Positions 1-64,000 of a stretch of DNA of 64,000 nucleotides are shown one piece after another. Both the position numbers and the translations under genes were made by a program. Under the pieces are notes generated by a model. It saw only the letters and a list, made by a program, of their open reading frames with translations. It was not told the origin of the DNA and made no database searches. Numbering within the stretch: position 1 is the first letter of the stretch; each line of letters opens with the position of its first letter. Origin of the DNA: an uncultured Verrucomicrobiae bacterium (GTDB lineage Bacteria; Verrucomicrobiota; Verrucomicrobiia; Chthoniobacterales; UBA10450); contig CAVSDR010000007.1 of assembly GCA_963726745.1 (NCBI GenBank), positions 64,001 to 128,000 on the forward strand. Reading direction: 5' to 3'.

Positions 1-533
1 AGCACAACCGCCCCCGCCCCGACGAAAGTATAGTCAGCAATTTCCACGCAACCAAGAACGCGCGCTCCCGGGGCGATGTGGACGCCACATCCTAAAACCG
101 ACTCATGGTCGACGCTCGCGCTGGTGTTGATTAGGCACTGGTCCCCCAGCCTTGCGTCCGCCGCTATTGCAGCCTGCGCCAGTACATGGCAACCGGTTCC
201 CAGATGCGCGGTCCTGGCGACGTAGGCCATCGGGTGAATTGCTCGGATAACTTCCACTCCACCCTCTTGCAGCACCGCCTGCAATTCCATCCTAGCTTGG
301 CCAGGCGATCCGATTGCCACCGAACCCGCGAGATCAGCCAAAGTCTTAGTGGCCCTCCAGTCCAGAAACTCTCCTCGGCCTCGGAGGCAAATAACTCCCG
401 GAAAAGGAGATTTTGCTCCAGGCGAATTATCCGCTACGGCCACCAAATCAAAGCCGGCAGGTCCGAGGAACTCATACAGAACCTTTGCATGGCCACTCGC
501 GCCCCAAAGAATCAGCGGTCGCAGGGGATTCAA
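1..533 (-). CDS. PglD/NeuD-family sugar acetyltransferase (hexapeptide repeats), 3' end runs off the window
   Basis: Hand translation from TTG at 533 (absent from the ORF track): MNPLRPLILWGASGHAKVL...VAIG...IHPMAYV...LINTSASVDHESVLGCGVHIAPGA, with the GASGHA Rossmann-like start, the DHE catalytic motif and left-handed beta-helix repeats. Confidence 0.85.
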   Translation of the reverse strand, partial: MNPLRPLILWGASGHAKVLYEFLGPAGFDLVAVADNSPGAKSPFPGVICLRGRGEFLDWRATKTLADLAGSVAIGSPGQARMELQAVLQEGGVEVIRAIHPMAYVARTAHLGTGCHVLAQAAIAADARLGDQCLINTSASVDHESVLGCGVHIAPGARVLGCVEIADYTFVGAGAVV

Positions 534-564
534 CCTTTAAGAATGGGCCGCAACCTTGCGGGAT

Positions 565-1518
565 CTAAACCTCATCCGCCGGAGGATTATTTACTATTTG
601 GAGAATTTCCTCATTGGTCAGGCGTGCGGTCGTCCCGGCTGAGAGACATTCCCTAGGTGGCTTCGCGGAAAGCTGATTAAAGGAGATCACGTAATGTTTA
701 ATGCCGTTAAACTCGACTTCCCGTGTAAAGGGCAGCTCCAGCTCGCCGATCAAGGTCTCCTCGTGCCGCTCACCGGGACGTCCTGGAATTTGCCGCCAAC
801 TTGCCCCTTCCTGGTCGCACCAAAGTTGCAGGATATCCTTGATCTGCGCTGCCTTCATGTAACGCGAGAGCAAGGTTCCATGCAGCTCGCCAACGTGCTG
901 GATCGCGGTGACCACGAGATTGACCGCTTCGTCCACGGTGAAGAAGAAACGCAGCATCTCCGGGCCCGTGGTCTCGATCACACCCATCGTCGCGAGGTGC
1001 TTCTTCCAGAGAACCAGGACCGACGCCGTGGACCAGGCGACATTCCCGTAACGCACGCACATGAAGCGCGTGCCACCGCGCCCGTCCATCGAGCAAAACA
1101 TTCGCTCCATGATCGCCTTTGAGAGCCCATAGGTGTTGCGGACCGGAGGCGCGGCCTTGTCCGTCGAGATGCCGATAACGGTCTTGACCCCGCGATCGAT
1201 CGCCGCTCGCGCGACGTTCTGCGAGCCGACCACATTGACGTCGATCGTCTCCATCGGCTGCACCTCGGAAACGTCAACAAACTTGGTCGCAGCCGCGTGG
1301 ACCACTACGTCCGGCTTCTCCTGGGCGAAGATGTCGCGCACCGATTCGATGTGAGCCACATCCATCGCAATGGAGCGGCAGCCGCTGTAGGACGAGGAAA
1401 GGAAATTCTGTTTGTTATTCCGGGCGGCCAAGACCACGTCGTGCCCCAGTTCCCGCAGGCGCTTCCCCAGTCGGCGTCCGAGGAAACCGGAACCGCCCGT
1501 AATCAGTATTTTGTCCAT
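565..1518 (-). CDS. Polysaccharide biosynthesis protein, UDP-sugar 4,6-dehydratase (PseB/CapD-like)
   Basis: TGGSGFLG, HAAATKFV, ISTDKA, YGLSKA, VRYGNV and RPGE motifs. Confidence 0.85.
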   Translation of the reverse strand: MDKILITGGSGFLGRRLGKRLRELGHDVVLAARNNKQNFLSSSYSGCRSIAMDVAHIESVRDIFAQEKPDVVVHAAATKFVDVSEVQPMETIDVNVVGSQNVARAAIDRGVKTVIGISTDKAAPPVRNTYGLSKAIMERMFCSMDGRGGTRFMCVRYGNVAWSTASVLVLWKKHLATMGVIETTGPEMLRFFFTVDEAVNLVVTAIQHVGELHGTLLSRYMKAAQIKDILQLWCDQEGASWRQIPGRPGERHEETLIGELELPFTREVEFNGIKHYVISFNQLSAKPPRECLSAGTTARLTNEEILQIVNNPPADEV

Positions 1519-1535
1519 GGTAAAAGTAACGAAAG

Positions 1536-2762
1536 CTAGATGATCCGAACCGTAGGGAGCGGGACGATAAACTTGCCGCCGCGCGCAGCGAACTCCTGCT
1601 CGTCAGCCACGATCTCCGCTTCATAGTTCCAAGCCGTCAACAAGGCATAGTCCGGGTAAGAGTCCCGAAACACGCTCCGCTCACGGATGGGGACGCCCAC
1701 GCCCGGGACCACCCGGCCATACCTAAGCGGAGAAAGGTCGCTTACATGATCCACCAAGTCAGGACCTATGCCGCAGAAGTTGAGCAAAATAGTGGCGCGT
1801 CCGCTGGCGCCATATGCCACCACCTTGCGACCGGCGCGCGCCAGGTCGGCGAGAAGGTCATGCAAGACCAGTCGGTGCCGTTCGGCAAAGGTGCGAAAAG
1901 CTGAAAGATCCAGCCGTTCCTCTTCCGCCAGGAGCTCGTCTACTGCCGATGTCCGCACCGCCTCGGCGTCGATGCGCGCAGCCGTCACCCGGATCGAGCC
2001 GCCGTGAATTGGAATCCGTTGGACGTCGATTACCTCCAGCTCGTGTGCGGCCAGGAGCTGCTGCAGGGAGCGCAGGGAGTAGTAGCAAGTGTGCTCGTGA
2101 TAGACCGTGTCGTATTGCTGCGTCCCTACCAAGTCCCCTTGGTAATGTACCTCAAAGACGAAACGTCCCGAAGGAGCCAGAAGGGCGCGAACCCCGGCCA
2201 CGAGCACATTGGGATCGTCCATGTGCGCGCAGACGTTATTCGCCACAATGATCTCCGCACTACCAAACTTAGCCAGGACCTGCTCGGCCGAGCGGCGGTC
2301 GAAATAACTTTGCACCAGTGGCCAGCCATTCTCCTCGCTGGCCCGGCGCGCCACGTCGGAGGGGTCCACCCCCACTACGCGGGCCCCGGATTTAGCCAGC
2401 GGATTGAGGAGGATGCCGTCATTGCACCCGATCTCCACAAAGAGCGGGTCTGCCATATCTCCGGTCATCCCACGCAGCTTTCCAGCGAGCGCTGTGTTGT
2501 GCTCCACCAGCGTGCGGTTAAACGACGAGCTGTAGGAGTAGTTCGCGAAAATCAGCTCCGGGTTCACCGTTTCGCTGACCTGGAGGAGCGTGCAATCAGT
2601 GCAGCGATGCAGGTGTAGCGGAAAGGTGCGCTTCGAGCGGGCGTCATCCGCCGGAAAGAACCCACCGGCAAGAGGCACCTGACCGTAATCCAACACCAGC
2701 TCCAAGTTGCGCGAAGCACAGACACGACAGTCCGTCCGAGTTACGAACGCTGTGTCTGCCAT
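1536..2762 (-). CDS. NDP-hexose C-methyltransferase (Zn-binding N-terminus, SAM-dependent)
   Basis: CRVC...CTDC Zn motif, EIGCNDG, YHEH, HGGSIR, YGASGRA and AWNY motifs; start placed at ATG 2762, just after the rfbF stop. Confidence 0.85.
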   Translation of the reverse strand: MADTAFVTRTDCRVCASRNLELVLDYGQVPLAGGFFPADDARSKRTFPLHLHRCTDCTLLQVSETVNPELIFANYSYSSSFNRTLVEHNTALAGKLRGMTGDMADPLFVEIGCNDGILLNPLAKSGARVVGVDPSDVARRASEENGWPLVQSYFDRRSAEQVLAKFGSAEIIVANNVCAHMDDPNVLVAGVRALLAPSGRFVFEVHYQGDLVGTQQYDTVYHEHTCYYSLRSLQQLLAAHELEVIDVQRIPIHGGSIRVTAARIDAEAVRTSAVDELLAEEERLDLSAFRTFAERHRLVLHDLLADLARAGRKVVAYGASGRATILLNFCGIGPDLVDHVSDLSPLRYGRVVPGVGVPIRERSVFRDSYPDYALLTAWNYEAEIVADEQEFAARGGKFIVPLPTVRII

Positions 2763-2767
2763 CGCTG

Positions 2768-3532
2768 CTACTCCCAGATCTTCCAAGGTGCTTCCCCGGA
2801 CTCCCATTGGCTTTCAAGTAACATCCGGTCGCGAATGTTATCCATGCACTGCCAGTAACCCGGATGACGATAAGCTGTCAGGCGCCCATCCAGAGCTACT
2901 TGCCGGAGCACCTCAAGACCGGTCGCATCGCTTTCGAGGTATTCGTAAAAATCCGGTTCCACCACCATGAACCCGCCATTGATCCAACCGCCGCCATGCT
3001 CCGGCTTCTCGTCAAACAAGCGCACGTATTCACTGTCCAAGGTAACTTCGCCGAAGCGCGCTGGCGATCTAACCGCTGTAAGCGTGACCGTCTTGCCGCT
3101 AGCTTGATGGAATGCGACCAGAGCGTTCAAATCGACATCGGAGACCGAATCGCCGTAAGCCAGGAGAAATGGCTCCTCCTCGAAATGTTCCCGCAAACGC
3201 CGAATCCTGCCGCCAGTATTCGTCTTCAAACCGGTATCGATAAGATGCACCCGCCAATCTTCGCGCGCAGTTGAGCGGGCGGTGACTTCGCCGGTGGCCA
3301 GGTCAATCGTGACATCCTTTTCCAGGGCGTAGTATTGGTGGAAGTAGCTTTTGATTGATTCGCCCTTATAACCCAAGGCACAGACAAACTCCTTGAAGCC
3401 GTAGAAAGCGTAATGCTTCATGATGTGCCAAAGGATAGGACGGCCCCCGATCGGCACCATCGGCTTTGGACGATACTCGGTTTCTTCCCGCAACCGTGTC
3501 CCCATCCCGCCGCAGAGGATTACGACCTTCAT
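2768..3532 (-). CDS. rfbF: Glucose-1-phosphate cytidylyltransferase
   Basis: MKVVILCGGMGTRLREET..PKPMVPIG, TNTGGR, WINGGF and YWQCMD motifs. Confidence 0.93.
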   Translation of the reverse strand: MKVVILCGGMGTRLREETEYRPKPMVPIGGRPILWHIMKHYAFYGFKEFVCALGYKGESIKSYFHQYYALEKDVTIDLATGEVTARSTAREDWRVHLIDTGLKTNTGGRIRRLREHFEEEPFLLAYGDSVSDVDLNALVAFHQASGKTVTLTAVRSPARFGEVTLDSEYVRLFDEKPEHGGGWINGGFMVVEPDFYEYLESDATGLEVLRQVALDGRLTAYRHPGYWQCMDNIRDRMLLESQWESGEAPWKIWE

Positions 3533-4821
3533 GCGATTCGTTCGATCCTCCAGTCCAGGCGCGGCCGGATAGGCCCCGGCATGGGGCCGGCATAGCCCGC
3601 GCGCGAAAGCATCAACGTCTCGTCGATGCGATCAACAACACTCAGCGCCAAGCCCTGCCGGTCGTAGAAGCTCACGTGGATTCCACTATAGAGAAACGTG
3701 AGGCCGAGCCCGATATTATATAGTCCGTTATTCAACAAATTACCCGGTACGGTGCAGCGCGCGGAATAAGTTCCGGCAGCGATCGGGTCGGCCACAAGCT
3801 CCGAAGCCGCCGCGACAAAGGCATAATCTCCGCGGCTGTCGAAGAAGTGAAAGTTAGGGTGTGGTCCTTGCGGGGCGTCGCGCAAAATTTCAAAGTCCAT
3901 TCGCACATGAAACGGATCGCGAATATCGACCTCGTGCACGGTCTCGCCGCTGCTGTTCTCGACTGCAGCGTAAAGCAGTCTTGCAAGGGAATCGCCCGGT
4001 GCATCACCGGAGTCCCGGTAGTCGATTACGTGCGGTGCCGCCCCGGAGGAGCCGAAGTATTTCGCAATTACCGCGCTCGGGTTTCCTTCCGCAGTCAGCT
4101 TCCCTTTCTCCAGCAGGAGCGCGCGCGTGCAGAGCGAGGTAATCATGCCGATTTGATGGCTCACGAAGAGGACCGTCCGGCCCTGGCGCTGCGAGACGTC
4201 CTGCATCTTGCCGACACACTTCTTTTGGAAGTCTGCGTCGCCCACGGCCAAGACTTCGTCCACTACCAGAATCTCCGGATCGAGATGGGCCGCCACGGCA
4301 AAAGCCAGGCGCACATACATCCCGCTGGAATAGCGTTTCACTGGCGAGTCGAGGAACTCCTCGATCCCGGAGAAATCGACAATCTCATCAAATTTCCGCT
4401 TAATTTCCGGACGCGTCATTCCGAGGATGGCGCCGTTCAGGAAGATATTCTCCCGGCCGGTCAGGTCGGGGTGGAATCCGGTGCCTACCTCCAGGAGACT
4501 CGCGATCCGGCCCTTGATCTTCACCTCGCCGCGGCTCGGCGTGGTCACCTGTGAAAGAATCTTTAGGAGCGTGCTCTTCCCGGCGCCGTTGCGTCCGATG
4601 ATTCCCAGAACCTCCCCCTCTCCCACCGCGAAGCTAACATCGTTCAGGGCCAGGAATCGCTTCCCGCCTACATGGGCCCCATTTTCACTCCCGATGACTG
4701 AACTCGGATCCGGAAGACCACGCCGGCGCGCCCACCACCGGGCAACGTCTTCTTTCAGCGTCGCGCCTCCGAGTGTCCCTAGGCGATACTCTTTGCTGAC
4801 GTGTTCGACTGAGATAACCAT
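3529..4821 (-). CDS. wzt: Polysaccharide ABC exporter ATP-binding subunit with C-terminal Wzt_C domain
   Basis: GRNGAGKST Walker A, YSSGM signature, DEVLAVGD Walker B and a ~170 aa C-terminal extension. Confidence 0.92.
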   Translation of the reverse strand: MVISVEHVSKEYRLGTLGGATLKEDVARWWARRRGLPDPSSVIGSENGAHVGGKRFLALNDVSFAVGEGEVLGIIGRNGAGKSTLLKILSQVTTPSRGEVKIKGRIASLLEVGTGFHPDLTGRENIFLNGAILGMTRPEIKRKFDEIVDFSGIEEFLDSPVKRYSSGMYVRLAFAVAAHLDPEILVVDEVLAVGDADFQKKCVGKMQDVSQRQGRTVLFVSHQIGMITSLCTRALLLEKGKLTAEGNPSAVIAKYFGSSGAAPHVIDYRDSGDAPGDSLARLLYAAVENSSGETVHEVDIRDPFHVRMDFEILRDAPQGPHPNFHFFDSRGDYAFVAAASELVADPIAAGTYSARCTVPGNLLNNGLYNIGLGLTFLYSGIHVSFYDRQGLALSVVDRIDETLMLSRAGYAGPMPGPIRPRLDWRIERIA

Positions 4822-4830
4822 CGCGCGCGC

Positions 4831-5779
4831 CTAGACGGTATCCATGAAGCTGCGCTCCACGTGCGTGAAGAGCATCAGCCCCACCAAGCAGGACTACGAC
4901 CATGACTCCGAAGCTGATCGCCAGATGAGTGACATCCACCAGCCCGGAGCCCAGGAAGGCCAAGCGAAAACCTTCCACCACCGGGGTGAGCGGATTCAAT
5001 TCCACCACCCAGCGGAATCCCGCCGGAACCACGGAGACCGGATAGATTACGGGAGTGGCATACATCATTAACTGCACGCCAAAGTTAACCAAATTGGCCA
5101 GATCGCGATACCGGGTCGTGAGTGCAGAAACGATGATGCCACAGCCGAGGCTGTAACCCGCCAGCATAAAGATGAAAAGCGGCGTCGCTGCGATCCACGG
5201 CGTCACATGCATCTCGCCAGTTCGAATCCAATACCAACCAAGAATGACCAGGAAGATTCCGAATTGAATCGCGAAGGTGATGAAGCTGGAAACCGTAATC
5301 GAGATCGGCAACACAAGGCGGTGAAAATAGACCTTCCCCAGCAAGTGGGTATTCCCCACGAAAGTGCTGGCTGTTTTCATGAGGTTTCCAGAAAAGAACC
5401 CCCATGCGACGAGTCCGGAGAGGTAGAAAAGAAAAGGCGGAATCCCGCCGGTCGACAGCCGCGCGACCTTGCTGAAGATGAGTGTAAACATCAACGTCGT
5501 CAGCAGCGGCTGGATAATGTGCCAGGCCGGCCCCAGCACGGTTTGCTTGTAGGCCGAAACAAAGTCGCGCCAGACGAACATCCCAATCAGGTCGCGATAG
5601 CGCCAGAGCTGCTGCAAGCGCCAGTCCAGCCAGCCGCGATGTCGAGTAATGGTAGTGGTCCACTCGATAGGCGCATCGCCCGGATGGCTCGTCTGCTGCG
5701 GTCCGGACATCTGCGCGACTCCTCCACCAGCGCCTTCCGCGTTATCTTGAAGGCTCACTTCATTGGCTTCTCTTTGCAT
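4831..5779 (-). CDS. wzm: Polysaccharide ABC exporter permease (frameshift near the 3' end; start uncertain, could be 5710)
   Basis: RDF..YKQT.LG.AW..IQPL, YFHRL, YRD and MYATPVIYP...NPLT motifs; the canonical end GLMLFTHVERSFMDTV* is in another frame and stops at TAG 4831. Confidence 0.88.
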
Positions 5780-5796
5780 TCAGACGACGAAGGTTA

Positions 5797-6711
5797 TCAG
5801 CTCCTGCTCGGAGGAACGCAAACTTTGCGGGCATAGGCTTCAGCCCGGAGGTGGGCGAAGGCCATCTTCCGCGAAAGGCCCCGATTGAAGAGTAAATGTT
5901 TCAAGTAACGCATCGTCGACCAACGGGCCGGGCGAGGGGCAACTGCCCGCCATTTATATTGCAGGAGCATGGAGGAGGCGTTCAAGCCTTCGGCCAAACG
6001 GACGAGATAGTCCTCACTCACCCGCTCGCTTGAAATAAGATGGGTAACGCGCAAGGAAGGGAACACACCCATCCCCCACCCTTTCGCGCAAGCGACATAA
6101 GCTATTTCAGTATCTCCGCCGCTCAGGAGCGCTCCGGACTCTCGATCGCCGAGGCGCACCTCCGATTGCTCGTAGAATTTGCGATATTCCAAGGCGACGG
6201 CGCGTCGGAGACAAAGGCCGGCGCCCCAAGGTTCCGCCTCCTGGCACGATGCCACGTTGCTCCACTGTGCAGTCTTAACCTCCCGCACCGCGAGGTAAGG
6301 AAGGAAGTCGCGCATTTCCGGCGAAGGTTCGGCTTCGAATTCGCCAATGATCGACCCTCCCCAGACCCCGAGGTTTGGCCATTCCTGCGCGATCGCCAGG
6401 GCTGCCTCGAGGTAATCAGGTGCCACCACATTGTCGTCATCGACGAACACCATCACTTCACCCTGAGCTTCCGCGAGACCTCGGAGCCGGGCGTTGCTAA
6501 GGCCTCCGATTTCCTCGCGAATGATCGCGCCGTGCGGGTGCCAGCCGAGATCCCAAGCACCGGCAAGAGACTCCGTCGACTTGCTGTCGATCACAATTAA
6601 TTCCCACTGCTCTTGCGGGAGCGACTGCTCCTTTAACCCATCTAGAACCCGACAGAAGCGCTCGCGCTGCGGGTTATGCGTGCAAATGAGGACTGACAGG
6701 AGGATGCCCAC
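5797..6711 (-). CDS. Glycosyltransferase family 2
   Basis: SVLICTHN, GLSNAR, VFVDDD and GGDTE motifs. Confidence 0.88.
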   Translation of the reverse strand: MGILLSVLICTHNPQRERFCRVLDGLKEQSLPQEQWELIVIDSKSTESLAGAWDLGWHPHGAIIREEIGGLSNARLRGLAEAQGEVMVFVDDDNVVAPDYLEAALAIAQEWPNLGVWGGSIIGEFEAEPSPEMRDFLPYLAVREVKTAQWSNVASCQEAEPWGAGLCLRRAVALEYRKFYEQSEVRLGDRESGALLSGGDTEIAYVACAKGWGMGVFPSLRVTHLISSERVSEDYLVRLAEGLNASSMLLQYKWRAVAPRPARWSTMRYLKHLLFNRGLSRKMAFAHLRAEAYARKVCVPPSRS

Positions 6712-6819
6712 GAGTTGCTAGGAGCGGATTACGACGGGCACTGGGGCATCTTGCCGTCGGCCTGAAGCAATAAAAGAACGAGTTCGTCGTGAGCGCGTGA
6801 AATTCAATCACGCAGTCGC

Positions 6820-8628
6820 TCACTTGGGAGTGACCTGGAGATTACCTGGGGGAACCGGCCCGGAAGGAAGAACGCCCTCGAATTTCATCTGCGCGGGGAT
6901 CGAATTCGTCATGGGCGTGACATCCGGGCCTATTGGTGGAAAGGGTGCTCCCTTAGCCCACCATTTGGGCTTGGCCGACAGATACAGTGATGCCGGCAGG
7001 GTATGATCGGAGATCGTGTCGTCCCAGTGCGTTTGCTTGGTGACGTAGTCGTAGTTGCCGTGCCGCAGCAAGGTCGCGGCAACCTGGGGATCAGCAGGCG
7101 ATGTTCCGCCGCCCTCACCTGCGTAGCCCAGCATCCAAACCTTGTAAAAATTTCCATACGGCGCGGCGTCGGGCGCCAGCTTCTCGTAGACGCCCACACC
7201 TTTGGGATTCGACAAAGCTGCCAGGTCGGAGGCTATTTCGGGATAACCAAGGATATTTCCAACGGCGGTGAAGTTGCGCTGGTAAGCATCCAATTCAATC
7301 GAACAAAGAGCGGAGTCTTTGCCGGCCGCTTTTCCTTTCCACCAATTCCGGTAGATCGTGTTGTCGCCGCTATTTCCATGGAAGGTATCGGCCACGATTC
7401 CCCGGATGCCGACGTTTCCTTCAATCAAATTCATCATCGGATAAGACGAATGGAAGGCGATGTCCATCTTCTGGATGTTCGCCGTTTCGCTGGCGGCGTT
7501 GGTGAAGAAATTGTAGCCGATTACGCAACCCGCGGCACCGTAACCCACGGTTACGTGCCCCCGGTTTCCCTCGAAGATATTGTTCTCTATCAAGAGTGCG
7601 GTGGTCTTCGAATTCGGCTGGTCGCCACCGGGAGTTCCTAACTGGATGCCGTATCCGCGCGAAGAAGTGATCGGCGGTAACACACCCCGAAACGTGCTGT
7701 CGCGGATTTCACAGCGAAACGTATCGAAGGTCCAAATGTGGCAAAGCCCGGCATCAAGGCTGGTCACGCCCTTGACCCAGGAATAGGCGGTAAATTGCAT
7801 CGAGATATTGGCGTTGCCGTAAGGATGATTGTTCTTGATCGTGAGATTTTCCACCCCGGCGTACTCGGTAAAGTTTCTAGCTGGATTCGCCCCGTTGACC
7901 GGAAAACGAAGGCGCGGTTTGAGGCTGGCATCGTAGGTTTGATAAAGCGCCGGCGTGAAAGTGACCGTGTTTCCTGAGATTCCCGTGACCTCGAGCCACT
8001 GACCCCGTGCCCAGGGGCCACCACTCCCTTCACTTCCGCCGAAGATGAGCTGCGGGTCGTTCTCTGCTTGCAACTGCACTTTCACTCCCACTGCCAGCTC
8101 CTTGGTGGTCGCAACCTCGACGCTGGTTGACCCTTTGGCCGCGCCCGAGACCACCGCAATCGGGGTCGCGTAATACCAATAGGGCCCGTAGAATTTGATC
8201 ACATCGGCGGAAGGGAGATTCGACAGCAGCACCGTCCCCGGCCCGGATCCCCGAAGGACCACATGTCCGGGAATGGTCAGCGTCCGTCCGATCTTAAACG
8301 TCCCTGGTGGCAGCGCCACCACTTGCTCAGGCCCGCAAGCATTCAGTGCTGCCTGGATCGTTTCGGCCACATCCGAGTCGCCGGTCTTATCGATCGAATC
8401 GAGCATCTTAAAGATACTCGTGCGTGCCGGAATTCCACCCGGTAGTCCGCTCTGTGACCAATCGACTCTGCGCTCGGGAGGAATGATCTCTCCGTGGGCG
8501 ACCGAAGCGAGGAGGCGCAACCCGCAGAGCGCAACAAAGGCACGGCGCCTCCAGGTCGCCGCAGTACGCAGGGAAGTTGGTCGCAATGAAACATCCATAA
8601 CCATCTTGGCAAGCAGAGCGGGTGCCAT
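6820..8628 (-). CDS. Secreted right-handed beta-helix protein (pectate lyase 3/GH28-like)
   Basis: Signal-like hydrophobic stretch ending AHG, DKTGDSDVAETIQAAL..PPGTF..VVLRGSG N-terminus, and repeated IENN/IGYN/LIEGN strands. Confidence 0.7.
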   Translation of the reverse strand: MAPALLAKMVMDVSLRPTSLRTAATWRRRAFVALCGLRLLASVAHGEIIPPERRVDWSQSGLPGGIPARTSIFKMLDSIDKTGDSDVAETIQAALNACGPEQVVALPPGTFKIGRTLTIPGHVVLRGSGPGTVLLSNLPSADVIKFYGPYWYYATPIAVVSGAAKGSTSVEVATTKELAVGVKVQLQAENDPQLIFGGSEGSGGPWARGQWLEVTGISGNTVTFTPALYQTYDASLKPRLRFPVNGANPARNFTEYAGVENLTIKNNHPYGNANISMQFTAYSWVKGVTSLDAGLCHIWTFDTFRCEIRDSTFRGVLPPITSSRGYGIQLGTPGGDQPNSKTTALLIENNIFEGNRGHVTVGYGAAGCVIGYNFFTNAASETANIQKMDIAFHSSYPMMNLIEGNVGIRGIVADTFHGNSGDNTIYRNWWKGKAAGKDSALCSIELDAYQRNFTAVGNILGYPEIASDLAALSNPKGVGVYEKLAPDAAPYGNFYKVWMLGYAGEGGGTSPADPQVAATLLRHGNYDYVTKQTHWDDTISDHTLPASLYLSAKPKWWAKGAPFPPIGPDVTPMTNSIPAQMKFEGVLPSGPVPPGNLQVTPK

Positions 8629-8634
8629 GGCCCG

Positions 8635-9243
8635 CTAAGAAACCGCCCCACGAAAGACCACCGCGACCGTGGTGACGTCGTCCGGGCGATGGTCTTCGAC
8701 CACGGCAAAATTCTCCTGAATCAATTCCAGAATGCGCGCGTAGCGCTGCCGATCGCACATCCGGACGACAAAAACGCCGCCCGGTTTTAGGAAGCCTTGA
8801 TAGCGGTGAAGCATGCGCACGATTTTCGAGAGCGGGACGTAGAAGATCGACTCTCGAAAAAGAATCAGGTCATAGTGGGCGCTAGGCGCGTAGCTGAAGA
8901 CATCGCTCTGGGCATAGCTGTTCTTGGCCGCGCGCCCCCCCGCGGCACTACGGATGCGCGCTTTCTCCACCGCAACCCCGGAGATATCGACGCCGTGATA
9001 GGCGTCGTAGCTCTCCCACGGCAGCTCATTGCCTGTGTTTCCGGATCCGCATCCGAGATCGAGGATGCTGCCGCCTCGCGCGTGCCTGCTAAGGATTGGG
9101 TAGATCAAATCGTCGGCGGTGTTCTCGATATAATCCCAGCGCCCATTGGCAAATTCATGGTCCCAGAGCCATTTCTTGGCTCCTCCGGTGCCCCAGGACT
9201 GCAAGAGAGAGCGGAACTTGTTTGCTGCGCTTTGAATCACCAT
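8635..9243 (-). CDS. Class I SAM-dependent methyltransferase
   Basis: ILDLGCGSG, GVDIS and LKPGG motifs. Confidence 0.85.
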   Translation of the reverse strand: MVIQSAANKFRSLLQSWGTGGAKKWLWDHEFANGRWDYIENTADDLIYPILSRHARGGSILDLGCGSGNTGNELPWESYDAYHGVDISGVAVEKARIRSAAGGRAAKNSYAQSDVFSYAPSAHYDLILFRESIFYVPLSKIVRMLHRYQGFLKPGGVFVVRMCDRQRYARILELIQENFAVVEDHRPDDVTTVAVVFRGAVS

Positions 9244-10253
9244 TCGGCTGGTTTCCTCGAAAGATTCTGCAGCAGTCCATCCCAGCGCCGTTCAACCCCG
9301 GAGCGAACTTTCGGAAGTTCAAACATGGCCCGTTTCGCCAGCCGCCAGCCGAAGCAGCGGCGGAGCATCTCGTATTTCACGGGCAATGGAGGAACGCGTA
9401 ATTTGCCACCGAGTTGCTCGGCTAGTTCCATCGCCTGACGACAAATTGCTCCGTGCTCGGGGTAAAAGTGGATCAGCCAGCGTTGGAGAAAGGCGATGCA
9501 AGCGCTACGCGTCCTTTCGTCGTTCCGCAAGGCCTGGAGAGAGGCGATATGCGTACAAATCGAAGTGAACTGCGACTCAGCCTTCCGTCGGGAGAAGTTG
9601 ACGCTACTAAGGCTATTGCCACTGGAGGTGCGGTAATGGGAAAGCCCTCCGGGCACGAACTTCACGGCTTTCGCGGCTTGAATCACGCGGCAAAAATAGT
9701 CGCCATCGTCATCCGCGTTTAGCGCCTCGTTCCAACGGCCCGCAGCCTCTGCAAGCGCTCGACTGACCAGCCATGACTCAACGATCATGTAAAGGTTTTG
9801 CTCCAACTTCAGCGTCAGCCATTCCGCTGGATCGAGATCCGTCCACAACGCACTCGCGGCGATCAGCCCTCTCTCTGGGCGATGATAAAAGCGACTCCAA
9901 CCGGAAGAAAAGAGGACCCGATCGTCGGCGATGCGTTCGGCCGCGCGCACTTGCGATTCGACCTTGTTCTTCCCGAGAAGGTCATCTGCGTCCAGCCATT
10001 GCAGAAAATCGCCTTGGGCCAAACTCAAGGCATGGTTACGGGCAGCGGCCGCACCGGCGTTCCGCTGCGACACCACTTTAACCTTCGCCGTGGCGAAGCG
10101 AGAGGCCTGAGCCAGCGTGTTGTCCTTCGATCCATCATCAACGACGATGATTTCCGTCCTTTCCCAAGTCTGATCCAACGCGCTCTGGATGGCCGCGCCA
10201 ATCCAAGGCCCGGCGTTGTAAGCTGGAATCAAAATTGAGACGAGCGCCGCCAA
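9237..10253 (-). CDS. Glycosyltransferase family 2
   Basis: VSILIPAYNA, VDDGSKD and WLDADD motifs; TTG start at 10253 preceded by a GGGGAGG RBS. Confidence 0.88.
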   Translation of the reverse strand: MAALVSILIPAYNAGPWIGAAIQSALDQTWERTEIIVVDDGSKDNTLAQASRFATAKVKVVSQRNAGAAAARNHALSLAQGDFLQWLDADDLLGKNKVESQVRAAERIADDRVLFSSGWSRFYHRPERGLIAASALWTDLDPAEWLTLKLEQNLYMIVESWLVSRALAEAAGRWNEALNADDDGDYFCRVIQAAKAVKFVPGGLSHYRTSSGNSLSSVNFSRRKAESQFTSICTHIASLQALRNDERTRSACIAFLQRWLIHFYPEHGAICRQAMELAEQLGGKLRVPPLPVKYEMLRRCFGWRLAKRAMFELPKVRSGVERRWDGLLQNLSRKPAEW

Positions 10254-10270
10254 TTTGGTTTCCTCCCCGA

Positions 10271-12763
10271 TTAGACCGATACCGCTTGCGGGCGGTCTGC
10301 CATCCGCCTCGTGAAATCGCTTCGCCCAACCGCTTCCGCGGCCGCGGCCCGTCCAACCCGCCGCATCGGGGCGCTGATCGTGCTTACGAGCATCGCGATC
10401 CAAAGCGGCGAAAGCCGATCAAAGGTTGCTTCGGTGAAGTTATAAACGATCACCGCCGCCCAGACAGCAAATTGGATCTGCGCAAACTCCTTGCCCTGCA
10501 ACAAGCGCTTCCGTAGCCCGGTGTAGCTGGCGCATAGCCAGATAATCAACAAAAAGAACCCGATCAAGCCACCGTTCAGATAGGTTTCCAGGTATCCATT
10601 GTGCGCCTGGTTCACCCCCTCATAAACCTTCCAAATCGCCTCCAAACGGTTGCCCATCCAAAAAGTGTAGAACCCGGTTCCGAAAAGGGGATTAAAGTCC
10701 TGCTGTAAAACCAAGGACCATAGGCCGGTGCGCGTAGTGAGGGTCGTATCCCGTCCCACACTCGCGACCAACACCTCCCGCAGGCCAAAGACGGAATCTA
10801 GGACAACAAAGAATACCGAGACCGCCAAAACGTAACCGGCAAAGGCGGCCGCATTGCGGCGGAAAAGCGGCAGCCTAAATCCGATTAGGATGACGAGACC
10901 TAGCGCCGTGCAGACCAGAGAAGTTGCGCTTCCGGCCTTATGCAGCAGCCAGGCAGACATCGCGAGCAAAAGCCACCGTGCCGCCCGCTCTTTCCAATCG
11001 AGTCGCGGGCCTTTCGCCCGGCTGCTGAAAAAAAACTCCCAAGCCATGAAGAGACCGCAGACCAGAACGATGGCCCCAAGGCTGTTCTTGTGCTGGGCCA
11101 CACCTACATACATGTATTGCCAGGTCCAGCGATTGTAGACCCGGCCGACATCGGGCAAATACTTGATAAAGATCACCGAGAGCGGAATAAGAATATAGCC
11201 GCACCGAACAAAGAGGGCCCTGGCCGCTTGCACCGGGTCGATTTCGGTCAGGACAACCAGAGCCATGACAATGTTGCCGCACTCTTTGATCCAACGTTTC
11301 CCGGCGACAACAGTGTAGTCCGACCAAAGAATGCTCGCTCCCCAATAAAGGATAAAAATAAAGAGCCACTTATTCGCCGCTGCGAGTTGAGATAAACGCA
11401 CGCCGCGCTGAGCGAGAACACGGAGGCCCATTAAGATAAGCGCCAGATAGAATAACCGGTCCAGCGGCGTTCCTTCTTCATAGGCATCGCCACTTCCACC
11501 TCCAAAGCCCAGCCACAAGCAGACCGGCTTCGAACTGATCACAAAAAGCCAGAGGAGTGGGATCCAGAGCGCTCCAGAAATACCTTCGCGCTTCCGCATA
11601 TCCCGTCGGAAAAGCCACACGATAAACGCGAAGCCAACTAACAGGGCTATTTTTGCAGGCATGGGACTAAAGTATCCGCCGGCAGCCACCGCAGGCCGCG
11701 GCAATTGCGCAAAAATGCAATCCATCATTCGAGAGACACGCAGAATCTCGCTGTGCGCGATCGGCAGCGGAGCGTTCTCTGTGATCGAGTGATAGAATGA
11801 CTCGATCAGGAACTTCATTCCCGATTTGAAGTGAAAGTCACCAGCCAGAAAAATGCGCATGTTGGTGCCAAAATTTGCGAGGTATTGCCCCGTAAACATT
11901 ACCGGAGGAACGAATCTTTCGGCGTAACTTTTCATCCGCTCTCCGCGGAGCCGAATCAGCAATTGCTGGTCTTCATCCAGGAAAAGCCCGTTTCGGTTTC
12001 CATAGACGCGCAATTGATGGAGTGCAGGACGCATTTGGGAGGAAAAAGTGAAGTAAGCCGTGGTCCCTTCTCTTCCCGAGATGATCACGCGCAGCTCATC
12101 AACAATGCTTTTTTCCCCCATGGCCCGCAGGGGGCCGCTGGTGAACCCATGCACCAGGACTTCCGGTGCGTCGTCACGCACGAATTCCGCGATCCGCGCA
12201 ATCCCATGGCTGATGACGTTTTGCAGCAACCCTCCCGGCAGGCGGCGCACCCAGTGATCCTTGTCCCCCAGGAGAGCGCGCGCGTAGTTGCCGCCTAACT
12301 CATAGCAATAGGTGCTCTCCAGGTGCCGCGGACCCTCGCCGAGATAGCCCGTGGCCACGAGACGGCGCATTCGGCGGGCTACGTGGCTGAATTGATCATC
12401 GTGCCCGACGGTGATTTTTAGACCCCTCGCGTTCGCCCTCGCGATTAAATCCTCCGCTTCGTCGCTATCTACCGTGAATGGCTTTTCGACATAAACATGG
12501 CAGCCATGCTCCAGACATTGGCGGGCTATGGGGTAATGGCTTTGCGGCGGGGTCGTGATGTGGACCACGTCCGGCGTGCTCGCGACGAGCATCTCCGCCA
12601 CTTCGCTAAAGGCGCGTCGGATGGGAAAGCGCTCCTGGAGTTGGCGCGCCATCAATTCCTCGCGATCACAGACAGCTACGATCTCGCACTGCGGAATCCG
12701 CCCGACCTGCGCGGCATGCGAATCGGCAATCTTCCCGCAGCCCACGATCGCAACCTTAAGCAT
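10271..12763 (-). CDS. Single ORF joining a Gfo/Idh/MocA oxidoreductase (about 12763-11670) to a Wzy/O-antigen-ligase-like membrane protein (ATG 11662-10271)
   Basis: N-half has VGCGKIA, HVYVEKP and GHDDQF; C-half has many TM segments with HKNSLG, RDTTLTTRT..W, GTGF and HNGYLE (Wzy_C). Confidence 0.8.
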   Translation of the reverse strand: MLKVAIVGCGKIADSHAAQVGRIPQCEIVAVCDREELMARQLQERFPIRRAFSEVAEMLVASTPDVVHITTPPQSHYPIARQCLEHGCHVYVEKPFTVDSDEAEDLIARANARGLKITVGHDDQFSHVARRMRRLVATGYLGEGPRHLESTYCYELGGNYARALLGDKDHWVRRLPGGLLQNVISHGIARIAEFVRDDAPEVLVHGFTSGPLRAMGEKSIVDELRVIISGREGTTAYFTFSSQMRPALHQLRVYGNRNGLFLDEDQQLLIRLRGERMKSYAERFVPPVMFTGQYLANFGTNMRIFLAGDFHFKSGMKFLIESFYHSITENAPLPIAHSEILRVSRMMDCIFAQLPRPAVAAGGYFSPMPAKIALLVGFAFIVWLFRRDMRKREGISGALWIPLLWLFVISSKPVCLWLGFGGGSGDAYEEGTPLDRLFYLALILMGLRVLAQRGVRLSQLAAANKWLFIFILYWGASILWSDYTVVAGKRWIKECGNIVMALVVLTEIDPVQAARALFVRCGYILIPLSVIFIKYLPDVGRVYNRWTWQYMYVGVAQHKNSLGAIVLVCGLFMAWEFFFSSRAKGPRLDWKERAARWLLLAMSAWLLHKAGSATSLVCTALGLVILIGFRLPLFRRNAAAFAGYVLAVSVFFVVLDSVFGLREVLVASVGRDTTLTTRTGLWSLVLQQDFNPLFGTGFYTFWMGNRLEAIWKVYEGVNQAHNGYLETYLNGGLIGFFLLIIWLCASYTGLRKRLLQGKEFAQIQFAVWAAVIVYNFTEATFDRLSPLWIAMLVSTISAPMRRVGRAAAAEAVGRSDFTRRMADRPQAVSV

Positions 12764-13796
12764 GACGCAATTTCTCCCGGCAACTCGCGAAATAGCGTCT
12801 CAACCCTTCTGCCGTGGAGACCGTCGGTCGCCATGAGAGCTTCTCTTTCAGGCGCGCGTTTGAAAAATCTCCGCGTTTCCAGTAGGCCGACCAAAGTCGC
12901 CGATTGTAGGCCGGCGGTAGCTGGCCTTGCGACCAGCTTGAGTAGTCCTCCCAGGCAGCACATAGGGCATAGCTAAGGCCCTTCGGTAAAGACAAAGAGA
13001 AAAATCGACGGACGTTCTGTTTATACAGGCGCAAGAAGTCGCGACTGGTCGGCAGGTCGTCATCCAGCACGTTAATGATCTCCTGGTCGATCCCCGGGGT
13101 TATCCCCGCGAGCACGATCGCTTCCGCACAATTATCGACGTAACTTAGCGGCACTCGATTCGATCCGCCAAGGTGGAGGAAGATGCCAAAGGTGCCAATG
13201 CCTACCCGGCTGGAGATTCCCTCGTTCCCCGGGCCGTAGACATGACCAGGGCGCAGGATGACATAAGGGAGCTTATGCTTGCTGCCATACTCCTGCACGA
13301 TCTCCTCCTGTCGGCATTTTGCGAAGCAATAGGCTTCTCCTCGCAGGGCCGGTTTCGGTTCTACCGGAGCCGATTCGTCAAGGACTTCGCCACGCTCGGT
13401 ATAGACCGTAAACGAGCTAACATTGACGAATCTCCGCAGACAGCCGTCCTGCACCAAGGCGTCGAGGAGATTCCGCGTCGTCACCACGCTGTTCAGGAAC
13501 GCGTCCGAAAAAGATTTTTCACCCCGAGCAGCGGCCAAATGGTAGACGACGCTGACACCCTTGGCGACGCGCTCGCAGTCTTCGCGAGAAAGCAGGTTGC
13601 CTTGGACCAACTCAAATTCGCCAGGCCCGTCTCCCGAGCCATCACCAAAAGCGTTGGATGCGCGCGTTAGACAACGAATTCGGCTGAAGCCGCGCTCGCG
13701 CAAACGGGCCACCACTCGCCGGCCAATGAAGCCAGTGGCTCCCGTGACGAGAACAACGTCGCCCGGTCCCGCTACCGCGTCGCTACTCGGTGACAT
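12756..13796 (-). CDS. NAD-dependent epimerase/dehydratase
   Basis: VTGATGFIG, YHLAA, YCFAK and RPGHVYGPG motifs; start ATG 13796 overlaps the upstream GT stop. Confidence 0.85.
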   Translation of the reverse strand: MSPSSDAVAGPGDVVLVTGATGFIGRRVVARLRERGFSRIRCLTRASNAFGDGSGDGPGEFELVQGNLLSREDCERVAKGVSVVYHLAAARGEKSFSDAFLNSVVTTRNLLDALVQDGCLRRFVNVSSFTVYTERGEVLDESAPVEPKPALRGEAYCFAKCRQEEIVQEYGSKHKLPYVILRPGHVYGPGNEGISSRVGIGTFGIFLHLGGSNRVPLSYVDNCAEAIVLAGITPGIDQEIINVLDDDLPTSRDFLRLYKQNVRRFFSLSLPKGLSYALCAAWEDYSSWSQGQLPPAYNRRLWSAYWKRGDFSNARLKEKLSWRPTVSTAEGLRRYFASCREKLRHA

Positions 13797-14685
13797 ATTG
13801 CCGTGGCAGCGCGGCGAAGCGGACGAATGCGAGGATGCGGCCGAGATGATCGCACGACCGGATAAGGAGGCTGGTAAAAACATGCTCGCCGAAAAGGATC
13901 GCGAACGGCAAAGCCAGGGCGTAGACCGGGACCGCAACGAGCGAAGTGAGCAGCGGGCGCAATTTCGATATCGGGTGCTGGAGCGAAACTCTTCCTCGAA
14001 GCAGCGCACGTCGAAGCATGAATCTTCGGTTCCACCGAATCGCGGGTATCTCTTCGTAGGCGACCGCTTCGTCACACCAGGCAAACCGGAACCCTTTGCC
14101 AATCGCGCGTCGAAAGAAGTCTTGGTCCTCAGCGGTCAAGAATTCCGCTCGGAAGAATGGCGGCTCGAGAGCATCGAGCACCTGCCGCTTAAAGAGGAGG
14201 TTACCGGTTCGGCCCTGAGGCCACGAAAGCATCGTCCCAGTCCGATAGGTTGCTCGTTCGCAAAACCGTCCTTTGATCACCCAAGCGGGAGGTTCCACTT
14301 CGAAATGGGGTTTTACAGAACCGACGACGCCGTCGACCTCGCACTTTTCGTGCGTTTGAAAGAGAAGAAGCAGCCAGTTGGGAATCGGTAACTCGTCGTC
14401 ATCGATGAAGGCGATGAAATCGCCGACCGCGTGTGCCAGCGCTTCGTTCCGCGTGAGCGCAATGTTTTGGATCGGCTGCAGACAATAAATAACCGGCAAC
14501 CTTGCCTGGCTCATGAAAGCTTCCACGACAGGCTGGGCCGTGCCTTTTACATCGTTGTCCGCCACCACCACGGAAAAGGTAAAGCGTCCATCTGTCTCCT
14601 GCGTAGCTAGAGCCTCCAAAAGGCGTCGCAGATAGTCAGCGCGCCGATAGGTGCAGATACAGACGGCGATGTGCGGCACCGCCAT
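13783..14685 (-). CDS. Glycosyltransferase family 2 (ExoM-like)
   Basis: VCICTYRR, VVADND, NIALTRN, AFIDDDE and AEDQDFF motifs. Confidence 0.88.
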   Translation of the reverse strand: MAVPHIAVCICTYRRADYLRRLLEALATQETDGRFTFSVVVADNDVKGTAQPVVEAFMSQARLPVIYCLQPIQNIALTRNEALAHAVGDFIAFIDDDELPIPNWLLLLFQTHEKCEVDGVVGSVKPHFEVEPPAWVIKGRFCERATYRTGTMLSWPQGRTGNLLFKRQVLDALEPPFFRAEFLTAEDQDFFRRAIGKGFRFAWCDEAVAYEEIPAIRWNRRFMLRRALLRGRVSLQHPISKLRPLLTSLVAVPVYALALPFAILFGEHVFTSLLIRSCDHLGRILAFVRFAALPRQYVTE

Positions 14686-14686
14686 T

Positions 14687-16411
14687 TTACTCCTTTGCCA
14701 ACAGATGACGCTCAATCAACTCTAGCGTCAGGATTTGACTGATCTCCGAGGTGTAATTACGCGTCCCCGACACGTGGCTTTGAACCATCTTTTCCATATG
14801 CGCCCCTTGGAGGAACCAGCGCCCACGGGTGCGATCATCCAGGAGGATCTCTTTCACATAAGGCGCGAGTGCATCCCGATACCAGGTTCGGAAATGGTAG
14901 AATTTGTGGCGACCGAGAAAGAGTTTTTCTGGCCGGAAGGGTTTGATCGCGTGATCGAACTTTGCCAACCACTGGGGCATTCCGTAGTCGTAGGCGTATT
15001 CTGCCTTGAAGCGAAACTGTTCGAAGGCGCCCTGCATCCAGCTAAGTGGACTGGGTTGGAACGTTATTCCACGGTCGGTTGGAATCCTCGCCAAGGCGGC
15101 GTTCCCTTCGCGAATTAGCCGGAGCGATGGGTCGGCACTGGCCAGAGCCAATTCCGGGGCGCGAAAACTCAGACCTACCAAGGCATTGTCCAAAAAGGGA
15201 GTCGCGATAGAAACCTGCGATTCCTCCACGGCAAGCCGTGCCTGGTGATGCCAGGGAATCTGCTTAAAGGCGATGAACGATTGCCGTGGCACGTTGGCTT
15301 CGTCCGCGAAAGTGCCGGCTGCTTTGGCACCAAGCGCAACCAATTCCCGGCTGAAGAGGCCCTCGTTGAGAGGGTGCGCCTTGAAGGCGACATTTCCTCG
15401 CAGGATCTCCGAGCCGTAGCTGCCTGTCACCCTCACCGGCGCAATCTTTCGGGCTTGCCGGTTTGCGTAGATTTCTACGGCGCCCGTTACGTCGAGGCCG
15501 CCGTCTGAAACCCGAATGGCTTCCTCGGCCAAGACGGGAAACTCCTTGAGGAAATCGGACCCGATTTCGATCGTTGTGTGCGGCTGCTCACACGCCTCCG
15601 CCACTCTCCGTGCGATCTTGACGTCGGTGGATTCGCGCAGGCTGCTGCCAAAGGTATAGCATGGCAATTCTCCCGCTGCTGGCTTCGCCCAAGCCATGAT
15701 CATCCTGCCGTCAAGACCGCCCGTCAGCGACATGCCGGCGTCCTGCTCTGTCCGGAGGTAATGCGGCAGCACCTCACGGAACGTTGTCTTTAGCGCTTGG
15801 AAGTACTGCTCTCCATTGAGCGGCGTCTGGTTCTCCCAAACCGATCGATCGAAGTAGGTCTCCTTCCGCAGAAACGTCTCCGGGGAAAAAATCCACTTGG
15901 CACCCGCGGGCAAAATGGAAATCCCGCGGAAGAGACTTCGATTTTGCAGGACGCAGCCACAAGAACAATACTCCGCGAGCGAGCGAGGGTCGAAGTCTCG
16001 CGTCTCCGGAAATGCCCGCAGCAAAGCTTTCGCAGCGGAAGAGAAATAGAAACCGTCTTCATTCTCCAAATAGTAGATGCGCCCAAGCCCATAACGGTCG
16101 TTGAACAAGGTAATCCGTCCCCGGCGCCGATCAGCCACCACTCCGCAGAAGCGTCCGTTTAGGCGTCCGTAGAAAGACTCGCCCTCCTCCTTATAGGACC
16201 GCAACAAGGCGCCGCGAGCTGGTTTTGGATAAACCTCACCTCGAAAAGCTACCAAAGTTTCGTTGCGCTCGTCCCAGCAAGCATCCCCGCCAGCGATGTA
16301 GGCCGCTCCCAGGTGCCACTGCTCCACCGGTGCTCCCGGAACTTCCAGAGACAGCATTCTCTCGAACTTTTCCCTTCCGAAGCCAGCTCGTCGTTGGATG
16401 AAACCTATCAA
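14687..16411 (-). CDS. Asparagine synthetase-like amidotransferase (AsnB family, no N-terminal Cys)
   Basis: LNGRF..DR.GLGRIYY, SLTGGLDGR ATP-binding loop, TGSYGSE and PFLDN motifs; the ORF-track start at 16510 reads through the tRNA, so the start is placed at TTG 16411. Confidence 0.78.
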   Translation of the reverse strand: MIGFIQRRAGFGREKFERMLSLEVPGAPVEQWHLGAAYIAGGDACWDERNETLVAFRGEVYPKPARGALLRSYKEEGESFYGRLNGRFCGVVADRRRGRITLFNDRYGLGRIYYLENEDGFYFSSAAKALLRAFPETRDFDPRSLAEYCSCGCVLQNRSLFRGISILPAGAKWIFSPETFLRKETYFDRSVWENQTPLNGEQYFQALKTTFREVLPHYLRTEQDAGMSLTGGLDGRMIMAWAKPAAGELPCYTFGSSLRESTDVKIARRVAEACEQPHTTIEIGSDFLKEFPVLAEEAIRVSDGGLDVTGAVEIYANRQARKIAPVRVTGSYGSEILRGNVAFKAHPLNEGLFSRELVALGAKAAGTFADEANVPRQSFIAFKQIPWHHQARLAVEESQVSIATPFLDNALVGLSFRAPELALASADPSLRLIREGNAALARIPTDRGITFQPSPLSWMQGAFEQFRFKAEYAYDYGMPQWLAKFDHAIKPFRPEKLFLGRHKFYHFRTWYRDALAPYVKEILLDDRTRGRWFLQGAHMEKMVQSHVSGTRNYTSEISQILTLELIERHLLAKE

Positions 16412-16431
16412 GTTTTCCGCGGGAAAGCGGG

Positions 16432-16504
16432 AGCCGGCGGGAGGAATTGAACACTCCATCTGCTGATTACGATTCAGCCGCTCTGGACGTTGAGCTACAC
16501 CGGC
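16432..16504 (-). tRNA. Non-canonical tRNA-Thr (anticodon CGT)
   Basis: Minus strand reads GCCGGTG TA GCTC AACGTCCA GAGC G GCTGA ATCGTAA TCAGC AGAT GGAG(T)G TTCAATT CCTCC CGCCGGC T CCC. It has a 7-bp acceptor, 4-bp D stem, 5-bp anticodon stem and TTCAATT T-loop. It lacks the D-loop GG, has A32 and a bulged T-stem, and has no encoded CCA. Confidence 0.82.
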
Positions 16505-16527
16505 ATGCATTGAGAGAACAATAGGAA

Positions 16528-17451
16528 CTAATTGGCCCAGGCACTGGCTGCGCGCGACCGCCAGCGGAGAAGTGCGGTCTCGACCGGTTCAGGTAGAAAC
16601 TCCCTCCAGCCGCGATGAGCCTGACAGCGGAGCGCGAAATCGCCTTTTGCGGTCAGGGGGAGGTAATACCGCGGGACGAGCATTTGCTCGAAACCATTTC
16701 GGCGTTTGAACTCCACTAGAGGTGCCGCGGCATTTCTCCCGTAAAAATACTGGCCGTAAACGAAATATGAGGCACCCCGGTCGACACACAGTTCAATCGC
16801 CTTCGCGAGGAGCGCGTTGGTCGGGCGCTTATCTTGGTGCGCCGCTTTAGAAAGGATCTGCATGATGCTGCCGACGCCACCGGTATAGACAGTTTTCAAG
16901 AAGCCTATGAGTTCGTCACCTAGATAGGCACAGATAAAGTCACAGCGATCCGCGTAGGTCGCGTTTTCACGGGTCACCTGTTCGATGGTTTTGCCGTAAT
17001 GCCAAAAGCGCCGGCCCTGCCGTACCGGGCTTTCATCGTAGATCGCTTTGATTCCTGCGCTCATAGCGCTGTCTAAGGGTTGCGTGCGTATGACCACCCC
17101 GCGCTTGGCCGCCCGCCGGACGTTTTTGCGGGTCTCCTGCGGAATCCGATTCTCCCACCAATCCTCGAAGGTCGTGATCGGAACGACCGCCAGGTTATCC
17201 CACTCCAGTGGATACAGAAATCGAGGCTTCGAATCTCCCAGCTTCTGCGCAAATGTGAAAAGGTCGGCGCGCGTGGCGGTCCGCAGCCGGGCCGCGATTC
17301 TCTCCGGGTCTTCCACCGGTTTCGGCTGCCACTCTTCATCCCGAATGGTCGCCGTTCGCAGCCATCGACCCGCTACCACCAAGGTATGCCCATCCACCTC
17401 CAGCGAAGGGACCCGTCTCTGGCTGCCCTTGATACTGACTGTAGTTTCCAC
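16528..17451 (-). CDS. FemAB-like GNAT-fold protein (candidate aminoacyl-tRNA-dependent transferase)
   Basis: ETRKNVRRAAKRGVVIR helix, PTNALL..AI, YG.Y and LVEFKRRNGF, the features typical of FemABX/BioF2-like GNAT proteins. Confidence 0.68.
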   Translation of the reverse strand: METTVSIKGSQRRVPSLEVDGHTLVVAGRWLRTATIRDEEWQPKPVEDPERIAARLRTATRADLFTFAQKLGDSKPRFLYPLEWDNLAVVPITTFEDWWENRIPQETRKNVRRAAKRGVVIRTQPLDSAMSAGIKAIYDESPVRQGRRFWHYGKTIEQVTRENATYADRCDFICAYLGDELIGFLKTVYTGGVGSIMQILSKAAHQDKRPTNALLAKAIELCVDRGASYFVYGQYFYGRNAAAPLVEFKRRNGFEQMLVPRYYLPLTAKGDFALRCQAHRGWREFLPEPVETALLRWRSRAASAWAN

Positions 17452-17453
17452 GG

Positions 17454-18185
17454 TTAGGCGGCTATCTGGGAGGCGCCTGCCAGCACGGGCTTCGTCAGCG
17501 TCGCGAAGGCATCGCTCATCAGGAAGCGGAATTCCTCTTCCATTATCGGGTGCGTCATCAGTTCCACTTCGTGGTCAACGCTGAGCGCGACGATTTTCGC
17601 GAGCCGCTCCATGCTTAAGTTCTGGGACAGGGCAAAAAAGTAGTCGGTCAGGCGATAACGCTGGCTAAGCCAACGATCAGAAATCCGGCGAAAGGTCCGG
17701 TTGAGCAGGTTCTTCTCGCCAGGACCGAAGGAGAAGTTTCTCCGGACGGCGCTTTGTTCCGGGATCGCTCGGGAGAACAGAAGATTAGCGCAGAGATGCA
17801 TGTGCAGATGCCCATCGATCCGCGCCGGCGGGCGGCCGTAATGTCGGCTGAATTCTTCCCACTGTGCTTGGAGAGTGTAGTTGAGGGATTCACTGATCAA
17901 CGGGTTGTAGACTAACTGCGCAAGTTTGCTCGACTTCAGAAACCTGGCGACGCGTCCTTGGTGCTTTTCCAGGGTGTTTCCGACATGCCCCGAGAACGGC
18001 TCTGTGAGGTTAAGGTGGAGACCGGCCGGGATTTCATCTCCAAGAGCAATTTCCGCCGCCCGTTCTGAGTCGGCCATGAACATCATCGCGCTAACCTGGG
18101 TGACCGTCCCGCTCTTCCAGCAGCGGTGTGCAGCGTCCGTCTCCTCGACTGAGCGCCCCCAATCGTCTGCATTGACGAGCAGCAA
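17454..18185 (-). CDS. YdjC/ChbG-family carbohydrate deacetylase
   Basis: LVNADDWG, GLHLNLTE, IDGHLHMH and ELMTHP motifs; start estimated at TTG 18185. Confidence 0.85.
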   Translation of the reverse strand: MLLVNADDWGRSVEETDAAHRCWKSGTVTQVSAMMFMADSERAAEIALGDEIPAGLHLNLTEPFSGHVGNTLEKHQGRVARFLKSSKLAQLVYNPLISESLNYTLQAQWEEFSRHYGRPPARIDGHLHMHLCANLLFSRAIPEQSAVRRNFSFGPGEKNLLNRTFRRISDRWLSQRYRLTDYFFALSQNLSMERLAKIVALSVDHEVELMTHPIMEEEFRFLMSDAFATLTKPVLAGASQIAA

Positions 18186-18202
18186 AATTTGCCAGCGTTT
18201 TC

Positions 18203-19099
18203 CTAAACCGCGCGGACGCGGCCAAACGCTGCCTTTCTCAGGAAAGTTTGGAGACGCTGCATCTGTTCGCGCCGTTGGAAATTCACCAAGTCCTGCGTGA
18301 TCGGACGATCCGCCCGCCGAAGCATGGCCCAGAAGAAACCCAGGGTATCGGCACACGCGCCGAGAACATATGGCCGGCGGGTCATCTGGTAGAAAGTGCG
18401 AAAGAACTGCCAAAGAGGATGGTAACCCAGCCGATAGGACTTTTGGCCAAAACGAAAACTGGCGACCAGCTTTTGGCGGTGATTGGCCGAACCCATCGGC
18501 CGGTGATGCAAGCTAACCTTTTCCGTGAATGTCCGCGTCTTCCATCCCTGCGCCCGAGCGCTCAGGACAGCGACCACGTCGATCCCCCCACCGGGTATCG
18601 GCCGGTAGCCGCCGATCTCCTCGTAACACCGCCGACGAAAGAACTGACACGCGCCGGAGACGTGTTCGATATTACTGAAGCGATAGTCATAGGTTTCGCC
18701 CGCTTCGCTGAAAGGCGTTCCCACAATTCCCAGTTCCGGGTCGGCTTCGAGCTTTTGCAGGAGATACTCAAAGTAAGTCTCATCAAAGGAGAGGTCCGCA
18801 TCGAGGCTGGCCAGGTAACTGTGATCGAGCTCGCTGACCGCTGCGTAACCCGCCGCAATGCAGCCGGCCTTTCCCGCAAAGTTCCGCGCCTGGCGTTCTG
18901 GCGACCGGAGTAACTGAATCCAAGAATGCTGCGCCGCATACTCGCCTACAATCTCGTCCGTCCCATCCGTTGAACCGTCACTTACAATCACCCAGCGCAA
19001 GGGCAACACAGTTTGCCGAACGACCGAATCGAGCGTGAGGCGAATGAACTGGGCTTCATTGCGCGCAGGCGTGATGAGCAGGTAGGCCGGCGCCGTCAT
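18203..19099 (-). CDS. Glycosyltransferase family 2
   Basis: ITPARNEA, VSDGSTDGT, LDADL and GACQFFRR motifs. Confidence 0.88.
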   Translation of the reverse strand: MTAPAYLLITPARNEAQFIRLTLDSVVRQTVLPLRWVIVSDGSTDGTDEIVGEYAAQHSWIQLLRSPERQARNFAGKAGCIAAGYAAVSELDHSYLASLDADLSFDETYFEYLLQKLEADPELGIVGTPFSEAGETYDYRFSNIEHVSGACQFFRRRCYEEIGGYRPIPGGGIDVVAVLSARAQGWKTRTFTEKVSLHHRPMGSANHRQKLVASFRFGQKSYRLGYHPLWQFFRTFYQMTRRPYVLGACADTLGFFWAMLRRADRPITQDLVNFQRREQMQRLQTFLRKAAFGRVRAV

Positions 19100-19109
19100 T
19101 CTCTTTGCC

Positions 19110-20306
19110 TTAAACGGCTACTTCGACGCCCGCAGGCTTTGCGACGCGTTCACAAAGTGCTGCCAAACCTTTGAACATGGTCGCCTGCCCCCAGTGAAGC
19201 ATGGGCGTCTTTGCGGTCACGAAAGGATATTGCCGGTAGTAGAAGAATCCCTCTTGATCCTGCATGTGCTCGATCGTCCAGGTGGCGACTCGCTCCGCTA
19301 AAGTCAGCGACTCCGGGTCGTCCTCGGAAAGCACGGCCAGCGTATCGATCGCCTGCGCCGCGCATTGGATGTCCACCGGAAAAGTCCGATTGTCGTAATA
19401 CTTCGGGCGTCCAGTAGGCTCGAAAAAGTTTCGCTTAAAATACTCGAGTCCTTTGCGAAGGTTCTCTCCGAAAGCGGCCTCGCCCGTCGCCTGGATGAAG
19501 CGATGGAGGCTTTCCAGGTTATAGCCGGTGTGAAAGCTGTCGAACCAGCGATACTTCTCCTCCTCGCCATACCACCAGCCGCCATCGCCATGTTGCCGGC
19601 TGCAACTATAGAGCATCGCTTCCTGCGCCACGCGAAGGTAGCTCTCGTTACCATTCTGGGCGGCTGTCCGCGCCAGCATGGCGGCGCCGAGCATATTTGA
19701 GTTGTGGATCGAACTTTGCACCTCGGCGAGATAGCTGATGCAACTCCCGCTGGAGGTTTTTTCCCGGGGCAGGTCCATGATCCAATCACATACGCTCTCC
19801 GCGATTCGGAGAAACCAGCGGTCTTGCGTCAGTTCGTAGGCCAGCACGTAGGCCTGGCCAATGAGTGCCGTCCACACAATGATCGGATCGTTGCTGGTGT
19901 AGCGGCCGCCACGCGAAGCGAAGTCGAAATGGTTACTCCAGCTGTGGTGCTGGAAGCGCGCCACTTTGTGTTGGTCGAGCCAGCGCAAGCAATCCGCTGC
20001 CTTCTCCAGGAAACTGACCTCGCCCGTTGTCCGATAGCGTTTCAGGTAACCCCACGCCATGTAACCGCGGCCCTTGGTCGAATCCTTCGGCTGCACGCCA
20101 AGGAGCGGACGGAGGTTGATGGGAGACTGCCGGATTGCCTGGAGGAGAAGGCGCTCGCCAAAAATACTGCCAAATAATAAGGGCCGCGCCCACGAGGAAA
20201 GGCCGTCAAAAGGTTCGTAGCCTTTGTAGCTCTGCCCTTCGACCCAGCGCTGCACGCGATCGAGGCTGTCGATAAACTTAGCTGCCTTTGATTGGATCTC
20301 CTCCAT
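19110..20306 (-). CDS. (alpha/alpha)-barrel six-hairpin-like protein of polysaccharide loci, function unknown
   Basis: KGYEPFDGL, IHNSNMLGA, DGGWWYGE, DSFHTGYNL and HWGQATM motifs; start ATG 20306 lies next to the degT stop. Confidence 0.6.
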   Translation of the reverse strand: MEEIQSKAAKFIDSLDRVQRWVEGQSYKGYEPFDGLSSWARPLLFGSIFGERLLLQAIRQSPINLRPLLGVQPKDSTKGRGYMAWGYLKRYRTTGEVSFLEKAADCLRWLDQHKVARFQHHSWSNHFDFASRGGRYTSNDPIIVWTALIGQAYVLAYELTQDRWFLRIAESVCDWIMDLPREKTSSGSCISYLAEVQSSIHNSNMLGAAMLARTAAQNGNESYLRVAQEAMLYSCSRQHGDGGWWYGEEEKYRWFDSFHTGYNLESLHRFIQATGEAAFGENLRKGLEYFKRNFFEPTGRPKYYDNRTFPVDIQCAAQAIDTLAVLSEDDPESLTLAERVATWTIEHMQDQEGFFYYRQYPFVTAKTPMLHWGQATMFKGLAALCERVAKPAGVEVAV

Positions 20307-20307
20307 A

Positions 20308-21453
20308 TCAGGCAGCGCTGCGCGCGACTTCGGCCGAACCGCGAGCAGCGTCCGGCTGTTGGAAAAACTCGCGGATGGCGCTGCAAACGTATTCACACGC
20401 TGCGTCACTCATCTCCGGATAGATTGGGAGCGAAAGAATGCGGGACTGGTTTGCGTGCGCGTTGGGGTAGTCCGCCGGCGTCGACTTTAAGCGGGCGTAA
20501 GCCGGAAGAAACGGGAGCGCTTTCGGGTAGTTCAAGACCGTGTCGATGCCAGCATCCTTCAGGTGCGCGCGGAGTTCATCGCGGCGGTCGGTGCGGATGA
20601 CGTAGAGGTGGTAAACGTGCTCGCGACCGGGCGCGACTTTCGGGAGGGTCAGACCGGGAAGGTCGCGCAGGAGTTCATCGTAACGCGCGGCCACGCGCTG
20701 GCGAGCGGCGGTCCATTCGCGCAGGTGAGGTAATTTAGCCGACAAGATGGCGGCCTGCAGGCCGTCGAGCCGGCTATTGATGCCTTCCATGACATGATCC
20801 CCTTTTCCGCCGTGACGTGCGTAGGTTGCGGTCCATTCGGCTAGCTTGGCGTCGTTGGTCACGAGGCATCCGGCATCGCCATAGGCGCCGAGGTTCTTGC
20901 CGGGATAAAAGGAGAAGGTCGCCGCGTTGCCGAAGGTGCCAACGGTCTGGCCTTGAAACTTCGCCAGATGCGCTTGCGCGCAATCTTCCAGGACCCAGAG
21001 CCCGCGTTCGTTAGCCAGCGACATGATCGCGCCCATGTCGGCTGGTTGCCCGTAAAGGTGCACCGGAATGATCCCTACGGTTCGCGGTCCGATTTTTTCC
21101 GCGAGCTTTACCGGATCGATCGTGAAGGTCTCTCTATCGGTGTCGCAAAAGACCACCTGGCCGCCGGCCTGTGTGATCGCCTCCGAGCTGGAGATCCAGG
21201 AGTGCGCGGTGGTGATGACCTCGTCGCCCGGTTGAAGTCCAAGACCGCGGAGCGCGATGTAGATCGCGTCGGTCCCGTTCGCGCAGGAGACGCAATGCTT
21301 CGTGCCCACGGCGGCCGCCCATTCCTTCTCGAAAGCATCGACGTATGGGCCGCGAATGTAGGAGGACTTCGCGATGACGTCGGCAATGACCGCATCGATC
21401 TCGGACTTGATCGTAAGATACTGCGCGTGCAGGTCGACGAAGGGAATTTTCAT
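20308..21453 (-). CDS. DegT/DnrJ/EryC1/StrS PLP aminotransferase (WbpE-like)
   Basis: NGTDA, PVHLYGQ, EDCAQAH, SFYPGKNLGAYGDAG and NSRLD motifs. Confidence 0.93.
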   Translation of the reverse strand: MKIPFVDLHAQYLTIKSEIDAVIADVIAKSSYIRGPYVDAFEKEWAAAVGTKHCVSCANGTDAIYIALRGLGLQPGDEVITTAHSWISSSEAITQAGGQVVFCDTDRETFTIDPVKLAEKIGPRTVGIIPVHLYGQPADMGAIMSLANERGLWVLEDCAQAHLAKFQGQTVGTFGNAATFSFYPGKNLGAYGDAGCLVTNDAKLAEWTATYARHGGKGDHVMEGINSRLDGLQAAILSAKLPHLREWTAARQRVAARYDELLRDLPGLTLPKVAPGREHVYHLYVIRTDRRDELRAHLKDAGIDTVLNYPKALPFLPAYARLKSTPADYPNAHANQSRILSLPIYPEMSDAACEYVCSAIREFFQQPDAARGSAEVARSAA

Positions 21454-21932
21454 GAGGCAGAAGGATTGATCGGGCGCAGGAGCCGGGCGGGATTACCGGC
21501 GTAGATGCCAGGCTCCGAAATGTCCTTGGTTACGACCGAGCCGGCGCCAATGACCACGTGGTCGCAGATGCTCACCGGGAGGACGGTCACGTTCGTCCCG
21601 ATGCTGACGTGATGGCCGATGACGGTATTTCGCCAGAGGTCGCGGCGGCCTTTGGCTGGACCGCCGATGGCAAAGAGATCGTTCACAAACATCGCGCCGT
21701 GCGAGATGAAACAATCGTCGCCGATCGTGACCAATTCGCAGATAAAAGCGTGTGACTGCACCCGGCAACGCTGCCCGATGACGACGCCGCTTTGGATTTC
21801 CACGAACGGTCCGATGAAGCTTCCGTCGCCGATGGTGCAGCCATAGAGATTGGCCGGCTCGACCACGGTGACATCCCGGCCGAAGGAGACGTTTACCAAG
21901 CCGCTGCGCAGGATGCGGGGAGAGTCGCTCAC
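21450..21932 (-). CDS. Hexapeptide-repeat N-acetyltransferase (WbpD/FdtC-like)
   Basis: NLYGCTIG..IGPFVEIQ..QSHAFICE..GAGSVVTKD..GNPAR. Confidence 0.88.
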   Translation of the reverse strand: MSDSPRILRSGLVNVSFGRDVTVVEPANLYGCTIGDGSFIGPFVEIQSGVVIGQRCRVQSHAFICELVTIGDDCFISHGAMFVNDLFAIGGPAKGRRDLWRNTVIGHHVSIGTNVTVLPVSICDHVVIGAGSVVTKDISEPGIYAGNPARLLRPINPSAS

Positions 21933-22975
21933 GCCGTTGCCCCCTTAGCCAAATGACCGTTCCAAGGCCGCGCGCGCTCGAGAATGGAGACCACGCCACG
22001 CGCGTGTGACAGGCCGGTCTGAGGTTCGCGGCCTTCGCGCACGCAATCGCGGAAGTGTTCCGCTTCCACCCGCAGAGGCTCGGTGAACTTTACCTGCGGA
22101 ATGACAATATCGCCGCTGCGATAGTTAAACTGCGCGATCTGCGGGTGATCGAAGTCCATGTTTTCACCAAGGATCGCGCGCCGGTCGATCCCCTTGTCGT
22201 AAATCGTGATCTTGTTCTCCGCGATGTCGTCGTAGACGACCATCTTGCGCGAGCCGACGATAATCATCTTGCGGACCTTCTGCGGGTCGAGCCAGCTCAC
22301 GTGGATATTGGCGATGACTTTGCCAGGATACTCAAGGCTCAGGAAGACCACGTCGTCGATCCCCTCCTGCATGTAAGCCATGCCTTGCCGGCAAATGGAA
22401 ATCGGCTCGGGATTTCCCAGCCAATACTGGATGATGCTGATGTCGTGCGGCGCAAAGTTCCAGAGCGCATCAATGTCGGAACGGATGCGGCCGAGGTTCA
22501 AACGCTGACTGTAGATGTAGCGCACTTCGCCGAGATCCCCGGCGTCGATCAGCCCCTTCACGTAACGCACGGCGGCGTTGTAGACGAAGGTGTGGCCGGT
22601 CATGACCACGAGCCCGCGCTCGCGGGCGCAACGCGCGAGCTCATCGACTTCCGAGGCTTTGGTAGCCAGCGGTTTCTCGACAAAGACGTGCTTGCCGGCT
22701 TCGAGCATTTGCTGCGCGAGCTGGAAATGGCTCGCGGCTGGCGTGGCGATCACGACTGCTTTCACCTCCGGATCCCGCACAACCTCATCGACCGATCCCA
22801 GCGCGCGGCTCTTCGGGAAATTTGCTTCGACAAAGGCCCGGCGTTCCTCGCTGGCGTCGACCACATACTTAACGTGGCAATCGCGCAGCGCGGAGAAATT
22901 GCGCAGGAGATTCGGTCCCCAATACCCGCAGCCGAGCTGCGCGAGGACGAAAGGTTCAGGAGCGGTGGAGGTCAA
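21929..22975 (-). CDS. Gfo/Idh/MocA oxidoreductase (NDP-sugar 3-dehydrogenase-like)
   Basis: GCGYWGPNLLRNF, HVFVEKP, GHTF, APHDIS and SWLDPQKVR motifs; start estimated at TTG 22975. Confidence 0.88.
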   Translation of the reverse strand: MTSTAPEPFVLAQLGCGYWGPNLLRNFSALRDCHVKYVVDASEERRAFVEANFPKSRALGSVDEVVRDPEVKAVVIATPAASHFQLAQQMLEAGKHVFVEKPLATKASEVDELARCARERGLVVMTGHTFVYNAAVRYVKGLIDAGDLGEVRYIYSQRLNLGRIRSDIDALWNFAPHDISIIQYWLGNPEPISICRQGMAYMQEGIDDVVFLSLEYPGKVIANIHVSWLDPQKVRKMIIVGSRKMVVYDDIAENKITIYDKGIDRRAILGENMDFDHPQIAQFNYRSGDIVIPQVKFTEPLRVEAEHFRDCVREGREPQTGLSHARGVVSILERARPWNGHLAKGATA

Positions 22976-22983
22976 AGTAAGAC

Positions 22984-24594
22984 TTAAGCAGCGACCAGAA
23001 ATTCCTCGCCCGGGAGCAAGGGCCGGTCGGTAAATGCGGGGCCGCCGCCGGCGCTGCGCGGATGATGCACCCGGATTTGCAAAGGGGGCAACGCATCGGC
23101 TTCCGTCCCGAGCGCGCGCAAGCCGAGGCCTTCGCCGCTGGCGAAGGAAGCGGCGCGGCGTTTGCGGAACCAGGCGACCGCTTCGCCCGCTGTCGCCGAC
23201 CACACTTTTTGTGCGCGCAATTGCTCGAGCAATTCCCGGTAAGGCTGCTCCCACAAGCGTTCCGGCGCGAGGCTGCGGTCGTGCCAGTTCACCGTCAGCA
23301 CTCCGCCAAAGCGCTGACTATTTTTAATGAAGGTGGCGATGACTTCCCCGGCTTCGGCCTCGCGCAGGTGAAGGTAGGAGGGATAGAAAAGCGCCGTGTC
23401 CATCAGGTGGAGCGGGAGTTCGAGGAGGCGCTGGGCCTTGGCTGGCTGGAAAACTTGAGTGGTTCCGTTCCGATAACCGACGCTTTCATTGTAACCCAAA
23501 CTCGAATCGTAGGAGTAGCCGGCAGCTTCCAAGACCGCGGGCGAATTGGATCCAAAGAAAAGCCAATGCATGCGCACGCCGATTTCGTCCGTTCCAAGGT
23601 AAGCCTGCAACGCGGCCTGTTCCTGGCGACCGAGCTCGGCATCGCGCCAGGCATCGATTCCGTGAACCGCGATTTCATTCCCGGCCGAGTGCAAACGCTC
23701 CAAGTCTTCCCGGACATCGGCCAATTCGTAAGCGGCGGCGCGTTTCGTCTGTTCCCGACCGGAGGCATCGAGGCCGGGCCGGCCTTTCATCGGGATGAAG
23801 AAGAAAGTGGAGACAAAGTCGCGTTCCAGTTCGAGGTAATGCGCAACCTCATCCCAGAGATCGCGCGCCTGGCCGGAGTAAATAGCCGGCAAGCTCACGG
23901 CCGCTTTCCAGTTTCGCACTAATTGCGCAAGGCTCTTCCTGCCGGTGAGCGCGTCGACGATGGAACGACCGAAAGCTCGCGCGAGAAAGCCGAACGCGGT
24001 GTGATCCCAGCGGTGGCACTTGATCCGCGGATGGTCAACGTCGTGCGTCAGGCAGACGGTAAAATCATAACCCGCCGGGACGGGCGGGATCTCAACGACG
24101 GAAACTCCGTGCTCGATCAGCAATTCCCGCAAGATCGCGATGTGAAGATCAAGCGTCGGGGACCCGGCGAACTCCGCTGGTTGTCCCTGCTCCAGGAGAT
24201 GCCGAACCTCCGCGAAAAGATCGTAACCAATGCGCAGGATGACCTGTCCCGCGCGCGCCTCCTTGCGAAAGAGAGAGCGACTGTCGCCCATTCGCAGCAA
24301 GCTTTCAGCGGAACGCGGGAAGCTCATGCAGGTCCCATAAAGCGGCAGTAATTCGTCGTGGTAGCGCGTGGGCACCCCCTGCACCGGAGCACCCAAGTCG
24401 TCGTCTAGTTCCCCGCAAGCTTGTGAGCCGTAAAACAGGACCAGGCGTGCGGAGCTTGGCGGAAGCTGGCCGGTGGTGCAGAGGAGCACGTCTTCTTCGT
24501 CCCCTGGCTCGGCAAAATGCCAGGGAGTCTTAAAGAGCTCAAAGAACTCTCGCGCGATTGCGCGTTCCTCGTCTTTAACCGCCACGGCAATCAT
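22984..24594 (-). CDS. Polysaccharide deacetylase-like protein (NodB-type barrel) with N-terminal extension
   Basis: LTHDVDH, EIAVHG, GVRMHWL, YDSS, ELPLHLMD and VNWH motifs. Confidence 0.75.
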   Translation of the reverse strand: MIAVAVKDEERAIAREFFELFKTPWHFAEPGDEEDVLLCTTGQLPPSSARLVLFYGSQACGELDDDLGAPVQGVPTRYHDELLPLYGTCMSFPRSAESLLRMGDSRSLFRKEARAGQVILRIGYDLFAEVRHLLEQGQPAEFAGSPTLDLHIAILRELLIEHGVSVVEIPPVPAGYDFTVCLTHDVDHPRIKCHRWDHTAFGFLARAFGRSIVDALTGRKSLAQLVRNWKAAVSLPAIYSGQARDLWDEVAHYLELERDFVSTFFFIPMKGRPGLDASGREQTKRAAAYELADVREDLERLHSAGNEIAVHGIDAWRDAELGRQEQAALQAYLGTDEIGVRMHWLFFGSNSPAVLEAAGYSYDSSLGYNESVGYRNGTTQVFQPAKAQRLLELPLHLMDTALFYPSYLHLREAEAGEVIATFIKNSQRFGGVLTVNWHDRSLAPERLWEQPYRELLEQLRAQKVWSATAGEAVAWFRKRRAASFASGEGLGLRALGTEADALPPLQIRVHHPRSAGGGPAFTDRPLLPGEEFLVAA

Positions 24595-24602
24595 ACCTAG
24601 TT

Positions 24603-26834
24603 CTAGAACAAGCCGCTGATGGCATTCAGCAGGGCGGCCTTTTCCCGCGTCCAGGTGTGCGCCAGGTAGACTTGCTGGCCGCGGCCGACGGTTCCCAATA
24701 CTTCCTCGCGATGCCGCGCCGCGAACCGAATCTTATCCGCAAGATCGTCGGCATTCCCGAGCTCGAAGTAGAGCAAGTCGTCCGAGCCAAAGTAATCGCG
24801 AATGCCTTCCGCCTCGGGCGCGATCACCGGCTTGCCGAGGGCGAGGTATTCAAAGATGCGCGTGGGCGTGTTGATCTCGGTAAAGATGTTGCGGTGATTC
24901 GGAATGATGCCGAGATCGCACTGTTGGATCGCCTCGACGATGCCGTGGACGTTCTTCGGGCCGAGGTAATCGATATGCTCCGCGAGGCCGCGCTCGCGCG
25001 CGGAAGCGACCACGGTATCGAAGAATCCGGTGCGTCCTCCACAGACGACAAGACGCGCTTGCGGGAGCGTTTCGCGCACGCGCTCCAGCGCATCCACCGC
25101 GAGGTCGAAGCCATTTCGCGGGACGAGCGAGCCGTGGTAAAGGATGGTGAAAGGACGCTCGGACGCGTGATGTCCGTTCGTTCCATGGCCATTGAGCGAG
25201 CCGTTCGCGGTCGTAGTCGGCTGGAATTGAAAGATGGCGTCGTCGGGGGAATTCAGGACCACGGTGATCTTGTCGGCGGCGCAACTGCGGCTGGAGTAGA
25301 TCTTCTTGCAGGCCAGGTTCACCGTCAGGATGACGTCGGCAAAACCGATGCTCCAGCGCTCGAGCTTCTTCAACAGGCGCACGCTCAGGCTCTTTTCCGG
25401 AAGCCGGAAAATGGTCTGCATCAATTCCGGCATCGGATCGTGCAGATCGAGGATAACTTTGGCGCCAAAGAGCTTGGGAACAGCGGCGCTGAAGGCAAGG
25501 ACGTCGGGCATGTTGTGCACATGCACGAAGTCATAGCGCCGGCGGAGAGAACGCATGGCCAGCTGCGCGAAACAGATCGCGAGGAAGGCGGAGTATTGCC
25601 CGATGTAACTTAATTTGCCGGCGCGATGGCGTTTCAGGGGCACCCGGTAAACGTGAATGTTGCCGAAGCTTTCGTGACTGGGCTGCTCGTGGTCGTCACG
25701 ATCGTCGCGCAGGCAGATGACGTCGATCGATACTCCTTCCGCGGCCAGCGCTTCAGCCGCGCGGCGCGGCCGAGGATCTGCGGGGTAGTGTGAGAAGAGC
25801 ACCACAGCGGCGCGCTTGCCGCGCAGGCGGCGGAGCTTAGGCGAACGCGGGATGGCATTCGGGGCCGCGGTCGTGAGTTGATGCTCGCGCTCGCGCTTAA
25901 CTTCGGCGGCAACTTCCCGAGGCAAAGGATGCCAATACTCCCCGGCGTAACGCTCGCGCAGGTAGCTAAGAAACTCGCGGTAAAGTTCCACCGGATACTC
26001 CGTCGATTTCCGCCGGCCGGTCCCGAAGGACATGTAATCCGGGTGGGTATCGAGCAGGACCATGCCGCCGTGTTGCGCGATCCAATCGAGCTTGCGCATC
26101 CAAATTTCCGGGGTGGTCTCGCGCAAGAGCAGGAAGAGGGTGGAATCCTGGGGCAGCGTGTAAGGGAGTTCCACGTAGCCTTGGCTGGAGGCGCCGGCGC
26201 CATTGCCGGCGGCCCCATTCTCGGCCGCTTCATTTCCCACCCAGAAGGGGAAAATCGTGTGCCGACCTTCGGGCTGCGGCTCGAAAGGATCGGTGTCGAA
26301 AGTGGAAGCGTCGTATTGGATGCCGAGCTCGTGCATCCACTCGAGTTTGTGCAGCATGAAACCGGAACGAAAACCGGCGGCACCCCACTCGCGGAGGTAA
26401 TGATTAATGCGCTGCGCCTTCTGCTTAAACTCGCGGCGCGATTGGTAAAGGCGCCCATCGTGTTGCAGATCGTGCACCCCGACTTCGAAGCCTTGGGCAG
26501 TCAGGTCATCGCGCAATTCGCGCGGCACCGTGTAACCACCTTCGGGAATGAAGTTGAAGGAAGAGCGGAAGCCGAGTTCCTGCTCCACCTGCATGAGCTC
26601 GCGGCATTTCTTTAGTCCGACCTGCGCCTCGACGTCGTGGGTCAGGACGAGCGCGAACTTCTTGCCTTCGGGCCAGCCGCGCCAGCCATCGGGCGGCGCT
26701 TCCGAGCCGGGCATGATCGGCCAGGTGTCGCGCACATGGTCGCGCAGGCGCATGGCGAAATTTCGCCGAATGGCCGTGCGCAGAGCCTGTGGCACGAACG
26801 GCTTTACACGATAGTAGATTTTATTGCGTAACAC
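24603..26834 (-). CDS. Fusion of a polysaccharide deacetylase domain and a GT4 glycosyltransferase
   Basis: N-half has LTHDVE, EVGVHD, YDAS and DTHPDY; C-half has YPADPRPRR, HVHNMPD, DLHD and PTRIFEYLALGKPVI. Confidence 0.85.
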   Translation of the reverse strand: MLRNKIYYRVKPFVPQALRTAIRRNFAMRLRDHVRDTWPIMPGSEAPPDGWRGWPEGKKFALVLTHDVEAQVGLKKCRELMQVEQELGFRSSFNFIPEGGYTVPRELRDDLTAQGFEVGVHDLQHDGRLYQSRREFKQKAQRINHYLREWGAAGFRSGFMLHKLEWMHELGIQYDASTFDTDPFEPQPEGRHTIFPFWVGNEAAENGAAGNGAGASSQGYVELPYTLPQDSTLFLLLRETTPEIWMRKLDWIAQHGGMVLLDTHPDYMSFGTGRRKSTEYPVELYREFLSYLRERYAGEYWHPLPREVAAEVKREREHQLTTAAPNAIPRSPKLRRLRGKRAAVVLFSHYPADPRPRRAAEALAAEGVSIDVICLRDDRDDHEQPSHESFGNIHVYRVPLKRHRAGKLSYIGQYSAFLAICFAQLAMRSLRRRYDFVHVHNMPDVLAFSAAVPKLFGAKVILDLHDPMPELMQTIFRLPEKSLSVRLLKKLERWSIGFADVILTVNLACKKIYSSRSCAADKITVVLNSPDDAIFQFQPTTTANGSLNGHGTNGHHASERPFTILYHGSLVPRNGFDLAVDALERVRETLPQARLVVCGGRTGFFDTVVASARERGLAEHIDYLGPKNVHGIVEAIQQCDLGIIPNHRNIFTEINTPTRIFEYLALGKPVIAPEAEGIRDYFGSDDLLYFELGNADDLADKIRFAARHREEVLGTVGRGQQVYLAHTWTREKAALLNAISGLF

Positions 26835-26852
26835 AGGTGTGAACGCTCAGGT

Positions 26853-26876
26853 GGCATCCAGCGGCGGATGCCTTTT
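26853..26876 (+). terminator. Intergenic hairpin with T-tract on the antisense (+) strand
   Basis: GGCATCC-AGCGGC-GGATGCC-TTTT. Confidence 0.35.
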
Positions 26877-26923
26877 CGGGATGTGGTCGCCGGCTGCGGG
26901 TGACAGTCGGACGACGGTCGCGA

Positions 26924-29089
26924 CTAGGAGTCGCTGTGAAGCCACTCCGGGGTATAGGAGTGCGCTTTGTTGAAGACCATCGAGACGTTATCGCGACCTG
27001 CGATCAAGGCCTCGTAGCCGCGTTTGACGGTCTCGCGGGCGTTCTTCTCGCCTTCCACGACGAGCAGCATCTTATCCATGAACCCGGCCATGCCGAGCGT
27101 AGGACTGGTCTGGTTTAGCGGCGGCATGTCGAAGATAATGTAGTCAAAGTCGCTCGCCTTGAGGTTCGGCATCAGGTCGAAGAATTTCTTCAAGCCGAGC
27201 TGCGCCGGACCGGTGTTTTGGCTCGCGACCGTGGCCAGGTAAAGGTTATCGGCAGCGGGCGGAACGCCGTTGTCGAGCTGGAGCGCCGCGCCGAGGGATA
27301 GCGCCGGGCGGCCATCGAAAAACGGATGCACCTCGCCTTGGCCGACATTCAGGTCGACCAGGAGCACTTTGCCTTCACCAAGCTCGGAAAAGGAAGCGGC
27401 CAGGCCCGCGGCCAAGGTCGAAGCGCCCGCGCCTTTCTTGAAGCCGGTTACGCCGACGAGCTTCGGCTTATGGGTCATGCGGTTGAGCTCGAAGTAAAGT
27501 CCCAGGCGATCGCGAATGGCCTCGGTGTAAGGCCGGATAAAGTGCCCGGCCTCCCAAGGCATCGGGCCGCCACCGCCTTTGACTAAGGCTGAGCCGTTGC
27601 CGCTGTGGCGCCCGTTCTTTTTCCAAGGTAAGCGCAGTCGGCTGGCTCCATTCTGCCGGCAATCTGGAATGGCCACGAGGAGACGTGTGCCCAGGCGCTT
27701 TTCGAGTTCGATCGGGCGCTTAATTGTTTGGTTAAGGAGCAACTCGAACAAAAGAGTCAGCGCGATGGCGGCACCGATCCCGCCCCCGGCCAGGCCCATG
27801 ACGATCTTGTCGCGCTTGCCAAACACACGCGCGGGCACGCTGGGACGCTGGACCGCGCTGATGTTCGGCATCTTCGAAGGATCTAACGCTTCGTCCACGC
27901 GCGCCTTTTCCAGGGTGCCCTTGAAGTACTTGTAGTTGGCGACTTCCAATTCCTGGTTGCGTTCGAGGTCGGCGATCTGCGAGCCGACTTCGGAAAGCTT
28001 GCGGATGCCGTCGCGGATGTTCGTCAGGCGCTGCTTCAGCCGCTCGGATTTAGTCAGCAATCCGACCAGCTTGGCTTGTTCGCCCCCGAGCGTGAGTGCC
28101 GGACTGCCGTTCGCGGCGCCGCCGGCGATTTCGGGAAATTTCTCCTCCATCTCCGCGCGCTCCTTCTCCAGGTCGGCGATCTGCTTTTGGTGGAACTTCA
28201 CGATCACGTTGTCCTCGGTGTACTTCGAGAGCACCTCCAACTCGGCGGCGCGCAGCCGTTCCAGGCGCTGGACCACTGCCTGGTAATGCTGCACATCCTT
28301 GCTCTGCACCCCGCGGGCGGTCTTTTTGCTGTCGACCGGGGCGATCGGGATCTGCTCCATCATCTTCACGCGCGCGGCCTGGTCGGCGATCTCCTCCTCG
28401 GTCGTCTGGAGTTGTTCCTGCACCTTGTTCAAGCTCGCACTCAGGGAAGCGGTACTGTCGGCTAACGAGACGATGCCTGCCTTGGACTTCAAGGCGCGCA
28501 ACGCATCTTCGGTTTCGTTCAGGCGCGCATGCACCTGGTCGGTCTGCTGGGTCACGAAGTCGAACGCGCCTGCGGAACGGTGGACTTCGAGGTGTTTGTT
28601 GAAATAGCGATTCACCAATTCATCGAGCACCAGGCGCGCGAGATCGGGGTCGGCGTTCCGGTAGGCGACGAAGATGATGTTGCTCGAGCCGCTCGGCACC
28701 ACCGTGAGCCCACCCGCGACCACGCCGGCCGCTTCAGTCATCGAAGGTTGCCCGGTCGCTCCCGGGATGAGGCGCTGCGGCCCGAGCGCTTCCGCCACCT
28801 GCACCGCGAGGTCCCAACTGGTGATGATCTCCACCTCGGAGCCGATGATGTTCGCGGCCATCTTCCCGGAATTCGCATCGGGATCGATCGGCGTCCGCTC
28901 CATCACGTAACGCACCAGCAGCTTCGCGTGCGATTCATACATCGGGGTGTAGAGGATCTGCACGGTCACAGCGGCGATCACCCCAACGATTCCGCATAGG
29001 AGGATCTTCCACTTATGCTTGAAGATGGCGAAGAGGATGTCGCCTAAACTCATCCCCGAGTAATGATTGTCTGTGAGCTCGTCTGCCAT
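26924..29089 (-). CDS. Wzc/GumC-like chain-length regulator with degenerate kinase domain
   Basis: Two TM segments, a long periplasmic coiled coil and a C-terminal P-loop domain (LLVDL, IIFDMPP); Walker A reads GAGAST and there is no Tyr cluster. Confidence 0.82.
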   Translation of the reverse strand: MADELTDNHYSGMSLGDILFAIFKHKWKILLCGIVGVIAAVTVQILYTPMYESHAKLLVRYVMERTPIDPDANSGKMAANIIGSEVEIITSWDLAVQVAEALGPQRLIPGATGQPSMTEAAGVVAGGLTVVPSGSSNIIFVAYRNADPDLARLVLDELVNRYFNKHLEVHRSAGAFDFVTQQTDQVHARLNETEDALRALKSKAGIVSLADSTASLSASLNKVQEQLQTTEEEIADQAARVKMMEQIPIAPVDSKKTARGVQSKDVQHYQAVVQRLERLRAAELEVLSKYTEDNVIVKFHQKQIADLEKERAEMEEKFPEIAGGAANGSPALTLGGEQAKLVGLLTKSERLKQRLTNIRDGIRKLSEVGSQIADLERNQELEVANYKYFKGTLEKARVDEALDPSKMPNISAVQRPSVPARVFGKRDKIVMGLAGGGIGAAIALTLLFELLLNQTIKRPIELEKRLGTRLLVAIPDCRQNGASRLRLPWKKNGRHSGNGSALVKGGGGPMPWEAGHFIRPYTEAIRDRLGLYFELNRMTHKPKLVGVTGFKKGAGASTLAAGLAASFSELGEGKVLLVDLNVGQGEVHPFFDGRPALSLGAALQLDNGVPPAADNLYLATVASQNTGPAQLGLKKFFDLMPNLKASDFDYIIFDMPPLNQTSPTLGMAGFMDKMLLVVEGEKNARETVKRGYEALIAGRDNVSMVFNKAHSYTPEWLHSDS

Positions 29090-29107
29090 GAGAGGGATTG
29101 CGGTGCC

Positions 29108-30250
29108 TTAGTCGAGATGTGGGTAGACTAATTTCCCCAGGAGCTTGTTCACTGAAATTGGTAAATGGCGGAAGATTCCGGCGGCCCGACCCGCGAGGTC
29201 AGCGCCGCCGGCGATCCAGTCGCCGCTGGCGTCGCCGCGGTAATATTCCATCGTTTCCTCGAGCGCGCCCCAGCCGAGCTTAAAGCGCCGGAGCCCGTCG
29301 TTGCCCTGGGCGGTGCGGCCGAAGTGAAGTTGCCGGCTGCCGTTCGCTGCGAGATAGCGCATGGCTTCCCACATCGCCAGATTGCTCGCGCGAAATTCCT
29401 GCCCGCGCTCGTCGGAGGCGCCAAATTTATACAGCGCATTCTTGCCAAAGGTGAAGAAGACCGCGCCAGCCAGCGGGCGTCCGCCACGGCGGGCGAGGAC
29501 GACAAAGCCAAGGCCTTGCTTGATCAGATGCTCGTGGATGTTCGAGAAAAACTTCCGCGATTGCGGGGGCGCGCCATGCCGGCGGCGGGTGCGGCAATGC
29601 AGCCGGTAATATTCGGCTATGGCTTCGCGGGAGCGCGAGACCCGGGCGGTCACGCCGCTGCGTTCCGCCTTCGCGAGATTTCGCCGGACGCTGCCGGCGA
29701 GATTCGCGCGCAGCGCTGTCGGACCGACGCCAAGGTCGAGCTTGTGACCGTAAAAGGTCTCTGCGGCCGGTGCCATTCCATCGAGGGAAGGCGCGCCGCG
29801 CAGCTCGAAGTGCTTCCACCCGCGCTCGGTCGCGAGGGCGGAAAGATGATCCAGGAGAGCCTGCTGTCTAAAACCTGGAAAGAAGAGCGGCGGAGAGAAA
29901 TCGCTGAAAGGCAGAGCCACCGCGCGGCGACCGGTGAAAGCGCTCCGCACTTCCATTAACGGAAGCAGCGCGGCGGTTTTTCCCTCCTGCGAAAAGTGGA
30001 GGTAAAACGGACGATGCCCGTAGGTGGTGGTAAGCACCCGGGCCCACGCGGCGGTGTGGAAAGCAGTCGCCGCATCGTGCAGCGCGACCATTCGATCCCA
30101 ATCGCCGAAAGCGAAGGGGTCCACCGTCGTAACCCGGCAAACCTGAGGCGCACTCTCCGTTTCCAAATTGCTCCCGCCAAAACGGGCACGACTGCTGATA
30201 GCAGGCTGCCGCGACAGCGGGAAGCTCTCTCGTTCGCCAAAGGAAGCCAT
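29108..30250 (-). CDS. FemAB-related GNAT-fold protein of exopolysaccharide loci
   Basis: FHTAAW, LPFSD, VRRNLAKAERSG, YKFGAS, NLAMWE, FGRT and GLRRFKLGWG motifs; start uncertain. Confidence 0.8.
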   Translation of the reverse strand: MASFGERESFPLSRQPAISSRARFGGSNLETESAPQVCRVTTVDPFAFGDWDRMVALHDAATAFHTAAWARVLTTTYGHRPFYLHFSQEGKTAALLPLMEVRSAFTGRRAVALPFSDFSPPLFFPGFRQQALLDHLSALATERGWKHFELRGAPSLDGMAPAAETFYGHKLDLGVGPTALRANLAGSVRRNLAKAERSGVTARVSRSREAIAEYYRLHCRTRRRHGAPPQSRKFFSNIHEHLIKQGLGFVVLARRGGRPLAGAVFFTFGKNALYKFGASDERGQEFRASNLAMWEAMRYLAANGSRQLHFGRTAQGNDGLRRFKLGWGALEETMEYYRGDASGDWIAGGADLAGRAAGIFRHLPISVNKLLGKLVYPHLD

Positions 30251-30264
30251 GATGCGGCTGGGTC

Positions 30265-31384
30265 TCAAGAAAGCGCGCCGACCGCCAGGCAATCCTTCAC
30301 CGCGTGGGCAACGGTTTCGATCTGCTCGGGGGTTAACTCCGGAAACATTGGCAGCGAGATGAATTCATCGGAAGTCAGCTCCGAGATCGGGAAGGAGCCG
30401 CGCCGATGGCCGAGACCAGCATACGCCTCCTGCAAATGCACCGGCACCGGATAGTGCACCCCGCAGCCGATGCCGCGCTCCTCGAGCGCGCGCAGCAGCT
30501 CGTCCCGCATCGGCACCCGCAGGGCATAGATGTGGTAGACGTGTTTTGCGTAGGGCATTTCCACGGGCGGGCGCACATCCTCCACTCCCGCAAAGGCGCG
30601 CGTGTAGGCCGCGGCGTGGCTGCGGCGCAGTTCGTTCCCGCGCGCCAGATGTTGCAGTTTAATCCGCAGGACCGCGGCCTGGATGCCGTCCATGCGGCCG
30701 TTCCACCCAATCATCGTGTGATGGTATTTCCGCGACTGCCCATGGTCGCGCAGGGTGCGAATTTTCTCCGCGAGATCGGCCCGATCGGTCACGACCGCGC
30801 CGGCTTCGCCGAAGGCTCCAAGGTTCTTCCCCGGGTAAAAGCTGAAGCAAGCCGCGTCCGCCAGCCCCCCGACGCGGCGGCTGCGATACTCAGCGCCATG
30901 CGCCTGCGAAGCGTCCTCGATCACCGCGAGGCCATGCTCACGCGCGAAGGCCAGCGATCGGGTCCATGTCCGCCGACTGCCCGAAAAGGTGCACCGGCAT
31001 GAGCGCCTTGGTGCGCGGCGTAAGCGCGGCGCGAAGCTGCGCCGGGTCCATCGTGTAGCTCTGCTCGTCGATGTCGACAAAAACAGGCGTCGCCCCGGTG
31101 TAGCTGATCGCCTCCGCCGTCGCCATGAAAGTGCTGGCTACGGTGATGACTTCGTCGCCCGGGCCGATGCCGAGCGCGAGGAGCGCAAACCAGAGCGCGT
31201 CGGTGCCATTGCCGACGCCGCAGGCGTGGGCCACGCCGCAGAACTTCGCAAAATCTTGCTCGAATGCGGCCACGAACGGGCCGCCGGCAAAGGCACCGCT
31301 GTCCACCACTTCCTCGATCGCACGGGAGAACTCCGTGCGATACGGAGCGTGATGTTTCTGGAGGTCGAGAAACGGAACTTTCAT
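30265..31384 (-). CDS. DegT/DnrJ/EryC1/StrS aminotransferase, split by one frameshift near 30955
   Basis: MKVPFLDL..NGTDAL..PVHLFGQ in one frame; EDASQAHG..SFYPGKNLGAFGEAG..SLPMFPEL in the next frame. Confidence 0.88.
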
Positions 31385-31457
31385 GCGAAAAGCTTGGCAG
31401 TCGTTAGGCAAAAAATGGGCGCGGCGGCATCCGCGCGGTGGCGGAACTGGGCACGCC

Positions 31458-32552
31458 TCAGGCCACGGCGGCCACGGAGACGCGTCGCTTGCCGTTGGCT
31501 CCATCGACCGCGGGCGGAATCACGCTGTGGGTGCGCGAGAAACTCACCGGCGCGCCGTTGGCCTTGAGCGAGGCTGAGGAGGCCTCGAGGATGCGGACGA
31601 GGTCCAACCCGTCCTGGCCCCCGGTGTTGCACTCGATCCCCTGCTGGATGCAATCGACAAAGTGTTGGCACTCGATCTTCAGCGGCTCTTCCTGTTGGAT
31701 GTGCGGGATGTAACTGTCGCCGTAGTGGTAGGAGTAATGAAATTCCGCAAACGTGTCGTAGTGCGGTGGACGCTCTACGCGCACGTCATAAACGCGGATC
31801 TTGCCGTGCGTTTTCAGGTCATCGTAAACGATCATGCGGCGCGTGCCGACGATAGTCATCTCGCGCACCTTGCGGGGCTCGAGCCAGCTGCTCTGGATGG
31901 TGGCAAAGCGCTTGTGCCGGAAAGTAAGCGACATATTGGTCACGTCCTCGATGTGCGGCGTAACGTGGCCATTTCCCTGGCAATTTACCGTCGTGGGAAA
32001 CTCGCCGAGGATGTGCAGGATGATCGAGATGTCGTGCGGCGCGAGGTCCCAGGCGACATTGATGTCGTTCTGGAAGAGACCCAGGTTCAACCGGCGGGAA
32101 TTGATATAGCGGATGTCGCCAAGGTCGCCGGCTTGCACAATTTCGCAGATTTTCCGGACGGGCGAGGAGTAGAGAAAAGTGTGCCCGACCATGAGCACCA
32201 GGCCATTGCGCTCAGCGATCTCGATCAGCTCCTGGCATTCCTCCGAGGAGGAGGCCATCGGTTTCTCGATCAAGGTGTGCTTGCCCGCGAGCAGCGAAGC
32301 TTTGGCGAGCGGGAAGTGATGCTTCACCGGCGTGGCGATGACGACCGCGTCGAGCTCCAGGCCGTTAAGAAAATGCTGGTAATCGGTCAGGCCCTCGACG
32401 TCGGGGTAAAGCGCCCGCATGTGCTTGAGGCGCGACTCGTTCACGTCGCACATGGCTTTGACCCGACAATTAGCCAGCGATTTGAAATTACGCACCAGGT
32501 TGGGACCCCAATAGCCGCAACCGATGACGCCGAGAGAAACAGGCTTATCCAT
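31458..32552 (-). CDS. Gfo/Idh/MocA oxidoreductase (paralog of 21929-22975)
   Basis: GCGYWGPNLVRNF, EKP, GHTF, APHDIS and SWLEPRKVR motifs. Confidence 0.9.
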   Translation of the reverse strand: MDKPVSLGVIGCGYWGPNLVRNFKSLANCRVKAMCDVNESRLKHMRALYPDVEGLTDYQHFLNGLELDAVVIATPVKHHFPLAKASLLAGKHTLIEKPMASSSEECQELIEIAERNGLVLMVGHTFLYSSPVRKICEIVQAGDLGDIRYINSRRLNLGLFQNDINVAWDLAPHDISIILHILGEFPTTVNCQGNGHVTPHIEDVTNMSLTFRHKRFATIQSSWLEPRKVREMTIVGTRRMIVYDDLKTHGKIRVYDVRVERPPHYDTFAEFHYSYHYGDSYIPHIQQEEPLKIECQHFVDCIQQGIECNTGGQDGLDLVRILEASSASLKANGAPVSFSRTHSVIPPAVDGANGKRRVSVAAVA

Positions 32553-32556
32553 GATG

Positions 32557-33663
32557 TTATTGGTTGGCCAACGAGCGGGTCTGTCGTTCGCGCTTCCACG
32601 AGGCCCGCCACGCTGTCGCGGCCCGGCTTTCCAGCAACTGCGAAACGATCGCCGGGACGGTCTTTGCGAGGATGGCCAGGTCGAGCGCCGGAGACATGTT
32701 CTTCCCGTAGAAAATATCCATCGCGATCATCTCGCTGAAGGTGGTTTTATTTTTGCCGTTCACCTGCCAGTAGCCAGTTAGACCGGGCGGGGCGTTCACC
32801 CGCTCGCGCTGCCAGGGCTGGTAACGTCCGAATTCATGCACCGTGCAGGGCCGCGGCCCGACCAGGCTCATCTCGCCGAAGAGGACGTTGAAGAGTTGGG
32901 GCAACTCGTCGAGGCCGGCCGCACGGAGAAAGCGCCCGCAGCCGATCAGGCGGGGATCGCCCTGTGCATCCAGCTTGGTCATCGGGACGTCGGCCTCCAT
33001 CAAGCGCTCGAGGTGGGATTCGTGCAACTGCGTCTCCACATTCACGCGCATCGTCCGGAATTTTGTGATTAAGAAGCGCCGGCCATGATAGCCGATGCGT
33101 TCCTGGCGATAGAAAACCGGGCCCGGCGAGGAAAGTTTAATCCCGAGCATGATCGCCAGCATGACCGGCAACCAGAGAGGCCAGGTGGCAAGGATAAGGA
33201 AACAATCCAGGCATCGTTTCCAAAGAGGAATCTGCGCCGACTGCGGTTCTGCGGTAGTGGGCAGATCGGGCGCTTCCAGCGCAGTGGATGGGGGGGGCAT
33301 GAAGTCGAGCGCAGACGCGGCCTGGTTCGTCGAAGTGGGCGCTGGTCCGGGCTGCAGGTCGCCATCAGGAGCGAGCGCCTTGTCATGGGCGATCCGTTCC
33401 AAGACAGCGGAAGTGATAATCTGGGAAAGAGAGTTTGGGCGAGGGGGCAGCGCCGCCGCAGCCGGATTGAAGGCCTGCGGGCGAGTGCCAGGGCGCGCCG
33501 AACGGCTGCTGCCATTCCGCTTTTCCGCCAAGTGTTCCCCGTTTCGCATCGTCATTACTACGGAAAGGACGGAGTGATGGTCGGAAAGATGGAAGAAATT
33601 TGAGCGCAGGGCGGGCTGCCGCCCTTGGTCGTTCCGTCGATTGGTCGGAAAAACTCTGAGCAA
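32557..33663 (-). CDS. Priming sugar transferase (Bac_transf phosphoglycosyl transferase) with long N-terminal extension; start uncertain
   Basis: KRCLD, KFRTM, DPR, LDELPQLFNV..GEMSLVGPRP and PGLTGYWQV motifs. Confidence 0.9.
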   Translation of the reverse strand: MLRVFPTNRRNDQGRQPALRSNFFHLSDHHSVLSVVMTMRNGEHLAEKRNGSSRSARPGTRPQAFNPAAAALPPRPNSLSQIITSAVLERIAHDKALAPDGDLQPGPAPTSTNQAASALDFMPPPSTALEAPDLPTTAEPQSAQIPLWKRCLDCFLILATWPLWLPVMLAIMLGIKLSSPGPVFYRQERIGYHGRRFLITKFRTMRVNVETQLHESHLERLMEADVPMTKLDAQGDPRLIGCGRFLRAAGLDELPQLFNVLFGEMSLVGPRPCTVHEFGRYQPWQRERVNAPPGLTGYWQVNGKNKTTFSEMIAMDIFYGKNMSPALDLAILAKTVPAIVSQLLESRAATAWRASWKRERQTRSLANQ

Positions 33664-33974
33664 CTCATTAGAAAATTATGGTTAGCGACGATAAGGGTCG
33701 TATAATCGCTAGAGTGACTGAGATAACCACAAAGGTTCTCTCATCGTCAACTCTTCTCCGCGTCCATGCCGGTAAACGCGGTCGTTCTTGGGGGTGAAAA
33801 TCAGCGAATGATTTTAGGCATAATTTGTCAATGTCCTACAGCCCGCACGATCCCTGGTCTGGAAACACCTCTTCATGCCCGAAGGGGTTCAGTTGTGCGA
33901 AATTTTAAGCAGCAACGCAAGCCCTTCTTCGGCCACCAAGGCTGGAACCGGAGCGGTTCGGTGGCGACGGGCGG

Positions 33975-34196
33975 TCAGTGTAGAGCCGGCGCCGCGGGGT
34001 GCACTGCCGTCGCGGGCGAGGCGAGGAGTCCCCTGGCTGTGGCGAAGGTCGGCCGGGCTCCTGAACGATGGCGAGGCCGCTGGACGGAATGAAAACCGCC
34101 CGCATCTTCCCAGCCTTCAGGTGCGCGGCGCGCGGCCAACGCGAGCAGGCCGACGGTGCAGATACCAGAGAGCGAGAGGATCATGGCGGTGAGCAT
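33975..34196 (-). CDS. Small membrane protein with APEGWEDxxGFH motif
   Basis: ATG 34196, an N-terminal TM helix, then ARRAPEGWEDAGGFH, which resembles a small-protein family I associate with Verrucomicrobia. Confidence 0.55.
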   Translation of the reverse strand: MLTAMILSLSGICTVGLLALAARRAPEGWEDAGGFHSVQRPRHRSGARPTFATARGLLASPATAVHPAAPALH

Positions 34197-34463
34197 GGCT
34201 TCGTTTTGAGCAGGTGATGTGCCGACCTCTGAGAGTCTTTGCCGCTTCCACCTGAGGCAAGGAGTCCCTCGTTTGGAGTGGAAGCTGCTTAGATTTCCGC
34301 AGCCCCGTGTGAGAAAGCTGGTTTTGAGCGAACTTTTCTCGGAACTTTGACGACCGCATTGCGGAGAAGCAGGGAGACGGACTGCCGTAGACGGAGTTTC
34401 CATCGCTGCTTGCTAAAACACGAACCGCAGATAAAAACGACATCCCTCTTCCTTCGCCCCGCG

Positions 34464-35846
34464 ATGCGACACCTCCCCAGATTTTTCAGATTGCTTCAGG
34501 TTGCCGGCGGCATTGCGGCGACCTTGTCGGCTATTTCTTCGGCCGAGGCCCAGGTTGCGGTGGAAAAATTCCGCTCTTCGCCCTCCGAGGCGGGCGCCGC
34601 GTCGAGCCTGCCGGCTTCCCCGACGGACGAGGGCTCTCTTTCTTCCTCGGGAGTCGCGGTCGAGCTCGACGCTCCGAACGATCTCCCCACCCTGGAGGTA
34701 AATCCAGGGAGCGCGGTTTCGGCTGTGCCGAAGCGTTTCCAATACGCCGTCCGCCTGGCCGTTCGGGGTGTTTTTGACGACAACATCTACCTGCGCCACA
34801 CCCAGCCGATTGAAGATTTTTACTTCGCGATCGAGCCTGGCATTTCCCTCGGCTTTGGCGACATCGTGGGCGCGGAGATGAACTCCATCCGGCTCGATTA
34901 CGCCCCCAGCATCTTCCTCTACGGCGAAAACTCGGCCGCGAATGCGGTGCAGCACCTGGTCCGGCTGGAAGCGCGTTACCGCTTTGCGCATCTCTCGCTC
35001 GGCCTCACCCAGGAAATCCAACTGCTTGAAGGAGCGAATCCCGTGAGCGGCACCGCCGGTTTCAACCTCACCCCCACGATCAATCTCGACACGGGCGGGA
35101 ACACCTCGGTGAACATCTACAACACCCGCGCGACCTTCAGCTACGACCTGACCGGGAAGACTTTCGCCAGCGGCGGGGTGAATTTCAGCGCCTCTGAGTA
35201 CGACGTGCAGCTCATCAGCTCGCAACAGATCCAGGGAAATCTCTTCCTTAACTACATCTACAGTCCCAAGCTCACTTTTGGCCTCGGCGGCACTCTCGGA
35301 TACAACGCAGTCGAGGGCCCGAGCCCGGATCAAACTTTCGAGCAAATCAACCTGCGCCTCACCTACCAACTCAGCGGGAAAGTCAGCCTCGACGGCTCCG
35401 CCGGTCTCGAGTGGCGACAATTTGACGGCACTCTCAGCAGCGAGACCAACCTTTCCCCGGTCTACGAGCTGGGGCTCAGCTATCAGCCTTTTGACGGCAC
35501 CACGGTTTCTTTGCAGGGCTCGCGCCGGACCCAAAATTCCGCCGTCTTCGCTGGCCAGGATTACTCCACCTCGAGCATCAACCTGAGCGTCCGGCAGCGC
35601 TTCCTCCGCCGCCTTTACCTTGGGGTCGCCGGCGGTTACGAGCGTTCCGATTATTTCAATACCGTCGCGCTCGTCTCGGCCACCCGCAGCGACGATTATC
35701 TCTTCGTCCAGCCCTCGATCGATCTGACGTTGACCCGCTACTGGACCGCGGGGATTTATTACCTCCACCGGCGCGACGACAGCTCGTTCGAGACCTATTC
35801 CTTCCATGACAATCAATTCGGCCTTCGCACTTCGCTCAGCTTCTAG
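34464..35846 (+). CDS. Outer-membrane beta-barrel protein of EPS export systems
   Basis: Signal peptide ending AEA, FDDNI motif, alternating amphipathic strands and C-terminal Phe; overlaps the OPX gene. Confidence 0.8.
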   Translation: MRHLPRFFRLLQVAGGIAATLSAISSAEAQVAVEKFRSSPSEAGAASSLPASPTDEGSLSSSGVAVELDAPNDLPTLEVNPGSAVSAVPKRFQYAVRLAVRGVFDDNIYLRHTQPIEDFYFAIEPGISLGFGDIVGAEMNSIRLDYAPSIFLYGENSAANAVQHLVRLEARYRFAHLSLGLTQEIQLLEGANPVSGTAGFNLTPTINLDTGGNTSVNIYNTRATFSYDLTGKTFASGGVNFSASEYDVQLISSQQIQGNLFLNYIYSPKLTFGLGGTLGYNAVEGPSPDQTFEQINLRLTYQLSGKVSLDGSAGLEWRQFDGTLSSETNLSPVYELGLSYQPFDGTTVSLQGSRRTQNSAVFAGQDYSTSSINLSVRQRFLRRLYLGVAGGYERSDYFNTVALVSATRSDDYLFVQPSIDLTLTRYWTAGIYYLHRRDDSSFETYSFHDNQFGLRTSLSF

Positions 35847-36468
35847 CGTTCTTCTCGCGCTCCTCTTTCTCGCGTTCCCTTGCCGCGGGCAAAACGTGCC
35901 GCCAGCCGCCGCCGCGCCCGCCTCGAGCAGCAATACCGGGGTGGCTGCCAGCGGCGTGAGCGCGCCAGCAGGATACCAACTCAGCGCAAACGACCAGGTC
36001 GCGGTGGAAGTTTTCGGCGAAGAGGACCTGCGCACCAACGCGCGTCTCAATGGCGAAGGGAATCTCAGCCTGCCGCTCCTTGGCTCCGTCCATGTCGCCG
36101 GACTCACCCTCACCCAGGCCGCCGCGCGGCTGACTGAGCTTTACGGGAAAGATTACCTGGTTAACCCCAAGGTAAACGTCACCCTCGTCGGCTACGCCAA
36201 GCGCCGCTTTACCGTCCTCGGCCAGGTGAATCGCCCGGGCAGCTACGAAATGCCCGATGGCAGCCCCGGCGGGATCGATTTGCTCGAAGCTGTGGCCATG
36301 GCTGGCGGCTACACCCGCATCGCTGCGCCCGAGCGGATCAGCGTCAGGCGCGAAGGAGGCAACGGCGATCAAGTCCTGCGCGTGAACGGAAAACGTGCGG
36401 CCAAGGGCGAAGGGTCTTTCGTGGTCAAGCCGGGCGATACCATCACCGTCGGCGAAAGCATTTTCTAG
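35806..36468 (+). CDS. wza: Short OPX/Wza-family polysaccharide export protein
   Basis: Poly_export domain (YQLSAND..VFGEEDL..GNLSLPLLG..GLT), SLBB domain (VLGQVNRPG..AGG), and ends PGDTITVGESIF. Confidence 0.88.
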   Translation: MTINSAFALRSASSVLLALLFLAFPCRGQNVPPAAAAPASSSNTGVAASGVSAPAGYQLSANDQVAVEVFGEEDLRTNARLNGEGNLSLPLLGSVHVAGLTLTQAAARLTELYGKDYLVNPKVNVTLVGYAKRRFTVLGQVNRPGSYEMPDGSPGGIDLLEAVAMAGGYTRIAAPERISVRREGGNGDQVLRVNGKRAAKGEGSFVVKPGDTITVGESIF

Positions 36469-36490
36469 CTCCGCATCCCTATACCTGAAG

Positions 36491-36540
36491 CTTCCATTGC
36501 CTGCCTGCCGGAATTGCGGTAGGCCTTGAAGGAAGTTTTT
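36491..36540 (+). terminator. Stem-loop with T-tract between wza and wzc
   Basis: GCCTGCCG-GAATTG-CGGTAGGC inner stem, CTTCC/GGAAG outer stem, then TTTTT. Confidence 0.35.
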
Positions 36541-36562
36541 CCCCATCTCCCGTAAACACCCG

Positions 36563-39067
36563 ATGCCTCCGCAATCCGCCGTCTCCCCCGCTCCCGCGCC
36601 GCACCTTCCCGGCCCCGTCTTCTCGCCTACGACCGGCACCTCGATCGACCCGCATGGGGAGCGCCGCGGCTTCGATTTCCGGCAGTTCTGGCATGCGCTC
36701 ATGGAGAAGCTCTGGATCCTCGCCCTCTGTGTTTTTGGCGGCTTCTTCCTCTCGTTAGGCTATCTCGCGAAAACGCCCAAGCTCTATCAGGGCCACATCG
36801 TGCTGGAGGTCGACGTCCAGGACCCGACGCCGATCCGCTCCGAGGACCCGACGATGCGCCTGCGCGCGATGTTTCTCGCCAGCCAGGAAGCGCTGCGCAC
36901 GATCGAGCAAAACCTCACCAATCGCAGCTTGCTCGCACGCGTGATTCGCTCCGAGGGCCTGGCCGAGGATGGTGGCCGCGCCTTGCTCGGGAAATCCGTA
37001 GTCAACGATCTCGGGAAGGAAAAGGATGCCGCCAAGGACAAGGCGCCCACACCCGCCCCGTTCACCGACGCCGGTTCCGGCGGGCCCACGATCGCACAGG
37101 CTACTTTTACGCCGCTTGAGGAAGCGCTCGGCGGCGCTCTCGCGCGCATGGTCAAGCCGGTGATTCGCCGCGGCACGCGCTTGATCGATGTCTACGTGAC
37201 CAACAGCGACCCGCAGCTCGCGCAGCGTCTGGCCGATTCTGTGGGGCGCGAATACATCCGCTATTCGATCGAGCGGCGCGCTTTCAGCAGCCAGGACATG
37301 CTCCGCTATCTCATGGAAGAAGAGGAGCGCCTGAAGAAAAATCTCCAAAAGAGCGAAGCCGCGGTCGCGGAATACAAAGCCACCACGCCGGATGCGCTCC
37401 AACTCGGCGGCGGCGCAGCCACCACGGGCAGCCAGCAAGGCGCGGGCAGCAGCGGCAGCCGGGGCGGCATCGTCGAGGATCGGCTGCAGGAATTAAGCAG
37501 CAAGTTGGGCCAGGCGAAGGCGGAGCGGATGCGCCTCGAGCACGAGCTGCAGCAGATCGGGGAACTCGGCGACAACGTCAGCGGCCTTCTTGCCGTGCCC
37601 AGCATCGCCGCCGCGCCGGCAGTGGTCGACCGTCGCCGCGATGTCGCCCAGCTCGAGGCCGCGGTGGCCCAGCTTTCGCAGCGCTACAAGGACAAGCATC
37701 CGAAAATGATGGCAGCGCGCGCCGCGCTCGATGAAGCCAAGGATGCCCTGCGCCGCACCGCGCTCGCGCAGCCGGATGTCTTGCGGAACCTCCTCGACCA
37801 AGCCAAAGCGGCCGAGAGCAACCTGGCCAGCACCACCGGCGAGCAGGAACAGGCGGCGAAGAATCTCAACCGCGCCGCCATTGGCTATCAGGAACTCGCG
37901 CGCCAGGCCGAGACCGATCGGGCGCTCTACGAGAGCGTCCTTCGCCAGATCAAGGAAACCAATCTGACCAAAGATGTGAAGACGAATGCGGTGAGCATGA
38001 TCGAGCGCTCGCCGCTTCCGGGCGCGCCTGTAAGTCCGCAGCCGAAAAAGGCCATCCTGCTTGGCCTCCTCGGCGGTCTCGCCGCCGGCCTTGGTTTGGT
38101 CTACGGCCTCGACATTCTCGATCGCTCGATCAAAACCGTCGACCAGGCAGAGGCGATCCTTGGTTTGCCGGTGCTCGCAGCCATGCCGGAGATCAGCAAG
38201 GAAGACGCTGCCGAGGGGACGACAATCAAAGCCGCGCCGCCCGCAGCCAGTTACCGTCTGGTCGCGGAAGCGCCGGAAGGGCCGGCCGCAGAAGCGTTCC
38301 GGAATCTGCGCGCCTCGCTTTCGCTCCTGGGCCCGGAAGCCGAGCGCCGCGTCTTCCTCTTCACCAGCGCGGTCCCGAGCGAAGGGAAAAGTTTCTCCAG
38401 CGCGAACTACTCGTTAGCCCTCGCGCAGCAAGGTCATCGCGTGCTTTTGATTGATGGCGATCTCCGCCGTCCGAGCCTGCACAAGATTTTCCTGCCTACG
38501 CAGTCGACGCAGCAGCCCGAGGAAATTCCCGGCATCGTCGACTATCTCGTGGGCGCAACTGATCTCGCCTCCGCGGTCCATTCCGTGACTGCCGACCGCC
38601 TCGATCCTTCCCTGCAAAAAGGCAACCAATCGAACATCATCGCCGCCACTGCCGGCCAGCTATTCATCCTCACCGGCGGCCGGCGCGCGCCGAACCCGGC
38701 CGAACTCTTGAGCGGCCCATCGTTCGCCCGATTGGTCGCGGAAGCTTCGCAAATGTTCGACCGCGTGGTCATCGACACCGCGCCCATTCTCGCGGTTAGC
38801 GACACGCTTTTGATGACGCCGATGGTGCAGACCGTGTGCGTGGTCGTGCGGGCAAACAAGACGCCGCGCAATGCCGTCCAGCGCGCGCTCGGGATGCTCG
38901 CGGGCGCCGGCGGCCGGCCGGCCGGGGTGATCTTGAACCGGCTCCCGCGAAATCGTGGTGCTGGCTACTATTACTACTACGCTTCCCCCGGCTACGGCAA
39001 AGGCGAGGGCGCCTACGGGAGCACCAGTGAGCGCTCACGGCGCTCGGGCAAAACCCGCGCGAGCTAA
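36563..39067 (+). CDS. wzc: Polysaccharide co-polymerase tyrosine autokinase
   Basis: EAFRNLR, SAVPSEGKS Walker A, IDGDLRRP, PNPAELL, DTAP and a C-terminal YYYYY cluster. Confidence 0.92.
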   Translation: MPPQSAVSPAPAPHLPGPVFSPTTGTSIDPHGERRGFDFRQFWHALMEKLWILALCVFGGFFLSLGYLAKTPKLYQGHIVLEVDVQDPTPIRSEDPTMRLRAMFLASQEALRTIEQNLTNRSLLARVIRSEGLAEDGGRALLGKSVVNDLGKEKDAAKDKAPTPAPFTDAGSGGPTIAQATFTPLEEALGGALARMVKPVIRRGTRLIDVYVTNSDPQLAQRLADSVGREYIRYSIERRAFSSQDMLRYLMEEEERLKKNLQKSEAAVAEYKATTPDALQLGGGAATTGSQQGAGSSGSRGGIVEDRLQELSSKLGQAKAERMRLEHELQQIGELGDNVSGLLAVPSIAAAPAVVDRRRDVAQLEAAVAQLSQRYKDKHPKMMAARAALDEAKDALRRTALAQPDVLRNLLDQAKAAESNLASTTGEQEQAAKNLNRAAIGYQELARQAETDRALYESVLRQIKETNLTKDVKTNAVSMIERSPLPGAPVSPQPKKAILLGLLGGLAAGLGLVYGLDILDRSIKTVDQAEAILGLPVLAAMPEISKEDAAEGTTIKAAPPAASYRLVAEAPEGPAAEAFRNLRASLSLLGPEAERRVFLFTSAVPSEGKSFSSANYSLALAQQGHRVLLIDGDLRRPSLHKIFLPTQSTQQPEEIPGIVDYLVGATDLASAVHSVTADRLDPSLQKGNQSNIIAATAGQLFILTGGRRAPNPAELLSGPSFARLVAEASQMFDRVVIDTAPILAVSDTLLMTPMVQTVCVVVRANKTPRNAVQRALGMLAGAGGRPAGVILNRLPRNRGAGYYYYYASPGYGKGEGAYGSTSERSRRSGKTRAS

Positions 39068-40047
39068 GCCAGCTCCGCCAGTTCCGCCTGCACCATCTCG
39101 CTGACTAATTCCTCGAAGGTCGTCCGCGGGGCCCATCCGAGCTCGCGCTGAATCTTCTCGGGCGAGCCGACAAGCTGGGTGGGCTCGGCCGGCCGGGTCA
39201 GGGCTTCGCTCCGGCGCAGGTATTTCTCGGGAGCCAACTTCACTTCCGCGAAGGCCGCCTCCACAAAGTCCTGCACCGAGTGCGTCTGCCCCGTGGCCAC
39301 GATGTAATCGTCAGCCGTCGGGTGCTGCAGCATGCGCCACATCGCCTCGACGTATTCGCGCGCGTGTCCCCAGTCGCGTCGCGCGGAAGTGTCGCCGAGC
39401 ACGAGTTCGTCTTCCATCCCGCGCGCGATCCGCGCGACCGCGCGCGCGATCTTCCGCGTAACGAAGTTTTCCCCGCGCCGCGGCGACTCGTGGTTATAGA
39501 GAATGCCGTTGCAAGCGAAGAGCCCGTAAGATTGCCGGTAAACCCGCACCATCTGGCTGGCAAAAACCTTGGCCACGCCATACGGGCTGGTCGGGGCAAA
39601 GCGGGTTTCCTCGGTTTGCGGCGACTCGCTCGCCCGGCCGAAAACCTCCGAGGTCGAGGCATGGTAAAACTTTACCGGCTGCGGCTGGTCGCGCACGATC
39701 TCCAGCAATCGCAAAGTAGCCATCGCGATCTCTTCGCAGGTCGATTCCGGAATCTCGAAACTCAAACCAACGTGGCTTTGTCCTGCGAGATGGTAGACCT
39801 CACTCGGCCGCACGTTTGCGAAAATTCGCCGGAGCGTCGTCCCGTCCGAGAGATCGCCGTAGTGCAGCGACAGGCATTCACCGGTGCCGGCTTCTTCGCG
39901 CCGCAGATGCTCGATGCGCGAGCGCGCAATATTGCTCGTGCGCCGCACGATCCCGTGGACCGCGTAGCCTTTGCCGAGGAGCAGCTCGGTGAGATACGAT
40001 CCGTCCTGTCCCGTAATCCCGGTGATGAGCGCAATCTTCTCGGCCAT
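39064..40047 (-). CDS. gmd: GDP-mannose 4,6-dehydratase
   Basis: ITGITGQDGSYL, QSHVGLSF, SPYGVAK, NHESPRRG..FVTRKI and RDWGHA motifs. Confidence 0.95.
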   Translation of the reverse strand: MAEKIALITGITGQDGSYLTELLLGKGYAVHGIVRRTSNIARSRIEHLRREEAGTGECLSLHYGDLSDGTTLRRIFANVRPSEVYHLAGQSHVGLSFEIPESTCEEIAMATLRLLEIVRDQPQPVKFYHASTSEVFGRASESPQTEETRFAPTSPYGVAKVFASQMVRVYRQSYGLFACNGILYNHESPRRGENFVTRKIARAVARIARGMEDELVLGDTSARRDWGHAREYVEAMWRMLQHPTADDYIVATGQTHSVQDFVEAAFAEVKLAPEKYLRRSEALTRPAEPTQLVGSPEKIQRELGWAPRTTFEELVSEMVQAELAELA

Positions 40048-40089
40048 GTGGCTGTTTGCTTACCGCCCCGGGGGAGCGTGCGCAACTCG

Positions 40090-41337
40090 TTAGGCCGCCG
40101 CTTCCAGCTCCGCGCGGCTGATTCCGCGGAGCTCGTAGAGCCGGATGAGCGTCTCTTCGATCAAATTGTTCGGGCACGATGCACCCGCGGTAATGCCGGC
40201 AAGAATGCGGCCTTCCGGCAGCCAGCCGCGCGTCACGACTTCCGCTTTCTGGTGCAGGTCGTAATGCGTGATTTCCTCGCGCGAGTTCAACCGCGAAGCG
40301 TTGCGCACGAAATAGGTCGGCAATTTCTCCTCGCCCATTTCCGCCAGGTGCGAAGTGTTTGAGGAGTTGTAGCCGCCGACCACGAGCAGGAAATCCATCG
40401 GCGCCGTGAGCAACTCGCGGAGCGCATCCTGGCGTTCCTGCGTCGCCCCGCAAATGGTGTCGAAGAAGCGGAAATTCTGCGCCCCCAGCTCGGCTCCGTC
40501 GCGGTCCGCGATCGCCTGGCGGATGCGGCGCTGCACTTCCTCCGTTTCGCCACGCAGCATCGTCGTCTGGTTGGCTACGCCGACCGTCCGGAGATGCAGG
40601 TCGGGATCGAAACCGGGAGAGTAGGCGTCGCGAAACTTTTCCAGAAACTGCTGCTTGTCTCCGCCGTGGCGGATGTATTCGCAGACGTAATCCGTCTCCG
40701 CGAGCGTCAGGACCACGAGGTAATGCCCCTTGCCGTCGCCGAGCGCGCGCGAGCTGGTCGCCTTCGTTTCCTCATGCTCGGCTTTCCCGTGAATGATCGA
40801 GGTGGCCGATTCGCTGGCGTATTTCCGCACCCGTTTCCAGACACTCATGACGTCGCCGCAAGTCGTGTCCACGATCTGGCAGCCGCGCTCCTTGATTTTC
40901 TGCATCGTCGCCATCTCGGTGCCAAAAGCCGGGACGATGACCACATCCTCGGGCTGGAGATCATCGATCTCGGCCTCCTTGCCCGGGCCCATCAGGTTCT
41001 TGATCCCTAACGAGCGGATCTGCTCGTTCACCTCCGGGTTATGAATGATCTCGCCGAGAATGAAGAGCCGCCGATCCTGGAAAACTTTCCGTGCGGCATA
41101 GGCCAGGTCGATCGCCCGCTCGACGCCGTAGCAAAAGCCGAATTGCTTCGCCAGCCGCACGGTGATGTCGCCCACGCTGATGATCCCACCATTGCGCCGC
41201 ACCTTGTCGACGATGTCGCTGCGATAATGCGTCTCCACCTGCTCCTGCACCGCCGTCATCACTTCGGGCGTGCGCAGGTTCACCTTCTTTTGCAAGGCAG
41301 GGGCGCCGGGGACCAGGTTTGTAGTCACAGCGAGCAC
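40090..41337 (-). CDS. ispH: 4-hydroxy-3-methylbut-2-enyl diphosphate reductase
   Basis: FGFCYGVERA, IIHNP, DTTC, NQTTM, DTICGATQERQ, SSNT and TAGAS motifs. Confidence 0.95.
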   Translation of the reverse strand: MLAVTTNLVPGAPALQKKVNLRTPEVMTAVQEQVETHYRSDIVDKVRRNGGIISVGDITVRLAKQFGFCYGVERAIDLAYAARKVFQDRRLFILGEIIHNPEVNEQIRSLGIKNLMGPGKEAEIDDLQPEDVVIVPAFGTEMATMQKIKERGCQIVDTTCGDVMSVWKRVRKYASESATSIIHGKAEHEETKATSSRALGDGKGHYLVVLTLAETDYVCEYIRHGGDKQQFLEKFRDAYSPGFDPDLHLRTVGVANQTTMLRGETEEVQRRIRQAIADRDGAELGAQNFRFFDTICGATQERQDALRELLTAPMDFLLVVGGYNSSNTSHLAEMGEEKLPTYFVRNASRLNSREEITHYDLHQKAEVVTRGWLPEGRILAGITAGASCPNNLIEETLIRLYELRGISRAELEAAA

Positions 41338-41361
41338 TATCGGGCAAAGCCCGGCGCGGCG

Positions 41362-42024
41362 CTAGTCCTCCAGCAACGGACCGGCGGGCCGCGAAAAGGC
41401 CTCATCGGAAATGGAAACGCGCAACGGCGGATCAGGCGTCTTCGAGTCGTCGATCCGCTGGATCTTTGGCCCGATGGTCGCGTCCTCCGGCTGGGTCTCG
41501 GCGATGCTCACGGGCGTGCCGATCTTCACCAGCGCGTAGAACTTCGCCGCCGCTTCACCCTTCAAGCGCAGGCAGCCGTGGCTGCGCGGGCGCACATGGA
41601 CGAAGCCCTGATGAAAACCGTAGGCGGGCGAGAATTCACACCAGTAGCCCATCGGATAGCCGACATATTTGCCGGGAATATTCTTCCCCGCTTCCGCCGG
41701 GATGATGCGGTCGCCTTGCACCCGAAAGCCGTAGGAGCCGGAGCGTTTCTTCTCGATCTTGTTATAGATTTTGAAGTTCCCTTTCGGCGTGGCTTTGCCG
41801 GGGATGCCGACGGTCGTGGCCACCGCCATGAGCACGCGGTCGCCTTCCATCACGTAGACGTTTTGCTTCGCGAGCGAAACTTTCACCCGCACGTTGCTTG
41901 GGTTGTTCGGACGCTTCGCGACCACATGGTAGCTACCGCCGCCGGTGCCGCCAGTTTCGCAACTGGTCAGCAAGGCCGCACCCGCAAGCGCGGCAAGGAA
42001 CGAGAAACGGGAAAGGAGTCGCAT
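41362..42024 (-). CDS. L,D-transpeptidase (YkuD) family lipoprotein
   Basis: Lipobox LTSC, TPKGNF and H..SHGCLRL catalytic motif. Confidence 0.88.
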   Translation of the reverse strand: MRLLSRFSFLAALAGAALLTSCETGGTGGGSYHVVAKRPNNPSNVRVKVSLAKQNVYVMEGDRVLMAVATTVGIPGKATPKGNFKIYNKIEKKRSGSYGFRVQGDRIIPAEAGKNIPGKYVGYPMGYWCEFSPAYGFHQGFVHVRPRSHGCLRLKGEAAAKFYALVKIGTPVSIAETQPEDATIGPKIQRIDDSKTPDPPLRVSISDEAFSRPAGPLLED

Positions 42025-42058
42025 AGGTGTGCTATTTGGCCGTGGCTCGTTCGCCTTG

Positions 42059-43060
42059 TCAACCGGTGACCGGTGGCGCGGCGATCACGCGCCCCGCCTC
42101 TTCTTTCTCCATCCGCCGGAGGAGTTTTTCGAAATGCGGCGAGCGATTCGCGTAGGCCGGATACGTCTGCGTGGCGCCATCCGGCCGGTAGCGCCAGTGC
42201 TTGTACATCCACAGCCAGGGTGCCGGGTTCGCGCGGATCACCGGCTCGAATTCATTCCAGCAAGCTTGCGCGATTTCCTGGTGCGTCGCCTCCGGCGGGA
42301 AGGAAAGCGCAGGCCGCAGGACCAGCCGATAGCGTCCATCCGGGAGCGGCTCGCAATACGTTGGGATGATCGGCGCGCCCGTCCGCTGGTGCAGAAAAGC
42401 ATGCGCGAAAGTCACACAGGTCTTCAGTCCAAAGCATTCGATCGGCACACTCGGCAGCTTCGCCGGCACCGTCAGGTCGACAGCCAGCGTCACGCTCCGC
42501 CCGGCCTGCAGCGCTTTATACAAACGCAGGATCGCGCCTTCGCGCCGGATCGTCTGGTGGCCGGAGAGTTCGCGCAGTTGATTAAAGGTCCGGTTCAGCA
42601 GGGGGTTCTTGAATTTCTGCGTCACCACCGTGCAGGGGAAACCGCGCAAACCGAGCGCGAGCGCGATCCACTCGAATCCTCCGTAATGCAGGCAGGCAAA
42701 GATCAACCCGCGATCCCCACGTTCCGCGCGCAATTGCTCCAGCGCAGAGAGATCAAGATACTGCTCCACATTTTCTCTCGTTAGGCGGCCGCTCCAGAAG
42801 AGGTCGCCCATGGCGCGCTCGAAGTATTGGTAGGATTGCCGCACCAGCGTCGCCCGCTCGCTCGCGCTCTTTTCCGGGAAAACCGTCGCCAGGTTAGCCA
42901 GCGCGATCGCCCGGCCCGGCCGGTGAATCTGCGGCGCGGCAAATCCGGTCACGTCCGCGATCCGCTGCCAAAAACCGCGCGGCAACGCCGGCACCAGATG
43001 CGCCAGGCCGCGCAGCCCGAGCCATTCCAACCAATGTCGCCAGCGTTTCCAGTGCACCAT
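42059..43060 (-). CDS. Lipid A late acyltransferase (LpxL/HtrB family)
   Basis: HYGGFE HX4E motif, NPLL, FG and [11 protein letters not shown]. Confidence 0.85.
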   Translation of the reverse strand: MVHWKRWRHWLEWLGLRGLAHLVPALPRGFWQRIADVTGFAAPQIHRPGRAIALANLATVFPEKSASERATLVRQSYQYFERAMGDLFWSGRLTRENVEQYLDLSALEQLRAERGDRGLIFACLHYGGFEWIALALGLRGFPCTVVTQKFKNPLLNRTFNQLRELSGHQTIRREGAILRLYKALQAGRSVTLAVDLTVPAKLPSVPIECFGLKTCVTFAHAFLHQRTGAPIIPTYCEPLPDGRYRLVLRPALSFPPEATHQEIAQACWNEFEPVIRANPAPWLWMYKHWRYRPDGATQTYPAYANRSPHFEKLLRRMEKEEAGRVIAAPPVTG

Positions 43061-43068
43061 CTTGCTGC

Positions 43069-44076
43069 CTAACGAGCGGCTGGCTGCGGCAGGAGCGTCC
43101 GGTCGAGCTTGGCGTACGCCGGCCGGGCCGCGATTTGTTCGAAGGCGTGCGACTCGCTCGCGTAAAACGGGTAGGGCCGCGCGGCCTGCATCGGCCGGTA
43201 GCGCCAGTGCTTATACATCCACATCCAGGGCGCAGGTTGTCGCCTAACGACCGGTTCAAAAGCATCCCAGCAAGCCTGTGCGATCTCCTGGTGCGTCGCT
43301 TTAGCCGGCAACTTCACCGCCGGGAGCAGAACCACCCGGTAGCGCCCGTCGGCCAGCGGCTCGCTGTAGATCGGGATCAAGGGCGCGCCCGTCCGTTCCG
43401 CCAGCCAGGCATGCGCCACGGTGATGATCGTCTTCATTCCGAAGCACTCGATCACCACCGTCGGGTGGTGCGGCGGCAGGGTGGTATCAACTAAGAGCGC
43501 CGCGCGTCCGCCTTTCCGCAGGATCTTGAAGAGCTTCACCAGCGCCCCCTGGCGCGGCACGTTTTGATGCCCCGGACTTTCGCGCAGAGCGGTAAAGAAA
43601 CGATCGAGCAGCGGGTTCTTAAACTCCTGCGTGGTCACCGCGCAGGGCAATCCGAGATACGCCGTCGCCGGGCTCATCCACTCGAAGTTGCTGTAGTGAA
43701 AGCCGCACAAAATGCAGCTCTGCTCCGGGCCGAGTTCCGCCCGCAGGCGCTCGACGTTCTCGAACTCGATGTAGTCGGCTAAATTTTCCGGCGTCAGCCG
43801 CGGCCCCCAAAAAAGGTCAAGCATCGCGCGCGCAAAGTGCCGGTAAGATTCGCGCGCGATCGCCGCAACCTCTTCCCCGCCGCGCTCCGGAAAGGCCGCC
43901 TGCAAATTCGCCCGCGCCACCGCCATTCCGCGTCGATCGAACCGCGCCGCCAGCCCGCCCAGGAATCCCCCCAGTCGGTAACAAGCCGCACGCGAAAGCC
44001 GCGGCACGATGAGTTGCACCGCCATCAAGGCGAGCCACTCCAGCCGATGCCGCACCCGTTTCCAAAAACGCCTCAC
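43069..44076 (-). CDS. Lipid A late acyltransferase (LpxL/HtrB family), tandem paralog
   Basis: HYSNFE, NPLL and [11 protein letters not shown] motifs. Confidence 0.85.
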
Positions 44077-44133
44077 CCGCGCAGCCTACGCAATCTTCTC
44101 GACGCCCGCGAGCGCCCGCGGCAAGAAGAGCGC

Positions 44134-44820
44134 ATGGCCCATGCGGTGGTTCTCGTGAGCGGCGGTTTGGATTCGGCGGTCACGCTCGCCTGCGCGCGTG
44201 CACTCGGCTTCCACACGCACGCGCTTTCCTTTCGCTACGGCCAGCGGCATGCGGTGGAATTAGACGCTGCGCGCCGCGTGGCTGACTCGTTAGGCGCGAT
44301 CGAGCAACGCGTGGCTGAGATCGACCTGCGGCTCTTCGGCGGCTCGGCTTTAACCGACGAGATCGCGGTCCCGCGCGCCCGTTCCGCCGAAGAAATGGCG
44401 GGCGGGATCCCGATCACCTATGTGCCCGCGCGGAACACGATCTTTCTTTCCTACGCGCTCGCTTGGGCGGAGGTGCTCGGGGCCCGTGACATTTTCATCG
44501 GGGTGAATGCGGTCGATTACAGCGGCTACCCGGATTGCCGGCCGGAGTTTCTCAAAGCCTTCGAGCACCTCGCCGCGCTCGCGACCAAGGCTGGGGTGGA
44601 AGGCGAGCGCTTCCGCGTGCACGCGCCGCTGCTCCGCCTAACGAAAGCTGAGATCGTGGAGAAAGGGACAGAATTAGGCGTCGACTTCGCGCTCACGCAC
44701 AGTTGCTACGATCCCACACCGGCAGGCGTGGCCTGTGGCTTGTGCGATTCCTGCCAGCTCCGGCTGAAGGGATTCCGCGAAGCCGGGCTCTCCGATCCAG
44801 TGCGCTACGTCGCGCGATGA
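44134..44820 (+). CDS. queC: 7-cyano-7-deazaguanine synthase
   Basis: [27 protein letters not shown] and CGLCDSC motifs. Confidence 0.96.
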
Positions 44821-44975
44821 AACGCCTGCGCCAGGTCTTCCCGCTGACCGTGCCGGAGCAGCGGCTGGTGCTCGCGCTGCTCCTCGCGTGGGTGCTTTAT
44901 CTGTTCTTCGTCAGCGGACGAAACGAGCCACGGCCGACGCTTCAACCTTCGCCCAGCCCGGGGATGCGCCCGTAA
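44817..44975 (+). CDS. Small membrane protein (52 aa)
   Basis: ATGA overlap with the queC stop; [16 protein letters not shown] followed by a TM helix. Confidence 0.5.
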
Positions 44976-45832
44976 CCGACGAAATCGGGAATGCGGCCGT
45001 TGGTTGCCGCCCGGCCCGGACGCGAGACGCGGAAATCGAAGACGCTGACGCCGTAGCGCGACTCGTCGTGATAAGTGCGGCCGTCGCTCGAGCCGATCAT
45101 CACCCGGCGGCCGCTCCCCTTCTCTTTCCCCAGGTAAATCATCGTGTGCGTCACCGGCGGATCACGCTCGACATCGTAAGTGCCGCTCCAGAAAAGCAGG
45201 TCGCCCGGCTTAAGTTTTTCCAGCTCGAAAGTGTCGTCTTTCCGGCTTACCACCGCTTCAAAATGGCCGGCCTTTCGCACCCAGCTGTATTGCCCACTGG
45301 CGTCGCGCGGCACTTCCTTGAGTCCGTTCTCGCGCAGCACGTAGGCGATAAAGCCCGAGCAATCCATTCCGCCATTCGCCGGATCGTCCGAGCCATATTT
45401 ATAGCTCAGGTCGCGCGCGGCCAGGGCCAGCGCGGACTCGATCAGCCGCTGCACCGGCGCCGGGTAGTCCTCGAAGCCGGCGAGGTCGCTCGAGGCAATG
45501 GCGACGCCGGCAGGCTTCGCTTTCTTCTCGTTAGGCGACGCGCTGGGCGACGGACTGGGCGAGGGGCTTTCCGCCGGGGTCGGCGAGGGACTGGGCGAAG
45601 GCGACGGGCTGGGACTGGGCTTTGGACTCGGTGAAGGTGACGGCTGTTTTTTCTTCTTGGTCGAGGAGGAAGAGGAGCTGCTGCTCTTCTTCTTTTTCTT
45701 CGGCGGCGGCGTCGGCTGGAAGATCTGCTTGATCTTGCTGCCTAACGACGGCTCCGGCTGGTTCGCCGCGGAGGCCCCAAGAGCAAGCGCGCCCACGAGG
45801 AGCGCCGCCAGAATTAGCCGGCCACTTCTCAA
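44942..45832 (-). CDS. Secreted NlpC/P60 (C40) peptidase with Lys/Ser/Pro-rich linker
   Basis: Signal peptide, (PS)n linker, YKYG..GMDCSG, PRDAS.QY, LKPGDLLF and THTMIYLG motifs; TTG 45832 overlaps the upstream stop. Confidence 0.88.
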   Translation of the reverse strand: MRSGRLILAALLVGALALGASAANQPEPSLGSKIKQIFQPTPPPKKKKKSSSSSSSSTKKKKQPSPSPSPKPSPSPSPSPSPSPTPAESPSPSPSPSASPNEKKAKPAGVAIASSDLAGFEDYPAPVQRLIESALALAARDLSYKYGSDDPANGGMDCSGFIAYVLRENGLKEVPRDASGQYSWVRKAGHFEAVVSRKDDTFELEKLKPGDLLFWSGTYDVERDPPVTHTMIYLGKEKGSGRRVMIGSSDGRTYHDESRYGVSVFDFRVSRPGRAATNGRIPDFVGYGRIPGLGEG

Positions 45833-47166
45833 CGCGAAAGTTCCAGGAGGACGGCTTTGTTCAGGCGGATGCCGACGTCGAGATGCTCCAGCGGAAAGTT
45901 CTCGTTCGGCGAATGCGCCCGGCAATCGGCCAGCGCGAGCCCGAGCAGGAGCGTCTCCACGCCCATGATCGTGCGGAACTGCGAGGTGATCGGGATGCTC
46001 CCGCCTTCGCGGATGAGCGCCGGTTCCTTGCCATCAAAGGCGTCGCGCAAGGCGCGCTGCGCCGCCTTGCCGACCTCCGAGTGCGGGTCGGTGAGATACC
46101 ACGGGCCGCTGTGGCCATCGACGATCTCCATGGTCACGCCCGGCGGGCAATGTTTCCGCAGGTGCGCCTTGGCCAGCTCGAGAATCTTCGGGCCCTCCTG
46201 GTTCGGGACCAGGCGGAAGGTGAGCTTCGCGAAGGCGTGACTGGCGATCACTGTCTTCGTCCCCGGCCCTTGGTAGCCGCCGCCGATGCCGTTGATCTCC
46301 GCGGTCGGCCGAGCCCACAAACGCTCGAGCGTGCTGTAGCCTTCTTCTCCGTAGAGCGCGGGCGAACCGGTTTCGTCGAGAATGTCCTTGTCGCCATCGA
46401 TCGGCAATTTCCGCCAGGCTTCGCGTTCCCAATCTTCCAGCGGCTTGACCGCATCGTAGAAACCTTCGATCGCGATGTGGCCATTCTTGTCGTGAATCGT
46501 GGCGAGCAATTGCGCGAGCGCAGTGATCGGGTTCGCGACCGCCCCGCCGAACATCCCCGAGTGCAAATCCATCTTCGAGCCGGTCATCTTGATCTCGAGC
46601 GCGGTCACGCCGCGCAGGCCGTAGCTTAAAGTCGGCACGCCTTTGGCGATCATCCCGGTATCGGAGACGACGACCACGTCCGAGCGCAGTTCCTCGAGAT
46701 TCTGCGAGAGAAAATTGCCCAGGTTATCGCTCCCGATTTCTTCCTCGCCCTCGATGATCAAGTGAAGGTTCACCGGCAAGTCGCCGTCTTTCTCGATCGT
46801 CTCCTGGATGCCGAGGATGTGCGCCAGGATCTGGCCCTTGTTATCGGTCGCGCCGCGCGCGTAGACGTAGCCGTCCTTGAGCACGGGATCGAACGGCGGC
46901 GAATCCCAAAGCTCGAGCGGATCGGGCGGTTGCACGTCGTAATGCCCGTAGATCATCACCGTCTTGCGGCCAGCTTGATGTTTATTTTTCGCCCAGACGA
47001 CAGGATGGCCGGGCGTCGGGACGAGCTTCGCCTCCAGGCCGATCGCGGTCAGCTTCTCCACCAGCCAATGCGCGCACTCCGCCACTTTTTCGGAGTAAGC
47101 TTCATCGGTCGAAACGCTCGGGAACCGCAGGAAGGTGTAGTAATCTTCGAGATGACTGGCGCGCAT
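45829..47166 (-). CDS. M20 family dipeptidase
   Basis: YGHYDVQP, ARGATDNKGQ, EGEEE, DLHSG, GGSIP and HSPNE motifs. Confidence 0.92.
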   Translation of the reverse strand: MRASHLEDYYTFLRFPSVSTDEAYSEKVAECAHWLVEKLTAIGLEAKLVPTPGHPVVWAKNKHQAGRKTVMIYGHYDVQPPDPLELWDSPPFDPVLKDGYVYARGATDNKGQILAHILGIQETIEKDGDLPVNLHLIIEGEEEIGSDNLGNFLSQNLEELRSDVVVVSDTGMIAKGVPTLSYGLRGVTALEIKMTGSKMDLHSGMFGGAVANPITALAQLLATIHDKNGHIAIEGFYDAVKPLEDWEREAWRKLPIDGDKDILDETGSPALYGEEGYSTLERLWARPTAEINGIGGGYQGPGTKTVIASHAFAKLTFRLVPNQEGPKILELAKAHLRKHCPPGVTMEIVDGHSGPWYLTDPHSEVGKAAQRALRDAFDGKEPALIREGGSIPITSQFRTIMGVETLLLGLALADCRAHSPNENFPLEHLDVGIRLNKAVLLELSR

Positions 47167-47277
47167 AGTGGCGCAGCCTAGCGCAATTCCCCGTCGGTTT
47201 GCGCAAGGGAGTTCGTCGGCCGGCGCGCGCGCGCAATCGCGCTTGTCGCTCCCCGATCTCGCCGCCAATCTTCCGCG

Positions 47278-48588
47278 ATGTCTTCCCCAACGGAATCACG
47301 CGAGGGCCTGGTGCGCGCGCTCGGCGTGCCCGGCCTAACGACCAACATCATCAACACCACCGTGGGCGCCGGCATCTTCGCGCTTCCCGCAACCGTCGCG
47401 CTCGGGCTGGGCGCGGCCGCGCCGCTCGCCTTCGTCATTTGCGCGCTCGCGATGGCGCTGGTGGTGAGTTGCTTCGCGCTCGCCGGGAGCCGGGTGGCGT
47501 TAACCGGCGGGCTCTACGCTTACGTGGAAGTGGCTTTCGGGCGCTACGTCGGCTTCATCACTGCGGTCCTGCTCTATTTAAGCGCGGTCTTGAGCGTGGC
47601 CGGCGTGGTCGCGCTTTGCATCGGCAGTTTCACCGAGCTCTTCCCGGCGCTGAACGGCTGGTGGAGCCGCGCCTTGCTCATGTTCCTGGTCTACCTCGCG
47701 CTCGCGGCGATCAATGTCCGTGGCGTCCGCGCCGGCGGGCGCACCGTCGCGGTCGTCACCGTGGCGAAATTGATCCCGCTGCTTATTTTCGTCGCGGTCG
47801 GCTTCTTTTTCATTAACCCCGCGGCGCTCGCCTGGCCGGGCCTGCCGGCGATGGGTGACCTGGGGAAAACCGTCCTGCTGCTCATGTTTGCCTTCGTCGG
47901 CATCGAGGTCGCGCTCGTCCCCAGCGGCGAAGTGAAGAATCCCGCGCGCACGGTCCCGCGCTCGATCTACCTCGCGCTCCTCACCACCACCGCGCTCTAC
48001 ATTGCCATTCAACTCGTCGGCCAGGGGATTCTCGGAAGCGATCTCGGCAAGTTCTCGCCTGCGCCCTTGGCCGAGGCCGCGGGGCGAATCGTCGGGCCGC
48101 TCGGCCGCACCGTCCTGCTCGCGGGCGCGACCATCTCCGCCTTCGGTTTTGTGGCCAGCGACATGCTGAGCTCGCCGCGCCTGCTCTTCGCGCTCGGCCG
48201 CGATCGCATCCTCCCCGCGTGGTTCGCACATCTCCATCCGCGCTTCCGTTCGCCCGATGTCGCCATCGTGGCTTACGCTGCGATTGCCTTCGCCTTCTCG
48301 CTCACCTCCACCTTCGAGTCGCTCGCGGTGATGGCGAACTCCGCCGTGCTTGTGGCTTATCTACTGTGTTGCGGGGCGACTTTGCAGCTGCTCCGGCGCG
48401 ACGTCCGCGGCGACGGTGCGCCGCTCCGTTTTCCGGGTCAAAAGATCGTGCCGTTTCTCGCGATCGCGGTCGTGCTTTGGATCCTCCTGCAGGCGGAGCT
48501 GAACGTCTTCGTTTTCATCGCCGTGGTGCTGGTGATTGCCTCGATCCTCTACGGGCTTCGGCGCCTGCAAACGCCGAAAGCGGGCTAG
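47278..48588 (+). CDS. APC-family amino acid permease
   Basis: VGAGIF, TGGLYAY and FAFVGIE..GEVKNP motifs with about 12 TM helices. Confidence 0.9.
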   Translation: MSSPTESREGLVRALGVPGLTTNIINTTVGAGIFALPATVALGLGAAAPLAFVICALAMALVVSCFALAGSRVALTGGLYAYVEVAFGRYVGFITAVLLYLSAVLSVAGVVALCIGSFTELFPALNGWWSRALLMFLVYLALAAINVRGVRAGGRTVAVVTVAKLIPLLIFVAVGFFFINPAALAWPGLPAMGDLGKTVLLLMFAFVGIEVALVPSGEVKNPARTVPRSIYLALLTTTALYIAIQLVGQGILGSDLGKFSPAPLAEAAGRIVGPLGRTVLLAGATISAFGFVASDMLSSPRLLFALGRDRILPAWFAHLHPRFRSPDVAIVAYAAIAFAFSLTSTFESLAVMANSAVLVAYLLCCGATLQLLRRDVRGDGAPLRFPGQKIVPFLAIAVVLWILLQAELNVFVFIAVVLVIASILYGLRRLQTPKAG

Positions 48589-48596
48589 ACACCCCA

Positions 48597-48644
48597 CCCC
48601 CATATCTTGTGCGCGGCGTAGCTTCGACCCCCACTTTATTGTGG
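48597..48644. promoter_or_regulatory. Tandem NrdR-box-like sites upstream of smc
   Basis: CCCCCATATCTTGTGC (48597) and CCCCACTTTATTGTGG (48629), 32 bp apart, compared with consensus acaCwAtATaTwGtg. Confidence 0.5.
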
Positions 48645-48711
48645 AAAAAGGCTTGTCACTCCGCTTCCCCGACGCTACCAACGGAAGACCGGCCGCCCCG
48701 GTTGTTCCACC

Positions 48712-51700
48712 ATGCATCTCAAATCTCTCGAAGTTATCGGTTTCAAATCTTTTGCCGACAAAACCGCGTTCGAATTCCACCAGGGCGTGACCGCGATCGT
48801 CGGCCCCAACGGCTGCGGTAAGTCCAACGTCCTCGACGCCGTCCGCTGGGTCCTCGGAGAGCAATCGGCCAAGGCTCTCCGCGGCGGCGAAATGGCGGAC
48901 GTCATCTTCAACGGGACCGACTCGCGCAAGCCGCTCGGCTTCGCCGAGGTCTCGCTCACTTTCACCGATTGCGCGCAGCAGATGGGCGTCGATTGGCACG
49001 AGGTCCGCGTGACCCGCCGGGTCTACAAGGACGGCGCTTCCGAGTATCTGCTCAACAAGACAGCTTGCCGTCTAAAAGACATCCAGAACCTCTTCGCCGA
49101 CACCGGCGTGGGCCGCAGCGCCTACTCGATCATGGAGCAGGGCAAGATCGATTTGATCCTGAGCTCGCGCCCGGAAGATCGCCGCGCGGTCTTTGAAGAA
49201 GCCGCCGGCATCACCAAATACCGCGGCCAAAAACGCGAAGCGCTCCGCAAACTGGAGGCGACCGACGCGAACCTTCTGCGCATTGGCGACATCATCAAGG
49301 AAGTGAAGCGGCAGATCGGATCGCTCCAGCGCCAGGCCGGAAAAGCGCGCCGCTACCAGACCTTGATGACCGACCTCCAGGTCCTCGACACCCACCATTC
49401 CCGCGGAAAACTCGCGCAGCTCGAGAGCGAGCTGGCGCAGTGCCAGGAGGCAATCGCGCAGGGCGAAGAAGCCGAGCGCGCAACCCTCGAGCGGATCGAA
49501 ACCGGCGAGAACTCGTTAGGCGAGAAACGCGGCGAACTCGATGCGATCGACGCGCGAGTAAGCGACGCCCGCGCCGAGGTGCAGCGATTAAACAGCGAGA
49601 TGTCGACCAACCGCAGCCGGATCGAGTTCAACCGCCAGCGCGCCCAGGAAATTAGCGAACTGATCGAGCGTTACCGCCACGACATCGCCACCGCCGAGAC
49701 CAAGCGCACCGAGCAGGCCACGCAGATCGAGGAAGCCGACGCGCTCATCTCGCGCACGAGCGAACTTCTCCAGGCGAAACAAGGCGAGCTCACGGGCTTG
49801 AGTGAACGCGTGAGCACCCTGCGTCGCGAGCGTCAGGAGCGCGAAACGCAACTCGTGACCCTGCAGACGTCGCTCCAAAAAGCCGAGAATCGCCTCGCCA
49901 CTTTAGCCGACGAGATCGCGGGCACCCGAAGACCGGCGGGACAGCACGCTCGCCCGCGTGAGCGAACTCGCTTCCGAAATTGCCAGCGCCACGAGCGCGC
50001 GCGACGAAGCGGCCGACGCGCTCGAGAACGCCCGCCGCGAGCACGAGCTGGAGCAGGCCGCGGTCGAGGCGCTCTTCGCAGCCGTGCGCACGGCCGAGGG
50101 AGAATTGCAGGCGCACCGCCGCTCGTTAGGCGAGATCGAGACCGAGACCATCCGCCTGGAGCGCACGATCGCGGAGAAGCAATCGCGGCTCGAAATCCTG
50201 CGGCAATTAAACGAGGAAGGCGAAGGCCTGGCGAAAGGTTCGCAAGCGGTGCTCAAGGGTTTGCACGATCCCGAGCGGATCCGGCCTGCACTCGCCGGCG
50301 CGCTCGCGTCCAATCTCCAGGTCGAGCGCGAATATATCGCCGCGCTCGAGGCCGCGTTCGGTCGCAATATGCATGCGGTGGTCTTGCAGAATCCGGATTT
50401 AGCCAGCGAGATCATCCAGCAGGTGACCAGCGGCAAGCTCGGCCAGGCCGCGCTCGCGCTCCCGCAAATCACGCCGGCGGCGAGCGACGACCACCTGGTC
50501 GACCTCCCGTTAGGCGGCCTCTGCTGGGCGATCGAAAAAGTCGATGCGCCCGCGGCCTTGCAAGCGCTCGTGCGGCGTCTGCTTCGTGGCGTGGTCATCG
50601 TGCCCGACCTCGCGACCGCGCTCCAGCTCAAGGGCTTTCACCCTGTCCTCCAGTTCGCCACGCTCGCGGGCGAATTCATTTCCACCGCGGGCGTGCTCTT
50701 TGGCGGAAGCGCCAGCAACCAGGCGACCTCGCTCCTCGGCCGCAATCTCTTGATCAACGAAACCGCCGGTGAGCTGCAGACGCTGCAGACCGAGCACGGC
50801 ACGTCTCGTGGCCGAGCGCGAGCGCCGCACCGCGACTGTGCAGGCCGCGACCAGCGGCTTGGAACAAGCTCGCGCAACGCACCAGACCGCGCATCTCCAG
50901 CAATCGAATTCCGCCGCGCAGCTTCTCGTGCTCGAGCACCAGGTGCGCGTCGCGAGCGATCGCCTGCGGCAAGTGCAGAACGAACGCGGCACGCTCGAGC
51001 AGCAGACCGGCAGCGCCGACGCGCGGATTGCCCAGCTGGAAAGCGAATTGGCCACGCTCCAGCAAACGGCTAACGAACAGACCTCGCAGCGCGCGACCGC
51101 GGCCGACGCGAGCACGCAGGCGCGTTTGCACGAGGAGGAAATTAGCGAGCAACTTCAGGCTCTCCGGCTCGAGGTCGCGACCGAAAAACAGCGGCAGGAA
51201 AACCTGCTCGCACAGCGTCAGCCAATGGCGGCACGCGCCGCGGAGCTGGCGGAATTGATCGACACCCGCCGCGCCGATATTGCGAATTACGAGCGCCGCC
51301 TCGAGAGCCAGAGCGTCGAGAGCGAGCAGGCCGAAGCCGCGCTCGCCGCGCAAGCCACCGAGCTGGCCGCGGCCGAGGAACGCGTGGCCGCGATTGCGCA
51401 GGAACGGGCCGCCCGCCTCGCGGAGGTGAACCAATTAGACAGCGAATTGCGCACCGTCCGCACTTCGCTGAACGCGGTGCGCGATGCCCGCGGCCACGAG
51501 CAGGTGCGGCAGACGCAGTTGCAGTTGCGCGTGGAAAATCTCCTCGAGCACGCCACCCGGCGCTACCAGATCGACCTGCGCGAGTTCACCCCGGACCCGT
51601 ATGCCTACGGCAAAACGCTCCGCGTGCAGCTCAAGCGCCGCGGGAAATCCGCCGAGGAAGCGGTCGAGGTCACAGTCACGCCAGATGACGAACCGGCGGC

Positions 51701-52466
51701 CGAAGTGGACGCGGCACAGCTCGAGGCGATGATCGGCGAGCTCACCCGCCAGCTCGATAACATGGGCCCGGTGAACCTCGAGGCGGTGCATGAATACGAC
51801 GAGCTCGAGGAGCGTTTCCGTTTCCTCGAAGCGCAGAACAACGACCTGACCGCCTCCAAGCGCGAGTTGCTCGACGTGATCGAGAAGATCAACCGCACCA
51901 CGCAGAAGCTTTTTGCCGACACTTTCGCGCAGGTGAAGATCAACTTCCGCGAGATGTTCGGCGAGCTCTTCGGCGGCGGGCGGGCCGACCTCTCGTTAGT
52001 CGACGAGAACGATCCGCTGAACTCCGGGATCGACATTATCGCCAAGCCCCCGGGCAAGCAGCCGCAGGTGATCTCGCTCCTCTCCGGCGGCGAGCGCACG
52101 ATGACCGCGGTCGCGCTCCTCTTTGCGATCTACATGGTCCGGCCGAGCCCGTTCTGCATCCTCGACGAAATGGATGCGCCGCTCGACGAATCGAACATCA
52201 ATCGCTTCATCAAGATGCTCGACCGCTTCATTGGGCAGAGCCAGTTCATCATCATCACGCACAACAAGCGCACGATCGCGAAGGCCGACGTGCTCTACGG
52301 CGTGACCATGGAGGAACGCGGCGTGAGCAAGCTCGTGGGGATGCGTCTCGCGAGCGAAAAAGGCGCCGATGGCGAACTGATCGCGAGTCCGCGCCAGAAA
52401 GCCATCGAGCCGCAGTTTCCCGCCGAGGGCGCGGAGCACACCGGCGAGCTGGCACTGAGCCGGTAG
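48712..52466 (+). CDS. smc: Chromosome segregation protein SMC (two frameshifts, near 49930 and 50805)
   Basis: GFKSF..GPNGCGKSN head, coiled coils, hinge (TLAGEF..G), then LSGGE..LDEMDAPLD..ITHNK C-terminal head, spread over three consecutive frames. Confidence 0.95.
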
Positions 52467-52492
52467 GCGCGCTCACCTCACCGGGCGAAGAA

Positions 52493-53551
52493 TCAAGCCG
52501 GGCGAGGCGCGACCCCGAGCGCTCGCTGGCCCTGGAATTCCTCGTTCTGGGCGATCTTGCGCAAGAGGCGGCCGAGCAAATCCGAGCCGGTAATGATGAC
52601 GCGCTCCTGCTTTGTCCAGAGGAGGATCAAATCCTTATCGATGACATCGTCGCCGGGCCTCTCCGGTTGCACCGCGAGCTGGCTTAAGACCTGGCCGAGC
52701 GGCTGCCGAGCATCGCGCACGATGAGCGGGTGATGACAGAGAAGGCTCGGATTGACCGGTGCCGGGTCAAAGAGCGCGGCGCGCACAAACGCCGGGGCAC
52801 TCGCCACCAGGTGTGGTTCGTCGGCCTCGTCGGCAAACACGACCCACTTTTTCCCCGAGGCCATTAACTGGCGCAGGAATGGATCCTCGGCGGTGGGTGC
52901 AATCGGCGGGAAGACGAGCTGGCCTGCGCGCTGCGGCAACCGGATGACACTGCGCGGATCCAGCGGTTCGCCTTCCTCCCCCACCGGCAGGTCGTCCAGA
53001 GCGAGAAAGTTGACCGCGCCGGTCGCTTCAACGTGACCGATTTCCGTGCTCTGGTTGTGCGCGTGATGCTGCAGCATGCGTTGCAACTCGTGCTCGCGAT
53101 ACCAGACTGCGCCTTCTGGTCCAATCCACGCATCGAGCAGCCGGCCCGAAATCCATGCCACTGGCCAGAGCAGCACTTGGTAGAAGCGCAACAGCGGCGC
53201 GAAGAAGGCGGCGACGCGCAGTGCATTCCGCGAGAAATACGCCTGCGGCATGATCTCGCCTGCGATCGTGATTCCCACCGTGGAAACGAGGAAGGCGCTC
53301 ATCCCGGCCAGGACGGAATCCGCCAGGAGCGTCAAGAGCACGTTGACCGCGACGTTGCCCCAAAGAATGACCGCGAGAGTGAAATTCGAATTGCGTCGCA
53401 AAGCCAGCACGCGGCGCACCCGGGGATCGCTCTCGCCGGCCGCTTCGAGACGCAGCCGGCTCAAGCTGAAGACCGCCAGGTTCATCCCCGAAAACATGGC
53501 CGACTGCGACAGACACACTGCAATCCCCAGCCAGGTCAGGAGGTCATTCAT
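52493..53551 (-). CDS. DUF21/CNNM-domain membrane protein
   Basis: SAMFSG.NLAVFSL, GNVAVN and GEIMPQAY motifs. Confidence 0.85.
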   Translation of the reverse strand: MNDLLTWLGIAVCLSQSAMFSGMNLAVFSLSRLRLEAAGESDPRVRRVLALRRNSNFTLAVILWGNVAVNVLLTLLADSVLAGMSAFLVSTVGITIAGEIMPQAYFSRNALRVAAFFAPLLRFYQVLLWPVAWISGRLLDAWIGPEGAVWYREHELQRMLQHHAHNQSTEIGHVEATGAVNFLALDDLPVGEEGEPLDPRSVIRLPQRAGQLVFPPIAPTAEDPFLRQLMASGKKWVVFADEADEPHLVASAPAFVRAALFDPAPVNPSLLCHHPLIVRDARQPLGQVLSQLAVQPERPGDDVIDKDLILLWTKQERVIITGSDLLGRLLRKIAQNEEFQGQRALGVAPRPA

Positions 53552-53656
53552 AGGGTGGTCGATTCAAATTATCCCAGCGCGAGGCAGGCGTCAGCAAGGC
53601 CGCGCCTTTCAAAATCCGCATTTGCTGCCTCTTGACCTTGCTGCCAAAATCTCCGG

Positions 53657-54682
53657 ATGCTGCAAACTGCGGAGCCCGGCGCTAAAGAGAACCAACAGGC
53701 GCCCCCGCACGAGCGTTTCCTCGAGGCTTTCCGGTGGATGCTGCTCGCGCGCACTTTTGAAGAGAAATTGGCCAGCCTTTACCGGGGCGGGCAGATCACG
53801 GGCGGCGTCTACGTGGGCAAGGGCCAGGAGGCGGTCAGTGTGGCTTGCGGTCTCTTCTTGCGGAAAGGCGACGTCTTCGGCCCGCTGATTCGCGACCAGG
53901 CGGGACGCTCGGCGTTTGGCGAGCCTTTGCTCGATGTCACGCGGACTTATCTCGGCTCTCGCCAGGGACCGATGCGCGGGCGCGACGGGAACATTCACCG
54001 TGGCCGGCCACGCGCGGGGCAGCTGGCGATGATCAGCCACCTCGGCTCCTTGATTCCGGTGGTCGTGGGCACACTCATGGCCAAGAAGATGAAGGGCGAA
54101 AAGGATTTTGTCGGCCTAACGACCATCGGCGAAGGCGGCATGCAGACCGGTGCCACGCACGAAGGGATGAATGTGGCCGCGGTCGAGAAAGTGCCGTTTG
54201 TCCTCGTGGCCACGAACAATCATTACGCCTACTCCACGCCGAACGACCGGCAGTTTGCCTGCGCGGACTTGGTCGATCGCGCAGCCGGCTACGGCTACGA
54301 AGGCCAGACGCTCGACGGGACTGATCTTGCTGCCTGTTTGGAGGTGATCGGAGGTGCAGTCGAGCGCGCCCGCGCTGGTGGTCCGCCGCAGCTCGTAGTC
54401 GCCTCGATTCTCCGCCTCGCCGGCCACGGCGAACACGATGACGCCAGCTATGTCGTCCCGGAAATCCGGAAAGAAAAATTCGCGCAGGACTCGCTGCAAC
54501 GCGCCGAGGATCGGATCAAATCCGAGGGCTTGCTTACGGAAGAAGCGCTGAAGGAAATGCGCGCCGAGGCGCTCGCGGAAGTGAACGAAGCGGTGAATGC
54601 CGCGCAGCAGGAAGATGCTCCGGTTGGCGAAGAGGAAGATTGGTGCGCGCTCTCCCGTCGCGACCTTGTGGAGCAGATTTAA
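53657..54682 (+). CDS. 2-oxoacid dehydrogenase E1 alpha subunit
   Basis: GQEA, TPP motif GEGG...NNHYAYS and RLAGHGEHD. Confidence 0.9.
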   Translation: MLQTAEPGAKENQQAPPHERFLEAFRWMLLARTFEEKLASLYRGGQITGGVYVGKGQEAVSVACGLFLRKGDVFGPLIRDQAGRSAFGEPLLDVTRTYLGSRQGPMRGRDGNIHRGRPRAGQLAMISHLGSLIPVVVGTLMAKKMKGEKDFVGLTTIGEGGMQTGATHEGMNVAAVEKVPFVLVATNNHYAYSTPNDRQFACADLVDRAAGYGYEGQTLDGTDLAACLEVIGGAVERARAGGPPQLVVASILRLAGHGEHDDASYVVPEIRKEKFAQDSLQRAEDRIKSEGLLTEEALKEMRAEALAEVNEAVNAAQQEDAPVGEEEDWCALSRRDLVEQI

Positions 54683-55650
54683 TGAGCGTCACCTACCTCG
54701 AAGCGATCCGCGAAGCGCAGGCGCACCTCCTGCGCACCGATGACCGCGTTTACCTCTATGGCCAGGATATCGCTGGCAAATTTGGCGGCGCTTTCAAGGC
54801 GACCAAGGGTCTGGCGGAACAATTTCCCGGCCGCGTCCTGAACTCGCCGATCAGCGAAGATGCCATGGTCGGCACGGCCATCGGCGCCGCGCTCGAAGGG
54901 ATGCGCCCGGTGGTGGAGATGCAGTTTGCCGATTTCTCCAGCGTCGCGCTCAACCAGATCCTGAACAACGCCGGCACGCAGTATTGGCGCACCGAGATCC
55001 CCTGCCCGATCACTGTCCGCCTGCCGAGCGGCGGCACGAAAGGCAGCGGGCCGTTCCATAGCCAAAGCATGGAAGCGCTCTACGCGCACTACCCGGGCTT
55101 AATCGTGATGACGCCGGCCACAGTCGAAGACGCTTACACGATGTTGATCGAGGCGGTCGCGATCGATGACCCAGTAGTCTACTGCGAGCACAAGTATCTC
55201 TATTACCATCTCAAAGCCGACAAGCTGCCGACCGAAGGCCTGCCTGCGGGCAAGGCTCGGGTCGTTAGGCCGGGCCGCGACCTGAGCATCGTGACCTACA
55301 GCGTGATGGTGCACGAAGCGCTTACCGTAGCCGACGAGTTGAAACAGGAAGGCATCGAGGTGGAAGTGGTCGACCTGCGCACGATCAAGCCGCTCGATAC
55401 CGAGACCGTGCTCGCCTCGGTCGCGCGCACCGGACGTTTGCTTTGCGTGGGGGAAGCGTTCCCGTGGGGCGGTGCGACCGCGGAAGTGATCGCGCGCGTG
55501 GCCACCGAAGGCTTCCACCTGCTCGACGCCGCGCCTGGTCGCGTGAACGCCAAGGACACGCCGATCCCTTATCACCCAAATCTCTGGGCGGAACATCGCC
55601 CGAATGCGAAGTCGATTGCCGCCAAAGCGCGCCAGATCCTGAGCGAATAA
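54682..55650 (+). CDS. 2-oxoacid dehydrogenase E1 beta subunit
   Basis: GQDI..GGAFKAT, PISE, EMQFADF, HSQS and DLRTIKPLD motifs. Confidence 0.92.
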   Translation: MSVTYLEAIREAQAHLLRTDDRVYLYGQDIAGKFGGAFKATKGLAEQFPGRVLNSPISEDAMVGTAIGAALEGMRPVVEMQFADFSSVALNQILNNAGTQYWRTEIPCPITVRLPSGGTKGSGPFHSQSMEALYAHYPGLIVMTPATVEDAYTMLIEAVAIDDPVVYCEHKYLYYHLKADKLPTEGLPAGKARVVRPGRDLSIVTYSVMVHEALTVADELKQEGIEVEVVDLRTIKPLDTETVLASVARTGRLLCVGEAFPWGGATAEVIARVATEGFHLLDAAPGRVNAKDTPIPYHPNLWAEHRPNAKSIAAKARQILSE

Positions 55651-55654
55651 TTTT

Positions 55655-56905
55655 ATGCCGCAAGTTCCTATCACCATGCCGCAGCTCGGCGAATCCATGG
55701 CCGAGGCCACGATCGTCGCGATCAACGTCAAACCGGGCGACAAAGTCGCGGCCGACCAGGAGATCATCGAAGTCGAGACCGACAAAGCGGTCATGGGCGT
55801 GACCACTCCCTGCCCCGGCGAGATCGTGAAGATCGAGGCCGAAGTGAAAGGCGTCTACGCGGTCGGCGCTGTGCTTGGCTACATCGAAGCGAGCGAAGCC
55901 GATGCCGCACGCCTGGTGAAGAAAGCTCCGGCCGCGCCGCAAGGCGACGTGGCCAAGGAAGTCCCCGGCCGTGAGGAAGAGAAATCGTCCAACGGTTCCG
56001 GCTCGCATTTCCAGATCGACGAAAGCGAAGTGCGCACCTTGCGCGTGGAATCCGAAGGCCAGACCGGCGGCGGTTTGCCCGTGCCCGCGAGCGCCAAGGG
56101 TGCTGGCTATTTTTCGCCGCGCGTCCGTGCGCGCATGGCCGAGCTGCAACTCACGCAGGCCGACCTCGCGGGCATCGCCGGGAGCGGCAATGCCGGCCGC
56201 ATTACGGTCAAAGACCTGGAGAATTTCCTCGGCGGTCTCGAGGGCCAGACTGCGGAGAAGCCGAGCGCCATCCGCACCGGCGTGGCCGACGCGATGCGCC
56301 GCAGTTGGACTCGGCCGCTCGCGACCGTGGGCTTGTCCGTTTGCCTCGACCCGGTGCTGCAGGATCGCAAAAAGCGCGATCCAAAACCCGGCCCAGCGCT
56401 CTACGTCCTGCGCGCTTTAGCCATCGCTTTGTCCGAGCAGCCCAACGCGGCCTCACGCTTGATCGGCGGCCGTGCGATCACCTCGAAGTCGATCGACTTG
56501 GGCGTGGCCGTGGAAGCCGGCGAAGGGATCATGGTCCCGGTGATTCGGAAGGCGAACGAGACTTCGCTCGCCGATATGACCACTCGTTATACCGAACTGG
56601 TCGAGCTCGCGCGCAAGCGCCGCGTGACCGCGGAGATGACCGCCGGCGGAATCGCTTCCGTCTCCAACTTTGGCACCTTCGGCCTCGATTGGGGCACGCC
56701 AATTCCCCTGCCCGACCAGACGCTTCTGCTCGGTCTTGGCGCCGGTAAAAAAGCGCCTACCTGGAGCGAGGAGAAGCAGCAATTTGTTCCGACGACGCAG
56801 GCGGAGCTCACGCTCAGCTTCGATCACCGCAGCCTCGATGGCGGCGGCGCGGGACGCGTGCTGCAGCGGGTCGCAGAGCTCCTCGGCACGCCCGAAAAGC
56901 TCTAG
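55655..56905 (+). CDS. 2-oxoacid dehydrogenase E2 acyltransferase
   Basis: One lipoyl domain (ETDKA), E3-binding domain (SPRVR..GSG..GRIT..D) and catalytic DHRSLDG. Confidence 0.9.
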   Translation: MPQVPITMPQLGESMAEATIVAINVKPGDKVAADQEIIEVETDKAVMGVTTPCPGEIVKIEAEVKGVYAVGAVLGYIEASEADAARLVKKAPAAPQGDVAKEVPGREEEKSSNGSGSHFQIDESEVRTLRVESEGQTGGGLPVPASAKGAGYFSPRVRARMAELQLTQADLAGIAGSGNAGRITVKDLENFLGGLEGQTAEKPSAIRTGVADAMRRSWTRPLATVGLSVCLDPVLQDRKKRDPKPGPALYVLRALAIALSEQPNAASRLIGGRAITSKSIDLGVAVEAGEGIMVPVIRKANETSLADMTTRYTELVELARKRRVTAEMTAGGIASVSNFGTFGLDWGTPIPLPDQTLLLGLGAGKKAPTWSEEKQQFVPTTQAELTLSFDHRSLDGGGAGRVLQRVAELLGTPEKL

Positions 56906-57576
56906 AGTTTCCCGCGATTCGCGAGCGCAAAGCGCACCAGCGCGAGGCTCCCGTGGAGGTCCAGTTTGCTGCTGACGTTCTGCCGGTGCGTCTCCACGGT
57001 TCGTGGACTAACGAATAATTGCGCGGCAATTTCCTTGCTGCTTAAGTCGGCTGCGATCAGCCGGAGGACGCGTCGCTCCATCGGCGTGAGGCTGGCCAGG
57101 CCGGGATGCGCGCGCTCGAACTCGCCCGCGGCGTGCTGACGTTTCAGCAGGTGCGAGGAGAGCGCAGGGCTGAGGTAGGCCTCGCCCGCGGCCACCGCCT
57201 TGATCGCGGCCGCGATGTCGGTCACGGCACTTTCCTTGAGCACGTAACCTTTCGTCCCGAGATCGAGCGCCGCCTGGAAGACCTCCTCCTCGCTATGCAT
57301 GGTCAGGAACACGATCTCGGGACGCACCGTCTCCTGCTGGAGCGCGCGCGCGACCGCAAAGCCGTCCATCACCGGCATGTCGATGTCGAGCACGGCAACC
57401 GCGGGAGCATGCTCACGAATGGCCGCGAGCGCGCTTTTGCCTTCGCCGGCCTCGGCCACGATCAGCAGGTCCTCGTCGGCCTCGATCATCTGGCGCAAGC
57501 CCTGGCGGACAATCGGATGATCATCGGCCAGGACGATGCGAATCGGTCGCGAAATTTCAGGAGTGGTTGTGCGCAT
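56902..57576 (-). CDS. NarL/LuxR-family response regulator
   Basis: ADDH, LDIDMP, GYVLK and LTPME..SSKEIA..VETHR HTH. Confidence 0.93.
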   Translation of the reverse strand: MRTTTPEISRPIRIVLADDHPIVRQGLRQMIEADEDLLIVAEAGEGKSALAAIREHAPAVAVLDIDMPVMDGFAVARALQQETVRPEIVFLTMHSEEEVFQAALDLGTKGYVLKESAVTDIAAAIKAVAAGEAYLSPALSSHLLKRQHAAGEFERAHPGLASLTPMERRVLRLIAADLSSKEIAAQLFVSPRTVETHRQNVSSKLDLHGSLALVRFALANRGKL

Positions 57577-60526
57577 AGGGCAGGTGAATCACGATGCGGG
57601 TGCCTTTGCCGGGTGTGGTCTCAACCGAGTGCGAGCCGTCGAGCAGGCGCACCCGTTCTGCGATTCCCAGCAGGCCGAAGCCGCGCTGTTCACTCTCGGA
57701 AACAGCAGCGAGATCGAACCCACGGCCGTTATCCTCGATCGTGAGATGCACCGCGTCCTCCTGCACCACCAGGCGGACGGTCGCGTCGGTCGCGCCAGCG
57801 TGTTTGATGATGTTGTTCAAGCTCTCCTGCACGATCCGGTAGACGCTGATTTCCGCTTCCGGCGGGAAGAGGCCGGCGAGTTCATCGATATCCGCCTCGA
57901 TTGAGAGTCCGCCGCCCGGCGCAGCCTTGTTCAGCATCGAGCGCAAAGCTTTCGTTAGGCCGAGTCGGTCGAGCAGGTACGGCCGGAGGTTGTGCGCGAT
58001 TTCGCGCACCTCGCCGATGGCCTGCGCAGAGTGTTCCGTGATTTGCTCGATCTGGCGTTGCGCGCTTGGGAGATCGGTCGCGTTTTGCGCGGCCGCGAGG
58101 GCGCGGTTGTTGATCATCGCGAGGGTTTGCCCGAGGCCATCGTGCAGCTCCGCGGCGACGCGGCGACGTTCAGTCTCGTGGGCCGCAATCAGCCGCCGCG
58201 AGAAATCGCGCTGCATTGCAAAGCGCTGGCGTAATTGGCGCCCGCGCCACCAGAAGCCGAGCACCATCATCGCCCCCAGAAGCCCTGCGCCTAACGAGAG
58301 AAACCACCAGGTCTGCCAGAACGGCGGCAGCATCACGATCGGCAGACTGGTGACCGCGCTCCAGACGCCATCGCCATTATCGGCGCGCACCCGAAAGCTG
58401 TAGGAGCCGGGCGGGAGGTGCGAAAAATACGCCGTGCGCCGGGTCTCCGCGTTCGTCCATTCGCGGGTCAGGCCAGCCATTTGATACTCGAAGCGGACCT
58501 CCTGCGGACGCTGCCAGCTCAGGCCGGCGTAATGGATCTCCAGCTCTTCCTCGCCCGGGCGAAGGGTGAGCTTGCTGCCTAACGAGTGCAGCTGGTGATC
58601 GATCAGCGCGCTTTCCAGGACTACCCGCGGCGGCGCCTCGTTTTGCTTCGCCGGATCGACCACGGCCACGCCTTTGATCGTGGGAAACCAGAGTGTCCCG
58701 TCACGCATCTTCCAGCCCGCCGGCGTGGCGCCATTGCACTCGCGGCTGATCATCCCATCGGCGGAGCCGTAGCCGTAGGAATGCACCCGCGTGGCCTGGC
58801 CATCTGCGACCGCATTTAACTCCGCAAGACGGGCGCGATAAATGCCTTTGTTCCCGCTCATCCAAAGATTGCCGGCGTCATCCTCCAGGATGGAGAACGC
58901 GAGGTCGTCGTAGAGCCCTTGGTGGCTGGTAATGACGGCAAACTTTTCGTCTTTTCGCCGAACCAAACCACCGCCATGCGTGCCGATCCAGAGCGCGCCG
59001 GAGCGATCCTCGTAGAAACCCAGGATGTGATTATCCGGGAGACCATTGGCCGTCGTCCACGAGGTGAAGTTGCCGTCTGCGACACGCGTGAGCCCGTCAT
59101 GAATCGTGCCGATCCAAACATTGCCGGCACGATCTTCGAAGAGGCTTTCGACATGGGCCTCGCGCAGGAGTGGCGTCGCCAGCGCAAGCTGGCCCGAGCC
59201 ATCGGCGGCGCCGACAAAGAGACCGCGGACGGTGCCAACCCAAAGGCGGCCGGCTCGATCGCACAGCAACGCAATCACTGCGGGGATTTTTTGCCCGGGC
59301 CATAACGGCGTCTGCTGGCCTCCCTCCAGCCGAGCCAGCTCATGCCCTGGCATGCCGGGAGCGACAAAGAGTGTTCCGGTCGCGCTCCTGGCCAGAGTAT
59401 TCGCGCGCGCGTTTGCCGCCATCTGGAAAACGCCGCCTGCGAAGCGAAACAGTGCCTTGGAACTTCCAACCCAAATCGTCCCCGTTTCGTCCTGGATAAC
59501 CGGGCGGATGGAATCGCCCAGCAAGCCATCGCGGCTGGTGTAAACGCCGATGCGACCATGCCGGAGGCGGATCAAGCCATCGGCGTAGGTGCCGACCCAG
59601 AGGTCGCCTTCAGCGTCCGGATAAAGCACGCGAACGGGGGATTGCCCTAACGAGTCTTGCGTGGCGCACTCGCGAAAATCGCCGGCGGCATCTTGCTGGT
59701 AAATTTTCCCCTCGCTCGTGCCGATCCATAACCGGGCGTCCGGGCCGAAGGCGAGCGCGCTCACGCCCGCATTGAGCGGAGGCGGTTGGTCGCCACGCGA
59801 GACGAACTCTCCGCCCTCAAACCGGAGTAGGCCCTGCCCGGTCCCCGCCCATAGTCCCGTGCGATCCGCGGCCAGCGCGATCACTGCTTCCGCGCGCGCC
59901 TCTGGCAGCGGAAAGGCCGTAAAGGCCTCACCGCGAATTCGGCCTAACGAACCATCGAGGCCAAGCCAAAGATCGCCCGCGGGGTCGACCGCGAGCGCTT
60001 GCACATGGCTGGCGGACAACCCGGCGGCGGTGTCGAAATTCGTCCAGTGTCCCTCTTTCCACCGGCTGACGCCGTGGCCGAGCGTACCCACCCAGACGGC
60101 CCCAGTCGGATCCTCCGCGAGCGCGGTCACGTAGTCATCGCCCAGCCCGTCCTGTGCAGTCACAAGGCGAAAGCGGCCGTTCTCATAACGGGTGAGCCCG
60201 CCGCCCGCGGTCCCGATCCAGAGGGTGCCGGCGTGATCTTCCAGGAGCGAAGTGACATGGCTATTCGCCAGCTCCGGCGTGTTCGTCCGGTCGAAGATCG
60301 CGAAGCGCACCCCATCGAACCGCGCGAGGCCCTCGATCGTGCCCAGCCAGAGGTAGCCGTCGCGGGTGTGGGTCACGGCGAGCACGCTGTTCTGCGGCAG
60401 ACCATCTTCGTCCTGCCAAAAGCGCACCTGGTAGCGCGGCGGAAAAGTTGCCGGCAACTTCTCGTCCGCGAACAGGGGATGCGCCGCGGCACAAAAGAGA
60501 AGCCCAAGGACGACCAGACATTTCAT
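57557..60526 (-). CDS. Sensor histidine kinase with periplasmic beta-propeller and Y_Y_Y domains (HisKA_3)
   Basis: Repeated DxxGxLWIGT..GL blades, PPGSYSFRVRA, PPFWQTWWF TM, ELHDGLGQ H-box and DNGRGF. Confidence 0.92.
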   Translation of the reverse strand: MKCLVVLGLLFCAAAHPLFADEKLPATFPPRYQVRFWQDEDGLPQNSVLAVTHTRDGYLWLGTIEGLARFDGVRFAIFDRTNTPELANSHVTSLLEDHAGTLWIGTAGGGLTRYENGRFRLVTAQDGLGDDYVTALAEDPTGAVWVGTLGHGVSRWKEGHWTNFDTAAGLSASHVQALAVDPAGDLWLGLDGSLGRIRGEAFTAFPLPEARAEAVIALAADRTGLWAGTGQGLLRFEGGEFVSRGDQPPPLNAGVSALAFGPDARLWIGTSEGKIYQQDAAGDFRECATQDSLGQSPVRVLYPDAEGDLWVGTYADGLIRLRHGRIGVYTSRDGLLGDSIRPVIQDETGTIWVGSSKALFRFAGGVFQMAANARANTLARSATGTLFVAPGMPGHELARLEGGQQTPLWPGQKIPAVIALLCDRAGRLWVGTVRGLFVGAADGSGQLALATPLLREAHVESLFEDRAGNVWIGTIHDGLTRVADGNFTSWTTANGLPDNHILGFYEDRSGALWIGTHGGGLVRRKDEKFAVITSHQGLYDDLAFSILEDDAGNLWMSGNKGIYRARLAELNAVADGQATRVHSYGYGSADGMISRECNGATPAGWKMRDGTLWFPTIKGVAVVDPAKQNEAPPRVVLESALIDHQLHSLGSKLTLRPGEEELEIHYAGLSWQRPQEVRFEYQMAGLTREWTNAETRRTAYFSHLPPGSYSFRVRADNGDGVWSAVTSLPIVMLPPFWQTWWFLSLGAGLLGAMMVLGFWWRGRQLRQRFAMQRDFSRRLIAAHETERRRVAAELHDGLGQTLAMINNRALAAAQNATDLPSAQRQIEQITEHSAQAIGEVREIAHNLRPYLLDRLGLTKALRSMLNKAAPGGGLSIEADIDELAGLFPPEAEISVYRIVQESLNNIIKHAGATDATVRLVVQEDAVHLTIEDNGRGFDLAAVSESEQRGFGLLGIAERVRLLDGSHSVETTPGKGTRIVIHLPYAHNHS

Positions 60527-60574
60527 CGTGCGCAGTCCCACTAAAGATGGCCCGCGCGCTTCTGGCGATCTCCT

Positions 60575-63500
60575 TCACCGTTGGAAATGCCGGCGGATTG
60601 GCCGCCACGCCAGGAGGGCCGCGCCAATGAAAAGCATCCCCCAGGTCGCCGGTTCAGGGACAGGCGCCGCGCCGAGGTAAGTAAGGGTAATGTCGTTAGG
60701 CAAAGCGCCCCCGTCGGCATTGGCGGCGTAATTGACCGAAAAGATGCCCGCGGGACTGGCGTAGACTCCGCCCGGCGCGTTGGCAAAATTGCCGATGACC
60801 GGAGAGCTGCCGCCGTCGATCACGATCGCGAAGACCTGGTTCTGTCCCGGCGTAAAACCATTGACCAGGCTCACCATCAAATTCCCGGCGAGGGTCAACT
60901 GGCCGGACATCAAAACTTGATCATAACCGGTGCCGCCGTTCGTCCCTCCGAGTTCGATGCTCAGGGTCGAGCCCAGGCCTAACGAGAGATCGTTCGCAAT
61001 GGTCAACTGTCCGGGGCTATTTCCCGGAGCGAGCGTGCCGCCTGCTTGCACGCTGACGGGACCAGCAATGCGCCCGCCTCCGCCGAGGGTAGCGCCGTTT
61101 TGCACCGCGACTGCGCCGGAACCGGTGCCGGAAAGGGCAGGATTGTTCACCAGCAAAGTCCCGCCCTGCACTACGGTCCCGCCGGAGTAGAGGTTGCTGC
61201 CGCTAAGATTGAGCGTGCCGCCGCCGGTTTTGTTGAGCTGCGTGGCCAGGCCGTTGTCGCCATTCGCGATGCTCCCTGGAACGCTAAGGGTGCCGCCATT
61301 GGCTACCGAGATCGTGCCGGCGCCATTCGCGGTGGGCGCTTCCAGATGCAGCGATCCGCTGTAGGTGGAAGTCGCGGAATTGTCGGCGGTCACGCTGCCG
61401 CGAACGTTGACATAGCCAGTGCCAGTGGTGACCGCGCCACCATTGATCGCGAGGTTGGTGATGGACTCCGCGAAGGAGTTCAAATCGAGCAGGCCGCCGG
61501 CGTTCACCGTGATGCTCTTGTCGTCGCGGACCTGACTGGACGCTCCGTAGCGGACGATGGTGCCGCCATTCACCGTGAGATTGCCGCCCATCGCGCTGCC
61601 GAAAGCATTCTCAGGTCCTTGTCCGCGCTTGCTCAGCACCAAAGTGCCGCCGTTCACCACTGTGTCCCCGGTGTAGGTGTTCGGTGTATTGCCGGAGAAG
61701 ATCAGGCTGCCGCCGCCCTGCTTGTTGAGTTGCGCCGGCAGGCCGTTGTCACCGTTGGCGATCACGCCGGAAATGTCGAAGAGTCCTCCGGCTGCCACCG
61801 AGATATTGCGCGCGGCATTCGCCGTGGGCGCTTCGAAATGCAGGTTGCCGGCGTAGCTCGAGAAGGTCGAGTTGTTGGCGGCGATCGTTCCGCGCACATT
61901 CAGGTAACCGGCGCCGGTGATAACACTGCCGCCGTTAACCGTGAGATCCACGATGGACTCGGCAAAGCCGTTCAAGTCGAGCGTGCCCGCGTTGATGATG
62001 CTCTTATCGTCGCGCACCTGGCTGTCGGCGCCGTAGCGAACGGTCGCGCCGCTGCTGACAAAAAGATTGCCGCCCATCGCGCTGCCGAAATTAGCCGGCG
62101 CGCCGACGTTGGTCTTCGCCAGCACGAGCGTGCCGTTGTTTACGAAGGTGTCACCGGCGTAGGTGTTGGGCGACGCGCCGCTGAATGTGAGCGTGCCAGC
62201 GCCGCTCTTGACCAGGCCGCCACTGCCGCTGATCACGCCGGCAAAGGTCTGCGCGTTCGGGTTGGCAAAGGCGAGGGTGGCGTTGTTGATGATGTTGCCG
62301 AGAACGCTGCTGTTCGCGGAGGTGCTGTTGCCGAGCTGCAAGGTCCCGCCGCTGATGGTGGTGCCGCCGGTGTAGGTGTTCGCCCCCGCGAGCGTGAGCG
62401 TGCCAGCGCCGGACTTGGTCAGACCTCCATCGCTCGCAGCATCGCCAGCGATGGTGGAATGAATCAGCGGGGCAGCGAGGCTGACGTTGAAGCCGTTCGT
62501 ATCGATCTTCGCGCCGCCGTTTCGCACCTGATTTGTCCCGACGCTCACAGCGAAGTTCGCAGTCGCCTGGAGCGTGCCGCCATTGAAATTGAAGAGGCCG
62601 TTTCCAGCGCTGATCGCGTTTAATCCGGAGGTGCGGAGCAGACCGCCGTCGAGGTTATAGCTGCCTCCGGCGCCGAAGAGGATCTGGGTGGCCGTGACGG
62701 TGCCGCCGCTTTGCTGCACCAGGCCGGAAGTTGGTTACGCCTAGCCTGAAAGGTTACCGACCGCGAGGGAGGTGCTCGCGCCACTGACCGGTAAGGTCGG
62801 GTGCCACGGAAACACCTCTAGCTCGATCGAAATGGGTCAAGCCATCAACTTTGTAGGAGCCCGATGTTCACGCCATTATTCGCGAGGCTGTCGAGATCGA
62901 GCTTGTGCGCCGGCGACGAAGGGATATCGTCCCCCCGATCGTTGTTGAAGCCGCTCTTCGCGCCCACGGCACCGGTGGAGACTGGTTCCCCGAGAAGCTG
63001 AGGGTCCGATATCGTTGTCTACTTGTGTGATCCTTCAAGATCCCGCCGGAAACGCTGAGATCGGCAGTCACCGTGCCGCCCAGGGCTGAGGAAAGAAGTG
63101 CCGGTAAGGCTGCCGTTCTGGATCGTGCCGCCGCTAGGAGCTGCGGTTCTGGCCTCCAGAGATGGATATGCCGCCCAGGTTGATCGCTCCCACGGTCTGG
63201 CTGGTGCCGCCGAGGTCGAGATCAGAGCAGAGCTGTAAATGTTCAAGGTATTGCCGGTGATTTCCCAGTGTGCCGGCGCCGGTGAGTCGCCAGGATTGTG
63301 AAGTTGAAGTTCGTGAGGTGATGGGCCCGGAAAACGCATTAGGGGCGCTTAAGGTCAGAGGCCCCGACCAAAGATAAGCCCGCCCGTGTTGGAGCTACTG
63401 AGGGGAGAGCCAAAGGTTGATGCTTTGAGTGCGAGGCTTGTGCTGAAGATAAAGATTGTCCAGCACTATTGGCGATGCGGCCCGAGGGGTCGCTCGAAGT

Positions 63501-64000
63501 GGCGTCGAGCTGCAGAACACCACCGTTGAATTGGATCGGACCTGAGCTGCCCAAAGCTCCCGCGCTGGCGGCGAAAAGCGTGCCATCATTCAGGAACGTG
63601 CCGCCGGTGTAGGTGTTGTTGCCACTCAGCGTCAGCGTCTTGGTGCGCGCTCCATTCAGATAGGCCGCGCCGGTGCCCGCCAGATTGGCGCTGACGTTGG
63701 CATCACCACTGTTGCCGTCTCGGCCGGGAATGAACGTGCCGATAAGTTGAAGAGTTGGCCGATCAAGGTGCCATTCCGAATGACGCCGCCGAGCCCGATA
63801 TCGCTTGAGCCGGCTAAGTTCACAGTCCCGGCGCTCTGGTTTGTGCCGCCTAAATCAAGGAAGCCTCCGCCGACCGTGAGCGTGCTCGCGGTATTCCCGA
63901 GCGTGCCCGCGCCGCTGATCGCCAGCGTGCCGCGCGTAACCATGGTGCCGCCGGAGTAGCTGTTGTGCCCGGTCAGCGTCGCGACGGAATTGTCTCCCAG
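60575..64000 (-). CDS. PEP-CTERM surface protein with autotransporter-associated beta-strand repeats; intact 62719-60575, frameshifted upstream, 5' end beyond the window
   Basis: LTKSGAGTLTL.G.NTYTGGT repeats and C-terminal VPEPATW-TM-RRH; the same repeats recur in broken frames (LSGNNTYTGGT ~63610, LTGHNSYSGGT ~63960). Confidence 0.85.
61228..62210 (-). repeat. Internal tandem duplication of about 165 aa in the PEP-CTERM protein
   Basis: Two copies of PNTY.GDT..FGSAMGGNL..QVRDDKSI..FAESI..EAPTAN..IANGDNGL..QLNK. Confidence 0.85.

Follow-up and report, generated by a model that had tools for sequence, protein, structure and literature searches.

The window, the whole 64-kb stretch analysed here, opens with a polysaccharide biosynthesis and export cluster of lower GC content and continues into a stretch of core genome (Table 1). 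Positions 1-31400 belong to the longest gap in the genome that is free of motif A (35 kb), and all exact window copies of motif A, the non-palindromic 9-mer TCGTTAGGC, lie in the core-genome stretch. The initial annotation had listed 21 such copies by coordinate and strand, and all of them were verified (11 plus, 10 minus); the one-mismatch variants it gave at 41005, 50507 and 59645 are genuine, and the window holds 16 such sites. It had put the chance expectation below one copy: dinucleotide shuffling gives 0.32, and 0 of 100 shuffles reached 21. The frames are those it had claimed, i.e. Ser-Leu-Gly, x-Pro-Asn-Asp/Glu, Arg/Gly-Leu-Thr and Val-Val-Arg, and the enrichment is bigger than it had stated. 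Restriction to a family, motif drift between species, a second motif (motif B) and the absence of motif A from positions 1-31400 did not figure in that annotation.

Table 1. Motif sites and gene clusters in the window
Feature	Position	Strand	Remark
Polysaccharide biosynthesis and export cluster	1..31400	.	GC 0.57-0.61; 0 motif A, 17 motif B sites
Core-genome stretch	31401..60985	.	holds all 21 motif A copies
Motif A, plus-strand copies	31401, 36752, 40087, 42778, 44287, 45528, 49513, 50123, 55262, 57952, 60693	+	exact
Motif A, minus-strand copies	43067, 43242, 44636, 45740, 47333, 54114, 58289, 58577, 59942, 60977	-	exact
Motif A copy at gene end	40087..40095	+	reverse strand ends ispH (40090-41337, minus) with TAA
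Motif A copy at gene end	43067..43075	-	ends a lipid A acyltransferase gene (43069-44076, minus) with TAG
Motif A copy in smc	50123..50131	+	exact in 4/11 congener alignments
Motif A copy in 2-oxoacid dehydrogenase E1 gene	54114..54122	-	aligned position exact in 5/13 congener alignments
One-mismatch site (TCGTTCGGC)	45902..45910	+	exact motif A in 5 congener loci
Two-mismatch site	50568		exact motif A in 9 congener loci
One-mismatch site	54238		exact motif A in 5 congener loci
Motif B, 51 sites	31..62092	.	matrix score at least 15
Motif B, examples	42895, 43302, 45815, 49904, 50400, 51436		coordinate is the T of TAG

In the whole source genome, motif A occurs 1312 times in 3.41 Mb (631 plus, 681 minus; 0.39 per kb) and is evenly spread across all 7 contigs at 0.32-0.53 per kb. 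Coding segments, called with a frame HMM (an earlier gene caller had missed frameshifted genes), contain 1060 of the copies (81%), in four frames. Can codon usage account for these numbers? Five genome-wide synonymous shuffles left 1-13 coding copies and five within-gene shuffles 19-27, an excess of about 46- to 118-fold over a codon-aware null. In a third type of null, which takes neighbouring residues as given, three shuffles left 263-306 copies, a figure contaminated because its codon pools include motif A's own codons. Directly preceding the core we found a preference for W-N-N-D-C, with the conserved flank limited to 5 bp. Over about 14 bp the preference is graded, from which we infer, following established practice, recognition by a protein; the tolerated bases are specific to the species. 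Sites 57952 and 58577 are identical in short-read contigs from one public run; this run is possibly related to the source sample, and the match therefore excludes assembly error only.

Is motif A confined to the source assembly? Each of 150 relatives carries between 13 and 4336 copies, and genomes of other families carry 0-40; motif A marks one Chthoniobacterales family. The outgroup counts served as the baseline of the genome search in place of a reversed-pattern control, which is a poor baseline because the reversed word is commoner. We take the family to be GTDB UBA10450, containing Ca. Udaeobacter. Ca. Udaeobacter is described as among the most dominant soil groups (PMC7343977). The density of motif A spans 300-fold over the 151 genomes of the family and 16-fold within one genus, and its preferred bases drift between species. 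The literature searched makes no mention of it. Mimicry by phages was considered and dropped: two close-pair scans of viral contigs yielded 38 loci, none of which (0/38) has at least four dispersed copies, a weak result because the scans require close pairs and no hosts are assigned. There is next to no chance that motif A is an assembly artefact, a preferred peptide or a repeat of the mobile or REP-like kind. We found no point in support of these readings, and they are refuted by the lack of flank conservation beyond 5 bp, by the coding copies in four frames and by the 150 relatives.

At orthologous positions motif A is retained in an all-or-none manner, even across genera, which answers the call of the initial annotation for a check in orthologs. 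Exact sites were found at 27 of 62 orthologous positions in the same genus and at 29 of 74 in another genus, and only 6 and 7, respectively, carried one or two mismatches. The mismatch sites at 45902, 50568 and 54238 are exact in congeners, so motif A sites turn over. The motif has also left a footprint in the proteome. In the source genome it encodes 506 of 839 SLG and 221 of 347 xPN[DE] tripeptides; SLG is enriched 1.74-fold and PN[DE] 2.18-fold (reversed controls, 0.92 and 1.17), and the other two frames show no enrichment (1.04 and 1.11). All four frames are enriched in the relatives G050 and G120, and in G050, where density reaches up to 1.36 per kb, SLG rises to 3.3-fold and PN[DE] to 7.2-fold; a motif-poor sample gave 0.83 and 1.36. 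Motif A has thus raised its encoded tripeptides 1.7- to 7-fold. In G050 there is no sign that accumulation saturates: 120 of 149 SLG and 133 of 150 xPN[DE] carry the motif and its spacers hold 2.95 copies per kb.

Motif A fills all four open frames and occurs in both orientations, which places the constraint on DNA, as the initial annotation had supposed. Its claim of a non-polar motif likewise holds: 538 of 1022 copies (52.6%) lie on the leading strand as inferred from weak skew in four contig blocks, and a contig of 1.03 Mb with a single skew carries 198 plus and 210 minus copies. This lack of polarity largely refutes a Chi- or KOPS-like signal for AddAB or FtsK, to which we give a very slim chance, although such signals are also short, asymmetric, over-represented words and AddAB is present in the source genome. 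Neither does AddA, tried as a partner of motif A, track it: with one query, which may miss divergent copies, we found it in 23 of 36 motif-rich and 90 of 115 other genomes, in the motif-free G024, and in 2 of the 13 genomes of the motif-rich genus g26 (not found in 11).

Between genes, motif A reaches 1.86 per kb in convergent, 0.63-0.72 in tandem and 0.23 in divergent (promoter-type) spacers. The divergent class is the lowest for motif B too, which speaks against a transcription-factor site, as neither motif is enriched at promoters. Motif A contains 185 of the 2835 called stop codons. Of the 324 neighbouring plus/minus pairs in the source genome, a single one is closer than 30 bp, so that terminators built from inverted pairs are absent, and in G050 inverted pairs are few and in no excess over other orientations. 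The core-versus-accessory comparison proposed in the initial annotation shows motif A to be scarce in recently acquired DNA, in rRNA and in highly constrained genes. Its density is 0.73 per 10 kb where GC is below 0.60 versus 4.8 at GC 0.64-0.66. Proteins that share at least 80% identity with relatives carry 0.25 copies per kb, those at 50-80% carry 0.36-0.46; ribosomal and translation genes hold 2 copies versus 5.4 expected (small numbers). The gaps free of motif A, judged from N-terminal sequences, comprise polysaccharide clusters, arrays of large secreted proteins, the rRNA operon, dnaK/groEL and restriction islands.

Short-range exclusion is strong in the source genome (20 pairs closer than 200 bp versus 52 expected) and was not seen in the relatives compared (G050, 83 versus 81.5; G120, 10 versus 10.1; pooled loci, 16 versus 15.4). 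We therefore rejected even spacing as a general property of motif A. Tandem copies are kept 10-13 bp apart in G050, and an apparent helical period of 11-12 bp in 800 kb of this genome was rejected because tandem copies at 10-13 and 20-25 bp produce it.

The second motif is independent of the first. Motif B is a quasi-palindrome of 16-18 bp, consensus RAWTTAGCCRRCRANWTS, with about 3000 sites in the source genome; it is nearly absent from relatives, and a single genome from a different genus carries a related form. Islands without motif A do contain it (20 B and 0 A sites in the 35-kb gap), and it is not excluded from the neighbourhood of motif A (A-B pair ratio, 1.0-1.25). Six other genomes, as sampled, contain a further word, motif C (RARSATCGACAW), about once per kb. 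Among other frequent words in relatives, two were set aside as REP-like repeats (L150; L096/L098/L146) and two as peptide words (L131; L092).

The length and near-symmetry of motif B fit a dimer site like those of matS, SlmA, Noc and parS; it differs in its thousands of sites, its lack of domain restriction and its near species-specificity, and motif A is asymmetric. Sites for matS, SlmA and Noc number in the tens and are restricted to domains. Could motif A be the site of an abundant, sequence-specific chromosome-binding protein of nucleoid type, each extra site being slightly beneficial for compaction, supercoiling, replication or repair? Even a tiny benefit per site would be selectable in very large soil populations, and the even coverage of all contigs, the unsaturated accumulation in G050 with its tandem copies, and the shape of motif B with its entry into islands would fit. 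We regard this main rival of an uptake tag as possible but doubtful, since density variation over the family and within one genus is unlike a structural need, motif A lacks the domain restriction of matS, SlmA and Noc sites, and promoter-type spacers are avoided; helical phasing, moreover, is not separable from tandem duplication. Paralogues of HU and ParB were rejected as candidates, the source genome having one copy of each.

Competence genes, which the initial annotation suggested looking for, are present. The source genome has ComEC, DprA, ComF, ComM, PilB/PilT/PilC and secretins, as well as 18 pilin-type N-termini and two PilX-like cassettes; one such cassette, when modelled, matched ComZ best (Foldseek E 1e-6, TM only 0.2). 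Its ComEA-like gene is in two pieces: the nuclease portion stops before the HhH, and half an HhH lies on a different contig. ComEA-like genes follow motif A in part. A strong ComEA-type HhH match was found in 31 of 36 motif-rich versus 48 of 115 other genomes, kin that are not independent, and in 13 of 14 congeners; all 13 members of a motif-poor genus also have ComEA-like genes, and motif-free G024 has ComEC and pilus ATPases. Of the 18 pilin-type proteins, the two ComZ-like ones were profiled and do not track motif A, and we identified no receptor. Orthologues of the first, PilX/ComZ-like X1 (G000 C6:624655), are close in G099, G126, G107 and G024 and lacking in G007, so that it follows neither motif A nor motif B; a sequence search against solved structures gave no match. 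The second, X2 (C3:585488), is patchy: of the 36 motif-rich genomes 15 have orthologues, and 18 gave no match to the query.

Which known systems behave in this way? The DUS of Neisseriaceae (GCCGTCTGAA, receptor ComP) is, like motif A, a short asymmetric word on both strands at about one per kb (1892 copies in 2184 kb, PMC2397512), is restricted to a family with dialects (PMC3630211), occupies many permissive core sites and is missing from new genes (PMC2397512); tripeptides encoded by DUS and USS are about twofold up (PMC2817400). Motif A differs in sequence and phylum, in lying 81% in genes versus 34.5% for DUS, and in having neither inverted-pair terminators nor an identified receptor, and an uptake role is suggested by analogy only; one report places about half of DUS/USS in terminators (bioRxiv 2025.10.24.684340). 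The USS of Pasteurellaceae (AAGTGCGGT, ACAAGCGGT) shares a 9-bp core with weaker flank preference, a mainly coding location, graded mismatch tolerance and even spacing (for motif A, in the source genome only). Motif A lacks its downstream A/T tracts, and its relatives keep tandem, unspaced copies, unlike H. influenzae, where a second USS within 100 bp gives no extra uptake (PMC7811141). A PpdA/ComN-like receptor for USS is described in another report (bioRxiv 2025.06.16.659825).

Cyanobacterial HIP1 (GCGATCGC) is similarly lineage-wide, very abundant and both coding and non-coding; according to PMC13756078, it is conserved in both kinds of DNA, spreads by substitution, is accompanied by other iterated words in some species and is linked to methylases and transformation. 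Motif A is not palindromic, has no Dam-type site, is confined to one family and is graded. That motif A is a methyltransferase target, enriched in the way proposed for HIP1 (methyl-directed repair or methyl-dependent uptake), seems improbable to us. Genes for HsdM-, Dcm- and YhdJ-like methyltransferases and for Mrr are present in the source genome, but the HsdM- and Dcm-like matches sit in islands or at contig ends, no Dam was found in the genome, its restriction signature is avoidance of GTAC and CTAG, and a preference that is graded across about 14 bp and whose tolerated bases depend on the species is not a fixed site.

The genomic behaviour of motif A matches DUS and USS in most tested respects; we do not assign it to either. 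The uptake-sequence-like reading of the initial annotation is supported in part: it stands as to a DNA-level, non-polar word with such behaviour, and neither of the two conditions by which it was to be refuted holds. A role in uptake is one possibility that it named; no receptor was identified, and inverted-pair terminators are missing. We see roughly an even chance that motif A is a DNA-uptake or transformation tag like DUS and USS. Counted against such a tag are the missing receptor and terminator pairs, the unspaced copies in relatives and the split ComEA-like gene; so is the lack of exclusion between A and B, not the pattern of two tags that share a single uptake step. A literature search for transformation data on this family returned none. 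An intracellular bias at recombination is an unlikely alternative, in which a motif-bound protein, acting site by site, would shield incoming DNA from degradation or tip heteroduplex repair in favour of the motif strand, whatever the entry route. Such a bias would account for the independence of neighbouring sites in most relatives and of A and B, for all-or-none conservation and absence from non-homologous islands, and for the lack of a tracking pilin; it leaves the exclusion zone of the source genome (under about 250 bp) unexplained, no candidate protein was identified for it, and AddA does not track motif A.

Were motif A an uptake or transformation tag, it would be recognised by a DNA-binding protein that is specific to the sequence and confined to the family, and that most likely belongs to the natural-transformation machinery (type IV pilus, ComEA-like, ComEC, DprA, ComM). 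By analogy, the favoured step would be DNA uptake, fragments that bear the motif being taken up or recombined more than motif-free ones. Through repeated homologous replacement, motif alleles would win wherever the protein sequence permits, filling permissive codons, stop codons and convergent spacers and altering amino acids; recent islands, rRNA and genes under strong constraint would stay without it. Motif B would then represent a younger specificity that operates independently of the first, and its cause may differ from that of motif A.

In summary, dense recognition words that invade coding sequence are documented for Neisseriaceae, Pasteurellaceae and cyanobacteria, and motif A would add a lineage from another phylum, uncultured soil Chthoniobacterales. 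We speculate, tentatively and against our own expectation, that the family possesses a fast-switching sequence-recognition system that rewrites the whole genome and its proteins within the lifetime of a species; motif A would then be ancient and family-wide, B and C would arise independently in single lineages, and sites would be favoured singly without saturation, unlike known uptake sequences. Such unsaturated accumulation would point to a new drive at recombination or a chromatin-like protein with exchangeable specificity. The range of densities among the 151 genomes, together with matrix drift and the new words, makes drive versus selection testable by comparison and provides a screen for the binding protein. 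If motif A is an uptake tag, these soil bacteria would exchange DNA selectively among kin, and the motif would offer a handle for DNA delivery and binning.

All 21 copies of motif A, the non-palindromic 9-mer of the initial annotation, were recovered at their claimed window positions with the reading frames and one-mismatch sites described there, against 0.32 expected (0 of 100 shuffles reached 21). Two of these copies supply stop codons. All lie beyond position 31400; the first 31 kb, a polysaccharide cluster of lower GC, carry none and form part of the longest motif A-free gap in the genome (35 kb). Frameshifts seen in many genes of this assembly are probably long-read errors, and coding frames were called with an HMM tolerant of them.

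Across the whole genome (G000; 3.41 Mb, 7 contigs), motif A occurs 1312 times (631 plus, 681 minus), at 0.32-0.53 per kb on all 7 contigs, and 1060 of the copies fall within coding segments, 163 outside them and 89 at their edges. A codon-aware null, proposed as a check in the initial annotation, was far exceeded: the 1060 coding copies compare with 1-13 after genome-wide and 19-27 after within-gene synonymous shuffling (5 runs each). Of 839 SLG tripeptides, 506 are written with the exact motif, as are 221 of 347 xPN[DE], 250 of 582 [CRSG]LTx and 83 of 454 [FLIV]VRx. The preference is graded, positions 1-7 being strict and 8-9 looser, with W-N-N-D-C upstream as the only conserved flank of the G000 copies; one-mismatch words number 1123. 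Tolerant space is filled by the motif, and its density is minimal in the most conserved proteins. The 13 gaps inspected, the largest motif A-free ones and some free of both A and B, contain polysaccharide clusters and restriction islands, large-secreted-protein arrays, the rRNA operon and dnaK/groEL, as well as some unremarkable genes (labels taken from N-terminal sequence, not family scan). Two short words are strongly avoided in G000, GTAC at 0.16 and CTAG at 0.28 of expectation, which suggests a GTAC restriction system.

Since motif A is used in both orientations, the signal acts on double-stranded DNA. The balance between strands noted in the window extends to the replichores, with 538 of 1022 copies on the leading strand in four contig blocks with readable skew. 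Convergent spacers carry 1.86 copies per kb, tandem spacers 0.63-0.72 and divergent spacers 0.23, and the motif contains 185 of the 2835 stop codons called; from this pattern and the strand balance, motif A is neither a promoter element nor polar. A Chi or KOPS signal fits these data poorly and is hardly credible, and a methylation target, also a poor fit, is very improbable.

Is the enrichment confined to this assembly? Relatives of the window's ispH carry the titles Chthoniobacterales, Spartobacteria or Verrucomicrobiae MAGs, and we take the host family to be GTDB UBA10450, with Ca. Udaeobacter. We found 13-4336 copies in 150 family genomes of 36 genera, a result independent of the five unpublished ones (G002, G007, G014, G136, G150). 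Family density has a median of 0.097 per kb, 36 of 151 genomes reach 0.25 or more (motif-rich), and 146 of 151 hold more than 40 copies; the maximum, 1.36 per kb genome-wide in the relative G050, lies above the published density of DUS, the uptake word of Neisseriaceae. Outside the family there are 0-18 copies in 199 genomes of the phylum and 0-40 in 109 genomes from 15 other families of the order, two samples overlapping by a few genomes. Counts of the 9-mer relative to its 7-mer core range from 0.75 in genus g26 to 0.14 in genus g7, and flanks and tolerated mismatches vary among G000, G120 and G050 (398 and 400 kb samples).

At aligned orthologue codons, 27 of the 62 G000 sites compared with G120 and 29 of the 74 compared with G050 are matched exactly, 6 and 7 show one or two mismatches, and the remainder three or more; sites are either whole or missing, and they also show turnover among relatives. 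SLG reaches 1.74 and PN[DE] 2.18 times expectation in G000 (reversed tripeptides 0.92 and 1.17), rising to 3.3 and 7.2 in G050, compared with 0.83 and 1.36 in a motif-poor sample; the other two frames show no tripeptide enrichment in G000. Motif A is a maintained, graded, non-polar, family-restricted DNA word that reshapes proteins. The same properties of maintenance, peptide frequency and scarcity in conserved proteins are reported for DUS and the Pasteurellaceae word USS (PMC2817400, PMC2397512), and at the genome level motif A behaves like them. A full-text search for four motif strings gave an unrelated match only, and searches joining the lineage to uptake, competence or over-represented words left the motif undescribed in the literature covered; most subscription journals, and supplements, lay outside that scope and may mention it.

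G000 has too few motif A pairs at distances under 200 bp (ratios 0.15-0.39, recovering by 300 bp; 20 close pairs vs 52 expected at peptide-compatible positions), compatible with a benefit saturating per short fragment. No such depletion was found in G050 (83 vs 81.5), G120 (10 vs 10.1) or pooled loci (16 vs 15.4; 21 loci picked as motif-rich from 80). G050, where 120 of 149 SLG and 133 of 150 xPN[DE] peptides are filled, retains same-strand copies at 10-13 bp. Its spacers in loci L261-L280 and L408-L427 are crowded with tandem copies, 10-13 bp apart. For H. influenzae, by comparison, uptake is reported not to increase when a second USS lies within 100 bp (PMC7811141). Inverted-pair terminators of motif A are lacking in G000; the comparison with DUS/USS draws on bioRxiv 2025.10.24.684340 and PMC3630211. 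On the genomic side, the non-general spacing, the G050 tandem copies and the missing terminators argue most against motif A being simply an equivalent of USS, and because terminator pairing is missing and spacing mixed we keep motif A outside the DUS/USS class, its uptake role being putative. A chromosome-binding protein reading the motif under weak per-site selection would better account for tandem arrays, and for motif B, and is a rather unlikely but substantial alternative. Per-site bias at recombination in favour of the motif would account for site independence; we consider it improbable.

Motif B (RAWTTAGCCRRCRANWTS), a near-palindrome, is the strongest G000 signal after motif A, with 3381 matrix sites (score 15 or more; a few counted on both strands); coding DNA holds 2959, vs 96 in one synonymous shuffle. 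Its strict pattern occurs 991 times in G000, 159 in G007 (unpublished, another genus), 35 in G099 and 0-19 in 148 other relatives, and a looser one 1128 times in G000 and 0-30 in 200 other phylum-sample genomes. Motif B is nearly specific to G000, with ~3000 sites, and weak in G099. A related form, WTAGMCRRCRCGATCW, with 97 matches to its core over 147 kb, is seen in G007 and so depends on an unpublished genome. Motif B is non-polar (1311/2620), residues at its sites are less conserved than flanks (68% vs 74-76%), and sites are almost never conserved in congeners. They mildly avoid each other, with no avoidance between A and B sites in G000, and one island lacking A holds 20 motif B vs 0 motif A. 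Motif C (RARSATCGACAW) is a candidate third word, dispersed, with a raw count of 240 matches to its core over 222 kb sampled in six other genomes, and reaches about one per kb in motif A-poor relatives (loci L085, L087, L106, L110, L123 and, in G034, L018-L024). Relatives' loci (L150; L096, L098, L146) hold REP-like intergenic repeat families (GTAGGGCAAGCG..., CGCGGCTCGGGATGAC...).

Features located in the window, in G000 contigs (C2-C5) and in sampled loci (L)
Feature	Location	Remark
Motif B	window 31-62092	51 sites
tRNA-Thr(CGT) gene	window 16430-16504	within polysaccharide cluster; flanking genes both on same strand
DegT aminotransferase	window 30265-31504	spread over two frames
smc	window 48712-52466	spread over three frames
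PilV/PilW/PilX-type cassettes	L160:7578-10133, L161:12383-14936	DUF7305 solenoid pilins resembling ComZ
X2, PilX/ComZ-like pilin	C3:585488	
ComEA-like gene, nuclease part	C4:17263-17958	ends upstream of HhH
Half-HhH	C2:230178-230279 (L008:1474-1600)	edge of low-GC island, separate contig
Three tandem PilA-like genes	C5:155162-158680 (L163)	membrane glycosyltransferase-like genes in between; two PilA-like genes almost identical
Fourth PilA-like paralogue	C3:918199	of the L163 set
Selenocysteine tRNA	C5:34716-34811	ARAGORN call

Competence genes, raised in the initial annotation, are present in G000 (ComEC, DprA, ComF, ComM), as are PilB/GspE, PilT, PilC, secretins, 18 pilin-type N-termini and two pilin cassettes, one adjoining dprA and ssb. 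The X2 structure model (pLDDT 81.5) matched only Thermus ComZ, a DNA-binding tip pilin (PMC6561018), below E 0.001, and TM-scores were low. ComZ-like pilins do not track motif A among family genomes: cassette-pilin matches number 0 to 9 per genome, and 0 of 22 genomes with at least four, kin and not independent, are motif A-rich. A nuclease-plus-HhH ComEA-like gene, split in G000, occurs in 31 of 36 motif-rich genomes vs 48 of 115 others. AddAB was found in G000, and AddA, searched with one query in family genomes, does not track the motif. That query left AddA unmatched in 11 of 13 genomes each of g26 and g7, where it has presumably been lost, or a divergent system has taken its place. As the motif-free G024 likewise encodes ComEC and pilus ATPases, along with a ComEA-like gene, gene presence indicates capacity only.

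We infer that a protein reads motif A. Most likely, at about an even chance, this reading would bias the uptake or incorporation of DNA during transformation, a view favoured because documented words of such density and behaviour are uptake-linked, because motif density varies as expected of a facultative process, and because the motif is lacking from non-homologous islands.
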